DNA of 64,000 nucleotides, from positions 36,382 through 100,381 of the forward strand of contig JAWLBL010000005.1 in the NCBI GenBank assembly GCA_041687695.1, written 5' to 3'. Origin of the DNA: Myxococcota bacterium. GTDB taxonomy: Bacteria > Myxococcota_A > UBA9042 > PHBI01 > JAWLBL01. A model generated the notes under the pieces. The model did no database searches. It was not told the DNA's origin and was given only the letters and a program-made list of their open reading frames with translations. Below, one piece after another: positions 1 to 64,000 of the stretch; position 1 is the stretch's first letter, and the number at the start of each line of letters is the position of its first letter. The translations under genes were made by a program, and so were the position numbers.

Positions 1-3
1 TCG

Positions 4-1410
4 TCATCGGTGAGCCGGCGTGCGCAAGCCCCGACACCACCTGGACACGCGGTCCCGCTCGCGCGACGAGAGGATGGCCCATGCTGGGCCGTTACGGATC
101 TGCCAACCCAGAACCTCGTTCGAGACGCCGTAGCGGGTGCGGAGGAGGTTTGCAGCATCATCGAAGGAGCTCGCCTCGGCGATGGCGCGGAAGGCGGTCT
201 CGCGGGGCAGCAGGAACTCGGCGGCGAAAGCGCGCGCCCGCTGCTCGAGGTGCTTGGGCGTCGAACCTCCGACGACATCGACGACTGGGAGGTGCCGAGT
301 GCGGTCGATGAGCAGGTGTGCGATCTCGTGGCACAGGGTGGCACGCCGACCGCTGCTGGACCCGGCGTGACGCCCCTTGGGGTTGAGCAACACGGCGGGG
401 CCGTGGCGAGCGCCCCAGACGGCGACGGCGTCCAGCTCGCGCTCCAGAGGCGGGAGTTCGTCGATACCGACAGCCCAGCCTGCCAGGAGCTCTTCCGGAG
501 AGACCCGGTCGTCGTGGATGTCGAGGACGGTGCGGAGCCACTGCGCGAGGACGTAGCCCTGTTGGTGAGGGGGGGCCGCGCCCACCGCGTCGAGCACGGC
601 CTGGGCCCCACGAGCCAGGTCATCGAGGATGGGCGTCGAGTAGAGGGGTTGGTCGGAAACAGCAAACACGACGGCGCGCCGAGTCGAGTCTGAGAGAGGT
701 TGGCTGAGACGTGCAGCCGCTGATACGGGGCTCTCCATCGGGTCCGCCGGGTCTCCCCACCAGGTCTCAGGGTCCGCTCCGGCAGGCGTCCAGTCGGCGC
801 GCCGCTCGGCGTCGAGCCCGGTCCGCCAATCCAAGATCCGCGATCGAGACGGCGCACGGCGATCCCAGCGGGCGAACGCCGCCATCGCCCTTGGTGCGGC
901 CTCGGCGCCGAGGTGAGCGCGAAGCTGCGAGACGGCTCCTTCTAGAACGCGGAGCGTTTCCTGGTACGGCAACCACAGGGCGAGGTCCCGCGTGCGCAGG
1001 CGGAACCCGAGCCCCTCGCGGACGAGCCACACGGGAGGGAGAGTGAGGCCCTTCAAGCCGGCTGCGAGGTCGTGTCGGTGCTGGTAGGCATGGACCGCGT
1101 CTTCGACGACCAGCGGGTCTGCGCCCTGTGCGGTAGCAAGGACCGAAGGAGACCTCAGCTCGTCGAACTCCACGTTAGGCAACCCGAAGGGTGGCTGGTC
1201 TTCGTGCAGCAGATGGCCCCAGGCGCGCGCAAGGTGCTCGACGAGGTCGATCCAGGTCCATGCGACCGGCCGCTCTGGATCGTCGCCGCTCCAATGACGC
1301 AGCCCTCCGACCCATAGCACGAGGCCTCCCCAAGCGAGGCCCTGGACATCCTTCGGGATGTCGCGGCTCCAAGAGAAGTCGAACGCCAGGTGAGCGCGGT
1401 CTCCGATCAC
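4..1410 (-). CDS. ImmA/IrrE family metallo-endopeptidase domain protein
   Basis: C-terminal RATLCHEIAHLLID...EQRARAFAAEFLLP (HExxH plus E-xx-A-xx-FA-x-E-L motif). Start placed at GTG 1410, which overlaps the upstream TGA (GTGA); ATG 1434 is an alternative. Confidence 0.8.
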   Translation of the reverse strand: MIGDRAHLAFDFSWSRDIPKDVQGLAWGGLVLWVGGLRHWSGDDPERPVAWTWIDLVEHLARAWGHLLHEDQPPFGLPNVEFDELRSPSVLATAQGADPLVVEDAVHAYQHRHDLAAGLKGLTLPPVWLVREGLGFRLRTRDLALWLPYQETLRVLEGAVSQLRAHLGAEAAPRAMAAFARWDRRAPSRSRILDWRTGLDAERRADWTPAGADPETWWGDPADPMESPVSAAARLSQPLSDSTRRAVVFAVSDQPLYSTPILDDLARGAQAVLDAVGAAPPHQQGYVLAQWLRTVLDIHDDRVSPEELLAGWAVGIDELPPLERELDAVAVWGARHGPAVLLNPKGRHAGSSSGRRATLCHEIAHLLIDRTRHLPVVDVVGGSTPKHLEQRARAFAAEFLLPRETAFRAIAEASSFDDAANLLRTRYGVSNEVLGWQIRNGPAWAILSSRERDRVSRWCRGLRTPAHR

Positions 1411-1820
1411 GGCTCGCTGTGCTTCTTCAGCCATCGCTCGAAGATCTCCTGGGTCCCTTCCTTGGCCGCGCGCTTTCGGAGCTCCTCGCGGATGCTTCCC
1501 GGCATGCGTCCGCGCCAAGGATAGCCGTGGTAGCTCCGACCTGCCAGCGTGGTCACAGCCTTATAGGGAACACCGCGGTAGACGTTGTAAATCGCGTCGG
1601 GGCCATCCACGAGGTCGTCTTCATAGAGCGAGGGCTCGGGGATGCCGGTCCGGAGCAGCGTTTGCGCCAGGTCATCCGTGATCGAGTTGTGGCACTTGCC
1701 GACCTGGCCGCGTTTGGATGGGAGGAAGCCGGCTTCATCGCGGTTCCAGCAATGCTTGGTGCGGCCTTCGCCCCGTTCATAGGTGAAATGCTTCAGGTCG
1801 TGGTGTTCAGGCCACTCCAT
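1407..1820 (-). CDS. hypothetical protein, possible toxin partner of the ImmA/IrrE protein
   Basis: Clean 137-aa ORF from ATG 1820, coupled to the downstream gene; contains KHCW and YHGYPW motifs. Confidence 0.65.
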   Translation of the reverse strand: MEWPEHHDLKHFTYERGEGRTKHCWNRDEAGFLPSKRGQVGKCHNSITDDLAQTLLRTGIPEPSLYEDDLVDGPDAIYNVYRGVPYKAVTTLAGRSYHGYPWRGRMPGSIREELRKRAAKEGTQEIFERWLKKHSEP

Positions 1821-2007
1821 GACGAGTCCCTCGGCCAAGTGGGAGGCCGTCTCGGGTTAGCATGCGGGACTCCGTCGCGCAACAGCCTGCTGAAGGGCGG
1901 GGCGGCGGGGGATGTGGCCGGGGCGCTCGTAGTTGCCAAGCGGGACTCGAGCCTCCGAACCAAGGCCGAGCTCGTCTCCCCGCTTGGCGACCCGCAAGGT
2001 GCGCGCG

Positions 2008-2463
2008 CTAAGCGCGCGCGGACGCTTTCGAATGCCGCCCGCCGCGGTTCGCGGACGGGCGGATCGGATTGCCCTGGGCGGGGATGACGAAGCGGACGCC
2101 TCCGGTGGGGTCGTCGACGTCGCCCTGGTAGCGGGGGATGACGTGGACGTGCAGGTGCATGACGGTCTGGCCGGCGGCGGGGTGGACGTTGATGCCGATG
2201 TTGTAGCCGTCGGGGGCGTGGGAGGCGTCGAGGGAGCGCTTGACGTCGCCGACGAGGGCGAAGAGGGCGCGCTGCTCGTCGGGGGTGGCGTCGAACCAGG
2301 TGGGGACGAGGCGCTTGGGGATGACGAGGGTGTGGCCGGGGGAGACCGGGAAGCCGTCGCGGAGGGCGAAGGCGAGGTCGTTCTCGGCGACGCGGTCGGA
2401 GGCCGGGCGGTCGAGGAAGACGGAGGAGGTGGGCGGCGGGGTGGAGGGGGTCGGCGTCGTCAT
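2008..2463 (-). CDS. HIT family protein (complete HIT domain, short non-conserved tail; possibly a truncated longer gene)
   Basis: DGFPVSPGHTLVIPKR...GYNIGIN...AGQTVMHLHVHVIPRY histidine triad. Confidence 0.8.
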   Translation of the reverse strand: MTTPTPSTPPPTSSVFLDRPASDRVAENDLAFALRDGFPVSPGHTLVIPKRLVPTWFDATPDEQRALFALVGDVKRSLDASHAPDGYNIGINVHPAAGQTVMHLHVHVIPRYQGDVDDPTGGVRFVIPAQGNPIRPSANRGGRHSKASARA

Positions 2464-2500
2464 GGGGGCGAGGATGGACCAGGGGGGCGCGGGGGGCAAG
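2068..2500 (-). repeat. HIT 5'-end repeat copy 1 (promoter plus >=132 codons)
   Basis: Near-identical to 5135-5470, 7089-7343 and 8207-8325, and degenerately to 10801-10921. Confidence 0.9.
2471..2499 (-). promoter_or_regulatory. putative sigma70-type leaderless promoter in repeat copy 1
   Basis: TTGCCC-17 nt-CATCCT-7 nt-ATG, with no Shine-Dalgarno. Confidence 0.5.
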
Positions 2501-2510
2501 GTGGGCCGTG

Positions 2511-3602
2511 TCAGGTGTAGGTCCTTGCAGCCCCGGTGGCTTCGACGTGACTGGTTCCGTCCGCGCGGAGGCGAATCGTCACGCGGCTGGGGCCTGCGCT
2601 CGTGGGCGCGGGGGTCCAGCCGGCCTGGAGGCATTTGGCGTGGGCGTGGCCGGCGGTGAGAGCGAGTGTTTCGGCGCGGGGGCGGAGCCGGTCGAGGACG
2701 ACCTGGTGCGGTAGCTGGGACCTGGCGAAGGGCGTGATGACCGCGATGCGGGTCTTGTCCGGGCTCGCGTGGAGGTCCCAGGCTTCGTCCAGCCAGGCGT
2801 GCCTGGAGCCGTGGTGGGGCACGCTCACGACGTGGACGTTGGTGAGGGTGTCGGCCTCGCCGCCGCGGGTCAGCTCGCGTAGGACGCCCCGCCAGCCGCG
2901 GGTCGGATTGGTTGGTGCCTCCACGTCGCCGCCGAGGAGGATCTTCCAGCCGCTCCAGCGCAGGACCAGGCCGAGGGAGACGAGATTGGGGTGGTCGCCC
3001 GGGCTCCGTTCACCCGTGAGGCGCTTCAGGGTGTTGTCGGCGATGGCGGGACGCTCGCCTCGCCACTCGACGATGTTCTGGAGCTGTCTGCGAGAGGCGT
3101 TCAGGTCGGCCGGAAGCGGGGCGATGACCGCGACGGAGGCGCCATCCGGCTGCCAGGCACGCTCCTTGGAGTTGAAGGCGACGTCGAGGCAGCGGTTGTC
3201 TCGAGCGAGCTGGTCCAGCCTCTCGAGTGCTGCGGCGAGGCGGCGCTGGCTGGGCGAGCGGCCGCCCCAACGGGTGAGGAGGTCTCGGACGAGCGATAGC
3301 GTGGGCCAGGTCCACGCGAGACGGACATCGAAGCGGCGAAGTAGAACGTCGAGGCCGTCGACGTGGTCGAGGTCCGGGTGCGTGACGATGAGGTGGTCGA
3401 TGGTCGTGACCCCGAGGTCATCGAGGAGGTCTCCCGTGAGAGAGCGGCCCTCGTGCTCGCAGCAATCGACGACGAGTGTGAGGCCGGACGGCAGACGAAT
3501 CACGGTGGATTCGCCGAAGCCCGGACCGAGGAAGTGGAGGGTCAGCTCCGGGGCAGGCGGTGACGCGGGGGCGCTGGGCGGGGGATCAGACCTCGAGGCC
3601 AT
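2511..3602 (-). CDS. MBL-fold metallo-hydrolase (ComEC/Rec2-like, putative nuclease)
   Basis: LHFLGPGFGES, VVDC, THPDLDHVDG (HxDxDH), LLGGD and VPHHGS motifs; ATG 3602. Confidence 0.85.
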   Translation of the reverse strand: MASRSDPPPSAPASPPAPELTLHFLGPGFGESTVIRLPSGLTLVVDCCEHEGRSLTGDLLDDLGVTTIDHLIVTHPDLDHVDGLDVLLRRFDVRLAWTWPTLSLVRDLLTRWGGRSPSQRRLAAALERLDQLARDNRCLDVAFNSKERAWQPDGASVAVIAPLPADLNASRRQLQNIVEWRGERPAIADNTLKRLTGERSPGDHPNLVSLGLVLRWSGWKILLGGDVEAPTNPTRGWRGVLRELTRGGEADTLTNVHVVSVPHHGSRHAWLDEAWDLHASPDKTRIAVITPFARSQLPHQVVLDRLRPRAETLALTAGHAHAKCLQAGWTPAPTSAGPSRVTIRLRADGTSHVEATGAARTYT

Positions 3603-5061
3603 CGCCTTGACTCCGCGCCGGTAGCCGCTTGTGCTCGAGGCCGGCGAGCCAGGGGTAGTCCGCCAGGAGGTCTGCCCAGATCTCCGCGGCCAGGGCCTTG
3701 CGGGCCGGGAGGATGAGCCATCGGGCGTGGTCGCGGCCGTGAAGCGCAACGGTCCGCGCCAGGTGCTCGCGGAGCTCGGAGCGGACGTCACGCCCCAGGC
3801 GGGCGTCGAAGCCGAGGCGTCGGCCGTGATAGAGCGGATTGTACGAGTCGGCGTCGGCGAGGCGGCAGGAGCTCAGGTAGGCGTCGGCGATCTGCCGGTC
3901 GAGGGTTTCGTCCGGGGCCGTCCGCGAGCGCTCGAGATTGAACCCGAGGTACTGCCATGCGTAGGCGTCCTCGGCATCGAACCTGGAGACGATCGTCGCG
4001 TACACCGCGGCGGCCTCACGGTAGAGCGCCGGCCGCCGGGCAGCGTGCGCGCGGTGACTGAGTTGGGCGGCGATGACGCGGAGGTCACTTGCGTAAAAGC
4101 GTGCAGTATCGAGCGCTAGCTGGAGGCTCCCGCCGAGGATGGCCTGTCGGTGGGCTTCGAGCGCGGCCTCGGGATCGCGGTTGGATTGTAGAGTGCGCGC
4201 CAGCTCGGAGCGCAGGAGTTGCGTCTCATCGCGGGCGACCAGGGCCTGCCTTCGTGCCAGCCGGTCGCGGAGGGGAGCGGCGATGGCCACGGTGCCGTTG
4301 CCGAGCTGCGTGAGTGCTCCCGACCTTCGGAGCAGGTTGATGGCGGCGCTGGAGAGTCGCCGGAGGCCGTCCTCGCCGGGTCCGAAAGGGCCGATGACGC
4401 CATTGATGGGATGTGCCTCGCGCAGGAGGGCCAAGCGGCGTAGCGAGGTGCGGGTCTCGGGATCCAGGAGATCCTCGTAGGCCGCGACGAGGGCGTCGTC
4501 GGGATCGTCTGCGCTACTGAGGAGCCTATGGAGGTGGTTGGCCTCGGCTCGTCCTTCGGCGACCATCCAACGCGCGAGGGGCCACAGTGCTGGGGCGACG
4601 TCGGGGAGCTCGGCAGAGGCGACGTGTTCGGTCGCGGTCGCGATGCGCCGGGCGTCCATGGCCTCGGTCACTTCAGGGCGGGGAGCGGACCTGACGAAGG
4701 TCCAGCCGTGCTCGGCGCCGAAGTCGAGAACGCTGGAGAAGAACTGGGCGCGTTCGCGCTGATTGGTCGCGTCGTCGAAGACGGCCTGTCCGGTGGGCGG
4801 AGACAGGTAAGCGGCGTCGGGATCGATGAGCGCAAGCGGAGCGTTGCCGCGCGTGCGAAGGGACTCGAAGGCGGCGGCGGCGCGCGCACGCCAGGGGGTG
4901 GCAGGATCGACAGCCTCGTCGCGCGCTTCGCCTGGGGCTCCCGCGTGGAGGGCCAGCAGAACGGAGAGGCGCAGGTGCGCGTCGTTCCCGTCACGGACCA
5001 GGACGGCGGGGACATCGGGGGGGACATCGACGCGGTCGGTGATTTGGGCGCGGCCGGTCAT
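3586..5061 (-). CDS. hypothetical protein with STAND-like winged-helix and TPR-like C-terminus, no clear Walker A
   Basis: ATG 5061; LDPETRTSLRRLALL...LLRRSGAL wHTH-like segment; DAYAWQYLGFNL TPR-like helix; overlaps the MBL gene. Confidence 0.6.
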   Translation of the reverse strand: MTGRAQITDRVDVPPDVPAVLVRDGNDAHLRLSVLLALHAGAPGEARDEAVDPATPWRARAAAAFESLRTRGNAPLALIDPDAAYLSPPTGQAVFDDATNQRERAQFFSSVLDFGAEHGWTFVRSAPRPEVTEAMDARRIATATEHVASAELPDVAPALWPLARWMVAEGRAEANHLHRLLSSADDPDDALVAAYEDLLDPETRTSLRRLALLREAHPINGVIGPFGPGEDGLRRLSSAAINLLRRSGALTQLGNGTVAIAAPLRDRLARRQALVARDETQLLRSELARTLQSNRDPEAALEAHRQAILGGSLQLALDTARFYASDLRVIAAQLSHRAHAARRPALYREAAAVYATIVSRFDAEDAYAWQYLGFNLERSRTAPDETLDRQIADAYLSSCRLADADSYNPLYHGRRLGFDARLGRDVRSELREHLARTVALHGRDHARWLILPARKALAAEIWADLLADYPWLAGLEHKRLPARSQGDGLEV

Positions 5062-5429
5062 GGCCGGACCATAGCGCCATGGGAGGTGGGGCTCAATGGG
5101 TAGCGACGGTGGGCTGGGGGCGCGGGGGGGATGCGGCCGGCGGCGGGGTGGACGTTGATGCCGATGTTGTAGCCGTCGGGGGCGTGGGAGGCGTCGAGGG
5201 AGCGCTTGACGTCGCCAATGAGGGCGAAGAGGGCGCGCTGCTCGTCGGGGGTGGCGTCGAACCAGGTGGGGACGAGGCGCTGGGGGATGACCAGGGTGTG
5301 GCCGGGGGAGACCGGGAAGCCGTCGCGGAGGGCGAAGGCGAGGTCGTTCTCGGCGACGCGGCCTTCGGCCGGGCGGTCGAGGAAGACGGAGGAGGTGGGC
5401 GGCGGGGTGGAGGGGGTCGGCGTCGTCAT
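5058..5429 (-). pseudogene. 3'-truncated HIT gene fragment (lacks the histidine triad)
   Basis: Near-identical to copy 1 up to ...NVHPAAG, then unrelated; its TGA overlaps the ATG of the next gene. Confidence 0.8.
5068..5096 (-). promoter_or_regulatory. putative sigma70 leaderless promoter of the 5061 gene
   Basis: TTGAGC-17 nt-TATGGT-6 nt-ATG. Confidence 0.55.
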
Positions 5430-5470
5430 GGGGGCGAGGATGGACCAGCGGGGGGCGGGGGGCAATGGGG
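5135..5470 (-). repeat. HIT 5'-end repeat copy 2 (promoter plus ~98 codons)
   Basis: Direct sequence match to copy 1; promoter TTGCCC(5465-5460)-17-CATCCT(5442-5437). Confidence 0.9.
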
Positions 5471-5495
5471 CGAGGGCTGGTCCTTTCGGACGCGC

Positions 5496-6476
5496 TCAAG
5501 CTGCGAAGGGGAGACTGTTCGCGACGTCGCACTCTGCCGAGTCCAGAGAGGTGGGGGCCTGGGTTGGCGTCCCTCCGAGCCACGCGAATGGAAGAGGATG
5601 CGTGGCGCCGCTTCGGATGGCTTCACGGAACTCCAGAGCGGCCCGAGGCGGCTGGCCAAGGGCGACGTAGGCGATGCCCCTGAGGAGATGAGGCTCGAAG
5701 CGCTCCGGAGCCATGCGTTGGGCTCGCTCGAGCCACTCGAGCGCACAGTCCAGGTTCCCCATCCGCCGGTAGATGATCGCCAACTCGAGCGAGGCACCAA
5801 AGCTGATGGCCGCGACTGGGCTGTCGTCGTGCGATGCCAGAGCTCGCTCCAGGACGGCTGCTGCCTGCTCGAAGAGGTCGGTCTGTTCGCGGCCAGGCGG
5901 CAGCTCGATGGCCCGTCGGAAGAGCACGTCAGCAGCGCGCATCGTCAGGCGCGGATTCGCGTGCGGGTTGGCAAGGATTCCCTGGGCGCGCTGGACGGCT
6001 TCTTCGGTTCGGTTGGCGCGAACCAGGTAGTCCAGACCAACGATGACGTAAGTGGGTCGAGCGGTGGTCATGCGCGCCGCATGATCGATGAACTCGATCG
6101 CCGCGTCGTACAGCCCCAACCCGGCCCATGCGCGCGCACGGCAGTAGGCTCGAATGTCTTCGTCGACGACATGCTGCAGGCGGCGAGCAATCTCGAGGAC
6201 CTGGCGCCAATCCCCCTGCCGCAGCGCCTCCGCCAGCATTGGAGGGTTGGCAGGCTCCGCATGTTCTGGGTTGTTCGTCTCATCGCCAGTCAGCGAGTAC
6301 AAGTCCGCGGAGAGGCCATGGACGATTGGGAGGTCGTCGGGTGACAGTTGATCCCAGGTCTCGTGCATGGCATCGCGCAAGGCATCCGCCTCATCCGTAT
6401 CGCCAAGCCCCTCACGGATGAGTCGATGCAGTTCGAGAGTCTGCTTGATGTGTTGGAAGAGTGGGCTCACTTCCAT
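5496..6476 (-). CDS. tetratricopeptide repeat protein
   Basis: Several TPR-like helical pairs (ARAWAGLGLYDAAIEF, LAIIYRRMGNLDCALEWLERA); GAGGAGG RBS. Confidence 0.75.
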   Translation of the reverse strand: MEVSPLFQHIKQTLELHRLIREGLGDTDEADALRDAMHETWDQLSPDDLPIVHGLSADLYSLTGDETNNPEHAEPANPPMLAEALRQGDWRQVLEIARRLQHVVDEDIRAYCRARAWAGLGLYDAAIEFIDHAARMTTARPTYVIVGLDYLVRANRTEEAVQRAQGILANPHANPRLTMRAADVLFRRAIELPPGREQTDLFEQAAAVLERALASHDDSPVAAISFGASLELAIIYRRMGNLDCALEWLERAQRMAPERFEPHLLRGIAYVALGQPPRAALEFREAIRSGATHPLPFAWLGGTPTQAPTSLDSAECDVANSLPFAA

Positions 6477-6482
6477 CCCTCC

Positions 6483-6905
6483 TCATGGTCCTTGCTCATC
6501 GATGAACCAGTCGGCACGCGTTCCCGCGAGCGCACGTTCATAGTCGCTGAGTTGCATTGGCACGACGGGCCCGACAACGCCATGACCTGGTCTGTCGACA
6601 CAAAGCAACAAGCTTGAAGTGAGTGGTCCTGATTCCCACACGCTGTCCCTGAGACGCCATACGTGTGTGCGGTCGTTGCCCGTGGCGCCCGGAACCAAGT
6701 GACGCAGTCGTCGCGGGACGGCAAACGGTGGAAGGTCGCGAAGCGTAGGAGCTACCGACATTCCACGACAGGGCTCCGTGGGCTGAACCGCGCCGGTGGC
6801 GTCGGGGCTGATGTCCTTCGGGACGCGAACGCCCAACTTGTCGGCTCCGCGTCCCACGAGAGGGCCGCCTCCGTCACGCCGCATCCCACGCAGGACCCGC
6901 GACAT
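6483..6905 (-). CDS. hypothetical protein, possible Tse2-like ADP-ribosyltransferase-fold toxin
   Basis: 140 aa with R-x-M, LGVR..DI, GMSV and HG-x-V-x-P motifs reminiscent of Tse2-like ART proteins; directly upstream of the TPR gene. Confidence 0.5.
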   Translation of the reverse strand: MSRVLRGMRRDGGGPLVGRGADKLGVRVPKDISPDATGAVQPTEPCRGMSVAPTLRDLPPFAVPRRLRHLVPGATGNDRTHVWRLRDSVWESGPLTSSLLLCVDRPGHGVVGPVVPMQLSDYERALAGTRADWFIDEQGP

Positions 6906-6973
6906 ACGATACCTCCTCGCGGCTTACGCCCGGAGCCTAACACCTGCGGCCGCCCGAGGCGACAACCTTGCGG

Positions 6974-7300
6974 TCATGAGCCACGGGACGGTCGTGAGGG
7001 GGCTTCGATGACCTTCTCGGCGAGCTGGCGGGTGGTGAGGACGTCGGGGGGCGCGCCGGTGCGGGTGGTGCCCTCGAGGCCGAGGTCGATGAGGGCGAAG
7101 AGGCCGCGCTGCTCGTCGGGGGTGGCGTCGAACCAGGTGGGGACGAGGCGCTTGGGGATGACGAGGGTGTGGCCGGGGCTGACCGGGAAGCCGTCGCGGA
7201 GGGCGAAGGCGAGGTCGTTCTCGGCGACGCGGTCGGAGGCCGGGCGGTCGAGGAAGACGGAGGTCGCGGGCGGCGGGGTGGAGGAGGTCGGCGTCGTCAT
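6974..7300 (-). pseudogene. 3'-truncated HIT gene fragment
   Basis: Matches copy 1 up to ...DEQRGLFALI, then unrelated sequence. Confidence 0.8.
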
Positions 7301-7343
7301 GGGGGCGAGGATGGACCAGCGGGGGGCGGGGGGCAATGGGGTG
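7089..7343 (-). repeat. HIT 5'-end repeat copy 3 (promoter plus ~70 codons)
   Basis: Direct match; promoter TTGCCC(7336-7331)-17-CATCCT(7313-7308). Confidence 0.9.
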
Positions 7344-7364
7344 GTGAGCCGGCGAGAGCCGGTG

Positions 7365-8098
7365 CTACGCCGGACGACGGCGCGGTGGCGGGGCCGTCAC
7401 GGACCTGAGGTCCGCGGTGAGGTCACGAAGGTCCTGAGGCAGGTAACCTTGCTGGTCGATGTTGGCGCGCTCGTCGGCATTCAACGCTGGGGCGAGGGCG
7501 GCTTTCTCGACGCGCCAAGAGGCGTAGCGTGGATGGGCTGTCAGGAACCGAGCGATGTGCGAGTCGAAGTGAGCCAGGTGCGAGAGCAAGCGGCCGGATG
7601 AACGCTTGCACGTACCGAAACGGATGATCTGCGAGTCCTCGTCGAGCGCCACCAGATCGATCTCGGTATCGCTGCGGTCCCAGTAGCCCTGGATGCGGTG
7701 CGTCAGGGAGAAGTCACCTATGCCTTTGCGGGCGCGCTCCTCGTAGAGCTGGGCCACAAGACGTTCAAATCCGTATCCTTCGGAGCTCGCGAGTCGTTCG
7801 TCGGCCATGTCGACGAGGATCTCCTCGGGGCGGAAGTTGAGCGCCGACACCGGGCTGGAGAGTGCGTCGAGCCATGCTCGGAGAAAGTTGTCCCTGATGT
7901 AGTAGCGGCTGCGGCGGGCGCGCGGCGCGGCAAAGATGGGGAGGCGCTTTTCCACCATCCGGTACTTCTCGAGGAGGATCTTGAGGTAGCCCCCTACCTG
8001 CTCGGCGGTCTCGGGGCTGACTGCGCGAACGTGGGCCTCGACGTCGCCGTGGGTGCATCCTGGATGGCGGGCCACGAACTTCAGGACGACGTCATAGT
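7365..8098 (-). pseudogene. 5'-truncated archaeal-type ATPase with DUF234/PD-(D/E)XK C-terminal domain (only wHTH and nuclease part remain)
   Basis: RYYIRDNFLRAW, FERLV, GYWDRSDTEIDLVA..GTCK motifs; no Walker A domain and no good start upstream. Confidence 0.7.
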
Positions 8099-8206
8099 CA
8101 TCGTTCGCTCCGCGATGCCGACCCAACTTAAGAAGTTTTCAGTTAGCGGGCGGACGGGCGCAAGAGCTTGATTCGATGCGGGGAATCGTGCTGACGGAGT
8201 GGCGGC

Positions 8207-8325
8207 CCGGGGGAGATGGGGAAGCCGTCGCGGAGGGCGAAGGCGAGGTCGTTCTCGGCGACGCGGCCTTTGGCCGGGCGGTCGAGGAAGACGGAGGACG
8301 GGGGCGGCGGGGTGGAGGGGGGCAT
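8207..8325 (-). repeat. HIT 5'-end repeat copy 4 (~39 codons, no promoter, pseudogene fragment)
   Basis: MPPSTPPPPSSVFLDRPAKGRVAENDLAFALRDGFPISPG; its ATG lies 6 nt after the previous stop codon. Confidence 0.85.
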
Positions 8326-8331
8326 GGCGGC

Positions 8332-8943
8332 TCAGCGGGCGGTGGAGGAGGACCGGCCGCGGGAGAGGAGGTCGTCGTTCACCTGGGGCCAGGGCGCGGG
8401 GTCCCAGTTCTCGATGACCTGGGAGAGGACCCAGTCGAGGGCCTCGGCTGGGGTGAGGGCCGGGAGAGGGACGCGAACCTTGGGAGGCGTGTCGAGGTCG
8501 GGTCCGACGTGGCCGTGGAGGGCGGCGTGTCCGCAGGCGCCGCTGCCCTGCTGGTCGGCCGTGTTCGTGTCCGGGTCGCGGCCCGCGTCGGGGAGGTGAA
8601 CGGCCACGGTCCAGGGAGAGTCGTCGTGGCGGCGGCCCTCGAGCATGATGTTCAGCTGGTAGAGGTGGCCGCGGCGGAGATCGAGCTGGACGAGGACGCT
8701 GAGTCTGGCTTGCGGGAGGTGCGGGAGGCCGCGAAGGGGCTCGGTGCGATCCGGACGTCCGGCGATGTAGTACGAGTGACGATTGCCCGTACCGCGCTCG
8801 TGCGTGAAGCGGCCGCGGATGTTCGTGTCGCAATGCCCGCGCTCGGCAAGGTTCATGAGGCGCTGTCGGATTTGTCCGGTCACTTCGCGCGAAACGGAGC
8901 GGATGGAGCGATGCTCCAGGTAGAGGTCGACCCAGCGCTTCAT
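8332..8943 (-). CDS. hypothetical protein with DUF2290-like C-terminal motif
   Basis: ATGA-coupled start at 8943; HAALHGHVG...KVRVP...LTPAEALDWVL resembles the H-x3-HxHxG...R(I/V)P...LTP motif. Confidence 0.55.
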   Translation of the reverse strand: MKRWVDLYLEHRSIRSVSREVTGQIRQRLMNLAERGHCDTNIRGRFTHERGTGNRHSYYIAGRPDRTEPLRGLPHLPQARLSVLVQLDLRRGHLYQLNIMLEGRRHDDSPWTVAVHLPDAGRDPDTNTADQQGSGACGHAALHGHVGPDLDTPPKVRVPLPALTPAEALDWVLSQVIENWDPAPWPQVNDDLLSRGRSSSTAR

Positions 8944-9482
8944 GAGCGCTCCAGGAGGATGGCCCTGTAGGCGATGGCAAAGTTCTCGGCCGTGTGTGGG
9001 ACCTGGTCGGCTCTCCACGAGGCGAGCCACTGTTCGGGGGACAGATGATAGCGGGCCTCGAACTCGGCGCGCTCGTGCTCGACGTCCAGGGTCGCCTGGT
9101 GCTCGGGGTCGGACTCGCTGCCGGCGAGCCAGCTCGAGAGGCTCGGGGCCTCTTCATTGAGCGCACGCCAGCCGTCGCCCTTGCGGAGGAGGAAGAGGAC
9201 GAGGGGGCCTGCTCGGTCGACCTGCAGGAGCTGGTCTCGGCGGCCGTCGAGCTCGAGGACGGCCGCTCTCTCGTCCGTTGGAACGAGGAGCGCCGTGGAC
9301 TCGTGAGCGGCGATGGCGTCCGAGACGGTGCTGACGACGCAGGGAGGCGCGTCGGGGGACGCGAGGCTGGCGACCTCGTCGACCAGCCAGTCTCGGAGCG
9401 CGAAGTCGGGGAACCAGACGAGCGCCACGCCGCCTGCGTCACGCTCGAGGGCGTTGACCAGGTTGGCGACGGGATCGGTCAT
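8940..9482 (-). CDS. hypothetical protein (degenerate NTPase-partner-like)
   Basis: 180-aa ORF with ATGA overlaps at both ends; LDGRRDQL...PLVLF...APSLSSW segment. Confidence 0.65.
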   Translation of the reverse strand: MTDPVANLVNALERDAGGVALVWFPDFALRDWLVDEVASLASPDAPPCVVSTVSDAIAAHESTALLVPTDERAAVLELDGRRDQLLQVDRAGPLVLFLLRKGDGWRALNEEAPSLSSWLAGSESDPEHQATLDVEHERAEFEARYHLSPEQWLASWRADQVPHTAENFAIAYRAILLERS

Positions 9483-10660
9483 GGCGCGGCCTGCGGCTCG
9501 GGCGTGAGGAGCGGGCGCACGAGGGGGTGGGGTCGCATCACCGTGCGGCCCTTCTCCGTGCGTTCGAGCAGGATGGCGTGGGCGAGTAGGCGGACCTTGC
9601 GGGCGAGGTCCATCTCGCGGCCATCGGTGCCGTCGACCAGGCGGAGGGCTTCGGTGTCGCCTGGGAGGAGCGCGCGGAGGAAGCTGGCCTCCATGTCGCG
9701 CCCGGCTTCTTGGAGGTGGGGTTGAACGACCGGCCAGTCGGTGCCCCAGGTCTGGCGCGCATAGGTGCCGGCGTCGGCGACGAGCTGGAGGAACATGCGG
9801 GGGAGGCCGCCGCTGAGCTCGGCGGCGTGGCGGAGCAGGGCATGAAACTCGGCAGGAATGGAATGGTCAGCTGCCAGGAACGACAATATGTTGTCGTCGA
9901 GGCCGTCGGCGGCAAGAGAATGCGCCCTCAGTCCGAGCCGAGCTTCGAGGATCCTGACCAAAAACCCTCGCCCCTCGAAGTCGCCTTCGGCCTCGACCGG
10001 CACGGCCTGCATGACAACGAGCTTCTCTCCGGGCCGCATGACGTCTTCGGCAAGGGGACCGTAGACGGCTTGCCAGGGGACGACGGCGACCAGGTCCACG
10101 CTCTCGGAGAGCGCGCCGAAGGCCTGGAGGACGGCCTTTGCGCCCTCGCCTGCCTTCTCCAGACCGTCGATGAGCAGTGTCACTCGGCGCTGGCGTGAAG
10201 CGTTCGCGACCTCGTCCACGATGGAGCGCAGGAGGACGGCTTCGGAGGCGCGTACGGCTTCGGCTTCCGCCGTCTCCGAGTGGGTCTGCGGCAAGACGCC
10301 GCTTTGCACCAATGCGGCTCGAAGGGGCGCGGAGATGGGGAGATGGAGTGCGTCGCGTGCGAGCTCTGCGAGGCGTCCTGCGGCACGCAGCTGGGCCCGC
10401 TCGGGCGTGAGCTCGCGCATGTTCTCGAAGCGGTCGAGTTGAACCAGGCAGGCGACTCGCTCGCGCTGGAGGAGCTTGGCCGCGTGCGCCAGCTCGGTGC
10501 TCTTTCCGACACCGACGGGGCCCCCGACCAACACCGTAGCCACACCGGAGACGACCGTATCGGCGAGCCGCCGCGCGACCTCGTTGGGAGGTGGCGCATA
10601 GCGAGCGTCGTCGACCCCGAGCGGTCGGTGGGGCGTCAGGCTTCGCCAGTCCGGCTGCAT
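9479..10660 (-). CDS. P-loop NTPase (STAND/AAA-like)
   Basis: Walker A GPVGVGKST, Walker B LLIDGLEK, SGGLPR (GxP) motif; ATG 10660 with GAGG RBS. Confidence 0.8.
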   Translation of the reverse strand: MQPDWRSLTPHRPLGVDDARYAPPPNEVARRLADTVVSGVATVLVGGPVGVGKSTELAHAAKLLQRERVACLVQLDRFENMRELTPERAQLRAAGRLAELARDALHLPISAPLRAALVQSGVLPQTHSETAEAEAVRASEAVLLRSIVDEVANASRQRRVTLLIDGLEKAGEGAKAVLQAFGALSESVDLVAVVPWQAVYGPLAEDVMRPGEKLVVMQAVPVEAEGDFEGRGFLVRILEARLGLRAHSLAADGLDDNILSFLAADHSIPAEFHALLRHAAELSGGLPRMFLQLVADAGTYARQTWGTDWPVVQPHLQEAGRDMEASFLRALLPGDTEALRLVDGTDGREMDLARKVRLLAHAILLERTEKGRTVMRPHPLVRPLLTPEPQAAP

Positions 10661-10800
10661 GGAGACCTCTTGCACGTCCGACTCGCCGGGAACCTTAGCG
10701 CCGAGCGGGCGCGGTGTCATGTCGGATGCGGCCCAAGGTAGGGGGAGACGGAGCCGGCTCGGGGCTCATGGCGTGCGGTGGACTCGCTCGTCTGCTTGGG

Positions 10801-10921
10801 CTCGGCGACGCGGCCGGAGGTCGGGCGGTCGAGGAAGACGGCAGGACGCGGGCGGCGGGGTGGAGAAGGTCGTCGGCAAGGGGGGAGGATGGATCAGGGG
10901 GGCGCGGGGGCGATGGGGTGA
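10801..10921 (-). repeat. HIT 5'-end repeat copy 5 (degenerate, frameshifted, decayed promoter)
   Basis: ctcggcgacgcgg...gggcggtcgaggaagacgg...ggcggcggggtggag...aggatgga..ggggggcgcggggg aligns with copy 1; ATG changed to TTG and -35 to TCGCCC. Confidence 0.8.
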
Positions 10922-11204
10922 GGGGGCGATGCAGGGCAAGCGCAAAGTCTCAGGTGGCTCGCCACGCCTTGCATTGGGCGCGGCTAGCCGCGCTCGGCCG
11001 GAGCACGAGCGAGCTCGCGCAGTCCGATCGACGGCCTCCGGGGTGGATTCGGGGCGGCGAGCCTCGACGGCCCGGCGTAGCTCGCCGAGGCTCGTGGGGC
11101 GCGGAGTTCGCTGCGCACGACGCTGGAGGGACTTTGCGATGAGCTGGAGGGCGATGAGGGCCAGCGCGTGGCCATGGCGGACAACCTGGAGTCAGTGGCG
11201 GATT

Positions 11205-11255
11205 CGGCGCAGCAAGCTGCGCCGCGCCGGGGCTCCACCAAGGTGGAGCACTCCG
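11205..11255. repeat. REP-like double hairpin (half element)
   Basis: CGGCGCAGC-AA-GCTGCGCCG and GCTCCACC-AA-GGTGGAGC-ACTCC; same sequence at 62192-62241. Confidence 0.7.
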
Positions 11256-11331
11256 GGGGGCGCTTGCGCGGGGCTCGGTGGCCGAAGCGGCTCGTGCGTC
11301 GCGGGAGACGCGCTCATCGGACGGGGCCGGG

Positions 11332-14300
11332 TCAGCCGGCGACGACCTTGGCGGCCTCGAAGGCTGGGAGGGGCATGGGGGTGCGCAGGCGCCAGGTGAT
11401 GGAGATGGGGCGGCTGCCCTGGTGGTCGACGAGGTCGGCGGGGCCGAGGAAGAGATAGGGGGCCGTGAGCTTGCGGGGGTCTTTCTTGGCGTCGCGGACG
11501 AAGAGCAGGATGTGGGAGCCGGTGTCGCGGTGGGTGAGGTAGCGGCGGCCGGTCGGGGAGTCGGGGGTGGTGGTCGACTGGGACTGCCAGTGGAAGAGCT
11601 CGGGCGTGAGGGGGTAGTCCTCGTAGCGGGTGGTGGGCGAGAAGTGGCGCTCGGTCTTGTGGAGCGTGATGAAGAAGAGGTCGGTGCGGGTGCCCGGGTC
11701 GTAGAAGACGCCCTCGCGCGGGGGCGTGGGGCGGGTCGGGTCGAGGCGGGCGAAGGCGGCGATGATCTCGTCGCGGGTGTAGCGGCCGTGGACGTGCAGG
11801 GGCGCCGGCGACAGGGGCAGCGGCTGGTGGGGCGCCTGGGAGCGGGCGTCGAGGACGTCGAGGAGCTGGGTCAGCTCGGCGAGGACCGCCGGGTGGCGCC
11901 AGAGGTCGTCGAGGGAGGCCTGGAGGGAGGGCCAGGCGTCGCGGGAGCCGCGCAGGCCGAAGTGGAGCATGGCGAGGAGGCGGCGGTCGCGCTCGGACAG
12001 GGCGGACAGGTCGGGCGGCGCGGGGGCGGCCAGGACGCGGCGGTAGGTCTGGCAGCGCTCGGGGTCGTCGACGTGCAGGAGGGTGGCGAGGGAGCGCAGG
12101 AGCGGGGCTTCGTCGGGGCCGGGCGGCGGTGTCGGCAGGCCGGCCTCTCGGCGGACGGTGGTCCAGGACCAGCCGCGGCTGCGGTAGAGGTCCTCGGGCT
12201 CGAGCAGGGTCTCGCGGAGGAAGTCGGCGAGGGTGACCGTGGGGCCGAGGCGCTGGGCGACGGCGCGCAGCTCGTCGGCGAAGCGGCGGGTGGTGGTCGG
12301 GAGCGAGGCCTTGATGTGGGCGAGGATGGTCTCGCGGGCGACCGGGTCGAGCTCGAAGTGGCAGCCGGCGGGGAGGTAGGGGAAGCCGTGCTCGATGACC
12401 TCGGTCAGCGCGCGGCGGGAGGCGCCGGACAGGGCCGCGTAGCGGAGATCGAAGCGGAACTCCTTGCGCTGGCGGCCGATGAAGTCGAGCACGGTGCAGC
12501 AGGTCTTGCCGTCGGAGAAGCGCAGGCCGCGGCCGAGCTGTTGGAGGAAGACGGTGGCGCTCTCGGTGGGGCGCAGGAACAGGAGCGTGTCGACCTGGGG
12601 GACGTCGACGCCCTCGTTGTAGAGGTCGACGGCGAACAGGGCGTTGAGGTCGCGGCGGGCGAGGCGGGTCAGGGCGGCGTCGCGCTCGGCGGCCGGGGTG
12701 TCGGCCGAGACGGCGAGGGAGGGCAGGCCGGCGGCGGTGAACTGGGCGGCCATGAAGCGGGCGTGGTCGACCGAGACGCAGAAGCCGATGGCGCGCATCT
12801 GGTGGACGTCGGGGAGCTTGGCGCGCAGGGCGGCGAGGACCAGGGCGACGCGGGCGTGGTCGCCCGTGTAGAGGTTGGTGAGGTCCTCGGCGGCGTAACC
12901 GCCGCGGCGCCAGGAGACGTGGCGGAGGTCGGTGTTGTCGGACAGGCCGAAGTACTGGAAGGGACAGAGGAGCTGGCGGTCGAGGGCCTCCCACAGGCGC
13001 AGCTCGGCCGCGATGCGGTCGCCGAAGAAGGGCAGGACCGACTGGCCGTCGGCGCGCTCGGGGGTGGCGGTGAGACCGAGCAGGTAGCGCGGCTGGAGGC
13101 GGTCGAGGAGGCGCCGGTAGGTCGGCGCGGCGGCGTGGTGGAACTCGTCGACGATGACCATGTCGAAGTGGGCGGGCGGCAGATCGTCGGGGCCGAGGGC
13201 GTCGAGGGACTGGACGGAGGCGAAGACGTGGCGCCAGGCGTCGGGGCGGGCGCCGGCGACGAAGAGCTCTCCGAAGGCGCCGTCGCGGAGGACGGCGCGG
13301 AAGGTGTGGAGGGTCTGGAGGAGGAGCTCCTTGCGGTGGGCGACGAAGAGGAGCTTCAGGTCGCCGTGGGCCTGGACGAGGCGGCGGTAGTCGAGGGCGG
13401 CGACGACGGTCTTGCCGGTGCCGGTGGCGGCGACGACCAGGTTGCGAGTGCGGCCGTGGCGCTCGCGCTCGAGACGCAGGGCGTCGAGGATCTCGCGCTG
13501 GTGGGGGCGGGGCTCGACGTCGAGGTGGACGAAGCTGAGGGTCGGCGCGGGCTGGTGGCGCGCGAGGGCGCGGTCGAGGCGGGGGGCGTCGCGGGCGGGG
13601 TCGTAGGGCTGGAAGGCCTCGCTGAGCCAGTAGCTGTCGAAGGTGGCGCGGAACTTGTCGAGCAGGTGCGGGGCCTCGGTGTTCGACAGGCGGACGTTCC
13701 ACTCGAGGCCGTCGAGGAGGGCCGAGCGGGACATGTTCGAGGAGCCGACGTAGGCGGTCGAGTAGCCCGAGGCGCGATGGAAGAGCCAGGCCTTGGCGTG
13801 CAGGCGCGTCGTGTCGCGCTCGTCCATGGCGACGCGGATCTCGGCGCCGAGCTCGTGCAGGCGGTCCAAGGCGCGGCGCTCGGTGACGCCCATGTAGGTG
13901 GTGGTCAGCAGGCGCAGGGGGCGGCCGCGGTCACGGAGGTGGGCGACGAGGGCGGACTCGAGGGTGCGCAGGCCGTACCAGCGGACGAAGGCGAGGATGA
14001 CGTCGACGCGGTCGGCGGAGGCCAGCTCGCGGCGGAGCTCGGCGCCGATGGAGGGCTCGCCGTGGGCGTTGGTGAGGAGGGCGCTGCCGGACAGGACGGT
14101 GGTCGGGCGGTCGGGGGGCGCGGAGGGGGCGAGCGGGCGGGCTTCGGTGATGGCGAGGAGCTGGCGGGCCGGCAGGGCGAGGGCGTCGCCGTCGTCGGGG
14201 GCGCGGCGGGCGTCGCGCAGGACGGCGAGGACGCGCTGGTGCAGGGCGGCCTGCTCGTCGGGGCGGCCGCGGAGGGCGCGGGTCAGCAGGTGGTGGAGGT

Positions 14301-14466
14301 GGCGCGCGAGGGCGACGTGGGCGTCGCCGGGGTCGAGGGGCTCGGTGTGGGCGGTGGCCGAGGCGGGGAGCGCGCGGAGGCGGCGGTCGAGGGCCTCGGT
14401 GACCAGGGCCTCGTACAGCCCGGGAGGGAGCGCGTCGGGGGCGAGGTCGTCGGAGCCTTGCGTCAC
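11332..14466 (-). CDS. PLD-like nuclease / SF2 (DEAD/DEAH-like) helicase / DUF3427 domain protein
   Basis: LHAKAWLF...GSSNMS (PLD), ATGTGKT, DEFHH, TATPER, QQLGRGLR; C-terminal YEDY...FHWQSQS (DUF3427); AGGAGG RBS. Confidence 0.9.
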   Translation of the reverse strand: MTQGSDDLAPDALPPGLYEALVTEALDRRLRALPASATAHTEPLDPGDAHVALARHLHHLLTRALRGRPDEQAALHQRVLAVLRDARRAPDDGDALALPARQLLAITEARPLAPSAPPDRPTTVLSGSALLTNAHGEPSIGAELRRELASADRVDVILAFVRWYGLRTLESALVAHLRDRGRPLRLLTTTYMGVTERRALDRLHELGAEIRVAMDERDTTRLHAKAWLFHRASGYSTAYVGSSNMSRSALLDGLEWNVRLSNTEAPHLLDKFRATFDSYWLSEAFQPYDPARDAPRLDRALARHQPAPTLSFVHLDVEPRPHQREILDALRLERERHGRTRNLVVAATGTGKTVVAALDYRRLVQAHGDLKLLFVAHRKELLLQTLHTFRAVLRDGAFGELFVAGARPDAWRHVFASVQSLDALGPDDLPPAHFDMVIVDEFHHAAAPTYRRLLDRLQPRYLLGLTATPERADGQSVLPFFGDRIAAELRLWEALDRQLLCPFQYFGLSDNTDLRHVSWRRGGYAAEDLTNLYTGDHARVALVLAALRAKLPDVHQMRAIGFCVSVDHARFMAAQFTAAGLPSLAVSADTPAAERDAALTRLARRDLNALFAVDLYNEGVDVPQVDTLLFLRPTESATVFLQQLGRGLRFSDGKTCCTVLDFIGRQRKEFRFDLRYAALSGASRRALTEVIEHGFPYLPAGCHFELDPVARETILAHIKASLPTTTRRFADELRAVAQRLGPTVTLADFLRETLLEPEDLYRSRGWSWTTVRREAGLPTPPPGPDEAPLLRSLATLLHVDDPERCQTYRRVLAAPAPPDLSALSERDRRLLAMLHFGLRGSRDAWPSLQASLDDLWRHPAVLAELTQLLDVLDARSQAPHQPLPLSPAPLHVHGRYTRDEIIAAFARLDPTRPTPPREGVFYDPGTRTDLFFITLHKTERHFSPTTRYEDYPLTPELFHWQSQSTTTPDSPTGRRYLTHRDTGSHILLFVRDAKKDPRKLTAPYLFLGPADLVDHQGSRPISITWRLRTPMPLPAFEAAKVVAG

Positions 14467-14564
14467 GGAGGGCCTCCTGCGGGGGCGAAGGGAGGCGGCG
14501 ACCGTACTGCGCGGGCGGGAGGTCTGGCAACGGGGTGTTGGGGGGGGGCGAGCGCGCGGCGGAT

Positions 14565-14599
14565 TGCACGAAACTTAACTGAGAGTTGAGTTTCGTGCA
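14565..14599. promoter_or_regulatory. inverted-repeat operator upstream of AbiEi
   Basis: TGCACGAAACTtAACT-GAG-AGTTgAGTTTCGTGCA: 16-bp arms with one mismatch, abutting the ATG. Confidence 0.7.
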
Positions 14600-15189
14600 T
14601 GAATCGAAACGAGACATCGAGACGGGGAGGGGATTGGGACGCGCTGTATGGGGTGGCCGAGGCGCAGGCCGGGTACGTCACGGCGGCGCAAGCGCGTGAG
14701 GCCGGGTACTATCCGGAGCTACTGCATCGGTACGTCGCCAACGGCACCCTCGCGCGGGTGCGGCGTGGGGTGTACCGGCTGGTGCACTTCCCTGCGAGCG
14801 AGCACGAGGAGCTCGTCGTGGTGTGGCTGTGGGCCGACCGGGCGGGGGTGTTCTCGCACGAGACGGCGCTCTGGCTGCATGGGCTCTCTGACGTGCTGCC
14901 GGCGCGGGTCCATCTGACGGTGCCTTCGAGTTGGCGCAGGAGGCGGCTGCGAGTGCCCCACGGGGTCGTGATGCATCATGCGGAGGTGGCCGAGGGGGAC
15001 CGGTCCTGGATGGGGCCGGTGCCGGTCACGTCGGTGACGCGTACGCTGCGGGACAGTGTGGCGGCGCATGTGTCGCCCGAGCTGAACGAGGCGGCGCTGG
15101 CGGAGGCGCGGGCGCGTGGGCTGATGGGGGCGGCTGAAGCGGCCGAGGTGGATGAGGCGCTGCGAGCAGCGGGGGAGATTGGCTCGTGA
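14599..15189 (+). CDS. abiEi: type IV toxin-antitoxin AbiEi-family antitoxin
   Basis: AEAQAGYVT...LARVRRGVYRL wHTH; FSHETALWLHGL; PVTSVTRTLRD. Confidence 0.85.
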   Translation: MNRNETSRRGGDWDALYGVAEAQAGYVTAAQAREAGYYPELLHRYVANGTLARVRRGVYRLVHFPASEHEELVVVWLWADRAGVFSHETALWLHGLSDVLPARVHLTVPSSWRRRRLRVPHGVVMHHAEVAEGDRSWMGPVPVTSVTRTLRDSVAAHVSPELNEAALAEARARGLMGAAEAAEVDEALRAAGEIGS

Positions 15190-15240
15190 GTACGACGCGG
15201 TACGCGACTCCGCAGGCCTTCAAGCAGGGGTTGGAGCAGC
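15186..15240 (+). pseudogene. abiEii: N-terminal stub of an AbiEii nucleotidyltransferase toxin
   Basis: GTGA-coupled MSTTRYATPQAFKQGLEQ, a typical AbiEii start, then breaks off. Confidence 0.65.
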
Positions 15241-15323
15241 TTGTTGAAGGCTCAGCCTTCGGCCTTGGCGCGGCTGAGCAGGCGGGCGTGGACGGAGGCC
15301 GCGAGGTTCGCGGGGGTGGTCAT
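15231..15323 (-). pseudogene. abiEii: N-terminal stub of a second AbiEii toxin
   Basis: ATGA-coupled MTTPANLAASVHARLLSRAKAEG*AFNKLLQ, a typical AbiEii start (NxAASVxARL) with an in-frame stop. Confidence 0.7.
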
Positions 15324-15925
15324 TGCAGGGCCTCGAGGTAGGGCCGGAGCGGGCCCTCGACGCGGCAGAGGCGGGCGTAGTGCAGGAGTTCGGAGGGCTG
15401 GACGTGCTTGCGGGTGAGGGCCTGCTGCAGGGCATCGAGGGCGACGTCGAGGCCGAGCTTGTGGCGGAAGCGGAAGCAGTCGACGACGGTCTTGGCGAGG
15501 CCGTAGACGGGCACCTGGACGCCGTCGAGGGGGAGGTGCTCGATGCCCTCGGAGAACGCAGGGCCGGAGAAGTGGAAGACGCGGATGGGCGGGTGGTCGA
15601 GCGCGGGGGGAGTAACGCCTCTGGGGAGGGCGATGTGGACCTCGTGGGGCACCTCGGAGGTGGCGTCGTGGAGGGCCAGGGCCGAGATGAGGCACACGAC
15701 GGCGCGAGGGACGCGGAGGGCGACGGTGACGAGGTCCGGGTGCTCGAGCGGCGGAGCGTCGGTGAGGCGGTAGACGCCGCGGGTGAGCGGCTCGACCAGG
15801 CCGGCGTCGCGGAGGGCGTAGAGCGTGCGGGGGTGGATGCCGAGGGCCAGGGCCTGGCTGGTCTCGAGCATCCCGGCGTGCTCTCGAAAGACCTGGAGGG
15901 CGTGCTGCGTGGAGTGGAGCGTCAT
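15320..15925 (-). CDS. abiEi: type IV toxin-antitoxin AbiEi-family antitoxin
   Basis: GLVEPLTRGVYRL, VVCLISALALHD, VYGLAKTVVDCFRFR...LRPYLEAL. Confidence 0.85.
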   Translation of the reverse strand: MTLHSTQHALQVFREHAGMLETSQALALGIHPRTLYALRDAGLVEPLTRGVYRLTDAPPLEHPDLVTVALRVPRAVVCLISALALHDATSEVPHEVHIALPRGVTPPALDHPPIRVFHFSGPAFSEGIEHLPLDGVQVPVYGLAKTVVDCFRFRHKLGLDVALDALQQALTRKHVQPSELLHYARLCRVEGPLRPYLEALQ

Positions 15926-15927
15926 GT

Positions 15928-15975
15928 TGGATAGAATCTACACCACTTCGCTATGGGTGTAGTGGATTTTATCCA
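15928..15975. promoter_or_regulatory. imperfect inverted-repeat operator upstream of the second AbiEi
   Basis: TGGATAgAATC-TACACC...GGTGTA-gtg-GATTtTATCCA; AT-rich and adjacent to the start codon. Confidence 0.55.
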
Positions 15976-16149
15976 GGCGGGTGCCTGCGGTGGTGGGCGC
16001 AGGGGGCGGGGCGCAGCGAGCTGGGCCAGGCCGGAGCACGATCGACCTCGTGCAGTTCGGGGGGCGGGCGTCGATTGCGAAGCAGCGGCGCGGTTGGATG
16101 GGGGCGGCGCGGCCTTGGGGGGCCGCGCCGCGGGGGGACGAGGGGGGGA

Positions 16150-17265
16150 TTAGAAGGTGGGGTTGAGGGAGTCGAGCCAGGTGTAGGCGTCGAAGGGGGC
16201 GGCGAAGGGCTGGGCGGCGGTGGCCGGGAGGGGGGCGTAGGCGGTGGGGGTCAGGGCCTGGGTGGCGTCCTCGGTGAAGGGCTCGGGGGTGCCGAGGGTG
16301 ACCCACTGGTGGAAGCGGGCGCCGCCGTTGGCCTCGTAGGTGATGACCCAGGCGAGGTGGAGCTTGGGGGCCGAGGCGAGGTCGACGCCGACCAGTTCGA
16401 AGTCGGTGACGGTGCCCTCGACGGCCGGGGAGGTGACGACGACGTTGGTGCTCTCGAGGGGCTCGCTGCCGTCGCAGCTCTGGGCGTAGACGCTGACGGA
16501 GGCGGCGATGAGGCGGCGGCTGACGAGGGAGACGTCGGTGAGGGGGGTGGTGACGGGCTCGCCCTGGGCGTCGGTGTGGACGGCCTCGGTGGGCAGGGGG
16601 AAGGTCGCGTCGACCTGGACGGCGAGGGTGTCCTCGTCGAAGACCAGGCTGGCGGCGGCTTCGATGGCGCCGGGGGCGGTGGAGAGGGCGACGCCACGCT
16701 GGGGCTCGGTCCAGCCGGTGACCAGGGTGAGCATCGGGGTCGGGGCGGGGGTGTCGTCGCAGGTGGTCTCGACGCAGGACTCGCCGTCGCAGCGGGTGCA
16801 GGCGCACTGGGAGGTCACGCAGGACAGGACCATGCAGCCGTCGTTGCCGATGCAGGCGGGGTCGGGCTTGGGGGCGTGGGCGGGCGGCTCGTCGCAGGTG
16901 GGGGTCCAGGGGTCGGTGACGTCCGGGTCGGTCGCGTCCGGGTCGGTCGCGTCCGGGTCGGTCGCGTCCGGGTCGGTCGCGTCCGGGTCGGTCGCATCGG
17001 GGTCGGTGACGTCGGGGTCGGTCGCGTCGGGGTCGGTGACGTCGGGGTCGGTGGTGTCGGGCTCGGTGGTGTCGGGCTCGGTGGTGTCGGGCTCGGTGGT
17101 GTCGGGCTCGGTGGTGTCGGGCTCGAGGACGTCGGATTGGTCGGTGTCGGGGGTCGGCGAGGGGCTCGGGCCGTCGGAGCCGCAGGCGGACGCGAGGAGG
17201 GCCAGCAGGGCCAAGGTGGTCAGGCCGCGGGCCGGAAGTCGAACGCGAGAGCGGGTGCGGGTCAT
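16150..17265 (-). CDS. putative lipoprotein with PD(T/A/V)T(E/D) repeats and Cys-rich motif
   Basis: Signal peptide plus lipobox LASAC; ATG 17265 with GGAGGTG-like RBS (GAAGTGAG). Confidence 0.75.
   Translation of the reverse strand: MTRTRSRVRLPARGLTTLALLALLASACGSDGPSPSPTPDTDQSDVLEPDTTEPDTTEPDTTEPDTTEPDTTDPDVTDPDATDPDVTDPDATDPDATDPDATDPDATDPDATDPDVTDPWTPTCDEPPAHAPKPDPACIGNDGCMVLSCVTSQCACTRCDGESCVETTCDDTPAPTPMLTLVTGWTEPQRGVALSTAPGAIEAAASLVFDEDTLAVQVDATFPLPTEAVHTDAQGEPVTTPLTDVSLVSRRLIAASVSVYAQSCDGSEPLESTNVVVTSPAVEGTVTDFELVGVDLASAPKLHLAWVITYEANGGARFHQWVTLGTPEPFTEDATQALTPTAYAPLPATAAQPFAAPFDAYTWLDSLNPTF
16912..17122 (-). repeat. coding 15-bp tandem repeat (14 units)
   Basis: PDTTE/PDATD/PDVTD units. 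Confidence 0.85.
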
Positions 17266-17581
17266 GGTGCGGCTCACTTCGGGAGGTTGCGGTGGGGTCG
17301 CTCGCGCTGGGCTCCGTGCCTGCGGAGCGAGGTACGTCAGATGTGGCAGGCCGCCAAAGCAGGAACCGGGCCAAGTGGGGCGGGGCCGCGTGGCCTCTAC
17401 GGACATGGCGAGATGGGCCGCTGGACATGTGGCGAATAGTTACACACTCCCCCTCCCCTCCCCCGGGGCAGCGGTGTCGCGGGGGGGAGAACAAGGGCGG
17501 CCGGGGGCGGCGCTTGTCTTGGGGCGAGCGAGAGGCCTAAGCTGCGCGCGCCTTGATTTCAAGGATGGGAGGGACAGGGCG

Positions 17582-18634
17582 ATGCGGATCTGGAAGGGCC
17601 TGGTGGGCCGGTGCGTGGGGTTGGGGCTGGTGGCCAGCGTGGCGCTGGTCGGGTGCGACGACGGGTCGCAGGCCGGCGTGGGCGGGACCGCGGACGTGAT
17701 CGCGGACGTGGACGCGGCGGGCGGCGGCGACGGTGCCGGCTCGGAGGACGCCGAGGGCGACGCCGCGGCCGAGCAGGACGTGCCGGCCGAGGACGACGTC
17801 GCGGTCGAGCAGGACGTGCCGGCCGAGGAAGACGTCGCGGCCGAGCAGGACGTGCCGGCCGAGCAGGACGTGCCGGGCCAGGAGGACGCGACGGTCGTGG
17901 ACGCGACGGAGGACGTCGGCCCGATCGAGGACGTGCCGGCCGAGCAGGACGTGCCGGCCGAGCAGGACGTGCCGGTCGAGCAGGACGTGCCGGCCGAGCA
18001 GGACGTCACGGCCAGCGAGGACACGATGGTCGACGCGGGGCCGGTCGTGCTGCCGAGCGCCTGCGACGGCAACCCGGCGTGTCCAGAGACCAGCGACGGC
18101 CTGCCGGACGTGGCCATCGTGAAGGCGGCGGGCGTGCCGCCGACGCTGACGGGCGGGCCCGTCCCGGCGGGTCACTACATTCTGACGGGCGTGGACCTGT
18201 ACCTGGCGCACGCGTCGTCGTTCGCGGCGTCGCTGGTCGAGGTCAGCAGCCAGGGCGACACCTACGGCTCGACGCTGTTCTGCGCGGACTCGCTGGCGCT
18301 GAGCGCCAACCTGGACATCCTGTTCAGCATCGCGGCGCTGGGACAGAACCTGGACTTCGCGCAGGGCATCTTCGGCGGCGGCACCTTCACCGTGCAGGGC
18401 GGGGCGCTGGCGACCGACATCCTGGAGTGCTACGACGGCAACAACCCGCCGGACTTCCCGCTGCCCGAGACCTACGCCTACCAGACCGGGGGCGGTGAGC
18501 TCGTGATGGAGATCATCATCCCCAGCCAGACGCTCAAGGACCTCGTCGCCGAAAACGCTCCGCTGGCCAGCAGCTTCGTTGCGGACGCCAAGGACCTACA
18601 CATTCACCTGAAGTTCTCGGCGGCGGTCGAGTAG
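17582..18634 (+). CDS. putative lipoprotein with acidic EQDVPA repeats
   Basis: MRIWKG...ALVGC lipobox; 18-bp repeats gccgagcaggacgtgccg at about 17765-18010. Confidence 0.75.
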   Translation: MRIWKGLVGRCVGLGLVASVALVGCDDGSQAGVGGTADVIADVDAAGGGDGAGSEDAEGDAAAEQDVPAEDDVAVEQDVPAEEDVAAEQDVPAEQDVPGQEDATVVDATEDVGPIEDVPAEQDVPAEQDVPVEQDVPAEQDVTASEDTMVDAGPVVLPSACDGNPACPETSDGLPDVAIVKAAGVPPTLTGGPVPAGHYILTGVDLYLAHASSFAASLVEVSSQGDTYGSTLFCADSLALSANLDILFSIAALGQNLDFAQGIFGGGTFTVQGGALATDILECYDGNNPPDFPLPETYAYQTGGGELVMEIIIPSQTLKDLVAENAPLASSFVADAKDLHIHLKFSAAVE

Positions 18635-19045
18635 CGCCGCAGCCGAGCCTAGCAGGCTCCACATGCTTCGGTCTCGATGCGTGCTGGCTGACGTGGCCGG
18701 GGCCGAGGTCACCAGTTGCACCGAGCCCCCAGCACCAGCAAGCACGAGTCGGTGCAGGACCGGGTCGACCTCGTCCCGCGAGCGGCCCGGTCCCCTGACT
18801 CATGCCTATGCCGATCCTCCTCTGCTTCGCCTCATCGAGGGCCCGCGACTCGGCTCAGGCTCATGTCGATGCTGGTCAGTGCTTTGCCAGTTCCCCCGCA
18901 TTCGCCTGACGAGCAACGCCGGGGCGTGGCCCTGGGCGGCTGGACCTCAGCCGCCACCGCTGTGATCGGCCTATGGTCAGGGAGCCGCTTCTCCCAGCGC
19001 GCGGTTCATGATAGGTCTCTCCAACCTGCTATCGATGGAGAAGTC

Positions 19046-21823
19046 ATGAGCCATTGCTTCCGCACACGGCTTGCCTCCGCGTTCGCCGTCCTTTCGCTCG
19101 CGCCGGCCTGTGGATGGGACGATCTCTCCGTCTACGCCGAGGTTGATTCAGAACCGCTCGAGACCGATGTCGGGCCGCGTGGGGAAGTCTCGAAGGAGCA
19201 CGATGCCGCACTGGACTGCACTCACCTGGACGAGCCGTGCCGGTTGGGTGCATGGGACGAATCAGCCAACTATTGCAGGTCGGTGAGCAAGAGCGATGGC
19301 ACCGCGTGCGACGACGAGAACGCTTGCACGCTCACAGATGCTTGCTTAGCAGGCGTCTGCACCGGGTCGGATCCGTTGCCCTGCACCTCGGAGTATCCGT
19401 GCAATCAGCCTGGCGCTTGTGATCCCGCGACTGGCACGTGCACCAGCGTTCCATTAGAGGATGGTGCCGAGTGCGACGACGGTGATCCCTGTACCGACTC
19501 CGAGGAGTGCATCGCTGGAGCTTGTGTCGGCCAACCCTTGGCGTGCGATGATCAAGTAGCCTGTACGGCCGACAGCTGCGATCCGCAGGGAGGCGGATGC
19601 GTTCACGACGCGACCGGCTGCGAGTGCTCGACCGACGAGCAATGCGATGACAGCAACCCGTGTAACGGGACCGAGACCTGCGACGCTACGAGTGGGACAT
19701 GTGTCGTGGGCGCCGCAGTGAGCTGCGAGATGCTCGACGATGCGTGCAACGTGGGCGTCTGCCTCGCCGCAAGCGGCGAGTGCGTCAAAGAACCTCGTGC
19801 CGATGGTCTGGCCTGTGACGATGATGATCCCTGTACCGTGTTCGATGGCTGCGCCATGGGGGTCTGTGAAGGCGAGCCAACGAACTGCGACGACGGCGTC
19901 GCGTGTACAGCCGATAGTTGCGATGTAACCACGGGAGTGTGCATCCACGACACCGCCGGCTGCGAGTGCACCGATGACGCGCATTGCGACGACGGGAACC
20001 CCTGCAACGGTGTCGAGTCTTGTGCGACCGACGAAGGGCACTGCGCGCCTGGGGCCGCTGTGCAGTGCGAGCATCTGGATGACGACTGCAACCTAGGCTT
20101 CTGTGATAGCGCGACCGGAGGGTGCGTCCAGACGCCGCGGGAGGACGGATGGGGCTGCGACGATGGAAACGCCTGCACACAATCCGACACGTGCGTCGAC
20201 GGCATCTGCATGGGCGCCGAGCCGAAACCGTGTCCTGCAGTGAGCCAGTGCCACGGCACTGGTACCTGTGACCCGTCGGACGGACAGTGTTCGGCTCCGA
20301 AACTCGCCGATGGAGTCCCCTGTGACGATGACGACCCATGTACGACGAGCGACCAATGTCAGGCAGGTGCTTGTGTTGGCGGCGCTCCGCCGATCGATAG
20401 CACTGGGGACTGGACCATAGGGATGGGCGGGAGCGGAGATGACACTATCAGAGGCCTCGCTCTCGACCCCAATGGGAATATTTTCGCCATTGGGGACTAC
20501 AGCAGCGCGACGATGACCATGGGGGTTTTCGGATCCGGTAACAATGCGATGTTGACCAAGCTAGCCAGTCAAGCCGCGGCTGGGTTCGTCCTGCAGTATT
20601 CTCTGACAGGACATGTTGTCTCGGCCCGCCGGGTGGCGGGTAGCGCGACCAGCCTCTCCCTCTATGGCATTGACTTGCTTCCCGATGGCTCGCGAGCCAT
20701 CGTCGGCACAGCGGACGGCGCGACTACGCTGGGTTCCGGCAGTTCATCCAGTAGCATCGGTGATGGCACGAGCGTCATGTTCGCCTCTCGGCTTAGCATT
20801 GCTGACGCGCTCATCTGGGCGGGCACTGGACAGGGCGCGCTGCCGCTCACCGTCTCGGCATCGCCCACGTCCGTGTACTGGTCGGGCATCAACGCGGCCG
20901 GTTCCGATTCCGTCTTCGACGTGGGTGATGGGACGACCAGTAGCCTCCCTGTGGGAAGCAGTGGCTTCGTCGCCAGCACCAACTCCGTCGGTGGGCTGCT
21001 GGCCTGGACCGCACCGATTCAGACGAGTGGCTTCGGCGCGCTTCTGACGGACACAGCCGTGTTACCCGATGGCGGCTTGGTGGTCGCGGGCAACTTCTGC
21101 AAGACCTCCGTCTTCGGTACCGGTCTTGCAGCTGTGAGCCTCAGCCCGACTGGACAATGCGACGGGCTCGCCGCCAGGTACGCGGGCGACGGTACCCTCG
21201 TATGGGTTAGGAGCATCGGCGGGCCCACGGACGCCTTCGCTACCAGCGTCGCCGTGCTTGGCGGAGATGCCATCGCCGTCGGGGGTATGGTCACGGGAGC
21301 GGCGAGGGTGGCTGCACCGGAGGGTCAGCTTGCGGTACTACCAGACGGAGTCTCAGACGACGCCGACGCCATTGTGGTGGCGTTCGACTTGGACGGCAAC
21401 GTACTATGGTCCGACCGAGGCGTAGGAACGGGACCAAGCTGGCTCTACGACCTGGCGTCACGCGGCGGACGCGTCAGCGCAGTTGGTTCCGTGAGCGGTG
21501 TAGCGGATTTCGGATCGGGCTCGGCCAAAGGGCTCGTCACCGAGCCGGACAGTTCGGGTGAGCCTTCGCTCTTCGCCCTCCAGTACACCGACTCGGGTCA
21601 GCTGTTGTGGGCCGCCAAAGTCAGTGGGCCCGGCGAGGTCAGCGTCGCCGTGACTGAGTCTCCACGGGTCGCGACGCACGAAGGCGGAGCAGTGACGATG
21701 AGCGGAAACTTCAGAAAAACCACCACCTTAGGCTCAACAACCAAGAACTCGTTCGCGCCCAAGGGTGGGAGCGACATGTTCTTGCTACACGTCAACTCGG
21801 CTGATGGACTGCAATGCCAATAG
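19046..21823 (+). CDS. Cys-rich repeat (CDDGNxCT, Dictyostelium/myxobacterial type) lipoprotein with C-terminal beta-propeller
   Basis: LAPAC lipobox; many CDDxxxCT repeats; C-terminal GxxxW / D-x-F repeats; GGAG RBS. Confidence 0.8.
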   Translation: MSHCFRTRLASAFAVLSLAPACGWDDLSVYAEVDSEPLETDVGPRGEVSKEHDAALDCTHLDEPCRLGAWDESANYCRSVSKSDGTACDDENACTLTDACLAGVCTGSDPLPCTSEYPCNQPGACDPATGTCTSVPLEDGAECDDGDPCTDSEECIAGACVGQPLACDDQVACTADSCDPQGGGCVHDATGCECSTDEQCDDSNPCNGTETCDATSGTCVVGAAVSCEMLDDACNVGVCLAASGECVKEPRADGLACDDDDPCTVFDGCAMGVCEGEPTNCDDGVACTADSCDVTTGVCIHDTAGCECTDDAHCDDGNPCNGVESCATDEGHCAPGAAVQCEHLDDDCNLGFCDSATGGCVQTPREDGWGCDDGNACTQSDTCVDGICMGAEPKPCPAVSQCHGTGTCDPSDGQCSAPKLADGVPCDDDDPCTTSDQCQAGACVGGAPPIDSTGDWTIGMGGSGDDTIRGLALDPNGNIFAIGDYSSATMTMGVFGSGNNAMLTKLASQAAAGFVLQYSLTGHVVSARRVAGSATSLSLYGIDLLPDGSRAIVGTADGATTLGSGSSSSSIGDGTSVMFASRLSIADALIWAGTGQGALPLTVSASPTSVYWSGINAAGSDSVFDVGDGTTSSLPVGSSGFVASTNSVGGLLAWTAPIQTSGFGALLTDTAVLPDGGLVVAGNFCKTSVFGTGLAAVSLSPTGQCDGLAARYAGDGTLVWVRSIGGPTDAFATSVAVLGGDAIAVGGMVTGAARVAAPEGQLAVLPDGVSDDADAIVVAFDLDGNVLWSDRGVGTGPSWLYDLASRGGRVSAVGSVSGVADFGSGSAKGLVTEPDSSGEPSLFALQYTDSGQLLWAAKVSGPGEVSVAVTESPRVATHEGGAVTMSGNFRKTTTLGSTTKNSFAPKGGSDMFLLHVNSADGLQCQ

Positions 21824-22054
21824 CGTATCGCCGCCGATCGTGGCTCGAGGGAAGCTCGTAATGTGGATCTCACGCGTCCCATGGGTGTCGCGAGGTGGCT
21901 TGAGGTGCGGAGGAATCCGGCCCGAAACCGTCGCCTCGGGACGGTGCGGATTGACACTGCTGCGGGCCGATGGGTAGCGTCCGGGCACGCGCGCGGTCGG
22001 AGGGCTATGGAGTCGTCGGCCGAGCCGTGAACGCAAGGCTGGGCAGGTGCGGCG

Positions 22055-25000
22055 ATGAAGCGGTGGACCCTCGTGCGGACGATGCGGTCGGGGCGGTTCG
22101 GGGCGGCGGTCTGGGCGCTCGGCGCGGTGGCGCTGGCGGTGGGCTGCGGGGACCTGGTGATCGCCGAAGGCACCAACGACGGGGGCGTCGTGGACGTCGT
22201 GCCCGACGCGGGGTCGGACGAAGGCAAGGAGCCGACGACCTGCGAGTTCGGCAACGACTCGGAGTGCGACGACGGGGACTCCTGCACGACCGACCGGTGC
22301 CTGTCGACCGGGGTGTGCTCGAGCACGCCGCGCGAGGGCGTGTGCAAGGTCGACGGGGTGTGCTGGGACGACGGGGCGAGCGCGCCCGGGTCCGTGTGCC
22401 AGGTGTGCGACACGAGCAAGGCCGTCAACGCCTGGACGCCCGTGGTCTGCGACGACGGCGACCCCTGCACCGACGGCAAGTGCGACGCGCAGTCGGGGTG
22501 CTTCCACGTGGCGGCGGCCGATGAGACGCCCTGCGACGACGGGGTCGCGTGCACGACCGACGACCGGTGCGTGGGCGGACAGTGCGTGGCGACGCCGTGC
22601 GGGTGCGGGGGCGACGACGGCGAGTGCGAGGGCAAGGTCGCGCTGGAGGCGTGCCAGCGGGCGGCGTGCGTCGAGGACGCGTGCGTGGCCGTGGCGGACG
22701 CGAGCAAGGACGGCAAGGCGTGCCAGGGCGGGGACCTGTGCGTGACGGGCGAGACGTGCCTGGAGGGCGTGTGCCAGGGCGGCGCGGCGGTGGCGTGCGA
22801 GCAGGAGGGGGCCGAGGTCTGCCAGGTGATGACCTGCAACCTCGAAAGCGGCGAGTGCGAGCCGGTGGACGCGCCAGACGACGAGGCCTGCGATCCGGGG
22901 GACCCGTGCATCGTGGAGGCGACGTGCCAGGAGGGCGAGTGCGTCGGGGCGGCCGTGGACTGCTCGGAGCTGAACGGGCCGTGCGCGACCGGCGTGTGCG
23001 AAGGGGGCAGCTGCGAGGTCGCGCTGACGGCCGAGGGGCAGAGCTGCGTACCGGCGGACGAGTGCGTCATCGAGGCGACGTGCACGGCGAGCGGGAGCTG
23101 CGTGGGCAAATGGGACGTCGACAACTGCGCGTGCGTCACCGCCGAGGACTGCGACGACGGGCAGGTGTGCACGATCGACGGCTGCGACGGCGGGGGGGTG
23201 TGCCAGTACGAGCCGGTGGCGGTCGAGGCCGGGAGCGTCGGCGGGGCCGAGACGGTGTGCCCGGGGGCGACGCCGGCGGGGCTGACGTCGGTGGCTGGGG
23301 CGTCGGGCGGCGTGGGCGAGTGGACCTATCAATGGCAGAGCAGCGCCGACGGTGAGGGCTGGGCGGCGCTCGAGGGCGCGACGGGTGAGGGGTACGCGCC
23401 GGGGGCGCTGACGGCGACGACGTGGTTCCGGCGGCAGGCCGTGAACCAGTGCGCGACCGTGGCGAGCGAGCCGGTGGTCGTGACGGTGGCCGAGGCGATG
23501 GAGGCGGGCAGCATCGGGGAGGACCAGACGCTGTGCCCGGGGGAGACGGCGGCGGTGCTGGCGTCGGTGGCGCCGGCGAGCGGCGGGATCGGGGCGGTGG
23601 CCTACGCGTGGGAGTCGCGGGCTCCGGGTGGGGCGTGGGCGCCCATCGCGGGGGCGACGGGCGAGACGTACGCGCCGGGGGCGCCGGCGGTGACGACCGA
23701 GTATCGGCGGCGGGCCAGCGGGGACTGCGGCAGCGTGACTTCGAACGCGGTGACGGTGACGGTGCAGCCGACGCTCGAGCCGGGGAGCATTGGCGGCGGG
23801 CAGGCGCTGTGCCAGGGGGCGACGCCGGCGGGGCTGACGTCGGCGGCCGGGGCCTCGGGCGGCGCGGGCAGCATCGGATACCAGTGGCAGCAGCGGGCGC
23901 CGGCCGGGGCGTGGCAGGACGTGGCGGGCGCGACCGGGGCGACGTACGCGCCCGAGAGCGTGGCCGCGACGACCGAGTTCCGGCGGCTGGCGGTGGACGG
24001 GTGCGGGTCGGCGCCGTCGAACGTGGTGACGGTGACGGTGGCCGAGGCGCTCGAGGCGGGGGCGGTCGGAGGCGGGCAGACCATCTGCCAGGGCGCGAAC
24101 GCGGCGGCGCTGTCGTCGGCGGAGGCGGCGAGCGGCGGCCTGGGGACGGTGCTGTACCAGTGGGAGTCGCGGGCGCCGGAGGGCGCGTGGGCGGCCATCG
24201 GCGGGGCTACTGGGGCGACGTATGCGCCGGGCGCGGTGGGGGAGACCACCGAGTATCGGCGTCGGGCCAGCAACGACTGCGGCGAGGCGGTGTCGAACGC
24301 GGTGACGGTCGCGGTGGACCCGGCCTTCGACGCGGGCAGCGTGGGCGGTGACCAGGCGGTGTGTCACGGGGCGACGCCGGCCGGGCTGACGTCCTCGGCG
24401 GGGGCGACGGGCGGCAGCGGGGCGAGCACCTATCAGTGGCAGGCGCGCCAGAGCGGGCAGACCAGCTGGGCGAACGTGGCCGGGGCGACCGGGGCGACCC
24501 ATCAGCCGGGGGCGGCGACGGTGACGACCGAGTACCGGCGCGGGGCGACGAACAGCTGCGGCAGCGGGCACTCGAACGTGGTGACGGTCTCGGTGCACGG
24601 GGCGCTGTCGGCGGGGACGCCCAGCGGGTCGCAGACGATCTGCCACGGGGCGACGCCCAGCCAGCTGACGGTGTCGGCGCCCAGCGGCGGCAGCGGGGGC
24701 TTCACCTTCCAGTGGCAGTCCAGCCCGAACGGCAGCACGTGGAGCGACATCGCGGGGGCCACGGGGGCCAGCTACCAGCCCGGAGCCCTGACGGCGAACA
24801 CGCAGTATCGGCGGGTGGCGACCAACGGCTGCGGGTCGGTCGAGTCGGCCAGCATCGCCATCGCCGTGCACGGCGCGCTAAACGCGGGCAGCGTGTCGGC
24901 CAACCAGTCGATCTGCAGCGGGGCCAAGCCGGCCGCGCTGACCGGGTCGTCGCCGTCGGGCGGCAGCGGATCGTTCAGCTATCAGTGGCAGTCCAGCACC

Positions 25001-25732
25001 AACGGGACCAGCTGGTCGAACGTGTCGGGGGCGACGAGCAGCAGCTACGCGCCCGGCGCGCTGACGACGACGACGCAGTTCCGGCGGGTGGCCAGCAACA
25101 GCTGCGGGTCGGCGACGTCGAACGCGGTGACGGTCACGGTCGCCAGCGGGCTGACGGCGGGCGGCATCGGCAACCCGCAGTCGATCTGCTACGGCGGCAA
25201 CCCCAGCGCGCTGTCCAGCACCAGCTCGGCCTCGGGGGGCCTGGGCAACATCACCTACCAGTGGCAGCAGCGCCCGTCGGGCGGCAGCTGGTCGAACATC
25301 TCGGGCGCGACGAGCACGACCTACAACCCGGGCGTGCTGACGACGACGACCGAGTACCGGCGGCAGGCCTCGAACACCTGCGGCACCGTGACCAGCAACA
25401 CGGTCACGGTGACGGTCGCGCCGAAGCTCGACGGCGGCGCCATCGGCTACGACCAGTGGGTCTGCCCCGGCGGCACGACCTCGACGTTCACCAACGTGAC
25501 GTCGGCCAGCGGCGGGTCGGGCAGCATCGCCTACCAGTGGCAGCGCCGGCAGGGCACCAACGCCTGGGAGAACATCTCGGGCGCGACCAGCGCGACCTAC
25601 AAGCCGTCGAACCTGCCCTACGAGTACCGTCGAGCCGCGTCGAACTCCTGCGGGACGGCGTACTCGAACACGGTCAAGGTCGAGCTGTTGCCGTACGATA
25701 TCTGCAACCCGTGCAACCCCATCTGCCCCTGA
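22055..25732 (+). CDS. large surface lipoprotein/adhesin: Cys-rich repeats plus nine ~93-aa Ig-like repeats
   Basis: ALAVGC lipobox; repeats of the form QxxC...YQWQ...W..I.GAT...Y.PG.LT.TT.YRR.A...CG...SN.VTVTV. Confidence 0.85.
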   Translation: MKRWTLVRTMRSGRFGAAVWALGAVALAVGCGDLVIAEGTNDGGVVDVVPDAGSDEGKEPTTCEFGNDSECDDGDSCTTDRCLSTGVCSSTPREGVCKVDGVCWDDGASAPGSVCQVCDTSKAVNAWTPVVCDDGDPCTDGKCDAQSGCFHVAAADETPCDDGVACTTDDRCVGGQCVATPCGCGGDDGECEGKVALEACQRAACVEDACVAVADASKDGKACQGGDLCVTGETCLEGVCQGGAAVACEQEGAEVCQVMTCNLESGECEPVDAPDDEACDPGDPCIVEATCQEGECVGAAVDCSELNGPCATGVCEGGSCEVALTAEGQSCVPADECVIEATCTASGSCVGKWDVDNCACVTAEDCDDGQVCTIDGCDGGGVCQYEPVAVEAGSVGGAETVCPGATPAGLTSVAGASGGVGEWTYQWQSSADGEGWAALEGATGEGYAPGALTATTWFRRQAVNQCATVASEPVVVTVAEAMEAGSIGEDQTLCPGETAAVLASVAPASGGIGAVAYAWESRAPGGAWAPIAGATGETYAPGAPAVTTEYRRRASGDCGSVTSNAVTVTVQPTLEPGSIGGGQALCQGATPAGLTSAAGASGGAGSIGYQWQQRAPAGAWQDVAGATGATYAPESVAATTEFRRLAVDGCGSAPSNVVTVTVAEALEAGAVGGGQTICQGANAAALSSAEAASGGLGTVLYQWESRAPEGAWAAIGGATGATYAPGAVGETTEYRRRASNDCGEAVSNAVTVAVDPAFDAGSVGGDQAVCHGATPAGLTSSAGATGGSGASTYQWQARQSGQTSWANVAGATGATHQPGAATVTTEYRRGATNSCGSGHSNVVTVSVHGALSAGTPSGSQTICHGATPSQLTVSAPSGGSGGFTFQWQSSPNGSTWSDIAGATGASYQPGALTANTQYRRVATNGCGSVESASIAIAVHGALNAGSVSANQSICSGAKPAALTGSSPSGGSGSFSYQWQSSTNGTSWSNVSGATSSSYAPGALTTTTQFRRVASNSCGSATSNAVTVTVASGLTAGGIGNPQSICYGGNPSALSSTSSASGGLGNITYQWQQRPSGGSWSNISGATSTTYNPGVLTTTTEYRRQASNTCGTVTSNTVTVTVAPKLDGGAIGYDQWVCPGGTTSTFTNVTSASGGSGSIAYQWQRRQGTNAWENISGATSATYKPSNLPYEYRRAASNSCGTAYSNTVKVELLPYDICNPCNPICP

Positions 25733-25790
25733 CGGCTTCGGCGCGGCAGGCAGGCGCCACCGCGCCGCAACACGATCGCCTGGGGTGCGG

Positions 25791-25820
25791 TTGACGAGGT
25801 CCGTCAGGGTCTCTTAGGGT
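25791..25820 (+). promoter_or_regulatory. putative promoter of the tail/CIS operon
   Basis: TTGACG-18 nt-TAGGGT in the short intergenic gap. Confidence 0.35.
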
Positions 25821-25856
25821 CTGGCCTTCCAGCTTGGAGGCCGGATCCTGGACTTC

Positions 25857-26798
25857 GTGGACGCGACACTCGTGCGGCTCGCCCACCCTGCGGCGCGGGA
25901 GATGCTGGTGGGCGCGGCGGCGCTGGCGCGGGTGGCGGCGGCGGCGTACGACGCGAGCCGGCTGGCGATGGGGCCGCCCTACGAGGCGCGCTTCGACGAG
26001 GTGAGGATCGGCCAGGTGCTGCCCGCGAGCGCGCGTGGCGAGCTGCGCTGGGCGCGGGACGACGGACAGGACCGGCGCGTCGGCGGGTTCGAGGTGCACG
26101 GGCTGGGCGGCGAGGCGGACCTGGCGGTCGACTTCACGTGGCTGGGCGCGGTCGTGGCGCGGGTGGCGCCCGGCGGCGGACGGGTGGCCGCGGTCGACGT
26201 GGCGTGGCCGAGGGTCGCGGAGATCGACCAGCGCGTCGCGGAGCGGCTCGGTGCCTTGCCGAGCGGGGCGGAGGAGCGCGAGCGGGCGCGGCGCGAGGCG
26301 CTGCTGGGGCTGATGCGGGCCGAGGCGGGCGCGTCGGAGGCGGTGGACGAGGCCAGCCTCGGGCGGCTGCTGGCGCGGGCGGGGGTGGCGTCGGTGGGCG
26401 CGCTCGTCGCGTCGCGAGGGCAGGCGGCCGCGTTGCGGGTGCGCTGGGAGGCCGACGACACCGGGGCGGAGCCGGGGCCGGTGGCGCTGCCGATCGCGGC
26501 GGCCGGCCTGGTGCGTGATCCCGCGGCCGCCGGGTTCTCGCTGCGAGAGCTGCTGGCGACGAGCGCGAAGGTGCGCGCGCGCATGGGCGCGCTGGGGATC
26601 GAGCGCCCGGTCGACGAACGGCTGCCCAGACGACACGGTGCGCTGGTCCTGTGGGTCGTTCCGCGCGCGTGGTTCGACGACCCGCACTGGCCGGGCGGCG
26701 AGGAAGCCTCGGACGACGAGGCGCGCCGCCAGGCCCGCATCGAGGCCGCCAGCGCGTGGCTGAGCGCCGAAGGCATCGTCATCGTCGACGTCCCCTGA
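25857..26798 (+). CDS. hypothetical protein (first gene of the CIS operon)
   Basis: 313-aa ORF with typical codon bias; start uncertain. Confidence 0.6.
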   Translation: MDATLVRLAHPAAREMLVGAAALARVAAAAYDASRLAMGPPYEARFDEVRIGQVLPASARGELRWARDDGQDRRVGGFEVHGLGGEADLAVDFTWLGAVVARVAPGGGRVAAVDVAWPRVAEIDQRVAERLGALPSGAEERERARREALLGLMRAEAGASEAVDEASLGRLLARAGVASVGALVASRGQAAALRVRWEADDTGAEPGPVALPIAAAGLVRDPAAAGFSLRELLATSAKVRARMGALGIERPVDERLPRRHGALVLWVVPRAWFDDPHWPGGEEASDDEARRQARIEAASAWLSAEGIVIVDVP

Positions 26799-26840
26799 CC
26801 CGCGAACCCTGCCCTACCCCGAGACGCCAGGAGTGAAGCC

Positions 26841-28010
26841 GTGACATTGCCCGCCGCCTATCCCTTCGTTCAGGTCCGCGTCGACACGAGCGGACTGCAA
26901 CCGGTCGCGCAGCGCGCGCCCGGCGTCATCGCCATCGTCGGCGACACCAGCGGCGCCGGCACGGCCGCGCCCAACACCCCCTTCCGGGTCGACACCCTCG
27001 CGCAGGCCGCCGAGCTGTTCGCCACGGTGACCGCCGGGGTGGTCACCGAGACCCCGCTCTACCGATCGCTGCAGGTGGCGCTGCTGCAAAACCCCCGGCC
27101 GTCGAAGATCTACGGCGTGAGGGTGGACTCCGACGACTACGAGGCCGCTCTGGCTTCGCTCGACGCCGCGGACGACGTGACCTTCGTGGCGCTGGCCGGC
27201 GTGCCGGTCGAGGCGACCGGCGCGAGCGCGAAGCTGTCGGCGCTCAAGGCGCACTGTGAGAACAACTCGGCCGCCGGCCAGCGGCGGATCGGCGTGGCGT
27301 ACCTGGATCCCGCGATCGGCAAGTCCGCCACGCATGTGGCCGATGTGGTCACGGCGGCCTCCGGGCTCAAGAGCGACACCAGCCGCATGATCTTGGTCGC
27401 GGCCCGCGGCGCGGCCGACGGCCAGGGCGGCGCGGTCGACGTGGCCAGCGCCGCGATGGCCGCCATGGCTGGTTACGCGCCGCACATCTCGATGGTGCTC
27501 AAGCGCGTCGTGGGCTTTCGAATGCCCGTCGCGTCGCAGTATTCGCCGGCCGAGATCAACGGGCTGAGCGAGGCGAACATCATCCCCATCATCGACCCGG
27601 CGCTCGTCATGGGTGAGAGCCTGCACTTCGCCGAAGGCCGCTGCTTCACGACCGACGCCAACCTGACCTTCATCGACGTGGTCCGGACCCTGGACGACGT
27701 CGAGTTCCGGCTCAAGGCGGGGCTCATCGGGTTGGTCGGCGACGCCCGCGTCACGCGCTCGGGCCTCAACGCCGTCGTGACGACCTGCGAGGGCATCCTC
27801 GAGCCGCTCGAGCGGGCGGCGGTCATCGACGGCTTCGCGATCGACATCCCCGTGCTGCGGATCCTGAACCTGCCCGAGACGGCGCGCACCGCCGGCGAGC
27901 AGCAGACCGTCGCGGACGCGCGGGCCAACCGCCTGGTCGATCTGCTGGTATCGGTCACGCTCGGCCCCGCGGTCCACCGCCTGGTCGTCACGCTGCAACC
28001 CCGTTTCTAG
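26841..28010 (+). CDS. contractile tail sheath protein
   Basis: P.VQVRVDTSG..PV...PGVIAIVG N-terminus; YSPAEINGLSEANI.P...FIDVVRTLD...L.GL.G...V.LGPAVHRL.V C-terminal sheath core. Confidence 0.8.
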   Translation: MTLPAAYPFVQVRVDTSGLQPVAQRAPGVIAIVGDTSGAGTAAPNTPFRVDTLAQAAELFATVTAGVVTETPLYRSLQVALLQNPRPSKIYGVRVDSDDYEAALASLDAADDVTFVALAGVPVEATGASAKLSALKAHCENNSAAGQRRIGVAYLDPAIGKSATHVADVVTAASGLKSDTSRMILVAARGAADGQGGAVDVASAAMAAMAGYAPHISMVLKRVVGFRMPVASQYSPAEINGLSEANIIPIIDPALVMGESLHFAEGRCFTTDANLTFIDVVRTLDDVEFRLKAGLIGLVGDARVTRSGLNAVVTTCEGILEPLERAAVIDGFAIDIPVLRILNLPETARTAGEQQTVADARANRLVDLLVSVTLGPAVHRLVVTLQPRF

Positions 28011-28034
28011 CATCCCCCCTCGGAGGCCATCGCC

Positions 28035-28454
28035 ATGCCGGATTGGAAATCGCGCCTGGTGGTCAAGTACAACGCCGACGGCGTCTACAAGACCATCACC
28101 CCCATCGACTCGTTTCAGCCCTCGTTCGCCATGAACGCCGAGGTGCTGCACTCCATCGAGCAGAGTCACATCGGGGTCGTCTACTCGCCCGAGCAGATCA
28201 GCTTCACGATGACGGTCAAAGCCCTGGGGACGGCCGCCGCAGAGCTGACGACGCTCGCGCTGTCGGGCAAGCGCTTCGACGTGACGCTCGAGGAGCAGGA
28301 CGACGGCAACGACTGGTCGTTCACCAAGGTCGTGCTGCGCGACTGCGTGATCACGAGCGCCTCGCCGACCTCGGCGAGCCCCAACGGGGCACCGACGGCG
28401 TCGTTCTCAGGCTTCAGCCTGGCCGGGTCGGCGACCCCGCGGGGGGCCGCGTGA
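28035..28454 (+). CDS. tail tube protein
   Basis: 139-aa beta-rich protein directly after the sheath; FDVTL.E...VVLRDCVITSA pattern; GGAGG RBS. Confidence 0.7.
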   Translation: MPDWKSRLVVKYNADGVYKTITPIDSFQPSFAMNAEVLHSIEQSHIGVVYSPEQISFTMTVKALGTAAAELTTLALSGKRFDVTLEEQDDGNDWSFTKVVLRDCVITSASPTSASPNGAPTASFSGFSLAGSATPRGAA

Positions 28455-28461
28455 CGCGCGC

Positions 28462-28755
28462 GTGGAGGCGCTCGTGACGAAGATCCGTGGGCTCGGGGGC
28501 GGCACGCTGGATGGGCCGGCCAAGCGCGTCACGCGGACCGGCCTCGCGCTGGTGCACGAGGGCGAGCTGGTCCTGCCGGCCGCGGGCAGCGAGGCGCAGG
28601 CCGTGGTCGTCGCCGAGGACGCGCGCCAGGTGGTGCACTACCACTTCCCCATCGAGATCGTCGTGCAGGGCCGCGGGGCCGAGCCGGTGGACGTCGAGGC
28701 GGCGATCGACCGGCGCCTCGCGGCGCTGGTCGACGAGCTGAGGAACCTCGCGTGA
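28462..28755 (+). CDS. small protein with tape-measure C-terminal-like motif
   Basis: GGG...RTGLALVHEGELVLP resembles the GG.V...G.A.(V/L)H.GE.V.P motif of tape measure proteins. Confidence 0.5.
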   Translation: MEALVTKIRGLGGGTLDGPAKRVTRTGLALVHEGELVLPAAGSEAQAVVVAEDARQVVHYHFPIEIVVQGRGAEPVDVEAAIDRRLAALVDELRNLA

Positions 28756-28776
28756 CGGAGGTCGGATAAGCGCCAG

Positions 28777-31913
<3,137 letters not shown>

Positions 31914-31914
<1 letters not shown>

Positions 31915-32999
31915 TGGCGCGGTTGTTCCACTTCCGTGGCGAGGCCAGCCTCATCGACGTCACCGCGCGGGTGAACAGCGACCCCAGGCTGGTGAGGTTC
32001 CGACGAACGCTCGAAAAGCGCTACCCGCCCGAGCGGGCGCAGGCGATGGTCGAGGACATGCTGGTCGCGGGGATGCGGCACTTCGGCGATCAATACGTCG
32101 CGGTCAACGCCGACCGGCTCGATCGGGTGCTCGCGCTGCGCGCGGCGCTCGAGGATCAGTACCACATCGTGCTGAAGTCCGGGCGAGGCAAGGGACGGAC
32201 CATCGGTGTGACGGCGGCTCAGCGCAAGGCGAACCTGATGGACATCGAGCGCTTGTACGCCGAGCTCGATGAGACGTTCGACGCCCTGGGGCGGCCGACC
32301 GAGGGACTGGACCTGGCGACCTCCAAGGGCGACCTGGCGAGACGCTTCAAGGCGAGCATCGAGCGGCACCTGCCGGGCCAGCGTCCGCACAGGACTCGCA
32401 GCGTCCGACGCGACATGCGGGTCGAAGCTGGCCAGAAGGTTTCGCGCTTCAAGCGGCACGGCTTCAAGCGGGTCGAGCCCGGCGTCTACGCGCTGACGTT
32501 CAAAGACGGCACGTCCGTGCGTTACGAGGTCGTCGAGGGCCGCTATCGGCTGCAGACCTTCGACCCAAACGGGCAGCTCGTCCTCGAGTTCGGAGAATAT
32601 GACACGCTCGTGTCGCCGTACCGCAACCGCCCCAAGACCTCCAGCATCATGAACGCCCATCACGGCCTGCAGAACGACTTGATGAAGCTCGCCTTCGAGG
32701 ACTACGGGTATGACGGCGGCGCGGTGCCCACGATGTGGCTTCGGGATGGCCGGGCGGGGTCGCCGCACGGCATGATCACCGCCATGCAGAACAGCACCCA
32801 TGCGGCGCGGACCAAGCTGAAGACTCCGACCTACTCCCAGATTCGCGACTGGGGCATTCAGGACATGCGCACCGCGGGGGTGCCGACCGCAGCCATCCAC
32901 GAGTACCTGGCGCACATGGACGCCTATTTCCGGCGCGCCGTAGTGCCCAACCTCGAGCGCTCGGGCGAGCTGCGGCGCCTGGGCACCTGGGAGCCATGA
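31914..32999 (+). CDS. polymorphic toxin with C-terminal HNH/EndoVII (Tox-SHH-like) nuclease
   Basis: NAHHGLQN...GYD...VPTMWL...SPHGMITAMQ...DMRTAGVP; ATG 31914. Confidence 0.7.
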
Positions 33000-33898
33000 T
33001 GTCATTCGACCGCCTCGACAAGCTCCTCGACGCGCTCGACGTCGACGCCGAGCCGGCGCCCAGGCCCAGCGACGACGAGATCGCCCGCGCCCGATCGGCC
33101 GGTCCGGTCCCGATGCCGCCCGAGCTCGAGCACGTCTATCGCCGCGCCTACGAGGTCTATCTGCCCCAGGGCGCGTCCATCTTCGGGCTGTTGGACTATG
33201 TCGACGTCAACCGGCAGCAGCACCTGTTCGAACGGCTGCCCGGGGTCGCGTTCTTCGGGTCGGACGGCAGCGACGGCTTCTTTTTCATCGACGTCGGCGG
33301 CGCGCTCGGCCACAGCCCGGGCGCCGTGTTCTGGGTGTCGCGTGGGAACCTCCAGCCCGACGCCTGTGTGCCGTGCGGGTGGCACCTTGTGGACTTTCTG
33401 GCCAAGGTGGTCGCCGGCGAGGTGCCGTGGGACGGGCCCTCGCTGATGAAGACGTCCGTCCAGCGTATGACGGCAGCGCTCGACGCGCGTCCAGACGGGT
33501 GGGACGCGATGCCCCCGGTGGCGCCCGAGAAGATCGACCAGCACGCATGGGCGACGATGACGCCGATTACGCCGGTGACGGAGAAGCTCTTGTTGCGCGG
33601 CGAGCGGATCCGCTTCGTGGCGAGCGGGGTCGTGATCGGCGGGCTGGAGGCCATCACCCCCGTCGCAGGGACCGCGGACGCAGACGGCATTCCGAGCGCG
33701 GTGTGGGTGGGCTCCGGCCCCGACGGGACGCGCTATGCGGTGACCGCGGGCGGCTGGCGAGACCTGCCGCGCGACCGGCTGATCGCGGTGCCGCCGGGTG
33801 GCACGGCCGAGACCGGGCGCGTCATGGGCCTGTTCTCGGACGTCGTGACGGCCTGGGTCGAGGGGCGCACGCCGCCGGGAGGGACGAGCCGTGGGTGA
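32996..33898 (+). CDS. SMI1/KNR4 (SUKH) family immunity protein, probably two domains
   Basis: PPELEHVY...IFGL...FFGSDGSDGFFFID...GAVFWV; ATGA-coupled to the toxin gene. Confidence 0.75.
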   Translation: MMSFDRLDKLLDALDVDAEPAPRPSDDEIARARSAGPVPMPPELEHVYRRAYEVYLPQGASIFGLLDYVDVNRQQHLFERLPGVAFFGSDGSDGFFFIDVGGALGHSPGAVFWVSRGNLQPDACVPCGWHLVDFLAKVVAGEVPWDGPSLMKTSVQRMTAALDARPDGWDAMPPVAPEKIDQHAWATMTPITPVTEKLLLRGERIRFVASGVVIGGLEAITPVAGTADADGIPSAVWVGSGPDGTRYAVTAGGWRDLPRDRLIAVPPGGTAETGRVMGLFSDVVTAWVEGRTPPGGTSRG

Positions 33899-34433
33899 AA
33901 AGTTCGGTCATCGCCACAGCTATGTGCGTTACGCGAGCACCGAGGGTGGGCTCGACCTGACGGTCCCGTCGGCCGTCCTGTCGGACGGCGGGCTGCTGTT
34001 CATCCCGCTGTACGCGGTCAGCGCGATGACGCTCGGCGAGAGCTACAGCGTCCCGCCCCTCAGGGGCTCGGGCGAGAGCCTGGCCAACGTCAGCGAGGAC
34101 ACTGTCACGCTCAGCGCCCTGCTGGTCGGCGCCGAGCGCTTCGCGTGGAAGTTGGCCCTCGAGATGGCCGCCGAGTCGGCCGTGCGCGGCAGCGCCGTCG
34201 CGAGCTACAGCGGCGGCAAGATCACGGGGCTGTTCCTGGTGACGTCCATGACCATCCGGAGCGACATGTTCATCCGCTCGCTCACCTTCTCGGTGAACAA
34301 CCAGAGGCGCCAGGCGATCGAGGTCTCGATGACCCTCGTCCACCAGCCCAGACCCGGCGCGCTCGCCCCCCTGCTCGATCTCGCCAGCGTCGCCCTGTCG
34401 ACCCTGGCCAGCGGCATCGCCTACGGCGCTTGA
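33891..34433 (+). CDS. hypothetical baseplate/tube-initiator-like protein
   Basis: 180 aa, beta-rich (DTVTLSALL...DMFIRSLTFS...IEVSMTL), located before the hub gene. Confidence 0.5.
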   Translation: MGEKFGHRHSYVRYASTEGGLDLTVPSAVLSDGGLLFIPLYAVSAMTLGESYSVPPLRGSGESLANVSEDTVTLSALLVGAERFAWKLALEMAAESAVRGSAVASYSGGKITGLFLVTSMTIRSDMFIRSLTFSVNNQRRQAIEVSMTLVHQPRPGALAPLLDLASVALSTLASGIAYGA

Positions 34434-35041
34434 GGCTCGATTTGGCACCCACTCCCTTCTCCCAGGTCGACCTCTTGGTGGCCCCCTCGCCGATGGCCGC
34501 CGCGCTCGCGGCCACGGGACCGAGCGAGCTCGCCCGCCTACGGCACTCGATCGCGCGCGGCCTGCCCAGCGTCATCCCCCTCGACAACGAGCTGCAGCTC
34601 GTCTTGACGCTGCCCACGGGGCAGGTGCGGCCTTGGCTGGCGCTGAGCGTCGACCAGGTGGTGAGCCGCTCGGCCGAGGAGAGTGCGCCCCACCCCGCGA
34701 GTGCGGCGTCGCCCCCCCAGGAGGTCGTCGCGCGACCGCCGCTGTCGTTGGTCCTGGTTCGGCGCAACCGGCCGGTCGCGGCCGCGCCGCTGGTCCTCGG
34801 TAGCCGACGCCTGCTGCCGAACTCGGGCGGCGCGCCGGCCGTCATCGAGCTGCTGGTGCTGGGGTGGGAGGTGCGCGCTGGCAGCCTGCGAGGGCCCGGG
34901 GACGTCGGGTCATGGATCGAGCTGGCCTGGCGCCGCGTCGATCGGGGGACGTCGACCTTCGCTCCGCCGCCGATCCCCGTTGGGGTCGCCCAGCGCGTGG
35001 CCGCCGCCCTGGCCGCGGAAGGCGCAGGGGACAGCCCGTGA
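34430..35041 (+). CDS. hypothetical baseplate-associated protein
   Basis: TTG 34430 overlaps the previous TGA; its stop overlaps the next GTG. Confidence 0.5.
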   Translation: MRLDLAPTPFSQVDLLVAPSPMAAALAATGPSELARLRHSIARGLPSVIPLDNELQLVLTLPTGQVRPWLALSVDQVVSRSAEESAPHPASAASPPQEVVARPPLSLVLVRRNRPVAAAPLVLGSRRLLPNSGGAPAVIELLVLGWEVRAGSLRGPGDVGSWIELAWRRVDRGTSTFAPPPIPVGVAQRVAAALAAEGAGDSP

Positions 35042-37017
35042 CCGGTGCGCCCGAGACCCGCTACGGCAACGATCCGGGCTGGCACCTTGCGCTGAGCAGG
35101 GGAAGCCAGGATGTCCTCGCGATCGGCTGCGAGCAGTACCACGCCACCATCGAGGCCAGCCTGCCGCACGGGCTCGCCGGCGGCAGCTACGTGTTCACCA
35201 TCGAGGGACTCACGAACGAGGACTACCAGCTCCTCGCCGGCGCCTTCGAGCCGACCGAAGTGCTCGAGGCCCGCCTGTACCTGTACTGGCGCGACGTGAA
35301 CTCGGGCGTCTTGGGTTACCTGGCCAACATCGGCGGCTTTTCGGGTGCGAGCCCTTCCCTGACCGGCGAGGCGGCCGACGACCACCTGGTGGCGGTGCTG
35401 GCGGTGACCGAGGTGACGCGGGTCGCCAAGCCGCTGCGCTACGACGCCGTCGTGCGGGCGAGAGAGCTCGTCTACCATCGGCTGGCGACCCACCGGACGG
35501 CCGAGGGGATCGCCGCCGACTCGCCCCTGGAGGCCGCCAAGGAGCTGGCGATCGCGGCCGGGCTCTCCATCGACCAGGTCGAGGTTTTTCCACCCGAGGG
35601 CGGGGACCCCGACGCGGGCCAGACCCACGGGGAGCGGGAGCAGTTGCCGGTCAGACAGTCCACCGTGCAGGTGCTCCATCGCCTCGGAGAGCGCATGGCG
35701 GCCCAATATGCCCGCTGGGGCCGGGGGATGTACCGGATTCGGCGCGGCATTTTGGAGATGGGGCCGAGGCGACCCATCCCGACGATGGACTTCGAGGTCA
35801 CGGACCTGTCGGCGACCGACGGCGTGCTGAACGTGGCGGCGCGAGGGTGGGTCGCGCGGGACCCGTCCCGCACCGACGCGGTCGAGGCCGGGCAGGAGGG
35901 CGCGGCGCGGCGCAGGTGGGAGCTGACGCTGCGTGGCCACCCGGGGTTGGGGCCGGGAGACGTGGTCTCGTTCGTCCCGCCGCTGGGCGAGCAGCCGCCT
36001 GGCTCGCCGCCCTGGTACGCGCCCGGCGTGCTGGGGTTGCTGGCCCCGGGCCAGAGCGCCGAGCAGCCGGCAGCCATCCTGGGGTACGTCGAGGGCGTGA
36101 CCCACAGCGTCGGGCGCGGGCGCCCGTTCGTGACGCGGCTCGCTTGCGTCGAGGTCACACGCGACGACGTGTGGGACGAGCGCGGCCAGGCGCACGCGGA
36201 CGACCCGGAGCAGGAAGACGCCGTCGAAGGCAGCCCCACGGTCGTCGGCGAGCTGGCGCGCGCGGTGCGGCGCTCGGGCGCGGAGACCTTCGCCAGCCGC
36301 CATCAGGCCGAGATTGGCGAGGTGCGCGCGACCCACGGCGCCGGTGGCGAGGGGGTGCCAGGCCAGACGTCCGACTATCTGCGTGGCGTGCAAACCGACG
36401 GGGGACCCAGGCAGGCGCGGCGGGCGAAGGTCGAGCGCGTGGTGCCCGACCGACAGGACCGGGTCCCGTACGTGACCCCGTTCGCGCTGGGCCCCTTCGG
36501 GCTGGTCCTACCCCGATACCCGGGCACGCGCACGCTGCTCGTGCACCGGCAGGGGCTCGCCGAGGATCCGATCGACATCGGCGCGCTGTGGCCCACCGAG
36601 GGCAGCGACCAAGCCGGGCCCAATACGGCCAAGCCGGGGGATTGGTGGCTATCGCTGCCGGCCAAACCCGAGCCCGTCGCGGAGCTCGAGCCGCGAGACG
36701 ACGCCGACGCGGTGCAGCTCGAGTTCGAGTTCGCCAGCAACGACCTCATCGACGCGCAGGGCCGGCGATACATCGATACGGCCGAGCTGGTCATTCGCGT
36801 TGGGACCGAGAACCTCGCTCGGCCCGGCGAGCGTCCGACCGCTGAACCCGGCGTCGCGGTGCTGATCGAGCACATCGACAAGAGCTCCCGAATCGAGATG
36901 AGGACCGATGGCACCATCGCCATAGAGGCGGCGAGCGACCTCATCCTTCAGGCCGGAGGCCACGTGAAGGTCAAGGTGGGCAAGGGCAAGACGTTCGACG
37001 TGGAGGAGAGCGCGTGA
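35038..37017 (+). CDS. VgrG-like fused baseplate hub (gp27/gpD) and spike (gp5 OB-fold plus short beta-helix)
   Basis: GHPGLGPGDVV...YVEGVTHS (hub); VPYVTPFA...LPRYPG..LLVH..G..EDPIDIGALW (OB fold); SRIEMRTDGTIAIEAASDLILQA (beta-helix). Confidence 0.75.
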   Translation: MTGAPETRYGNDPGWHLALSRGSQDVLAIGCEQYHATIEASLPHGLAGGSYVFTIEGLTNEDYQLLAGAFEPTEVLEARLYLYWRDVNSGVLGYLANIGGFSGASPSLTGEAADDHLVAVLAVTEVTRVAKPLRYDAVVRARELVYHRLATHRTAEGIAADSPLEAAKELAIAAGLSIDQVEVFPPEGGDPDAGQTHGEREQLPVRQSTVQVLHRLGERMAAQYARWGRGMYRIRRGILEMGPRRPIPTMDFEVTDLSATDGVLNVAARGWVARDPSRTDAVEAGQEGAARRRWELTLRGHPGLGPGDVVSFVPPLGEQPPGSPPWYAPGVLGLLAPGQSAEQPAAILGYVEGVTHSVGRGRPFVTRLACVEVTRDDVWDERGQAHADDPEQEDAVEGSPTVVGELARAVRRSGAETFASRHQAEIGEVRATHGAGGEGVPGQTSDYLRGVQTDGGPRQARRAKVERVVPDRQDRVPYVTPFALGPFGLVLPRYPGTRTLLVHRQGLAEDPIDIGALWPTEGSDQAGPNTAKPGDWWLSLPAKPEPVAELEPRDDADAVQLEFEFASNDLIDAQGRRYIDTAELVIRVGTENLARPGERPTAEPGVAVLIEHIDKSSRIEMRTDGTIAIEAASDLILQAGGHVKVKVGKGKTFDVEESA

Positions 37018-37466
37018 TGACCAACGACGACACCGATCGCAGGCGGCGCTTGCTCGGCTGGGGCGTGGCCTCGGCCGAGATCGCGCCCGGCGCGGCCCTG
37101 GCCCGGGACGTCGTCCTGGTCGCCGGGCCCGGCGGTCTGGACTTCGCCCGGGTCGAGGGGCTCGACGCGCTGGCCCAGGACCTGACGGTGGCGATGACGA
37201 CGGCGCGCGGGTCGGACCCGTTCAACACGACCTTCGGCTTCGACGGGCTGAACGCGCTGACGGACGACACGCCGCCGGGCCTGGTGGGCGAGCGCCTCCG
37301 CTTGGCCGTCATGGCGTTGCTGCAGCGCGACGCGCGCGTGCGGCGCATCCTGGACGTGACGGTGGGCCGCTCGCGAGGGCGGACGCTCGACGTCACGGTC
37401 CGCTTCGAGGCGCTCGGTGGAGATCAGGTCGAGATCGGCCTGGGGACGGTGGGGATCGATGGCTGA
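37014..37466 (+). CDS. gp25/GpW-like baseplate wedge (sheath initiator)
   Basis: GLDALAQDL..AMTTARGSDPFNTTFG...LQRDARVRRI. Confidence 0.8.
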   Translation: MMTNDDTDRRRRLLGWGVASAEIAPGAALARDVVLVAGPGGLDFARVEGLDALAQDLTVAMTTARGSDPFNTTFGFDGLNALTDDTPPGLVGERLRLAVMALLQRDARVRRILDVTVGRSRGRTLDVTVRFEALGGDQVEIGLGTVGIDG

Positions 37467-38916
37467 CACGACGACGACGATCGATCTGGCGGAGATTCTG
37501 GCGGTCGACCGCGAGCAGGCCCGCAAGACGGGCGCGGACCGCTTCGGGGTGACCGAGGGTGGCTTCGCCGCCAAGCCCTTCGGGCAGCTGCTGGCCGAGA
37601 AGGTCGCGCTGGCCCAGGAGGTCTTCGGGGCCGACCTGGACCTGACGGCGGGCTCGGTCATCCGAAAGATCCTCGAGTTGACGGCCCTCGAGGACGCGCG
37701 CACCTGGGCCGCCCTGTCGAGCATGTATGACAGCCAGTTCGTCGCGACGGCCACGGGCGACGCGCTGAGCCGGCTGGGCGAGGAGCTGGGCTTTTCGCGG
37801 CCGTTTCAGCGGGCGGGCGGGCGGATCGAGCTGACCCTGGTCGGGCCCCTGGCGGACCCGCAAGGATCGGTGCGCATCCCGCGCGGCGCAAGGCTGCTCA
37901 CGGCGGGCGGGCACCACGTCGCGACCGAAGAGAGCGTGGTACTGTCGGCGGCGCGCAAGCAGGCCCGCGTCGGGGTGAAGGCCTTCTACCCGGGGCCCGA
38001 ACACAACCTGGACCCCAGCCAGCCGGGCCAGGCCATCGTACGCTGGAACGAACTCGACCAAGCGCTGTCGGGGCTGCTCGCCGCCAGGGACGCCGCCTCC
38101 GCGGCCTCGGGCCAGGCGATGGAGCTCGAGCAGGTGGTCAGCGTCAAGCACACGACGGCCCTGACCGGCGGCGAGCAGCTGTGGCCCGACGTGCGCTACC
38201 GCGAGCTGCTGTTGCGGGCGCCGCGGTCGGTGTGGACGGTCGAGGCCATCGAGATCGCGCTGTCGCGGGTGCCCGGCGTGCGGCAGGTGCAGGTGCGCGA
38301 TGCCTGGGGTGGGCTCGACCTGTACCAGTCGCTGTTCGGCAACTTCAACTTCATCGAGCGGCTGTTCGGGGCCGAGCGCGACGTCGGCTCGCCCTACTAC
38401 TTCACAGTGCTGATCGCGCCGACGCCCGAGGCGATCTGGGGCGGGCCGGACGGGCTGCGGGCGGCGGTCGAGGCCGCCATGGAGGACCTGCGACCCGTCG
38501 GCATCTTCCCCCAGGTGGTGCAGGCCGAGGAGGTCGGCATCGGCGTGGCGGCCGAGCTGGTGGTCAGGGGGCTGCCGCTGCCGTCGGGCAGCCGCGCCGT
38601 GGTCAACGGGTCGCAGGCGGCGGGGGCGCTGAAGGCGCGCCTGCTCGAGCGGGTGCGGCGCTACGTGGACGGGCTGCGTTTCGGCGAGCCGGTGCGGGCC
38701 TCGGAGGTGACCTGGGCGCTGATGAACGAGCCGGGCATCGCGGACGCCACGGGCCTCGAGCTGGTGCGCTACCCGCCCGCTTTCGACGCGCTGGATTTGG
38801 GGGCGGCGGTGCCGTCCGGGCAGCTCGAGCGTCTGGGATGCGGCAAGAACGCAAACCTGCAGGGCAATCAGATCGCCGTGCTGATCGACGACCCCGAGCT
38901 GCTGGTGATCACGTGA
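37459..38916 (+). CDS. baseplate J/gp47 family protein
   Basis: FGVT..GF..K, FVATATGDALSRLG, IPRGARL, LTGG...DVRYRE, VPGVRQV motifs. Confidence 0.85.
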   Translation: MADTTTTIDLAEILAVDREQARKTGADRFGVTEGGFAAKPFGQLLAEKVALAQEVFGADLDLTAGSVIRKILELTALEDARTWAALSSMYDSQFVATATGDALSRLGEELGFSRPFQRAGGRIELTLVGPLADPQGSVRIPRGARLLTAGGHHVATEESVVLSAARKQARVGVKAFYPGPEHNLDPSQPGQAIVRWNELDQALSGLLAARDAASAASGQAMELEQVVSVKHTTALTGGEQLWPDVRYRELLLRAPRSVWTVEAIEIALSRVPGVRQVQVRDAWGGLDLYQSLFGNFNFIERLFGAERDVGSPYYFTVLIAPTPEAIWGGPDGLRAAVEAAMEDLRPVGIFPQVVQAEEVGIGVAAELVVRGLPLPSGSRAVVNGSQAAGALKARLLERVRRYVDGLRFGEPVRASEVTWALMNEPGIADATGLELVRYPPAFDALDLGAAVPSGQLERLGCGKNANLQGNQIAVLIDDPELLVIT

Positions 38917-41237
38917 GCGACGCGACCGGAGCGCTGGACGCCGACGGGCTGCGGGCGGCCTCACACCTGAACATGCGACGGCACCTGGCCACGCCGCTGG
39001 CCGCTGGCGCCGTGGACGAGGAGGTGGCGGTGGACGCCGCCGGCCGGGCGCGTGTCACCTGGAGTCCGCGCGAGCCGCTGCTCCTGCTCGGCCTGCGCCT
39101 GGATCTGGGGGACGAGACGCTGCGGGTCGAGGCGACGCTCGATCCGGACGGCGACCCGCGACCGCTGACGCCGCTTCGCTTCGACGCCTACTCGGAGCGC
39201 GGCTCGTTTCTGCCGCTGCACACCCCCGAGGTCGACGGCGGCACGGGGCGAGCGGCGCCGTTCGAGGTGACGCTGACCGTCCACGGGCCGGATGGCGTGG
39301 CCCTGAGCGCGGCCGAGGTGGCCGAGACCGTCGAGGTGCGCCTGGTCGAAGGACAGATGGGGCGGCTGCTGTACGTCCTGGGGGCCGAGAAGCAGCGCAT
39401 CCGGCGGGTCGCGCGCGAGATCGCCGCCATGCGCCGCGTCGAGACGGCGCGCGACGAGGCGCTCGATCGGATTGGGCGCGAGCTGGGCGTCGGCCGCTTC
39501 GCCGAGCGGCTGACGTGGCGGCCCGCGGGCGAGGGCGTCAGCGGCGAGCTGGTCACCGAGACGGCCCGCGAGGACGACGCCGCGTATCGGCGACGGCTGG
39601 CGCTCTACAGGCCGCTGCTGATGCCGACCCGAGCCAACGCGCTGAGGCTGCTCAACGGCGACGGCGCGGCGCCGGGGCCGCTGCAGCGCATGGGGCTGGC
39701 GCACGCGGTGGGGCTGGCCGAGGCGGACCACCCCTTCGCGCTGGCCGTGCACCTGGTGGGGGCGGCGCCGGGCGGAGCGGCGGCCAAGGCGTTCCGCACG
39801 CGGTTCCTTGCCCACCTGCGGGACACGCGGCTGGTCGATCCGACGGTGGCCGTCCCCGAGCACCGGCGGCTGCCATCGACGCAGCGGGCACGCGAGGATG
39901 CCCTGCGCGAGCGGCTCCGGGCCGGGCTGACCTTCGAGAGCGCCAGCCGGGCCATGGCCCCGGCGTTGGCGGCCGCGCTGGACCGCGTCGTCGCCTGTCG
40001 CGCCGCCCTCGGCCTGGCCGACCCGCTGCAGGTCCGGCGCGCCCAGCGCGACGACGGCGGCAGCCGCTACCAGCTGGGGCTGGGGGTCGACCTGAGGCGA
40101 CCGCAGCCTGCGAAGCTCGCGGCGATGGCGCAGCGCGCGCTCGCCGGGCAGCTGGAGGCGGCGACCCCGCCCGAGGTGCGCGCGCTCGTCGCGTCGATGA
40201 AGCCCGCGCCGGCCGACGAGGACCCGGTGGGGCGCTGGCTACTCGAGCCCTGCGGGCTGCGCACGGTGCACCGGCTGGACGGCGCCTGGACCTATGCCTC
40301 GCACCTGTACTCGGCCGGGCTGCGCATCTCCGGACCCGACGCGGCCAAGCCGGACGAGCCGCTGGAGCTGCACGCGCACTGGGCCGCCGACGGGGACTCC
40401 GAGCACAACGTGGTCCTGGCCAGCGCCCTGGCGGGCGCGGTCGACGGTTGGACGGACGAGCCCTGGACCGTGCTGGTCGGCGCCGCCGAGCGGGCCGCCT
40501 GGTCGGCGACGATCGCGGCCGACGCGCCGACGACGACCGCCTTCCGCGCCGCCGGGCTGCCGGTGGTCTCCGACGTGCCGCGCCTGCGCGCCGCCTTGGA
40601 GCGCTTCCCGGGCGAGCTGGTCGCGACGATTCAGCTCGGGCCCGCCCTGGCGAGCGCGCTCCACGCGGGAGCGCTCGACGCGGCCGAGACCTTGGAAGGG
40701 TTGGCGGCGCGCCTGACGGCCGGCGGGGTCGCCTCGCTGGTGCCCCTGACCACCGCCGACGGGCGCGCCCTGGTCGTGCTCGGGGCCGTGGCGCTCCCGC
40801 AGGTCGGGACCAACCGGGCCAGCCGGCGCGCCGCGGGGTTCCGCTGGTATCAGGTGCCGCTGCACGGCCCGGGCGGCCAGGTCCGCGAGGTCGGCAGCCG
40901 CACGGTCTTCACCGCGGCGGGCCCCGGTCTGACCGCCCTGGTGGCGGTGGGCTACGCGCGGGTGGGCGGCACCGATCCCTACGAGATCCGCCCCGAGCTG
41001 CCCCCCGGGGCCACCCTGGATCTGGCGCAGTACGAGTACCTGATGAACGCGCTCGATCACCTGCACCCGATGGGGGTCGAGGTGAACACCTGGACGCTGC
41101 GGCAGGCGCACGTCGACCTCACCGGCGACGGGGTGGCGACGCCGCTGCCGCCCGACGTGGCTCGCACCTATCGCCCGTTTCGACGGCCTCGCCACGTCGG
41201 CGACCCGTCGGTCCCGCTCGAGCCCGACCCCAGCTGA
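38913..41237 (+). CDS. baseplate wedge/tail protein I-like protein with long extension
   Basis: ALDRIGRELGVGR...EDDAAYRRRL and C-terminal LDHLHPMGVEV motifs; GTGA-coupled start. Confidence 0.65.
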   Translation: MSDATGALDADGLRAASHLNMRRHLATPLAAGAVDEEVAVDAAGRARVTWSPREPLLLLGLRLDLGDETLRVEATLDPDGDPRPLTPLRFDAYSERGSFLPLHTPEVDGGTGRAAPFEVTLTVHGPDGVALSAAEVAETVEVRLVEGQMGRLLYVLGAEKQRIRRVAREIAAMRRVETARDEALDRIGRELGVGRFAERLTWRPAGEGVSGELVTETAREDDAAYRRRLALYRPLLMPTRANALRLLNGDGAAPGPLQRMGLAHAVGLAEADHPFALAVHLVGAAPGGAAAKAFRTRFLAHLRDTRLVDPTVAVPEHRRLPSTQRAREDALRERLRAGLTFESASRAMAPALAAALDRVVACRAALGLADPLQVRRAQRDDGGSRYQLGLGVDLRRPQPAKLAAMAQRALAGQLEAATPPEVRALVASMKPAPADEDPVGRWLLEPCGLRTVHRLDGAWTYASHLYSAGLRISGPDAAKPDEPLELHAHWAADGDSEHNVVLASALAGAVDGWTDEPWTVLVGAAERAAWSATIAADAPTTTAFRAAGLPVVSDVPRLRAALERFPGELVATIQLGPALASALHAGALDAAETLEGLAARLTAGGVASLVPLTTADGRALVVLGAVALPQVGTNRASRRAAGFRWYQVPLHGPGGQVREVGSRTVFTAAGPGLTALVAVGYARVGGTDPYEIRPELPPGATLDLAQYEYLMNALDHLHPMGVEVNTWTLRQAHVDLTGDGVATPLPPDVARTYRPFRRPRHVGDPSVPLEPDPS

Positions 41238-41248
41238 GAGAGGCCCCG

Positions 41249-42628
41249 ATGCCCACCGAAGATTTCCTGTCGAGCCTGCTCGATGAAGAGCTGACCAAGT
41301 CGATCCAGGTCATCGACAAGCTCGAGGTGACCCAGACGGCCAAGCAGCAGCTCCTGGGGCTCCTCATCCTGGACAAGCTGGGGCAGACCAAGCGGGTGTT
41401 CGCCTATGGCGAGCCGTTCGCCGCGGCCGAGCCGGCCTGCGCGCCCGAGTTCCAGCGCAGCTTCGAGCACGTCGACTGGGTCGACGGCGAGAGCGTGGTG
41501 CAGGCGGAGCAGACGCCCGGCGAGCTGGGCTTCAACCAGCGCTTCCACCGCATCGAGGACGACCTGGACGGCCTCGGCAAGGACGTGGCCAAGGCCTTCG
41601 CGTGCCTGGCCAGCCTGCGGCAGGAGGTGGCTGCGCGGCTCGAGGACCTCAGCCGAGCGCTGAACCTGGTCCACGGCGACATCCACCAGTGTTGCCACGC
41701 GAGCGCGCAGCCCGCGAGCGGCGGCACGGCCCAGGTCCTGCCGGCGCAGGGGTGGGGAGCGCTGAACCCGGCGCTCATCGCGGCGGCCGCAGGGTGGCAG
41801 ACCGGCGCGCCCGCCGGGCCGGCGCCCGCGCCCATCTTCCTGATGCCCGGCCAGCTCGCCTACGCGGGCGGCCAGCCCTGGATGTGGATGACCGGCCCCG
41901 GCGCCGGACCGCCCACTACCAGCGACCCGGCGCCCGTCGATCCGACGAAGCTGGCCCCGGGGGCCCGCGCGGCGGTCGGCGGGTTCGAGGCCACCTACGT
42001 GGGCGTCGAGGCGATGGCCGGCCGCTGGATGCACGTCTTCGCGAGCGACTTCGGGTTGCTGCTCAAGGCGGTCGAGGGCGAGGCGCCCACGGGCGAGGTC
42101 CGCTATCGGGACGCCGCGCTCGAGGACGTGGCGGCGGTGGCGAGGTGGGCCGCGAGCAACGAGCGTTTGGTCGCGCGCGCCTTCCCGGACGGCGGGGTGA
42201 CGGCCGAGGGCCTGCTCGCGCGCTTCGGCGACGCCGACGTGGGCGGCGGCCGCACCCTGGCCGAGGCCATGGCGGGCGTCCCGGCGGCGACGCGCTTCGA
42301 GGACGCCGGGGCCATCGGCGCGGAGGTCGCCGCCATCAAGGGCCAGGCGTTGCGCGCGAGCGGGCGCCGGTCGGCGGCGTTGGTCGGCGCGCTGGGGATG
42401 GAGGCGGCCGGAGCGCGTGCCGGGGCGTTGCCGCTGGGCCGCTTCGCGTGGATGCCCGACGAGGCGCGGCAGGTGCTGACGAAGGCCGGGCTGGGGACGA
42501 TCGCTGCGCTGGCGTCGGCGCCGACCAAGCAGCTGCTGGCGACGCTGAAGGCGGCCGGGGTCACGGCGGCCGCGGACGAGGTCGAGGCCTGGAAGGCGGT
42601 CGCGGGCGCGATCGGACAGGGCCAGTGA
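41249..42628 (+). CDS. putative tail fibre/accessory protein
   Basis: DWVDGESVVQA...GFNQRF plus coiled coil; HhH-like C-terminus (LTKAGLGTIAALASA); GAGAGG RBS. Confidence 0.5.
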   Translation: MPTEDFLSSLLDEELTKSIQVIDKLEVTQTAKQQLLGLLILDKLGQTKRVFAYGEPFAAAEPACAPEFQRSFEHVDWVDGESVVQAEQTPGELGFNQRFHRIEDDLDGLGKDVAKAFACLASLRQEVAARLEDLSRALNLVHGDIHQCCHASAQPASGGTAQVLPAQGWGALNPALIAAAAGWQTGAPAGPAPAPIFLMPGQLAYAGGQPWMWMTGPGAGPPTTSDPAPVDPTKLAPGARAAVGGFEATYVGVEAMAGRWMHVFASDFGLLLKAVEGEAPTGEVRYRDAALEDVAAVARWAASNERLVARAFPDGGVTAEGLLARFGDADVGGGRTLAEAMAGVPAATRFEDAGAIGAEVAAIKGQALRASGRRSAALVGALGMEAAGARAGALPLGRFAWMPDEARQVLTKAGLGTIAALASAPTKQLLATLKAAGVTAAADEVEAWKAVAGAIGQGQ

Positions 42629-42629
42629 C

Positions 42630-42983
42630 GTGGCGCCGCGGGCGGTAGCCTGTGAGGGGGACGTCGCCGCGGTGGTCGGGGCGACGCCGCTGACGCCGGC
42701 CAAGTCGGGGACGTGGACGGCCGACCCGGTGCGCCACGGCCGCTACGAGCACGTGCGGGTCGGCGGGACGCCCGTCGTGGTCGAGGCGCGCTGCGTCTTC
42801 CGCTTCTCGGGGGCGGACGCGGACGGCAAGGCGGTCGTCGGCGATGAAGAGGTCGTGCTGACGGCCGGGGCGACCGTGTGGATGGGTAGTGCCGAGGGCG
42901 TGCTGGCGCACGGGGACGCCGCGGCGAGCCCGCACGGCAACCGGCTGGAGGTGGTGAGCGCGCGGCCGGCGCGGACGGGCTGA
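42630..42983 (+). CDS. PAAR-like spike-tip protein
   Basis: 117 aa; AVACEGD...VRVGGTPV...C...GVLAHGD...HG pattern at the end of the operon. Confidence 0.55.
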   Translation: MAPRAVACEGDVAAVVGATPLTPAKSGTWTADPVRHGRYEHVRVGGTPVVVEARCVFRFSGADADGKAVVGDEEVVLTAGATVWMGSAEGVLAHGDAAASPHGNRLEVVSARPARTG

Positions 42984-42999
42984 GCGGGAAGCCGGCGGG

Positions 43000-45084
43000 T
43001 CACAAGCCGAGGGTGAGGCCGGCCCAGGAGGCGTCGGGGTCGGGGGCGCCGTGGGCGAAGGTGGCGAAGGGGCTGAGGAACAGGCCCAGGCGCGCGGACA
43101 GGAGGAGGTCGAGGCGCAGGGTGGCGTCGGCCTGCAGGTGGGGGCCGGGCGGACGCCAGGTGGGCAGCAGGGTGGCGTCCAGGCGCAGGCGGTGGGCGCC
43201 GGTGAGCGGCAGGACCAGCTCGAGGCGGGGGCCGAGCGCGGCGTGGAGCCAGTCGTCCGGGCCGAGGTAGGAGGCGAGGCGCAGCTCGAGGCCGGCGGCG
43301 AGGAGGCCGCGGAAGTCGTCGCGCTCGGCCAGGGTCAGGTGGGCGCGGGCGCGGAGGTCGAGGCCGAAGAGGAGGCCGGCGGCCGGGAGGGTGGCGCCGC
43401 CGAGGGAGAAGCCGAGGCCGAGGTGGCGGGCGAGCCAGGCGTCGGTGGGGCGGCCCTGCAGGCCGAAGCGGTCGTGGGCGAGGAAGACGAAGCGGGAGCC
43501 CTCGAAGACGGGGCGGTCGCCGTCCCAGCGGACGCGGGTCTCGCTGACCAGGCCCTGGTGGCGGGCGTGGGCGCCGAGGCCGGCGGCGCGGCGCTCGGTG
43601 GTGTCCTCGTCGAGGACGGCGTGGCGCAGGGCCAGGCGCGGGTGGCCGGCCGGGGTGACGCCGGCGCGGACGGCGGCGCGGCGGGAGCCGCTGGGGAGCA
43701 GCTCGGGCTCGGGGAGCGGGGCGACGCGGGCGGTGGGGCGGATGGGGAGGGTCGCGCGGAGGTCGAGGGCGGCGTCCATGGCGACGGTGGAGGTGGCCTC
43801 GTCGAGGTCGGGGCCGGCGCGGAGGGCCTCGTTCTCTGCGTCGATGACGGCGTCGGCGTACTCGGCGAGGGCGGCGCGGGTCGGCGGGGGCAGGGAGGCC
43901 GAGGCGAGGGCGTCGCGGAGGGCGCCGAGGGCGGCGGCGCGGGCGGGCTCGGGGGCGGCGCGGCTGCCGTGGGCGGCGGCGAAGCCGGGGACGGCGGCGA
44001 GGCGGGGGGCGAGGCGGTCGCGGGTGCGTTCGGCCTGCCGGGACAGGGTGCGGCGCGAGGGGACCATGCCGCGCAGGCGCAGGCGGACGTGCTCGAGGAG
44101 ATCGCTGACCACCTCGTGCGGGTGGACGAGGAAGCGGGCCTGGCGGGGCAGCTCGGGGGCGACGGCGCGGACGGCGTCCCAGGTGAGGCGGGCGCAGTTG
44201 ACCGACAGGAAGCGGTAGGGGACCGACATGCCGCCGTGGCGCTGGGCGAAGAGCTGGGCCAGGAAGTCGCGGCGCTCGGCGGGGGTGAGGACGAGGTCGT
44301 AGACGATGAGGTCGCGCTGCTCGCCGATGGCGTAGCGCAGGACCATCTCGTGGTGCTGGCTCTCGATGACGGTGGCGTCGACCTGGCCGGTCAGGCCGCG
44401 CCAGACGGCGTCCTCGGCGGCGCCGGGGCGGTCGAGGTCGACGGCGTAGGAGTAGACGGGCTCGAAGGACTGGCCGGTGACGAAGGCGTCGCCCTTGTGG
44501 CGGATGCGCAGGAAGAGGTGGCCGAAGGAGGAGGCCGGGTGGGCCCAGGAGGGGGTGGCGAAGAGGAGCTCGACGCCGTCGACGCGGTCGAGCTGGGCCC
44601 AGGCGTCGAAGGCCGGGCAGCCGCCGGTGTCGAGGGCGAGGGGGCCGGGGACGAGGTCGCGGGCGGCGAGGAAGCGGGCGCGGAGCGGGAAGCGGCAGGA
44701 GAAGTCGGGTTCGGTGAAGGCGCGGGCGAGGGAGGCGCGGAGGTCGGCGGCGGGGTCGGCGCGGCCGGCGCGGGTGGGGTAGCGGCCGGGGGCGGCGTCG
44801 AGGGCGGGGGCGGCCGGGAGGGGGGAGTCGGTGGGGGGTTCCCAGCCCATGATGGCGAGCCAGGCGGGGTCGCGGCTGAGGTGGTGGCGGGCGTCGAGGC
44901 GGGCGGCGAGGGCGAGGAGGAGGGCGAGCTCGCGGGTGCGCGGGGGGCCGTCGGGGAGGGGCGGGAGGGGGTGGGCGACGGCGCGGAGGGGGGCGGGGAG
45001 GCGGCGCGGGGGGGCGGCGGCGGCCGGGGCGGCGGCGAGGAGGGCGAGCAGGGCCGCGAGGGCGGCGAGGAGGACGGGGGGCAT
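43000..45084 (-). CDS. DUF4105 (Lnb N-terminal-like) domain outer-membrane protein
   Basis: CRFPLR..FL, SSFGHLFLR, YRFLSVNC motifs; beta-barrel-like C-terminus. Confidence 0.8.
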   Translation of the reverse strand: MPPVLLAALAALLALLAAAPAAAAPPRRLPAPLRAVAHPLPPLPDGPPRTRELALLLALAARLDARHHLSRDPAWLAIMGWEPPTDSPLPAAPALDAAPGRYPTRAGRADPAADLRASLARAFTEPDFSCRFPLRARFLAARDLVPGPLALDTGGCPAFDAWAQLDRVDGVELLFATPSWAHPASSFGHLFLRIRHKGDAFVTGQSFEPVYSYAVDLDRPGAAEDAVWRGLTGQVDATVIESQHHEMVLRYAIGEQRDLIVYDLVLTPAERRDFLAQLFAQRHGGMSVPYRFLSVNCARLTWDAVRAVAPELPRQARFLVHPHEVVSDLLEHVRLRLRGMVPSRRTLSRQAERTRDRLAPRLAAVPGFAAAHGSRAAPEPARAAALGALRDALASASLPPPTRAALAEYADAVIDAENEALRAGPDLDEATSTVAMDAALDLRATLPIRPTARVAPLPEPELLPSGSRRAAVRAGVTPAGHPRLALRHAVLDEDTTERRAAGLGAHARHQGLVSETRVRWDGDRPVFEGSRFVFLAHDRFGLQGRPTDAWLARHLGLGFSLGGATLPAAGLLFGLDLRARAHLTLAERDDFRGLLAAGLELRLASYLGPDDWLHAALGPRLELVLPLTGAHRLRLDATLLPTWRPPGPHLQADATLRLDLLLSARLGLFLSPFATFAHGAPDPDASWAGLTLGL

Positions 45085-45087
45085 GGG

Positions 45088-45810
45088 TCAGAGGGCGGCG
45101 GAGGGGGCCGCGGGGACGAGCGGGGCGAGCTCGGGGTCGGCGCGGACGGCGGCGAGGAGGGCGGCGCCGAAGGCGCGGGTGTCGTCGAGGGTGACGTCGG
45201 CGCCGGACAGGGGCAGGAGGAGGGCCTCGCGGTGGGCGCGGAGGGCGCGGGCGACGGCCGGGAGGCGGGCTTCGGGCAGGCGCAGGGTCATGGCGACGTC
45301 GGAGACGAGCGGGCCGTCGCCGCGGCTGAGGTCGATGCGCAGGGCGCGGCGGTGGGCGGCGAGGTAGCGGCGGGCGCGCTCGATCTCGGCGCCGACCGGG
45401 GCGCCGACCTCGTCGCGGCGGGCGGTCAGGACGACGGCAGCGACGCCGAGGGCGGTGAGGCCGGTCAGGGTCGTGGACAGGACCAGGTTGGTGCCGTCCT
45501 CGCCGCTGGTGCCCTTGGAGCTCTCCTCGGAGGAGCCGGCGGTCGACTCGCGGCTGGAGTCCTTGGAGGAGTCGTCCGAGCGGGACGAGTCGCCGGAGCC
45601 CTTGGACGAGTCGGCCGAGCCCTTGGAGGAGTCACCGGAGCCCTTGGAGCTGTCGCCCGAGCCTTTGGAGCTGTCGCCCGAGCCCTTGGACGAGTCGCCG
45701 GAGCCCTTGGACGAGTCGCCCGACTGGCTCTGGGCGCCGCCGCAGGCCGGGGTCGCGGCGAGGAGCGCGCCGAGGGCGCAGATGGCGAGGCCGCGGGAGG
45801 GGAGTCGCAT
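45088..45810 (-). CDS. DUF3015-like lipoprotein with SKGSGDS repeats
   Basis: GAGGAGGT RBS; TPAC lipobox; LRIDLSRGDGPLV motif; 21-bp tandem repeats at about 45580-45722; usual neighbour of DUF4105. Confidence 0.6.
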   Translation of the reverse strand: MRLPSRGLAICALGALLAATPACGGAQSQSGDSSKGSGDSSKGSGDSSKGSGDSSKGSGDSSKGSADSSKGSGDSSRSDDSSKDSSRESTAGSSEESSKGTSGEDGTNLVLSTTLTGLTALGVAAVVLTARRDEVGAPVGAEIERARRYLAAHRRALRIDLSRGDGPLVSDVAMTLRLPEARLPAVARALRAHREALLLPLSGADVTLDDTRAFGAALLAAVRADPELAPLVPAAPSAAL

Positions 45811-45968
45811 GCCGTAGTACCTCCTCGGTGTGTGAATACACCCTATCCCGGCGATGGGCTGGGCGGAAGGCGGCGCTGGGTGAAATGTCACTGTCATGCG
45901 GCCGGTTGAGTTGCGGCCGCCGAGGGGCTAAACAGGGCCGCTCGACTCCTCATGGGTAGCCGCCGGAC

Positions 45969-46598
45969 TTGAAGCACGACGCCCCCCTCCCCTGCCCTCC
46001 CCCCGAACCGCTCGCCGTGACGGGCCGCGCCGGCCGCTGGCTGTGGGCGGCCTATGGGCTGCTGATGGCGCTGGGGCTGGCTGCATACGCGGCGGCGCCG
46101 CGGGTGACCGAGACGCCCGCGCGCGTCGGGACCCGGGCGGCGCCGGAGGCGGCGAACCTGGCGCACGTGGCGCAGGGGGCGCGCGTGGTGGCCAGCAGCT
46201 TCATGATGAACGCGCACCACCACCCGCTGTACCTCATCGACGGCGAGGCGCGGCCGTCGCCCATGGAGAAGTGGGTGGCGGCGGCGGACGACGCGGCGCC
46301 GTGGATCGAGGTGCGGCTGGCGCGGCGGGCGCGGCTCGAGGCGCTGGTGCTGGAGCTGGCGGGGGCCCACGGCGAGCCGGTGACGACGAACATGGCGAAC
46401 TACGAGGTCGCCTGCGTGGACGAGGGGCGGGTCGTGGCGAGCTTCGACGTAGTGGGCAACCTGGACGACCGGCCGCGGACCGCGCTGGGCGGCTGCGAGG
46501 CGGACGCGGTGCGCGTGCGGTTCTCGGTGGGGCCGGAGCGCACCCCGCAGGCGCTGGTGCGGGTGTTCGAAGCGCGCGTGCTGGGGGCGTGGCTGTGA
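45969..46598 (+). CDS. discoidin/F5-8 type C-like domain membrane protein
   Basis: NLA...GARVVASS...LIDG...W.....PWIEV.L. Confidence 0.6.
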   Translation: MKHDAPLPCPPPEPLAVTGRAGRWLWAAYGLLMALGLAAYAAAPRVTETPARVGTRAAPEAANLAHVAQGARVVASSFMMNAHHHPLYLIDGEARPSPMEKWVAAADDAAPWIEVRLARRARLEALVLELAGAHGEPVTTNMANYEVACVDEGRVVASFDVVGNLDDRPRTALGGCEADAVRVRFSVGPERTPQALVRVFEARVLGAWL

Positions 46599-48076
46599 GC
46601 GTGGCGCCGACGACGCCGGTCGAGCCGCAGACGGGCGCGACGCCCACGCCGACGCCCGCGAAGGCGTCGCTGGGCCTGTGGCTGCTGGGGCTGATGGCCG
46701 CCGGGTTGGTGGTGCGCGCCTGGTACACGTCGCTTCAGGGCGGGCTGCACTACCCCGACGCCATCTTCCAGTACCTCGAGCCGCCCTGGGCGATGATGCA
46801 CGGCGACGGCTGGATGCCCTGGGAGTTCGTGCGCGGGGCGCGCAACTGGCTCATCCCGTGGCACTACGGGGCGCTGATGGGCCTTGGGGACCTCTTCGGG
46901 CTGCGCGGGTTGGACCTGTACCACCTCTTGTGGGCCCACAACGTCCTGCTGTCGCTGGCCATCATCCCGGCCGGCTACCGGCTGGGGCGCGCGATGGGGC
47001 GCGGGGACGGGCGGCTGGGCCTGCTGGTCGCCGGGGCCTTCGCGCTGTTCCCGACCTTCGGCGTGTTCGCGCCGCACACGCTCAGCGAGGGCCACGCCCT
47101 GGTCTTCACGACCTGGGCCTACGCGCTGTGGATGGAGCAGGTCGTCTGGCCCGGGGCGGCCGGCGGGCGGCGCCGCGCCTTCGCCATCGGTGTGTTGCTG
47201 GGCGGGGTGTTCATCGCGCGGGTGTCGCTGGCCGTGTTCCTGCCGCTGGTCTTGCTGGACTACCTGGGGCGGCGGCGCTGGGCGCACCTCGCGGCAGGCT
47301 CGGCCGGGTTCCTGGCGGCCATGGCGGTGCTGGGGCTGTCGGATTGGGTGGCGTGGGGGACGCCGTTCCAGTCCATCATCGAGTACGTGAAGTTCAACTG
47401 GGTCGAGGGCGGCGCGGCGCGGCTCGAGGTCAAGCCGCGGGGCTGGTACTGGGAGACGCTGTTCCTCGAGCGGCTGGGGGCGGCGACCTGGCTGGTGGTG
47501 GCGGCCAACGCGGCGGCGCTGTGGCGGCACTGGCGCATGGTGCTGGCGTGGGTGCTGCCGCTGGTGGCGCTGAGCGCGCTGGGCATCAAGCAGGAGCGCT
47601 TCCTGCTGACCATCTGGCCCTTCGTGCTGGCCGGGATGGTCGGCGGGCTGTGGGAGCTGTCGCGGTGGGTGCCGCGGGCGCGGTGGGCGCCGGCCGCGGT
47701 GGCCGTGGCGCTGGTCTGCGCGTTCAACGTGGCAGGGCTGCGGTCGATGGAGCAGCTGCGCTGGAAGGCTGGCGTGTTCGCGGCGCAGGACTGGATCGGC
47801 CGGCAGGGCACGGCGACCGGCGTCCTGCACGAGGCCGAGACCCACATCCACGGGGGCAAGACCCTGCTGGGCGAGGCCGTGCCGATGGTGCGCTACAGGT
47901 CGGCGCTGCGCGGTCACCGGCTGTTCAACTTCGTCATCGCCGAGTCCGAGCGGCTGACGAAGGGGCTCGGACGCGACCGCCACTGGCGACAGGCCGCGAC
48001 CTTCGAGCAGGGGGTCGTCGTCTTCGAGCGGGTCGACGGCTGGACGGCCAGAGCGCCGGACGCGCCGACGCCCTGA
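46595..48076 (+). CDS. GT-C family glycosyltransferase (Alg9/PIG-B-like mannosyltransferase)
   Basis: YPDAIFQYLEP...PWEF..GARNW, KQERFL, many TM helices; GTGA-coupled start. Confidence 0.75.
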   Translation: MSVAPTTPVEPQTGATPTPTPAKASLGLWLLGLMAAGLVVRAWYTSLQGGLHYPDAIFQYLEPPWAMMHGDGWMPWEFVRGARNWLIPWHYGALMGLGDLFGLRGLDLYHLLWAHNVLLSLAIIPAGYRLGRAMGRGDGRLGLLVAGAFALFPTFGVFAPHTLSEGHALVFTTWAYALWMEQVVWPGAAGGRRRAFAIGVLLGGVFIARVSLAVFLPLVLLDYLGRRRWAHLAAGSAGFLAAMAVLGLSDWVAWGTPFQSIIEYVKFNWVEGGAARLEVKPRGWYWETLFLERLGAATWLVVAANAAALWRHWRMVLAWVLPLVALSALGIKQERFLLTIWPFVLAGMVGGLWELSRWVPRARWAPAAVAVALVCAFNVAGLRSMEQLRWKAGVFAAQDWIGRQGTATGVLHEAETHIHGGKTLLGEAVPMVRYRSALRGHRLFNFVIAESERLTKGLGRDRHWRQAATFEQGVVVFERVDGWTARAPDAPTP

Positions 48077-48089
48077 CCCGCCCCGCGCG

Positions 48090-48440
48090 TCAGCGCTCGC
48101 TGTCTCGGCCGGAGCGCCAGGCGCGCGGCATCTGCTGTCCCTCGGCGCCCTCGAGGCTGATGTTGCCGTCGGCCTCCGGGCCGTGGGCGTCGACCATGTC
48201 CATCTCCCAGATGCGCTCGGGCACCTCGGGATCCGGCGAGTCGGGCCCCTCGACCTCCTCGTCGTCCTGCGGCTGGAGGATGCGCTCCATGGCCTTGACG
48301 TAGGTGCTCTCGGCGTGGCCGTCCGCCTCCTCGAAGCGCAGCGGCTCCTCCTCGTCCGGCGACAGCTCGGGGCTCACCTCGCCCGGCTCGCGGATCTCGT
48401 CCTCGCCGCGCTGATGTCGGTCTCGCGTGGACTTCGCCAT
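48090..48440 (-). CDS. small acidic hypothetical protein
   Basis: 116 aa, GGAGGAG RBS, E/D-rich. Confidence 0.6.
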   Translation of the reverse strand: MAKSTRDRHQRGEDEIREPGEVSPELSPDEEEPLRFEEADGHAESTYVKAMERILQPQDDEEVEGPDSPDPEVPERIWEMDMVDAHGPEADGNISLEGAEGQQMPRAWRSGRDSER

Positions 48441-48553
48441 GGGGTGCTCCTCCCGTCGGGACGCCCTCGATGCTCGCGGGCGCGGCCGTCCCGCGCCGTC
48501 GCCCACGAGACAACGGTAAGGACCCGACGGGTGGGTTCCACGCAGCGGACCGG

Positions 48554-49789
48554 TCAGCGCTCGTTGGCGACGACGCGCACTCGAGCCGCCGCGGCCGTCG
48601 CCCGCTCGCGCGCCTCGCTGGGCGACTCGCCGTGGGTCACCACCACGCCCATGCGGCGACCTGGGCGGGTCGTCGGCTTGCCGAACAGGCGCACCTTGTT
48701 GCGCGGGTCCGTCAACGCCGCCTCGACGCCCTCGAAGGTCGGCGCCGCTCCCGCCCGGTCGGCCCGGATGACCGCCGACGCCCCCGGCCCGCGCAGGATG
48801 ACCCGCCCGATGGGCAGCCCCAGGATGGCCCGGACGTGCAGTTCGAACTCGCTCATGTCCTGCGTCGCCATCGTCACCATGCCGGTGTCGTGCGGGCGCG
48901 GGCTGACCTCGCTGAAGACGACGTCCTCGTGGCCCTCGGCGTCGCGCGTGATGAACAGCTCGACCCCGAACAGCCCCTCGCCGCCCAGCGCCCCGGTGAT
49001 GGCCTCGGCGATGGCCTCGGCGCGCGCCAGGGTCGCGCCCGACAGGATCTCGGGCTGCCAGGACTCGACGTAGTCGCCCTTTTCCTGGCGGTGGCCGATG
49101 GGCGGGCAGAACAGCGTGCCCTCGGCGCGGGTGCGCACGGTCAGCAGGGTGATCTCGGTCTCGAAGCGGACGAAGCCCTCGACGATGACGCGGCTCGCGC
49201 GGCCGCGCTTGCCGGACTGGGCGTACTCCCAGGCGCGCTGGACGTCCTCGGGGCCGTCGGCGGTCGACTGGCCCTTGCCCGAGCTGCTCATGACCGGCTT
49301 GACGATGCACGGAAAGCCCACCTCGGCGGCGGCCGTCCGGACGCCCTCGAGGCTGTCGGCGAAGCGGTAGGGGCTGGTCGGCAGGCCCAGCTCCTCGGCG
49401 GCGAGGCGGCGGATGCCCTCGCGGTCCATGGTGAGGCGCGCGGCGCGGGCGGTCGGGACCACCTTCCAGCCCTGGGCCTCGAGGGCGACCAGCTCGTCGG
49501 TGGCGATGGCCTCGATCTCGGGGACCACGAAGTGGGGGCGCTCGGCCTCGACGGCGGCGCGCAGGGCGGCGGGGTCCTGCATGTCGAAGACGCGGGCGCG
49601 GTGGGCGACCTGCATGGCCGGCGCGTGCTCGTAGCTGTCGCAGGCGATGACCTCGACGCCCAGGCGCATCGCCTCGAGGGCGACCTCGCGGCCCAGCTCG
49701 CCCGAGCCGAGCAGCATCAGGCGCGTGGCGTTGGGGGTGAGGGGCGTGCCGAAGGTGGACGGCGGCGGCGGCGGCGTGGGCTGGGCCAT
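48554..49789 (-). CDS. purT: formate-dependent phosphoribosylglycinamide formyltransferase
   Basis: [45 protein letters not shown]. Confidence 0.95.
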
Positions 49790-49844
49790 CGGGGTGCTCG
49801 GGGGTGCTGGAGGTTGGGAGGGGTGGGTCGAGGAGGCCGGAGGG

Positions 49845-52871
<3,027 letters not shown>

Positions 52872-52996
52872 GCCCGGCTCGAGTCCCTCCCCTGAAAGAC
52901 CTGGTTCCTACCCGAAGCGCCGAAATTTTGCAATTCGGCACACTTGGACGCGAACGCGCGCGCCGCCGCCCGCGCGCCGTCGTTCCCGCGAGGCGC

Positions 52997-54316
52997 TCAG
53001 CGCACCAGGCGGAAGGTCGCGAACACGTACGGGTACTGATCGCGGTACCAGTTCCGGAAGCTGGGCCGCAGCAGCCGCGTCGCCGTGGGCCAGGCCGCGC
53101 CGAAGACGACCATGTGGCGCCCGTCGAAGAAGTCCGCCGAGTACCCCGGGTAGGTGCGCGCCCAGGGGCGAAAGCCCGGCAGGGGACCAAAGGGGGTCGC
53201 GGTGTGCTCCCAGCCGTTGCCGACCAGCTCGTGGACGCCGAAGGCGCTGGCGCCGTCGGGCCGCGCGCCGACCGGGACCGGGGCCATGGCGTGGAAGTCG
53301 AACGCGCCGTGCCGCGCGGCCGGCGGGTCGTCGCCCCACGGGAAGGGGCGCTCGCCGCCGCCGGGCTCGCCGTAGGCGGCGCGGTGCAGCTCGGCCTCGG
53401 TGGGCAGCCGCCCGCCGGCCCAGCGCGCGTAGGCGGTCGCCTCGGCATAGGACACGTAGACGGGCCAGCCGTAGGCGTCGGTGAGCGGGACGTCCTCGAA
53501 CAGCGAGCGGACGCGCCAGCCTTCCGGCGCCGGCGTCCATCCCTGCGGGTGCTGGCGGCCCGTGGCGCGCAGCCAGGCGCGGTCGGCGGGCGACCACCAG
53601 GCCGGGTCGCGGTAGCCGCCGGCGTCGACGAAGGCCAGGAACTCGCCGACCGTGACCGGGACCGAGTCGAGCCGGAAACCGGGGACGTGGACCTGGAGGC
53701 GGTCGAGCTCATTGTCCCAGGCGAAGGGGACCTCGGACAGACGGGTGCCCAGGGTCGCGCGGCCCGGAGGGACCTCGACCGACTCACGGGCGCGCGGCGG
53801 CCCCAGCTCGAGGGGCAGGGCCTCGGCGGGGCGGCGCAGGAGCGCCGGATCGAGCGCCTGCATCATGTAGAGCAGCGTCTCGTGGTGCATCAGCTCGTGC
53901 TCGAGCACGAGGTGCAGCACCCGCGCCCCCGCCGCCAACGCGTCGCGGGGGGCGCGATCGGCCAGGGCGTCGGCCAGCGCGGGCAGCTGGGCCCGGACGG
54001 CGTCTCGGTAGGCCAGGACGGCGGAGATTTCAGGCCATTGCTCGGCGTCGGACGCCGGGGCGGCCGCCTCGTCGGGCGGATCGATGCCGCGCTCGAACAG
54101 CAGGTCGAAGCGCGCCTCGAGCGGCGGGCGGCCCAGCACGCCGCGCGCGACCTGGTTCCAGGCGAAGGCAGGCAGGTGGCCCAGGTAGAAGACGAACGGG
54201 TGCCGCAGCGGGATGGGGCGCGACGGCAGGGCCTCGGGGCGCAGCCACGCGAACAGGGCGTCCGAGCGCGCCCAGGCGGCCCGCAGCTCGTCCAGGACGG
54301 CCGCGGCGTCGGTCAT
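52997..54316 (-). CDS. egtB: ergothioneine sulfoxide synthase (EgtB/Egt1-like, DinB plus FGE-sulfatase domains)
   Basis: FYLGH, FERGIDP, EHELMHHET iron-binding motif, RLPTEAE, GNGWE, SFRNWY. Confidence 0.85.
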   Translation of the reverse strand: MTDAAAVLDELRAAWARSDALFAWLRPEALPSRPIPLRHPFVFYLGHLPAFAWNQVARGVLGRPPLEARFDLLFERGIDPPDEAAAPASDAEQWPEISAVLAYRDAVRAQLPALADALADRAPRDALAAGARVLHLVLEHELMHHETLLYMMQALDPALLRRPAEALPLELGPPRARESVEVPPGRATLGTRLSEVPFAWDNELDRLQVHVPGFRLDSVPVTVGEFLAFVDAGGYRDPAWWSPADRAWLRATGRQHPQGWTPAPEGWRVRSLFEDVPLTDAYGWPVYVSYAEATAYARWAGGRLPTEAELHRAAYGEPGGGERPFPWGDDPPAARHGAFDFHAMAPVPVGARPDGASAFGVHELVGNGWEHTATPFGPLPGFRPWARTYPGYSADFFDGRHMVVFGAAWPTATRLLRPSFRNWYRDQYPYVFATFRLVR

Positions 54317-55275
54317 GGGGCGACCTCGCCCGCCGCGGGCCGGACGAGGGCGAGGCCGAAGAGGCGCTGGTCGTCGGTGATGAAGCGATCGACGGCGAGG
54401 CCGGTGCCGTCGAGCCGTCGGGCCAGGCTGTCGCGCGTGTACTTGGTCGACACCTCGGTGCGGATGCTGTCGCCCGCGGCGAGGCGCAGGGTGACGTCGG
54501 CGGCCGGGATGCGCACGGTGACCGGGCGGCGCGCGACGAGGCGGAGGTCGATCCAGGCCTGCTCGGGGTCCCAGACGGCGCTGTGCTCGAAGTCCGCGCG
54601 GCGGAAGTCGGCGCCGAAGCGGGCGTTGACCACGTCCAGGATGTTCAGGTTGAAGGCGGCCGTGACGCCCTGGGCGTCGTTGTAGGCGGCCTCGAGGCGG
54701 GCGGGGTCCTTGACGAGGTCGACGCCGAGCAGCAGGGCGTCGTCGGGCGCGAGGCGGCCGGCCAGGGCCGTGAAGAAGGCGTTGGCGCGCAGGGGCGGCA
54801 GGTTGCCGACGGTGCCGGCGAGGAACAGGACGAGGCGGCGCCCGCCGGGGCCGAGGGCGGCGAGGTTGCGCTCGAAGTCGCCGACCACGGGGCGCACCGA
54901 CAGGCCGGGGTAGTCGGCCTCGAGGCGTCGGGCCGAGGCCTCGAGGAAGGCCTGGTTGATGTCGAGCAGGGTCAGGCGCTCCAAGCAGCCGGCGGCGCGG
55001 CCGGCCTCGATGAGGCGGCGGACCTTGTCGCTGGCGCCGCAGCCCAGCTCGGCCAGCTCGCGCGGCCGCACCGCGTCCACGATCGCGTGGGCCTGGGCCG
55101 TCAACAGGGCCGTCTCGGTGCGCGTCTGGTAGTACTCGGGCAGGCGCGTGATGGCCTCGAACAGGGCGCTGCCGCGGTCGTCGTAGAGGTAGCGGGTCGG
55201 CAGCTCGGGCAACGGTCGGAGCAGGGCCTCGCGCAGCTCGGCGAGGCTCTGGGCGTCCGGCGGGGGACCTTGCAT
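54313..55275 (-). CDS. egtD: L-histidine N-alpha-methyltransferase
   Basis: YLYDDRGSALFEAITRLPEYYQTRTE, ELGCG, AYNDAQGVTAAFNLN, IRTEVSTKY. Confidence 0.92.
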   Translation of the reverse strand: MQGPPPDAQSLAELREALLRPLPELPTRYLYDDRGSALFEAITRLPEYYQTRTETALLTAQAHAIVDAVRPRELAELGCGASDKVRRLIEAGRAAGCLERLTLLDINQAFLEASARRLEADYPGLSVRPVVGDFERNLAALGPGGRRLVLFLAGTVGNLPPLRANAFFTALAGRLAPDDALLLGVDLVKDPARLEAAYNDAQGVTAAFNLNILDVVNARFGADFRRADFEHSAVWDPEQAWIDLRLVARRPVTVRIPAADVTLRLAAGDSIRTEVSTKYTRDSLARRLDGTGLAVDRFITDDQRLFGLALVRPAAGEVAP

Positions 55276-55493
55276 CGGTGCTCCGTGAGGCGCGATGGGA
55301 GTTGGGGTGGCCGCAGTCTGGCGCGCGAACGCGTGGCGGGCAACCGCCCGGTCGCCTCGCCGTAGGCCCCCACGGTCCGCGTGACTACCTGTGTCGTCAG
55401 CCCGCGGCGACTCGACGGCCGCCCTCGCGGCGAGGGCCGGACGCCGTCCCGGCGCACAGGCGGGCGCCTCTGACACCCTTGCCGGAGATCGAC

Positions 55494-57436
<1,943 letters not shown>

Positions 57437-57440
<4 letters not shown>

Positions 57441-59545
57441 GCGATGAACGCGCGCACGGCGCCGAGCGACGCGACCCGGCCGAGATCTCCATCGACGGCA
57501 TCGTCAACCGCATGCGCTGGGACCCCAACCAGCAGGCCGATCTGGACCTCCTGCTCGACCGCGAGTGGCTGCTGACCAACGGCCTGGGCGGCTACGCGTC
57601 GGGCTCGGTCTCCGGCGCCTCCACCCGCCGCTATCACGGGCTGCTGGTGGCCGCCCTGCCCGCCCCCTACGGCCGCATGGTGATGCTGAACCACCTGTCC
57701 GAGGAGGTGCGGCTGACCGACGGCAGCTACGTCCCGCTGGGCGGCTGGGAGGTGGCGCGCGGCACGCTGGAGCTGCACGGCGCTGGTGCGCTGCGGGAGT
57801 TCCGCCTCGAGGCCGGCCTGCCGGTCTGGCGCTACGAGACCGACGCCTTCGTGCTGGAAAAGCGTCTGGTCATGCCGCACCTGCAAAACACCATGCACAT
57901 CAGCTACAGGCTGGCGCGGGGGGATGGGCCGCTTCGGCTGAACCTGCGGCCGTCGCTGCACTTTCGGCCCCACGAGGCGCGCGTCGACACGCCCCTGCAC
58001 GACCCCTACTGCATCAGCGCGATGGGCCGCCGCATCGAGGTGCACCCGCACGACCCCGAGCTGATGCCCCTGCGCATGATGCTGCTGGGCGGCCGGGGGC
58101 ACCGCGCGGGCGCGATGGTGCTCGACGGGGGCCGCTTCCGCGAGCTGTTCTATCGGGTCGAGCACAGCCGCGGCTACGAGGCCATCGGCACCCTGTGGTC
58201 GCCGGGCTACTTCCGGGCCGAGCTGACCTGTGGCGAGGAGGCCACGCTGGTCGCCTCGACCGACGAGTGGTCGGCCGTCACGGCCATGACGCCGGACGCC
58301 GCGTTGGCCTCGGAGCGCGAGCGACGTCGGCGGCTGGTCTGCGCCGCGCATCCCGCAGCGCAGCATGGCGCGGCGGCCGAGCTGGTCCTGGCCGCCGACC
58401 AGTTCATCATCCAGCCGTCCACGCGCCTGGGCGACGCCGCCCGCGCCCACGCGGCCGGCGACGACGTGCGGACCATCATCGCCGGGTATCACTGGTTCAC
58501 CGACTGGGGCCGCGACACGATGATCAGCCTCGAGGGGCTGACGCTGTGCACGGGCCGGCAGCTCGAGGCGGGCTACATCCTGCGGACGTTCTCGCACTAC
58601 ATCCGCGACGGCCTCATCCCGAACATGTTCCCCGAGGGCGAGTCCGAGGGCCTGTACCACACCGCCGACGCGACGCTGTGGTTCTTCCACGCCGTCCACC
58701 GCTACGTCGGCGCGACGGACGACCGCGAGACGCTGCGGGCGCTCATCCCCAAGCTGATAGAGATCGTCGAGCACCACCTGAAGGGGACGCGCTTCGGCAT
58801 CGGCGTCGACCCCGAGGACGGGCTGCTGCGACAGGGGCAGGCCGGCTATCAGCTGACCTGGATGGACGCCAAGGTGGACGACTGGGTCGTCACGCCCCGG
58901 CGCGGCAAGGCCGTCGAGCTCAACGCGCTGTGGTACAACGCGCTCAAGCTGCTCGAGGGCTGGGTGCGCGACGAGCGGGGCGACGCGGCCGCCCGCTGGC
59001 TGGCCGACCAGGCCGAGCGGACCCGGGCCTCGTTCAACCGTCGCTTCTGGTTCGAGCAGGGCCAGTACCTGCTGGACCTGGTCGACGGCGAGGACGGCGA
59101 CGACCCGGCGATCCGCCCCAACCAGGTGTTCGCCGTCGCGCTCGAGCACCCCGTGCTGGACCCCAGCCGGTGGGAGGCGGTGGTGAATTGTGCGCTGCAG
59201 CATCTGGTGACCCCGGTGGGGCTGCGGTCGCTGGCGCGCGGGCACCGGGACTACAAGCCGCGCTACTTCGGCGACCTGCGCTCGCGGGACGCGGCCTACC
59301 ACCAGGGCACCGTCTGGGGGTGGCTGGTGGGGCCGATGGTCGACGCGTGGCTGCGGGTGTGGCCCGAGGACAAGGCGGGCGCGCGCGCGTTCGTCGAGGG
59401 CTTCCTGCCGCACCTGGGCGAGGCGTGCATCGGGTCGCTGAGCGAGATCTTCGACGCCGAGCCGCCGTTCTCGCCGCGCGGGTGCGTGGCGCAGGCCTGG
59501 AGCGTGGCCGAGGCGCTGCGCTGCTGGATCAAGACACAGAGCTGA
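57437..59545 (+). CDS. amylo-alpha-1,6-glucosidase / glycogen debranching enzyme
   Basis: EWLLTNGLGGYAS, AGYHWFTDWGRDTMI, TWMDAK, YHQGTVW, QAWSVAE. Confidence 0.9.
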
Positions 59546-59593
59546 GGCCGACACCGAGCCGCGACCGACGCCGACAGGCAAGGAGACCCGGTC

Positions 59594-61159
59594 ATGACGA
59601 GCCCACGGACCCCGAGCGGAACCCGCAGCATCTGGTGGGCGCGCGCGCCCGAGGCGCCCACGTATCCGCCGCTGGAGGGCGAGGCCACCTACGACGTCGC
59701 GGTGGTCGGCGCGGGCATCACCGGGCTGACCACGGCGCTGCTGCTGGCCCGGGAGGGCAAGCGGGTCGTGGTGCTCGAGGCCGACCGGGTGGGCAGCGGC
59801 GTGACCGGCGCGACCTCGGCGCACCTGACGACGCTGCCCGACGCGGGGCTGGCGGTGCTGGCGCGGCGCTTCGGGCTCGAGGGGGCGCGCCTCGCGCACC
59901 TGGGGATGGTCGCGGCCATCGACCGCATCGAGACCCTGAGCCGCCGGTACGCGGTGGCCGGCGACTTCCGGCGCGTGCCGGGCCTCGTCTACGCCGAGGA
60001 CGGGCCGCAGGTGCCGCGGCTGGAGGAGGAGATCGAGATCGCGCGGCGGCTGGATCTCGACGCGGCGGTGGTCGAGCGATCCGAGCTGCCGTTCCCCATC
60101 ACGCGCGGGCTGCGGGTGCACGGGATGGCGCAGATCGAGCCGCTGGCCTACGTGCGCGGGCTGGCGCGCGAGCTGGTCGCGCAGCCGTGCTGCCATGTGC
60201 ACGAGCAGACGCGGGTGGTGTCGGTCGGCGAGGGCGAGCCTTGCGAGCTGGAAGCGATGACCCCGCGCGGCGAGGGGCTGGTGCGGGCGGCCGAGGTCGT
60301 GCTGGCGACCCACACGCCCATCGGCGTGAACCTGCTGCAGACCCTGGTCGCGCCGTATCGGTCGTACTGCCTGGCGGCGCGCCTCGAGGGCGACGGCGCG
60401 GCGACGCCGCAGGGCCTGTTCTGGGACATGGCCGAGCCCTACAACTACACGCGCGACCTGCGCACCCCCGAGGGGACCTTCGTCGTCGTCGGCGGGCGAG
60501 ACCACAAGAGCGGCGATCGCGAGGACACGCCGCGACGCATGCGCGAGCTGGAGAGCTACGCGCGGGCGCGATGGCCCGTCGCCGAGGTCGTGGCGCAGTG
60601 GTCGGCGCAGCACTACGTCCCGGCGGACGGGCTGCCCTTCGTCGGGCGCAGCCCGCGGGCGACGCACCTGTGGGTCGCGACCGGCTTCGCGGGCGACGGC
60701 CTGACGTTCGGGACGACGGCGGCGCTGGCGTTGGTCGACGTGATGGGGGGCCGGGCCAACCCGTGGGCGGACCTGTTCTCGACCAGGCGCTTCAAGCCGG
60801 GCGCGCAGGCCAAGAACTTCCTGCACGAAAACCTGGCCTCGGGGTGGCACATGGTGGCCGACCGGATGGGGCTGCTGCGGCGCGATCTCGAGGACGCGAC
60901 GAAGCTGCGGCCCTGCGAGGGGATGACCGTGCGCCACGGCGGCGAGCCGGTGGCGGTGTACAAGGACGCGGCGGGGCAGCTGTTCGCCATGAGCGCGGTC
61001 TGCCGCCACATGAAGTGCATCGTCCAGTTCAACAAGGCCGAGCAGAGCTGGGACTGCCCCTGCCACGGGGGCCGCTACGACGCGCTGGGCAAGCGCCTGT
61101 CGGGGCCGCCGACGCGCGACCTCGAGCCGCGCGGCGTCATCGACGACGACGAGACCTGA
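59594..61159 (+). CDS. FAD-dependent oxidoreductase with C-terminal Rieske [2Fe-2S] domain (YhfW-like)
   Basis: GAGITG; CRHMKC...WDCPCHG. Confidence 0.9.
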   Translation: MTSPRTPSGTRSIWWARAPEAPTYPPLEGEATYDVAVVGAGITGLTTALLLAREGKRVVVLEADRVGSGVTGATSAHLTTLPDAGLAVLARRFGLEGARLAHLGMVAAIDRIETLSRRYAVAGDFRRVPGLVYAEDGPQVPRLEEEIEIARRLDLDAAVVERSELPFPITRGLRVHGMAQIEPLAYVRGLARELVAQPCCHVHEQTRVVSVGEGEPCELEAMTPRGEGLVRAAEVVLATHTPIGVNLLQTLVAPYRSYCLAARLEGDGAATPQGLFWDMAEPYNYTRDLRTPEGTFVVVGGRDHKSGDREDTPRRMRELESYARARWPVAEVVAQWSAQHYVPADGLPFVGRSPRATHLWVATGFAGDGLTFGTTAALALVDVMGGRANPWADLFSTRRFKPGAQAKNFLHENLASGWHMVADRMGLLRRDLEDATKLRPCEGMTVRHGGEPVAVYKDAAGQLFAMSAVCRHMKCIVQFNKAEQSWDCPCHGGRYDALGKRLSGPPTRDLEPRGVIDDDET

Positions 61160-61170
61160 GGAGGAGCGAC

Positions 61171-61524
61171 ATGCAGTGCGAGAGCTTGCACGAGCACGGC
61201 CACGGTCACGGCCCCGAGTGCGGGCACACGGCCATCGAGCACGAGGGGCACATCGACTACCTGTGCGGCGGTCACCTGCACCACCTGCACGGCGACCACT
61301 GCGACGAGCACCGTCTGGCGGTGACCGCGGCCAACCCCGACGCCTGCACGCCGGACCACTGGTGCAGCGGGCACGAGGTGGGCCACGAGCACGACGCCGA
61401 GTGCGGCCACGAGCAGGTGCCGCACGGGGACCACTGGGACTACCTGGTCGGCGGGCACCTGCACCATCCGCATGGGGACCACTGCGACGACCACGGGAAG
61501 GTGCGGGTGGAGATGCGGGGGTGA
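61171..61524 (+). CDS. small His/Cys-rich putative metal-binding protein with two internal repeats
   Basis: GAGGAGGAG RBS; two copies of ECGH...H..H.DYL.GGHLHH.HGDHCD(E/D)H. Confidence 0.75.
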   Translation: MQCESLHEHGHGHGPECGHTAIEHEGHIDYLCGGHLHHLHGDHCDEHRLAVTAANPDACTPDHWCSGHEVGHEHDAECGHEQVPHGDHWDYLVGGHLHHPHGDHCDDHGKVRVEMRG

Positions 61525-61691
61525 GGCCGCAGGGCCCTTCGGCCCACATCCTCGTCAAAAGCGACCCCGGTCCACGGCGCCGGCCGGGCCGGCGCGCGCG
61601 ACCCGCCATGGTCGGGATACGAGGTGCCGTTGCGCCGCCGCGGGCGGCCGTGGAGCGCGCACGCTACGCGCGTTGCGTAGAGGGGGAACCC

Positions 61692-62076
61692 CTACCGCCA
61701 AGTAGGCGCGCCTACCTGCGCAGTGGGCGATCGGCTACCGGCGAGTCGACGCGCCTACCTGCGCAGTGGGCGATCGGCTACCGGCGAGTCGACGCGCCTA
61801 CCTGCGCAGTGGGCGATCGGCTACCGGCGAGTCGACGCGCCTACCTGCGCAGTGGGCGATCGGCTACCGAGGAGTAGGCACGCCCACCTGCGCAGTGGGC
61901 GATCGGCTACCGACGAGTAGGCGCGCCTACCTGCGCAGTGGGCGATCGGCTATCGACGAGTCGACGCGCCCACCTGCGCAGTGGGCGATCGGCTACAGAC
62001 GAGTCGACGCGCCCACCTGCGCAGTGGGCGATCGGCTACCGACGAGTAGGCGCGCCCACATGCGCATGGGCAATGG
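61692..62076. repeat. intergenic 43-bp tandem repeat array (8 full units plus 1 degenerate)
   Basis: Units start at 61692, 61735, 61778, 61821, 61864, 61907, 61950, 61993 and 62036; core gcgcc(t/c)acctgcgcagtgggcgatcggcta. Confidence 0.9.
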
Positions 62077-62126
62077 GACCGCCGGCTTCCAGAGGGTGCC
62101 GTATCGATGCCGGCTGAGGCGGCCAT

Positions 62127-62241
62127 GGAGTGCTCCGGCTTGCCGGAGCCCCGGCCCCGGCGGCTTGCCGCCGGGATCTGGCCGCCAAACCCGGCGCAGC
62201 AAGCTGCGCCGGATGGGGGCTCCACCAAGGTGGAGCACTCC
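62127..62241. repeat. REP/REPIN-like palindromic element
   Basis: Terminal GGAGTGCTCC...GGAGCACTCC with four internal hairpins (TT, TT, AA, AA loops); right half repeated at 11205-11255. Confidence 0.7.
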
Positions 62242-62319
62242 GGTTGGGCGTCTGCGACACCCTCTCCCAGCCGGCCGAATCGCCGCGCTTCGAGGCGCCG
62301 CGAGCGGCGCGACCCGGGG

Positions 62320-62886
62320 TCAGGCGACGATGTCGCGGCGGACCTCGGCGGCCTTGTCGGGGCCGTACAGGGCCTCGATGCAGGCGAGGGCGAAGGCGAC
62401 GGCGGTGCCGGGGCCACGGGAGGTGATGACCTGGCCGTGGCGCGCGACCGGGTCCTCGCAGTAGTTGGCGAAGGTGCCCAGGACGTCGCGGGCCCCCGGG
62501 TGCGAGGTGATGGCGGCGGCGCGGTCGAGCCCGGCCCGGGCGAGGACGGTCGGGGCGGCGCAGATGGCGGCGGTGAGAGCGCCGGCGGCGAGGCGTCGCC
62601 GCAGGAGCGCGAGGAGGGGCTCGCAGGCCGCCAGGTGCTCGGTCCCCTTGGCGCCGCCGGGCAGAAGGACGAGGTCCCAGTCGTCGCCCCACTCCTCCAA
62701 GGCCTCGGAGAGGTCTATGTCGGCCATCACGCGCAGGTTGTTGCGGCCCACGATGGGGTTGGGTGCGCCGACGCTGGCGGTGACGACGTGGGCGCCGGCG
62801 CGGCGCAGCAGATCGACGGGGGCGACGGCCTCGAGCTCTTCGAAGCCCGGGGCGAGCGGGACCAGGACGCGCTTGCGGTCGGCCAT
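62320..62886 (-). CDS. DJ-1/PfpI (YajL/ThiJ-like) family protein
   Basis: APGFEELEA, LPGG, AAICAAP, ITSRGPGTA. Confidence 0.9.
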   Translation of the reverse strand: MADRKRVLVPLAPGFEELEAVAPVDLLRRAGAHVVTASVGAPNPIVGRNNLRVMADIDLSEALEEWGDDWDLVLLPGGAKGTEHLAACEPLLALLRRRLAAGALTAAICAAPTVLARAGLDRAAAITSHPGARDVLGTFANYCEDPVARHGQVITSRGPGTAVAFALACIEALYGPDKAAEVRRDIVA

Positions 62887-62977
62887 GGGCGGCTCTCCTT
62901 GGTGACGGTTCGGGGTGGGCCGGAAGGAAAGCACAGCCGCGGTGGGGACGCGAGCGAAGGGCGCGGCCGAGCCGGGA

Positions 62978-63817
62978 TCAGGCCAGGATGGGCGCGGGCT
63001 TGTCGATGACGGCGTCGCGGCTCAGGCGCAGGGGGTGGGGCAGCTCGACGCCCTCGGCGACGAGGCGCTCGCGCATGCGCTCGCCGAGCTGGTTGCGGAC
63101 GGTGATGAAGTTGCCGCGCTCGGTCCAGACGGCGAAGCGCAGGTGGATGAGGTCCTCGCGGAAGCCCTCGAAGAAGAGCTCGGGCTTGGGCTCCTCGAAG
63201 ACCAGCTCGTGGTCGGCGGCCAGATCGGTCAGGATCTTGCGGACGCGGCCGATGTCCTCGCTCTGCTGGATGGCCAGCGGCAGGTCGACGCGGCGGATGG
63301 GGAAGCGGCTGCGGTTGATGACCTGGGCCTTGAGGACGGCCTCGTTGGGCACGCGGACGAAGAGGTTGTCGAAGGTGCGGATCTTGACGGAGAGGAGGTC
63401 GACCGAGAGGACCTCGCCGGTGGTCTCGCCGATGGTGATGACGTCGCCCGGGACGAAGCTCTGCTCGGCCAGCAGGAACAGGCCGCTGACCAGGTTCGAG
63501 GCCGAGGTCTGCGAGGCGAAGCCGAAGGCGACCGTCAGGATGCCGGCGGCGCCGAGGAGCACGGTGAGATCGAAGCCGAGCTCTCTGAGGAACCACAGGA
63601 AGATGAGGACGACGAGCGTGTAGTGGACGCCGCGGCGGAGCAGCATCACCTGGTGGCGCGGGAGGGCGCGGCCGGCGAGTCGGCCGACGAGGCGCGCGGT
63701 CAGGCGCGACAGGACGAAGCCGATGACGAGGACCGCGAAGGCGCGGGCGACGTTGGCGAAGTCGCCGGTCAGCAGCTGCTGGACGAAGGCCCAGCTGCGA
63801 TCGAGGAGGCCTTCCAA
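62978..63817 (-). CDS. mscS: small-conductance mechanosensitive channel family protein
   Basis: LGAAGILTVAFGFASQ...NLVSG...F.PGD.I...G.V...VRVPN. Confidence 0.85.
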   Translation of the reverse strand: MEGLLDRSWAFVQQLLTGDFANVARAFAVLVIGFVLSRLTARLVGRLAGRALPRHQVMLLRRGVHYTLVVLIFLWFLRELGFDLTVLLGAAGILTVAFGFASQTSASNLVSGLFLLAEQSFVPGDVITIGETTGEVLSVDLLSVKIRTFDNLFVRVPNEAVLKAQVINRSRFPIRRVDLPLAIQQSEDIGRVRKILTDLAADHELVFEEPKPELFFEGFREDLIHLRFAVWTERGNFITVRNQLGERMRERLVAEGVELPHPLRLSRDAVIDKPAPILA

Positions 63818-63821
63818 GGGC

Positions 63822-64000
63822 TCACCTGCCGAAGATGGAGGAGAAGACGCGGGCGCCGAAGTAGCCGGGCGAGGGGACGCGGGGCTCGGCGACCCGGTGG
63901 ACCTGCCCGGGGTCGCCCGCGGCCTCGGGGGCGCCGCTGCCCAGCTGGACGCGGCCGACCGACGTGCCGGCCTCGCGGGTGACGGTGACCTCTTGGGTCC
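63822..64000 (-). CDS. 3' end of a gene running off the window edge
   Basis: Open frame ending ...FSSIFGR* 4 nt upstream of mscS. Confidence 0.45.
   Translation of the reverse strand, partial: TQEVTVTREAGTSVGRVQLGSGAPEAAGDPGQVHRVAEPRVPSPGYFGARVFSSIFGR

Follow-up and report, generated by a model that had tools for sequence, protein, structure and literature searches.

A HIT-gene array within a restriction-helicase locus

The window, by which we mean the whole 64-kb stretch of contig DNA that was analysed, begins with an array in which truncated copies of the 5′ end of one HIT gene alternate with five unrelated cargo blocks comprising ten genes, all ten in the same orientation. At its upstream edge lies a minus-strand gene (11332..14466) for a SauUSI-like type IV restriction helicase of 1,044 amino acids with PLD nuclease, helicase and DUF3427 domains (Pfam ResIII 1.1e-34, DUF3427 2.4e-21, PLDc_2 3e-10 and Helicase_C; PADLOC mREase_IV PDLC03659, 7.8e-284). 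Extending the sequence leftwards in search of an intact HIT gene, as the earlier note had proposed, revealed a sixth, intact copy about 100 bp outside the window (G000:C5:35806-36288, minus strand), with 98.8% identity to the copy at 2069-2502 across 434 bp. It overlaps a minus-strand gene for a 383-amino-acid HNH endonuclease (G000:C5:34658-35809). BLASTN detected no HIT-HNH copies elsewhere in the genome, where matches outside the array were weak and 28-107 bp long. The GC3 of the helicase, HIT and HNH genes (0.97-0.99; helicase 0.98) against that of all ten cargo genes (0.65-0.87) suggests that the former constitute a native frame in which the cargo looks like a foreign newcomer. The helicase stop codon lies 411 bp upstream of copy 1, and the intervening gap (10932..11270) contains a REP-like repeat of ~65 bp (~11205-11270) and a dispersed repeat of ~212 bp (10932-11142). 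By BLASTN, the 65-bp unit has more than 200 matches in the genome and the 212-bp unit at least 12 at 78-83% identity; Rfam yielded no hit in the gap at E <= 0.1.

A BLASTN search of the 64-kb window with the longest copy inside it, together with repeat finding, recovered all five HIT 5′ copies where the earlier note had placed them, all on the minus strand; the sole further matches in the window spanned 33-79 bp at E = 2.9e-4. All six copies share one orientation, and in five of the six the homology starts at a −35-like hexamer located some 35-46 bp before the ATG, with agreement within ~8 nt. Their 3′ ends differ. Copy 1 (10801..10921; match 10910-10801, 87.7% over 114 bp with 3 gaps) comprises the −35-like region and the first 82 nt of coding sequence and is the most decayed, its ATG having been replaced via a 4-nt deletion. 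Copy 2 (8207..8325; match 8321-8207, 93.0% over 115 bp) holds HIT nt ~14-129 and adjoins the cargo 1 stop codon; its upstream 38 bp and first 13 nt are missing, and the end of a cargo 1 gene stands in their place. Copy 3 (7005..7343) carries a promoter-like region and 215 nt of HIT (7087-7343; match 7336-7087, 96.0% over 250 bp), joined via a 10-nt microhomology, CCTCATCGAC, to a ~85-bp piece of the HNH gene. This junction segment (7005-7106) matches C5:35610-35711, within the HNH gene normally found downstream of HIT, at 96%. Copy 4 (5135..5470; match 5465-5135, 97.0% over 331 bp) has a promoter-like region and 296 nt of HIT and ends before the HxHxH motif; its open reading frame (5058..5465) stops in an ATGA overlap with the start of the first cargo 4 gene (5061). 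Copy 5 (1895..2502; match 2502-2069) comprises a promoter-like region and HIT sequence to about nt 437 (Pfam HIT 1.3e-25). A 126/131-bp insertion (1938-2068), flanked by GGCAA and with no second copy by whole-genome BLASTN, splits copy 5 at nt 399; past this insertion, copy 5 matches copy 6 over a further 43 bp at 95%. The open reading frame 2008..2463 retains the HIT motif with an altered C terminus. Promoter-like sequence thus described is present in four of the five truncated copies and in the intact one. From hexamer resemblance we infer that the HIT 5′ region may act as a promoter; a sigma-70 consensus scan flagged no promoter there.

The cargo, all on the minus strand, varies in gene content and composition. 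Cargo 1 (8332..10720) encodes a STAND/AAA_16 NTPase (9479-10720; Pfam AAA_16 1.1e-07, with weak nSTAND5 and NACHT matches) and two proteins assigned to no family (8940-9482 and 8332-9030); its GC3 is 0.82-0.87, and none of it matched PADLOC or NCBIfam. Cargo 2 (7365..8126) is a single 5′-truncated gene of the PDC-S27 type (DUF234 ATPase family), of which the C-terminal half is present: the PADLOC PDC-S27 match (1.8e-92) covers profile positions 252-482 of 484 only, alongside Pfam DUF234 (3.3e-07). Cargo 3 (5496..6905; GC3 0.65 and 0.74) encodes a 140-amino-acid protein weakly resembling the Tse2 ADP-ribosyltransferase (6483-6905; Pfam ADPRTs_Tse2 4.7e-4, 21.2 bits, under the 26.6-bit cut-off) and a TPR protein (5496-6476; TPR_16 4.7e-11). 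Cargo 4 (2511..5061) pairs a 491-amino-acid protein with no match in Pfam, PADLOC or NCBIfam (3586-5061) with a metallo-β-lactamase-fold protein of uncertain start (2511-3791; Pfam Lactamase_B 1.7e-06, PADLOC PDC-M48B 3.4e-10, and LmuA and RT-associated MBL matches). Cargo 5 (4..1838) encodes a 143-amino-acid protein without family (1407-1838) and a 504-amino-acid protein (4-1518) with a C-terminal M78/ImmA-IrrE peptidase domain (Pfam Peptidase_M78 7.2e-10; PADLOC RmrA and CapP-like matches at ~1e-9). The cargo genes are mostly defence-like. Spacing is compact, with 57-100 bp before the first cargo gene in four of the five blocks and 9-30 bp after the cargo stop in four of five. The earlier note had placed the cargo stop about 6-30 bp before four of the copies; the distances are ~10, 22-28, 26-30 and 9 bp for copies 2-5, but 97 bp for copy 6. 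Such tight packing on both sides gives the blocks a cassette-like look, which counts against the reading that we prefer below.

Decay, allele mosaic and recombinase content

Measured in transcription order, the retained HIT coding length rises as had been described, from 82 through ~115 (nt 14-129), 215 and 296 to 399 bp; the probability that five lengths ascend strictly in this way by chance is 1/120. BLAST identity to intact copy 6 climbs in parallel (87.7, 92.2, 95.6, 96.1 and 98.8%). The HNH piece behind copy 3 indicates that this copy formerly extended over at least ~660 bp, and the length gradient is therefore partly a product of later deletions. Because copy 3 originally reached the HNH gene, nested insertion into the shortest copy, one of two origins suggested for the gradient, is not favoured. 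The other, erosion with age, gains support from secondary damage in at least four of the five truncated copies (1, 2, 3 and 5), namely ATG loss, 5′ deletion, microhomology-associated deletion into HNH sequence, and insertion. Across the columns common to all copies, copy 3 differs from copy 6 at ~8 positions and copy 4 at ~10, so any decay clock is only approximate. We consider erosion or survivorship to be the best explanation of the gradient.

Alignment of the copies revealed two allele classes that alternate along the array. Sites 64-68 set copies 2 and 4 apart from copies 1, 3, 5 and 6, and sites −25 and −20 separate copies 3 and 4 from copies 1, 5 and 6; as these patterns split the copies differently, copy 3 is a mosaic. 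The alternation indicates that the 5′ ends came from different donors, and imported 5′ ends with crossovers within the repeat fit it better than in-place duplication followed by clock-like decay.

No recombinase could be recognized in the window, in line with the earlier observation: none of the 44 distinct open reading frames scanned between C5:1 and window position 38916 matched a Pfam integrase, resolvase or transposase, and tyrosine and serine recombinase profiles (PF00589, PF00239) had no match on the whole 324-kb contig. Three tyrosine and two serine recombinases are encoded elsewhere in the genome. The cargo ends contain no attC-like hairpins, with five of six folding no better than shuffled sequence.

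Recurrence in other genomes and origin of the array

HIT 5′ duplications flanking inserted DNA occur independently in three other genomes (G010, G096 and G100). In G010, four HIT copies all start at CCGTTGACACCC; in G096, a pair of 408-bp copies with 96.6% identity begins at CCCCTTGACG; and G100 contains two complete copies plus two fragments. A fourth genome, G057, carries an 80-bp piece of the HNH gene 3 kb upstream of HIT. In G010, HIT lengths fall in the direction of transcription (281, ~100 and 39 bp), and the longest, most similar fragment is the one farthest from the intact gene. The rising gradient is accordingly not a rule, and neither is an order in which the newest unit sits beside the intact copy. 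The best metagenome relative of the HIT protein shows 72% identity; in our genome collection, which includes no member of the same genus or family, we saw neither a donor nor an empty site, nor any other order of the cargo.

The homology boundary falls at a −35-like TTG-hexamer in three genomes. Together with its agreement within ~8 nt in five of the six copies here, this is tighter than random illegitimate joining predicts, and such joining would explain it only if one also supposed a module boundary, selection that favours an intact promoter, or some site-specific step.

To the reading that the five cargo blocks were inserted serially and without a recombinase in front of the intact HIT gene of a defence island, each through a crossover in the HIT 5′ end and an illegitimate or second homologous junction, we assign an even chance of being correct. 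The common 5′ boundary and the duplications in G010, G096 and G100 support the idea, raised in the earlier note, that the HIT 5′ end is a landing pad, and the proposal that each incoming unit consisted of cargo plus a replacement 5′ end suits the alternating alleles, the foreign cargo GC3 and the 5′-truncated cargo gene. DNA from a close relative would enter carrying a foreign cargo block followed by the relative's own copy of the HIT promoter and 5′ end. A crossover inside the HIT 5′ region would follow by homologous recombination in the host. The other end would be joined in one of two ways: illegitimately inside resident HIT or HNH sequence, a process termed homology-facilitated illegitimate recombination, or, where HIT 5′ copies already flanked the cassette in the donor, through a second homologous crossover. 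Joining of the far end of the incoming DNA at a random point would account for the truncated PDC-S27 gene of cargo 2. The resident promoter and 5′ end would be left upstream of the new cargo as a 3′-truncated scar, with the HIT-HNH operon intact, and scars with −35/−10-like regions probably drive their own cargo. The oldest unit would thus lie beside the helicase and the youngest beside intact HIT. Scars would then decay through deletions, indels and insertions, and units between long, near-identical repeats would readily be lost again by recombination, which together could generate the gradient in length and identity. If so, recombinase-free stacking suggests that a defence island encoding no recombinase can nonetheless expand.

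Two other origins seem unlikely to us, in equal measure. A recombinase acting in trans, on the model of serial insertion in SCC elements, CIME/ICE accretion and integrons, could have added cassettes of a HIT 5′ piece plus cargo at a site just upstream of the −35-like hexamer, the ragged 3′ ends being later deletions. The narrow boundary with its TTG-hexamer in three genomes, the compact co-oriented cargo and the five recombinases encoded elsewhere would all suit such accretion. It is disfavoured by the recombinase-free contig, by the lack of attC-like structures at cargo ends or of any common motif before the boundary except a C-rich run, and by the alternating alleles, which point to crossovers within the repeat; moreover, one crossover site predicts equal scars, and the observed range of 82 to at least ~660 bp would demand a separate deletion for each copy. 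An equally improbable history is that the units were once complete tandem HIT-led operons, HIT being the invariant lead gene of variable two-part systems (HIT with HNH, PLD-helicase or other effectors), and that the HIT copies were homogenized by gene conversion and redundant ones pruned by deletion. In 80 metagenome loci, HIT is followed by an HNH383 homologue in 22 and by a PLD-helicase in 7; a helicase-like gene follows HIT, or shares one open frame with it, in G002, G009, G017 and G010, and other genes follow it in G100 and G096. Each unit also begins, operon-style, at a promoter-like boundary, HIT is almost complete in copy 5, and copy 3 formerly extended into HNH sequence. Yet cargo homologues were not found beside HIT in the loci of 13 relatives and the 80 metagenome loci, apart from a PDC-S27 homologue 8.6 kb away in G057; the HIT fragments have a much higher GC3 than the cargo that they adjoin, indicating separate histories; and if gene conversion had been strong enough to yield 96-99% identity, the alternation of allele classes should not have survived it.

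More doubtful still is that the HIT-HNH module is itself mobile, a self-contained, homing-endonuclease-like cassette with its own promoter that repeatedly copied itself behind neighbouring defence genes, all but the last copy losing their 3′ parts. The pair is a compact module that occurs across phyla and on Polaromonas and Aromatoleum plasmids, HNH sequence persists in copy 3 and the G057 fragment, and the homology boundary coincides with the module start. However, six independent same-orientation insertions within 12 kb would be needed, each then 3′-deleted; a native GC3 of 0.98-0.99 is common to the frame genes and not to the cargo, which makes the cargo look like the later arrival; and the genome holds no further copies of the module. 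We regard mis-joining of repeats during assembly, with unit order or number wrong as a result, as the least credible of these accounts. The genome is a 63-contig draft, and copies 5 and 6 share an exact 355-bp run; by contrast, exact runs are no longer than 83 bp in all other copy pairs, unique sequence flanks every junction, variants and exit points are specific to each copy, and an exchange of copies 5 and 6 would leave cargo 5 closed on itself. The array further lies inside a 324-kb contig, and independently assembled genomes show similar arrays.

Comparison with known systems

SCC composite islands, ICE/CIME accretion and tycheposons build head-to-tail islands separated by partial direct repeats of a target gene that itself stays intact, and the array shares this stacking, these partial repeats and the intact target. 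Their repeats are short, uniform cores set by an integrase; those described here span 82 to at least ~660 bp, are ragged on one side and lie on a contig without an integrase. Integron arrays likewise gather compact, co-oriented cassettes at one end beside a promoter, so the term integron-like, used in the earlier note, holds loosely. It does not extend to an intI gene or attC-like hairpins, neither of which is found here, and the repeat is a gene fragment that in four of the five truncated copies, and in the intact one, brings its own promoter-like region.

The earlier view that the architecture lacks precedent does not stand. PMC5361080, which cites Jackson 2009 and Koskiniemi 2014, describes sequential-displacement arrays both for the T6SS clusters of Vibrio cholerae, with their orphan effector-immunity modules, and for the orphan C-terminal tips of Rhs/CDI loci; the proposed mechanism is homology-facilitated illegitimate recombination, then spread by ordinary homologous recombination. 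On that description, the arrays and ours have in common a constant sequence that serves as a homologous anchor, foreign modules that enter beside it and push older ones along with a remnant of the constant part, and mosaic alleles without a dedicated recombinase. They differ in that here the cargo enters upstream of its anchor, which consists of the promoter and 5′ end of a small HIT gene, and in a mirrored polarity, with 3′-truncated scars and the intact copy last. The cargo is also made up of whole, unrelated, mostly defence-like blocks rather than toxin tips with immunity genes, and nothing is functionally displaced, since the anchor gene remains intact each time.

A second parallel is offered by embedded defence genes, 96.7% of which follow the orientation of their host system and from which a PDC candidate set was derived (Payne et al., bioRxiv 10.1101/2024.01.29.577857). 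In both cases, foreign defence candidates are interposed among the genes of a host defence locus and share their orientation (10 of 10 here), and cargo 2 matches PDC-S27, a PADLOC 'PDC' phage-defence-candidate model. The text of that preprint puts forward a 'genomic sink' idea only, and the word 'recombination' does not occur in it. What sets the present locus apart from the embedded genes described there is that its host frame of helicase, HIT and HNH genes is a putative defence system and that each embedding event left a datable scar.

Truncated HIT 5′ ends between a predicted restriction enzyme and an intact HIT–HNH pair

Every feature of the array lies on the minus strand of the window (positions 36,382–100,381 of the 324-kb contig C5 of the source genome G000, an assembly of 7.97 Mb in 63 contigs with 73% G+C). 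A BLASTN search of the whole 64-kb window with the region around its longest HIT copy, copy 5, returned four further matches: copy 4 (window 5465–5135, 331 bp, 97.0% identity to the copy 5 region), copy 3 (7336–7087, 250 bp, 96.0%), copy 2 (8321–8207, 115 bp, 93.0%) and copy 1 (10910–10801, 114 bp, 87.7%). Beyond these array copies, nothing in the window matched better than E = 2.9e-4. Numbered along transcription, copies 1 to 5 retain 82, about 115 (nucleotides 14–129), 215, 296 and 399 nucleotides of HIT coding sequence. BLASTN, repeat finding and multiple alignment concur with the earlier note on the positions of the five copies and on their rising lengths; the feature is real.

Left of the window lies an intact HIT gene with an HNH partner, which a whole-genome search and a comparison of the contig's first 50 kb with itself both brought out. 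This copy 6 (C5:35806–36288), about 100 bp beyond the window, encodes 147 amino acids and shares 434 bp with copy 5 at 98.8% identity. Its stop codon and the start of a gene for a 383-residue HNH endonuclease, HNH383 (Pfam HNH_4 1.3e-09, HNH 3e-07), overlap by 4 bp. The repeated gene belongs to the HIT superfamily: copy 5 carries the HIT domain (Pfam HIT 1.3e-25), and the histidine triad HLHVHVIP is present in translated copies 5 and 6, with copies 1–4 stopping short of it. Upstream of copy 1, a 1044-residue protein combines PLDc_2 (residues 164–280), ResIII and Helicase_C (317–650) and DUF3427 (854–1033) Pfam domains and matches the PADLOC model mREase_IV (type IV methyl-directed restriction enzyme) at 7.8e-284. 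This SauUSI architecture, with a PLD nuclease, a superfamily-2 helicase and a C-terminal DUF3427, makes it a predicted type IV restriction enzyme. Along transcription, the locus reads helicase, then copies 1 to 5, each followed by the cargo of the same number, then the intact HIT–HNH pair.

The 5′ boundaries of copies 1, 3, 4, 5 and 6 agree within about 8 nt, 35–46 bp ahead of the ATG. The boundary hexamer TTGCCC (TCGCCC in copy 1) is followed by 17 nt, CATCCT, 7 nt and the ATG, from which we infer a putative −35/−10 pair (TTGCCC/CATCCT) of a leaderless transcript. A sigma-70 consensus scan of window 1–11500 found no promoter-like site, a result that is uninformative because the consensus is of the E. 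coli type and the genome has 73% G+C. RNA-mediated (retro) origin of the duplications was rejected because the copies take in about 38 bp of DNA ahead of the point where transcription presumably starts.

The 3′ ends differ among the copies, and four of the five truncated copies carry secondary damage. A 4-nt deletion took away the ATG of copy 1, which has more indels besides, and copy 2, which adjoins the stop codon of cargo 1, is without the upstream region and the first 13 nt. Copy 3 is joined at HIT nucleotide 215, across a 10-nt microhomology, to about 85 bp of the HNH gene; this copy once took in the entire HIT gene with no less than about 215 nt of HNH, and its original length was at least about 660 bp. 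Copy 5 is interrupted by a GGCAA-flanked insertion of 126/131 bp (window 1938–2068), after which 43 further HIT nucleotides follow. Given this damage in copies 1, 2, 3 and 5, the length gradient is at least partly the product of later erosion and not of the original junctions. The earlier note's proposal of erosion with age is supported by this damage.

The insertion in copy 5 contains many short GC hairpins and has no second copy in the genome. GGCAA occurs beside it and at cargo boundaries, and an IS200/IS605-like single-strand insertion was considered and rejected, the insertion being unique and the HIT duplication not being produced in that way. Between the helicase gene and copy 1 lie a dispersed repeat of about 212 bp (window 10932–11142; at least 12 copies at 78–83% identity on many contigs) and a REP-like unit of about 65 bp (window ~11205–11270; more than 200 genome matches, often in tandem clusters and close to contig ends). 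Rfam gave no match in window 1–15000 at E ≤ 0.1, these two repeats included.

Cargo genes and the surrounding defence island

Third-position G+C content sets out two groups of genes: the frame (helicase, 0.98; HIT, 0.97–0.98; HNH383, 0.99) and the ten cargo genes (0.65–0.87). The cargo genes, all ten in one orientation, fill the space from the helicase to HIT–HNH, and six of them are without a family match above threshold. Cargo 1 encodes a STAND/AAA_16 NTPase and two family-less proteins. Cargo 2 is the C-terminal half of a PDC-S27 (DUF234 ATPase) gene, covering profile positions 252–482 of 484. Cargo 3 comprises genes for a 140-residue protein, with a sub-threshold Tse2-like match, and a TPR protein; cargo 4, for a family-less 491-residue protein and an MBL-fold protein similar to defence-associated MBL proteins; and cargo 5, for a family-less 143-residue protein and an M78/ImmA-like peptidase protein. 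The 491-residue protein is present in 2 of the 107 genomes of the class, namely the source genome itself and one weak partial match.

The nearby 50 kb also encode a SIR2 protein, a BrxC/D-like ATPase, McrBC and AbiEi. The whole region is a defence island, with a predicted role in defence. Left of the window, C5:1–36000 (L160, L011) is dense in such genes, including a SIR2_2 protein, the BrxC/D-like ATPase, EVE-AAA5 McrB with McrC, and an HTH-M78 regulator. Two genes lie directly downstream of HIT–HNH on C5. The first (L011 17188–18186) encodes a second endonuclease, of the HNH_2 family, which scores 48.6 bits, weakly and below the 180-bit cut-off, on a model of phosphorothioate-DNA-binding restriction endonucleases. 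The next (L011 14160–17057) encodes a SIR2–protein kinase fusion (965 aa, GC3 0.61) with a PD-T4-6-like kinase part. The first 36 kb of the contig also contain a two-gene tandem duplication of 1.5 kb at 82.6% identity (C5:19229–22311) and tandem-repeat blocks at 3998–4848, 10030–10739 and 22487–23059. Directly past the helicase lie divergent AbiEi-type antitoxin/regulator genes (window 14599–15189, plus strand; 15320–15925, minus strand), both matching Pfam AbiEi_4, the former also matching PADLOC at 6.3e-68. Further into the window, 37417–38916 and its neighbours (22055–41237) hold large ORFs that include a Baseplate_J-like protein and a 1225-residue Ig_7-domain protein, most adjoining ORFs being without a Pfam match; these may form a phage-tail-like or contractile injection cluster.

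Related HIT loci in other genomes

Our comparison covered 18 genomes of the order and 107 of the class, both counts including the source genome, and none of the same genus or family. In G010, a genome of the same order, an intact HIT–helicase gene is joined by copies measuring 281 bp (94.7%), about 100 bp (79%) and 39 bp; each begins at CCGTTGACACCC. Their lengths decrease along transcription, and the rising gradient is therefore no general rule. G096 has two 408-bp copies (96.6% identity); both begin at CCCCTTGACG, from which 17 nt lead to CAGGCT and another 6 nt to the ATG. G100 has two full copies and two fragments, with contig breaks nearby, and G057 has an 80-bp piece of an HNH gene 3 kb upstream of HIT. 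In G000, G010 and G096 alike, the repeat starts at a −35-like hexamer. Duplicated HIT 5′ segments around inserted DNA are thus found independently in other genomes.

Across an even sample of the phylum, the HIT subfamily (E ≤ ~4e-30) occurs in 76 of 400 other genomes, and in three of these 76 the contig with the gene bears a further copy or fragment. Many subfamily genes lie 125–600 bp from a contig start with their 5′ end toward the break (for example G018:C41, G087:C11, G044:C15, G100:C196 and G183:C340); among these, G100 has extra copies, and no further fragment was found in G018, G087 or G044. An exact 20-nt HIT word occurred at 37 loci over all genome contigs, none of which encodes any of 16 query proteins; we therefore regard these as chance matches.

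Of the metagenome loci matching the HIT protein, 80 were retained, the best of them 72% identical in protein sequence; most lie on short contigs. No metagenome contig was near-identical to the locus, and none of the 80 loci, on these mostly short contigs, carried a duplicated HIT coding fragment; five had short repeats that stay within the non-coding stretch upstream. HIT has an HNH383 homologue next in line at 22 of the 80 metagenome loci and 4 of 13 loci in relatives, and a PLD–helicase follows or is fused to HIT at 7 of 80 and 4 of 13, respectively. Five of the 80 have a full-length SauUSI-like helicase homologue nearby (38–49% identity over nearly the whole length). The HIT–HNH pair is a widespread module, and helicase, HIT and HNH may form one system. 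On the Aromatoleum aromaticum plasmid NC_006824.1 (87959–89331, L169), the HIT gene of a HIT–HNH pair is annotated as only 106 aa and starts 140 bp past an IS21-like element; an insertion sequence would here have entered at yet another HIT 5′ end.

Assembly of the array and its relation to known systems

Along the array, the copies switch back and forth between two allele classes at their variable sites. Copies 2 and 4 share one multi-nucleotide, amino-acid-changing variant at sites 64–68 and copies 1, 3, 5 and 6 the other; sites −25 and −20 set copies 3 and 4 apart from copies 1, 5 and 6. Copy 3 switches class between these sites and is therefore a mosaic. Such alternation would be expected if diverged donors had supplied 5′ ends time and again and the crossovers fell within the repeat. 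In-place duplication and decay would instead give nested, clock-like differences, and gene conversion could blur an alternating pattern and not readily create it. BLAST identity to copy 6 rises from copy 1 to copy 5 (87.7, 92.2, 95.6, 96.1 and 98.8%), and in the columns common to all copies, copy 4 is slightly farther from copy 6 than copy 3. An exact run of 355 bp is common to copies 5 and 6, and one of at most 83 bp to any other pair, so that copies 5 and 6 are the sole pair able to trouble short-read assembly; no public sequencing runs are listed that cover window 1900–11400.

Serial displacement without a dedicated recombinase is the most economical account of these patterns. Incoming DNA from a close relative, carrying cargo and then the HIT promoter and 5′ end, would recombine homologously within HIT. 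Its other end would join illegitimately in resident HIT or HNH sequence or, where the donor cassette was already flanked by copies, homologously. The resident 5′ end would remain as a scar, with HIT–HNH kept intact. The gradient in length and identity would come from erosion, and from units between long identical repeats being lost more readily than others. The truncated PDC-S27 gene fits a far junction at a random place. Neither PF00589 nor PF00239 matched on contig C5 in a profile search of the genome, nor did any of 44 ORFs scanned around the array match a recombinase or transposase family, extending to the whole 324-kb contig the absence of a recombinase that the earlier note had reported for the window. 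The landing pad proposed there, with one homologous and one illegitimate junction, is a reasonable reading that gains from the alternating alleles, the truncated PDC-S27 gene and a contig without tyrosine or serine recombinases, though its mechanism is unproven.

Displacement does not readily account for two features, a sharply defined 5′ boundary and cargo closely packed at either side, and three rivals therefore remain. A recombinase might act in trans in a site-specific step: the genome encodes three tyrosine recombinases (PF00589, on C20, C18 and C9) and two serine recombinases (PF00239), all off C5. We consider this unlikely, and think no better of the idea that the units originated as complete HIT-led operons, each starting at the promoter-like boundary. 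Mobility of the HIT–HNH module itself is more improbable still. Plasmid annotations from Polaromonas and Aromatoleum list the pair too, and a HIT relative is found on seven plasmid records, at one place in each.

Displacement could also be part of something broader, although we hold this to be doubtful: the HIT promoter and 5′ end might serve as a portable homology handle that turns a neighbouring gene block into a recombinase-free cassette. A block between two copies would loop out, move between strains and enter any genome with HIT–HNH by host RecA alone, the same repeat providing the cargo promoter and its erosion setting the stability of the array. Such a handle would be a homologous-recombination analogue of the integron and a general route for embedding defence genes in other defence systems.

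The build-up of defence islands and of embedded defence genes without an integrase or transposase is largely unexplained. This locus offers a five-step assembly record in which each scar gives a position, a relative age and a donor allele, and homologous HIT genes of other families bear scars of this kind as well. If the displacement account is true, foreign defence genes could land, by the host's ordinary recombination, on a short promoter-proximal gene segment, duplicated promoters would drive cargo expression, and HIT 5′ fragments could be used as markers for new defence candidates.

The likeness to integrons suggested in the earlier note is a loose one at best. Integrons have an intI tyrosine recombinase beside the array, which C5 lacks, and an attC-type imperfect inverted repeat or hairpin at each cassette 3′ end; when the 70 nt ahead of each boundary were folded against shuffled sequences, z was at least 0 in five of six cases and −2.1 in one, no attC-type structure was found at cargo ends, and repeat finding detected no conserved inverted-repeat family. 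Tandem islands accreting at att sites have a core repeat of fixed length and an integrase in or beside the units, whereas the repeats here measure 114, 115, 250, 331 and 434 bp, copy 3 having once spanned at least about 660 bp, on a contig with neither recombinase family.

The open-access literature searched contained no description of HIT 5′ repeat arrays. Closer parallels are the sequential displacement or orphan-module arrays of Rhs, CDI and T6SS effector–immunity systems, in which an intact copy of a constant part is accompanied by truncated copies, each attached to a different module; here five truncated HIT copies, each with unrelated cargo behind it, accompany the intact one. Those arrays also have mosaic alleles in the constant part, derived from outside donors, and the HIT array shows two classes and a mosaic copy 3. 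Their modules are toxin tips with cognate immunity genes, fused to the constant part or placed after it, whereas the cargo here comprises a STAND NTPase, a PDC-S27 fragment, and TPR, MBL-fold and M78 peptidase proteins, with a single weak, sub-threshold Tse2-like match. The ORFs of the array contain no in-frame fusion of cargo to HIT except short out-of-context tails. The same serial-displacement logic appears among the proposals for T6SS effector–immunity and Rhs arrays (PMC5361080). Co-orientation and cargo content would match the phenomenon of embedded defence genes, in which extra same-strand genes sit inside one defence system, as presented in a preprint (bioRxiv 10.1101/2024.01.29.577857), which gives no mechanism and does not use the word 'recombination'. 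The architecture, which the earlier note had not recognised from described systems, is akin to these known displacement and embedding architectures and is not categorically new.

Follow-up and report, generated by a model that had tools for sequence, protein, structure and literature searches.

Does the compact operon at positions 25857–42983 of this window (the whole 64,000-nucleotide stretch of DNA analysed) encode a contractile injection system (CIS) and, if so, of which lineage and with what cargo? A preliminary description of the locus had proposed a domesticated weapon derived from a myophage tail, belonging to a possibly undescribed CIS lineage and delivering protein cargo. We consider it very likely that the operon specifies a working CIS that lacks a head and forms a lineage of its own and, from sequence and structural models, we favour the fuller interpretation that the contractile particle descends from phage tails along this distinct lineage and carries a polymorphic toxin as cargo.

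Results

Organization and setting of the operon

Third-position GC framing delineated 15 co-directional plus-strand genes (g1–g15), mostly overlapping, with successive spacings from g1 to g15 of 42, 24, 7, 21, -1, -4, -8, -4, -4, -4, -8, -4, 11 and 1 nt. The coordinates and layout first described were right, as was the claim that the genes are intact and coupled: all 15 ORFs are intact and their junctions short or overlapping. The accompanying gene list was incomplete, leaving out the large g5 (1045 aa) and the toxin-immunity pair g6 and g7. Terminator-like sites in the operon were no commoner than chance (2 found vs. 2.7 expected). Host-like codon usage holds in part, since the GC3 of the operon (0.89–0.97) is near that of the neighbouring genes (0.95–0.99) but slightly lower; GC falls to 0.69–0.70 at 30–34 kb, over the cargo genes.

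Searches of the 15 operon proteins against Pfam, PHROGs and NCBIfam returned no match to capsid, portal, terminase, integrase, holin/endolysin, LysM, DUF4255, DUF4157 or T6SS families, and Pfam found none of these in the 30 flanking ORFs of the window, in agreement with the absences reported earlier. No AAA ATPase was matched in the operon either; the sole AAA-type match in the window, AAA_16, falls on an ORF of the minus strand 15 kb upstream. Genes for lysis, secretion or anchoring were not detected in the window, and five extended loci from other genomes gave neither a holin or endolysin nor any other lysis gene. Signal peptides are absent from all 15 proteins, and g5 alone contains a membrane segment. 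Genes of defence type, for a PLD-helicase-DUF3427 protein and for AbiEi-like regulators, occur 10–14 kb upstream in the window; they are not kept beside the cassette in other genomes.

The sheath and the putative tube

26841..28010, plus strand: g2, 389 aa, contractile sheath of the short two-domain type (PHROG and fold match)
28035..28454, plus strand: g3, 139 aa, putative inner tube protein (position, size, weak Hcp matches)

The 389-aa sheath was upheld by both sequence and fold. While g2 has no Pfam or NCBIfam match, it matches phrog_23/205 at E 1e-6 (PHROGs), and its AlphaFold model (pLDDT 78) resembles solved sheaths both in Foldseek (diffocin CD1363, 2.9e-12; pyocin R2, 1e-9) and in VIA, with Z of 19–26 over about 300 residues (pyocin R2: Z 24.8, rmsd 3.5 over 301 aa). 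It is about equally far from all solved classes, at 11–19% identity, the tailocin sheaths being only 16–19% identical. The sheath is single copy in its genome and has 651 homologues; identity of 57–73% across phyla, in the best 120 of the 651, implies strong purifying selection.

The tube claim for g3 stands on position, size and a phage counterpart. The gene follows the sheath in 75/75 loci, is 30–33% identical to the gene after the sheath in two myophage contigs (L100 and L101), and its profile finds those post-sheath ORFs at 2.6e-27 and 5.9e-30. Family support is weak, with Hcp matches of E 0.095 (Pfam T6SS_HCP) and 0.19 and 0.24 (Hcp1 chains) and no consistent PHROGs family (one member each for two families, of 34).

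The baseplate and hub

33891..34433, plus strand: g8, 180 aa, conserved baseplate-proximal protein, candidate tube initiator or Dit-like protein
34430..35041, plus strand: g9, 203 aa, conserved protein
35038..37017, plus strand: g10, 659 aa, putative central hub fused to spike
37014..37466, plus strand: g11, 150 aa, gp25-like sheath initiator / baseplate wedge
37459..38916, plus strand: g12, 485 aa, baseplate J / gp6-like wedge
38913..41237, plus strand: g13, 774 aa, large protein of the wedge, containing a gpI-like segment

Two baseplate components named in the preliminary description, gp25 and a phage-type baseplate J, were borne out. g11 matches phrog_120 at 4.7e-8 and phrog_43 at 1.9e-5 (PHROGs), its profile matches the phi812 wedge (9.2e-10), a gp25-like protein (2e-4) and Anabaena CIS All3318 (0.0073) in the PDB, and it is present in 60/64 loci. 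g12 matches Pfam Baseplate_J at 1e-6 and phrog_6 at 2.7e-36, and its profile finds PhiTE wedge 2 (3.2e-7) and phi92 gp145 (1.2e-5) in the PDB; it is 51–62% identical in the five extended loci, and J was found in 57/64 loci.

Two other claims stand in part. For the fused hub-spike, the C-terminus of the g10 profile (592-657) matches CIS spike chains (gp5/Vgr chain 9gtr_q, 4.6e-5; chain 7aef_q, 3.4e-4), whereas the rest is without match, Pfam and PHROGs included, and support is weak; g10 is present in 64/64 loci that extend far enough and weakly matches the L100 ORF 14327-16021 (E 2.4e-4). The gpI-like label of g13 is suggested by a match of profile aa 151-195 to phi92 gp146 at 0.0018, which is weak, and Pfam gave an off-target match only; g13 occurs in 5/5 genomes searched at 42–54% identity. 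Turning to the conserved pair upstream, g8 was found by tblastn in all 64 loci of sufficient length; its profile finds the L100 ORF 13123-14058 at 6e-11, it scores only E 0.12 against Pfam Dit_like, and it has neither a PDB sequence match nor profile similarity to g3. g9, present in 49/64 loci, has no match in Pfam, PHROGs, NCBIfam or the PDB.

A toxin slot next to the tape-measure position

28462..28755, plus strand: g4, 97 aa, at the tape-measure chaperone position, its predicted role following from position only
28777..31914, plus strand: g5, 1045 aa, large protein encoded where a tape measure would be expected
31914..32999, plus strand: g6, 361 aa, polymorphic toxin with a Tox-SHH (HNH/EndoVII) nuclease C-terminus
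32996..33898, plus strand: g7, 300 aa, predicted immunity partner of g6, SUKH (SMI1/KNR4) type

By tblastn, g4 has a homologue in 46/75 loci, an ORF of 61–113 aa being called there in most loci (no Pfam, PHROGs or NCBIfam family), and g5 a match in 58/75. g5 combines a conserved N-terminal region of ~110 aa, a (GGE)11 repeat (aa 375-407) and a hydrophobic hairpin (aa 851-883), the only hydrophobic segment of the operon. It showed no similarity to any tape measure in Pfam or PHROGs, and its PDB profile matches are Gly-linker artefacts only. The ORF at this position ranges from 339 to 1585 aa across loci, reaching at least 1250 aa in 16/65, and the C-terminal ~450 aa of 6 of these 16 long ORFs match a separate third ORF in locus L003; in two loci g5 is displaced from the tube-baseplate gap, and an ORF with the g5 N-domain lies nearby. 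Such varied length and displacement do not fit a strict length ruler, and we propose, by analogy, that g5 may act as lumen scaffold and cargo carrier.

The start of g6 overlaps the g5 stop by 1 nt. Its Tox-SHH domain spans aa 244-340 (Pfam, 1.3e-6), the HH dyad is kept in all four Tox-SHH-type sequences compared, and its N-terminal helical region of ~140 aa is common to the third ORFs of other loci, with a variable C-terminus. Toxin domains were found in 8/27 gap ORFs of other loci (Ntox4 in four, Tox-SHH in two, Endonuclea_NS_2 in one, WHH/Colicin-DNase in one). Across the family the content of the slot changes (Ntox4, Tox-SHH, WHH, NS-endonuclease), or the slot is joined to g5; a listing in Zhang 2012 (PMC3482391) gives Ntox4 as a PVC-associated toxin. 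Thirteen long g5-position ORFs (12 of the 16 with at least 1250 aa, plus the 1140-aa ORF of locus L038) gave no Pfam toxin match, and toxin cargo is therefore demonstrated for only part of the family.

The top named Atlas clusters for g7 are SMI1_KNR4 at 0.93, with 10/10 best in the family or clan. Against Pfam SMI1_KNR4, g7 scores E 0.045 over profile 2-123/125 and its orthologue in locus L018 4.9e-5, both below the curated cut-off. Homologues of g7 occur in only four loci, each of which also has a g6 homologue, and the tree groups the window with L018 and Caenispirillum, both Tox-SHH/SUKH loci (SH-aLRT 97); in the four Ntox4 loci, the space ahead of g8 is too short to hold an immunity gene. 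A polymorphic toxin slot inside the operon, with SUKH immunity, bears out the earlier suggestion of protein cargo, and g6 is probably what the particle delivers. A documented precedent is Sle1 of Streptomyces, a modular effector that is related to tape measures, bears a hairpin and is packaged in a CIS (PMC13277306).

The ends of the operon

25857..26798, plus strand: g1, 313 aa, conserved opening gene, its product combining a beta-rich N-domain with a domain of restriction-endonuclease-like (PD-(D/E)xK) fold
41249..42628, plus strand: g14, 459 aa, possible fibre or receptor-binding protein
42630..42983, plus strand: g15, 117 aa, small conserved protein

g1 may truly start at CTG 25848, from where the reading LDFVD fits the family consensus MxFxD; a homologue was found by tblastn in 57/72 loci with at least 1.1 kb upstream. 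Foldseek matched its AlphaFold model (pLDDT 90.5) to nothing in PDB or BFVD at E<=0.001, while VIA returned NucS 2vld (Z 8.2, rmsd 3.1 over 104 aa), AF1548 (7.4), 2okf (7.2) and SduA (6.5); the named Atlas leads REase-ARP/NucS_C/SduA_C score only 0.76–0.83. The nuclease-type domain lacks a conserved catalytic set, with no K or E among the invariant columns.

Two labels of the preliminary description were unsupported. g14, called fibre-like, has no match in Pfam, PHROGs or NCBIfam; it is found in 5/5 extended loci with a conserved N-terminus and variable remainder, the match being limited to the N-terminal ~35-156 in three and longer in L085 and L089. g15, called PAAR-like, is blank in Pfam at E up to 10, and its best PDB profile match (E 0.77) is unrelated; homologues of 33–44% identity occur in 3/5 extended loci, and further homologues in L099 and L011.

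Distribution and phage kin

A pattern scan of 185,579 species genomes gave 162 matches, 75 of them relatives. In these 75 species-representative genomes, from at least nine phyla both Gram-negative and Gram-positive, the cassette keeps the same gene order and boundaries with no head, lysis or integrase genes, while the flanks differ and consist of host genes, as expected of the domesticated, headless element first suggested rather than of a decaying prophage. Only housekeeping genes lie downstream of g14/g15 in 5/5 extended loci, and the recurrent upstream clusters are regulators only (LuxR response regulators in 10 loci, sigma-54 activators in 6, SARP in 5, hybrid kinases in 4). The cassette is rare, with 0/400 other genomes in the host phylum sample carrying it.

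No sheath homologue was detected among 50,697 phage records, and a first IMG/VR scan gave 0 relatives. The closest viral relatives, at ~30% identity, are uncultured myophages on two IMG/VR contigs, L100 and L101; both carry major head and scaffold genes and the same sheath-tube-...-gp25-J order, which substantiates the proposed relatedness to myophage tails, and L101 has a canonical tape measure (phrog_1533, 2.1e-25) at the position of g5. None of the 17 head/neck ORFs of these kin matches any of 76 loci, while in the same comparison their sheath matches 76/76 and their tube 75-76/76.

With the hallmark families searched for absent from the operon and the sheath distant from all solved classes, the system lies outside eCIS, T6SS and R-tailocins as defined, as had been claimed. 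No description of the lineage was found in the literature searched, which does not prove its absence from print, and NCBIfam and source names are blank.

Discussion

Among other explanations, the one that survives best, although unlikely, is an intracellular Streptomyces-like CIS that fires inside the producer or at its membrane in regulated cell death, a stress response or anti-phage suicide. The lack of lysis, secretion and anchor genes in our searches would suit it, as would the host regulators upstream in other genomes, the defence-type genes in the window, the nuclease-type fold of g1, and the likeness of the g5 hairpin to that of Sle1, which belongs to a cytoplasmic CIS as its effector; the cognate immunity gene and polymorphic toxin slot, however, are typical of cell-cell antagonism, g14 is variable in the manner of a receptor-binding protein, the family spans Gram-negative and Gram-positive phyla, and the defence genes are not conserved beside the cassette.

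Slightly less probable is a conventional R-type tailocin, which would kill by depolarising membranes, with g6/g7 a hitch-hiking toxin-immunity moron outside the particle. A slot fixed inside the structural operon, with a shared N-terminal region and with the toxin module forming the C-terminus of one long g5 ORF in some loci, argues against a moron, as do the missing lysis genes and the low sheath identity against a tailocin, even though the locus is headless, g14 varies as tail fibres do, and the sheath shares size and fold with those of pyocin R2 and diffocin, among its top structural matches.

Very improbable is an inert tail-module remnant of a decaying myophage prophage: the phage-tail gene order, head-bearing distant kin and rarity of the cassette would allow it, but the ORFs are intact and coupled, boundaries and sheath are conserved across phyla, no flank holds a head remnant, and GC3 is near that of the host. 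Weakest of all, a cell-anchored T6SS-like apparatus firing through the producer's own envelope, for which the Hcp matches of the tube, the toxin-immunity cargo and the lack of a lysis gene might speak, is very improbable given one fused sheath gene instead of TssB plus TssC, no Pfam match to ClpV, TssJ/L/M, TssK or TssA in operon or window, a gene at the tape-measure position, a membrane segment in g5 alone, and no T6SS sheath among the 50 best structural matches of g2.

Cumulatively, we favour a headless, toxin-carrying particle, in which the identities of g2, g11 and g12 follow from homology or fold, the remaining parts are predicted from sequence and models, and the assignments of tube, hub-spike, g8, g9, g13, g14 and g15 are weak or positional. 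Because all 15 proteins are without signal peptides, the particle would be built in the cytoplasm. A baseplate comprising the g10 hub-spike, gp25-like g11, J protein g12, large wedge g13 and conserved g8/g9 would nucleate the g3 tube, around which the g2 sheath would wrap. By analogy with its tape-measure position, g5 may occupy the tube lumen; gene fusion and synteny suggest that nuclease g6 rides with it, docked by the conserved N-terminal ~140 aa, and that other genomes apparently make the cargo as a single long g5 ORF. As a SUKH family member, g7 would neutralise g6 in the producer and its kin. After release and, probably, binding by g14, sheath contraction would push spike and tube into the target cell, expelling g5 and g6, and the hydrophobic hairpin of g5 may aid the nuclease across the target's inner membrane. 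That the system acts extracellularly on other bacteria we advance tentatively; since it comes with a nuclease toxin that can be exchanged, together with the antidote, injection of toxins into other cells is probable.

Organization of the operon

Fifteen open frames (g1–g15) were delineated on the + strand by third-position GC framing, a heuristic of our own on which all gene calls rest in place of a trained gene finder. The window has a G+C content of 73%, and plain ORF lists are crowded with spurious frames. The genes referred to by function are as follows.

25857–42983, + strand: the cassette, genes g1–g15
g2: sheath
g3: putative tube protein
g5: protein at the tape-measure position
g6: predicted toxin
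g7: putative immunity protein
g10: putative hub-spike
g11: gp25-like protein
g12: baseplate J
g13: wedge protein
g14: fibre candidate

Consecutive genes overlap by 1–8 nt at 9 of the 14 junctions, and the largest gap is 42 nt. The GC3 of the operon (0.89–0.97) lies slightly under that of the neighbouring genes (0.95–0.99), and GC falls to 0.69–0.70 at 30–34 kb, at the end of g5 and over g6 and g7. Pfam recognises two of the 15 proteins (Baseplate_J in g12 and Tox-SHH in g6), NCBIfam yielded no meaningful match to any of the 15, and PHROGs identified g2 as a tail sheath (E 1e-6), g11 as a gp25-type wedge and g12 as a baseplate wedge (phrog_6, 2.7e-36); for g4, g8, g9, g14 and g15 the family searches were uninformative. 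For g1, the family consensus suggests a start three codons earlier, at the CTG at 25848. A readthrough fusion of g4 and g5 was rejected, the frame common to both in the window not being common to both in L018, one of the loci with related cassettes in other genomes.

A promoter and terminator scan of the window gave results at or below chance, with terminator-like sites no more frequent than in shuffles, and an Rfam scan of the window returned 0 families. The g1 leader holds TGGCCTTCCAGCTTGG (25820–25835), a candidate only, which resembles a sigma-54 −24/−12 element and departs from it by one extra spacer base and by GG replacing GC; a loose sigma-54 pattern matched the window 23 times vs. 13 expected, with no match in the g1 leader, and was dropped as a lead. 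Clustering of upstream ORFs from 75 related loci revealed nothing widely common beyond g1 or its analogue, and the clusters that do recur are host regulators: LuxR response regulators (10 loci), sigma-54 activators (6 loci other than the window), SARP (5 loci) and hybrid kinases (4 loci).

The sheath fold and the baseplate core

AlphaFold models cover two of the 15 proteins, g2 and g1. The g2 model, built on 24 homologues (pLDDT 78), is unmistakably that of a contractile sheath. Foldseek returned 84 PDB matches at E≤0.001, the diffocin sheath first (2.9e-12) and phage 812 and pyocin R2 also present, and the best 50 rows of each structural listing are contractile tail sheaths or tail assemblies of phages or contractile injection systems (CIS). 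The structural aligner VIA matched the model to every solved sheath class (phage 812, pyocin R2, diffocin, Streptomyces CIS, T4, Mu, AFP, PVC, haloarchaeal CIS and Anabaena CIS) with Z scores of 19–26 over 284–322 residues. As identity to the solved sheaths is 11–19% throughout and the Z scores spread over only ~6 units, no solved class stands out. The T6SS sheath is absent among the best 50 structural matches. Neither g2 nor g3 has a Pfam family at E≤0.01, and the sheath, g8 and g9 profiles found no PDB sequence at E≤1. The host genome holds one copy of the sheath gene.

The g3 protein matches Hcp only weakly (T6SS_HCP, E 0.095; Hcp1 chains, E 0.19–0.24). Its position directly after the sheath gene in 75/75 loci, its size, these weak Hcp matches and its homology to the ORF that comes after the sheath in two myophage contigs make it a putative tube protein. 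A PHROG scan of 34 tube homologues gave 2 families with 1 member each, and hhalign comparison of g8, g9 and g1 with the tube profile found no similarity.

For g10–g13, profiles were built from the family sequences of syntenic loci; the alignments omit the L018 tube and the g10 of L049, another related locus, in both of which the ORF call has an internal stop. The g11 profile retrieved gp25-type chains (best 9.2e-10) and the g12 profile J-type wedges (3.2e-7). A short segment of g13 gave a weak match to phi92 gp146 (E 0.0018), and the C-terminus of g10 gave weak matches to gp5/Vgr chain 9gtr_q (4.6e-5) and chain 7aef_q (3.4e-4), consistent with g10 being a hub fused to a spike. At the level of sequence, a baseplate core of a CIS in the broad sense is thus clear for the gp25-like and J proteins and weak for the gpI-like segment of g13 and the spike of g10. 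The PAAR-like label given to g15 in the preliminary description found no support, since its profile matched the PDB meaninglessly and Pfam not at all.

The g1 model (pLDDT 90.5) has no Foldseek match at E≤0.001 in the PDB or BFVD. Over ~105–125 residues, VIA aligned it to PD-(D/E)xK nucleases (NucS, Z 8.2; AF1548, 7.4; 2okf, 7.2; SduA, 6.5), and the language-model search Atlas placed it with unnamed clusters at 0.89–0.90 and with the same kind of nuclease families at 0.76–0.83 only. The invariant columns in 30 homologues include no K and no E. According to the model, g1 probably carries a non-catalytic nuclease-fold domain, which we regard as a lead because a Z of 8.2 is at a level rated common for VIA.

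A conserved cassette scattered over distant phyla

The sheath has 651 homologues in a 5.8-billion-protein collection. The best 120 are 57–73% identical to it. Those among them with a named source represent Actinomycetota, Cyanobacteriota, Chloroflexota, Planctomycetota, Nitrospira, Acidobacteriota and Gammaproteobacteria, and these sources label the protein hypothetical, save one 'phage tail sheath gpL-like'. HMMER with the sheath profile over 1.84 billion representatives retrieved only 192 proteins at E≤0.001, 58 of them at E≤1e-30, which marks this sheath family as a small one that stands apart from the mainstream. Longer sheaths (426–976 aa) form a second tier, most of which is Pfam-blank too.

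A pattern scan of 185,579 species, one genome per species, yielded 75 loci spanning, as judged from record titles and tree labels, 8 named phyla and Eremiobacterota, in which the order and content of the cassette recur.

Occurrence of cassette genes in the related loci, by tblastn with the window proteins
g3: 75/75 loci
g8 and g10: 64/64 loci long enough
g11: 60/64 loci
g12: 57/64 loci
g9: 49/64 loci
g1: 57/72 loci

Most of the misses of g1 and g9 come from 13 actinobacterial loci (L062, L064–L069, L071–L076) that have another ORF, of ~326 aa, before the sheath. Pfam assigns that ORF no family, tblastn shows no resemblance to g1, and most of the 13 loci also lack a detectable g9. Five genomes followed further downstream hold g13 (5/5), the g14 N-terminus (5/5) and g15 (3/5).

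The distribution of the cassette is rare and patchy. In a sample of the host phylum the sheath was found in 0/400 other genomes, that is, in 1/401 counting the host. In a sheath tree of 72 rows (4 sheaths were dropped for odd length or internal stops; quick search with SH-aLRT only, unrooted), phyla interleave, with 21 label changes vs. a minimum of 7. This pattern fits repeated transfer of the cassette between phyla, read from an unrooted tree in which many rows are MAGs. The window groups with L018 and Caenispirillum (SH-aLRT 97), two of the lineages with a g7 homologue.

A headless lineage akin to myophage tails

The preliminary description had proposed that the system is headless, and that head genes at every syntenic locus would instead mark a degraded prophage. 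Pfam searches of 30 flanking ORFs in the window found no head, packaging, lysis or integrase family, in keeping with the proposal, and the syntenic loci likewise gave no sign of a head. We compared them with L100 and L101, two IMG/VR contigs (36–39% G+C) retrieved by the second-tier sheath profile; a first IMG/VR scan had found no relatives, and among 50,697 phage records the sheath had no tblastn match and J had 4 weak partial matches. The sheath and tube of L100 and L101 are 29–31% and 30–33% identical to those of the window, and both contigs encode, in order, major head and scaffold proteins, sheath, tube, two chaperone-sized ORFs, tape measure, hub, gp25 and J. These myophages are the nearest detectable viral kin, sharing with the cassette the order sheath, tube, tape measure (or its position), g8-like gene, hub, gp25 and J. 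Unlike the cassette, they have major head and scaffold genes and, at the g5 position, a canonical tape measure (phrog_1533, 2.1e-25), and by profile or tblastn they have no homologue of g1, g5, g6, g7 or g9. In each contig two to three glycosyltransferase genes separate the major head gene from the tail module (L100, 2315–6237; L101, 2992–7043), and one of the two also has a methyltransferase in that interval.

Across the window and the 75 loci, no match was found for any of 17 head and neck ORFs of this phage kin (0/76), and the myophage-kin sheaths match 76/76 and the tubes 75–76/76, so the cassette is, as judged from these comparisons, kin to the myophage tail yet a separate, headless, chromosomal lineage. 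Headlessness holds within the flanks examined, 10 kb at each locus. Beyond g14/g15, five extended loci continue into unrelated housekeeping genes, namely CoaBC/UDG/HU, thiolase/acyl-CoA, phycobilisome/dehydrogenases, a two-component system and cytochrome c'/LysR.

One distant relative is also headless: L102, on the Streptomyces canus linear plasmid NZ_CP109336.1 (12195–28927), whose sheath is 33.5% identical. It is annotated almost wholly as hypothetical, with a baseplate J and a 1028-aa LamG protein, and has no tape-measure-sized gene between tube and baseplate. On its flanks are a protein with an AHH domain and a non-specific DNA/RNA endonuclease, which suggests that the wider superfamily is also toxin-associated.

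A polymorphic toxin slot within the operon

Protein cargo had been surmised in the preliminary description, and this part stood, as a toxin slot lies inside the operon; the three genes concerned, g5, g6 and g7, had themselves been missed. The 1045-aa g5 occupies the phage tape-measure position. It contains a (GGE)11 repeat and, alone among the proteins of the operon, a hydrophobic hairpin (aa 851–883). It has no tape-measure similarity: PHROG, Pfam and NCBIfam are blank, its profile misses the canonical tape measure of L101, and against PDB sequences the profile found Gly-linker artefacts only. Because its length ranges from 339 to 1585 aa and it has no similarity to tape-measure families, a strict tape-measure role is disfavoured. 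In L012 and L026, where g5 is missing from its place, an ORF with the g5 N-terminal region adjoins the cassette: one of 672 aa on the downstream side, and one of 1510 aa, divergently oriented, on the upstream side. What stays constant in g5 thus appears to be the N-terminal ~110 aa, probably a structural part.

The g6 start and the g5 stop share one base, and the C-terminus of g6 is a Tox-SHH HNH/EndoVII nuclease domain (Pfam, 1.3e-6) whose HH dyad is kept in 4 Tox-SHH-type sequences; g6 homologue searches added just 2 proteins. For g7, the ten best named Atlas clusters all belong to the SUKH/SMI1-KNR4 family or clan (top 0.93). Pfam SMI1-KNR4 matches the window protein over nearly the whole profile at E 0.045 and the L018 orthologue over a shorter stretch at 4.9e-5, both below the curated cut-off, and by these matches g7 looks like a SUKH/SMI1-KNR4 immunity protein. 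Its homologues occur in 4 loci only, each with a g6 homologue. The putative immunity gene is immediately downstream of the toxin in the window and in these 4 loci, the SUKH call there being below the Pfam cut-off, and in 4 loci with an Ntox4 toxin the toxin ORF abuts g8, leaving no space for an immunity gene.

ORFs called between the tube gene and g8 in 65 loci
g5-sized ORF and a third ORF: 23 loci
g5-sized ORF, third ORF not called by the filter: 16 loci
Single ORF of at least 1250 aa: 16 loci
Largest ORF 300–899 aa: 3 loci
Large ORF not called: 7 loci

Pfam finds toxin domains in 8/27 gap ORFs (Ntox4 in 4, Tox-SHH in 2, Endonuclea_NS_2 in 1 and WHH/Colicin-DNase in 1) and no toxin match in the remaining 19. 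The third ORFs are alike over their N-terminal ~120–170 aa, after which the C-termini differ, so that in sequence the slot has the polymorphic toxin arrangement of a common N-terminus and a variable toxin C-terminus. The C-terminal 450 aa of the third ORF of L003, a further related locus, recurs as the C-terminus of long g5 ORFs in six loci, and this split-versus-fused pattern ties g5 to the slot. No Pfam toxin match was found in 13 long g5-position ORFs scanned (12 of the 16 of at least 1250 aa, and the 1140-aa ORF of L038).

Neighbouring genes

Several features of the window outside the cassette were recorded as observations in their own right.

2008–2499, 5058–5465 and 6974–7336, − strand: three HIT-domain ORFs
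11332–15925: candidate defence island
14653–15189, + strand, and 15320–15925, − strand: two AbiEi-like regulators
18716–25732, + strand: two very large ORFs directly upstream of g1
52997–54316: FGE-sulfatase/DinB ORF
53281–53375, − strand: 95-nt tRNA-Gly(CCC) call

Coding signal is poor at 5.5–8.3 kb, around the HIT-domain ORFs. The stretch at 11332–15925, with a 1044-aa PLD-nuclease/helicase/DUF3427 protein on the − strand followed by the AbiEi-like regulators, looks like a small defence island 10–14 kb upstream of the cassette, which it does not accompany in other genomes. One of the two large ORFs upstream of g1 (1035 aa) lies in a low-GC stretch (0.64–0.66) and has Dicty_CTDC-like repeats rich in Cys. 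In the other (1225 aa), an N-terminus resembling that of lipoproteins is accompanied by Cys-rich repeats and, by Pfam in 2 stretches, Ig_7/CHU_C-associated Ig-like domains. Neither has a tblastn match in the 75 loci. The 3.1-kb low-GC stretch at 18716–21823 was considered as rRNA and rejected, there being no Rfam match. The tRNA-Gly(CCC) called by ARAGORN inside the FGE-sulfatase/DinB ORF is probably a false call, because Rfam reports no tRNA there.

Relation to known contractile systems

R-type tailocins resemble the cassette in being headless, in having just one sheath protein, which like g2 is short, of two domains and in that size class (pyocin R2 3j9q aligns to g2 over 301 aa with VIA Z 24.8 and rmsd 3.5; for the diffocin sheath 6gkw, Foldseek E is 2.9e-12), and in a phage-like gene order with the baseplate after the tape-measure position. 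Their sheaths, however, are only 16–19% identical to g2, and the cassette differs from them by a toxin-immunity slot inside the operon, a hub and spike that appear fused, a large 774-aa wedge protein and the conserved g1. Own lysis genes are a defining feature of R-type tailocins, and no holin, endolysin or spanin family was found in the window or in the 5 extended loci. To our knowledge, R-type tailocins have no protein cargo and kill by puncture itself; puncture-only killing is argued against here by the predicted toxin-immunity pair inside the operon.

Extracellular CIS (eCIS: Afp, PVC, AlgoCIS and Streptomyces CIS) share with the cassette the lack of a head, an association with toxins, the lack of a dedicated lysis cassette, a sheath fold match at Z 22–24 and the CIS spike chain 9gtr_q, which the g10 C-terminus matches along with chain 7aef_q. 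In eCIS, the Afp sheath and tube are defined by Pfam Phage_sheath_1/1C and Phage_T4_gp19, several sheath paralogues are usual, and an ATPase, LysM, DUF4255 and DUF4157 are hallmarks along with a characteristic gene order. The cassette, in contrast, has one sheath gene, which Phage_sheath_1 misses, and its tape-measure-position gene lies between tube and baseplate, whereas that of eCIS comes after the baseplate. No AAA family, as expected of an Afp15-type AAA+ ATPase, was found in the 15 proteins by Pfam or NCBIfam; after g15 in the 5 extended loci only unrelated ABC/AAA_16 matches occur, on the other strand, and the sole AAA_16 match in the window is on the minus strand, 15 kb upstream. Pfam likewise detected no DUF4255 (Afp16), LysM (Afp7) or DUF4157 in the 15 proteins and 43 gap/cargo ORFs of other loci, although versions too divergent for detection are possible.

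The T6SS is similar in being a sheath-tube machine that delivers polymorphic nuclease toxins with immunity proteins, and Hcp is the only, weak, family match of the tube. Unlike the T6SS, the cassette has a tape-measure-position gene and a J-type wedge; TssB/TssC, ClpV, TssJLM, TssK and TssA were not found in the operon or in 30 other window ORFs by Pfam or NCBIfam. These Pfam and NCBIfam scans bear out the earlier list of absent families (ATPase, LysM, DUF4255, DUF4157, T6SS and lysis). At L086, a related locus on Paraburkholderia chromosome 4, a gene for a T6SS Tle3 phospholipase effector (8887–11088; Pfam, 2.9e-102) lies three genes past the cassette end on the opposite strand. Taken against defining features that are in part general background, the cassette would work like a tailocin or an eCIS yet lacks the features tested for eCIS and for the T6SS and, of R-type tailocins, the lysis cassette, and has predicted cargo.

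The closest documented analogy for the cargo, drawn from the architecture described in passages of one report, is Sle1/Sle2. In those passages, Sle1 of the Streptomyces lividans particle is a tape-measure-related protein that has a hairpin of TM helices and ends in a functional domain that varies; it is packaged in the CIS and works with a small partner, Sle2; one relative of the two is a nuclease-like effector-immunity pair (Nagakubo et al. 2026, PMC13277306). Sle2 carries DUF4157, and Sle1/Sle2 are encoded away from the structural operon of their eCIS, which is of the canonical actinobacterial kind (PMC13277306). The g5/g6 pair, likened to them by that architecture, differs in lying inside the operon with no DUF4157 detected, and in that the toxin is either the second protein of the pair or the C-terminal part of a single long ORF. 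Ntox4, the toxin of 4 sister loci, is entered as PVC-associated in tabulated matter of Zhang et al. 2012 (PMC3482391).

Proposed mechanism and significance

All of the evidence is computational, and the following mechanism is proposed from it. A phage-tail-like particle would be assembled in the cytoplasm with g5 in the tube lumen and the nuclease g6 attached to g5, and g7 would protect the producer from g6. Once the particle had been released and had bound a target, its contraction would drive the spike and tube into that target together with g5 and g6, and the g5 hairpin may help the nuclease to cross the membrane.

On a bolder reading, judged slightly less likely than not, the cassette would be the first member found of a distinct class of CIS spread across phyla, in which polymorphic toxins would be loaded via a tape-measure-position scaffold, either fused to its C-terminus or docked by a dedicated N-terminal adaptor; this would be a third mode of arming beside the T6SS spike/Hcp and eCIS DUF4157/ATPase loading, accompanied by a family-specific g1 built on an inactivated nuclease fold. 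The literature found holds no description of the cassette; its loci may sit in the supplementary locus lists of the eCIS surveys PMC6899500 and PMC8213781 and of PMC12210884.

Research on CIS treats them both as weapons of bacteria and as devices that can be programmed to deliver proteins. Surveys of genomes for them rely on Afp/PVC, T6SS and known phage-tail profiles, to which this cassette is invisible, yet it is strongly conserved, its sheath being ~60% identical across phyla as far apart as Cyanobacteriota, Actinomycetota and Pseudomonadota. If particles form, the cassette would offer a compact, ATPase-independent delivery chassis with a natural plug-in toxin slot and a testable model for the attachment of lumen cargo to a tape-measure-like scaffold, and it would show that not all such systems of environmental bacteria have yet been counted.
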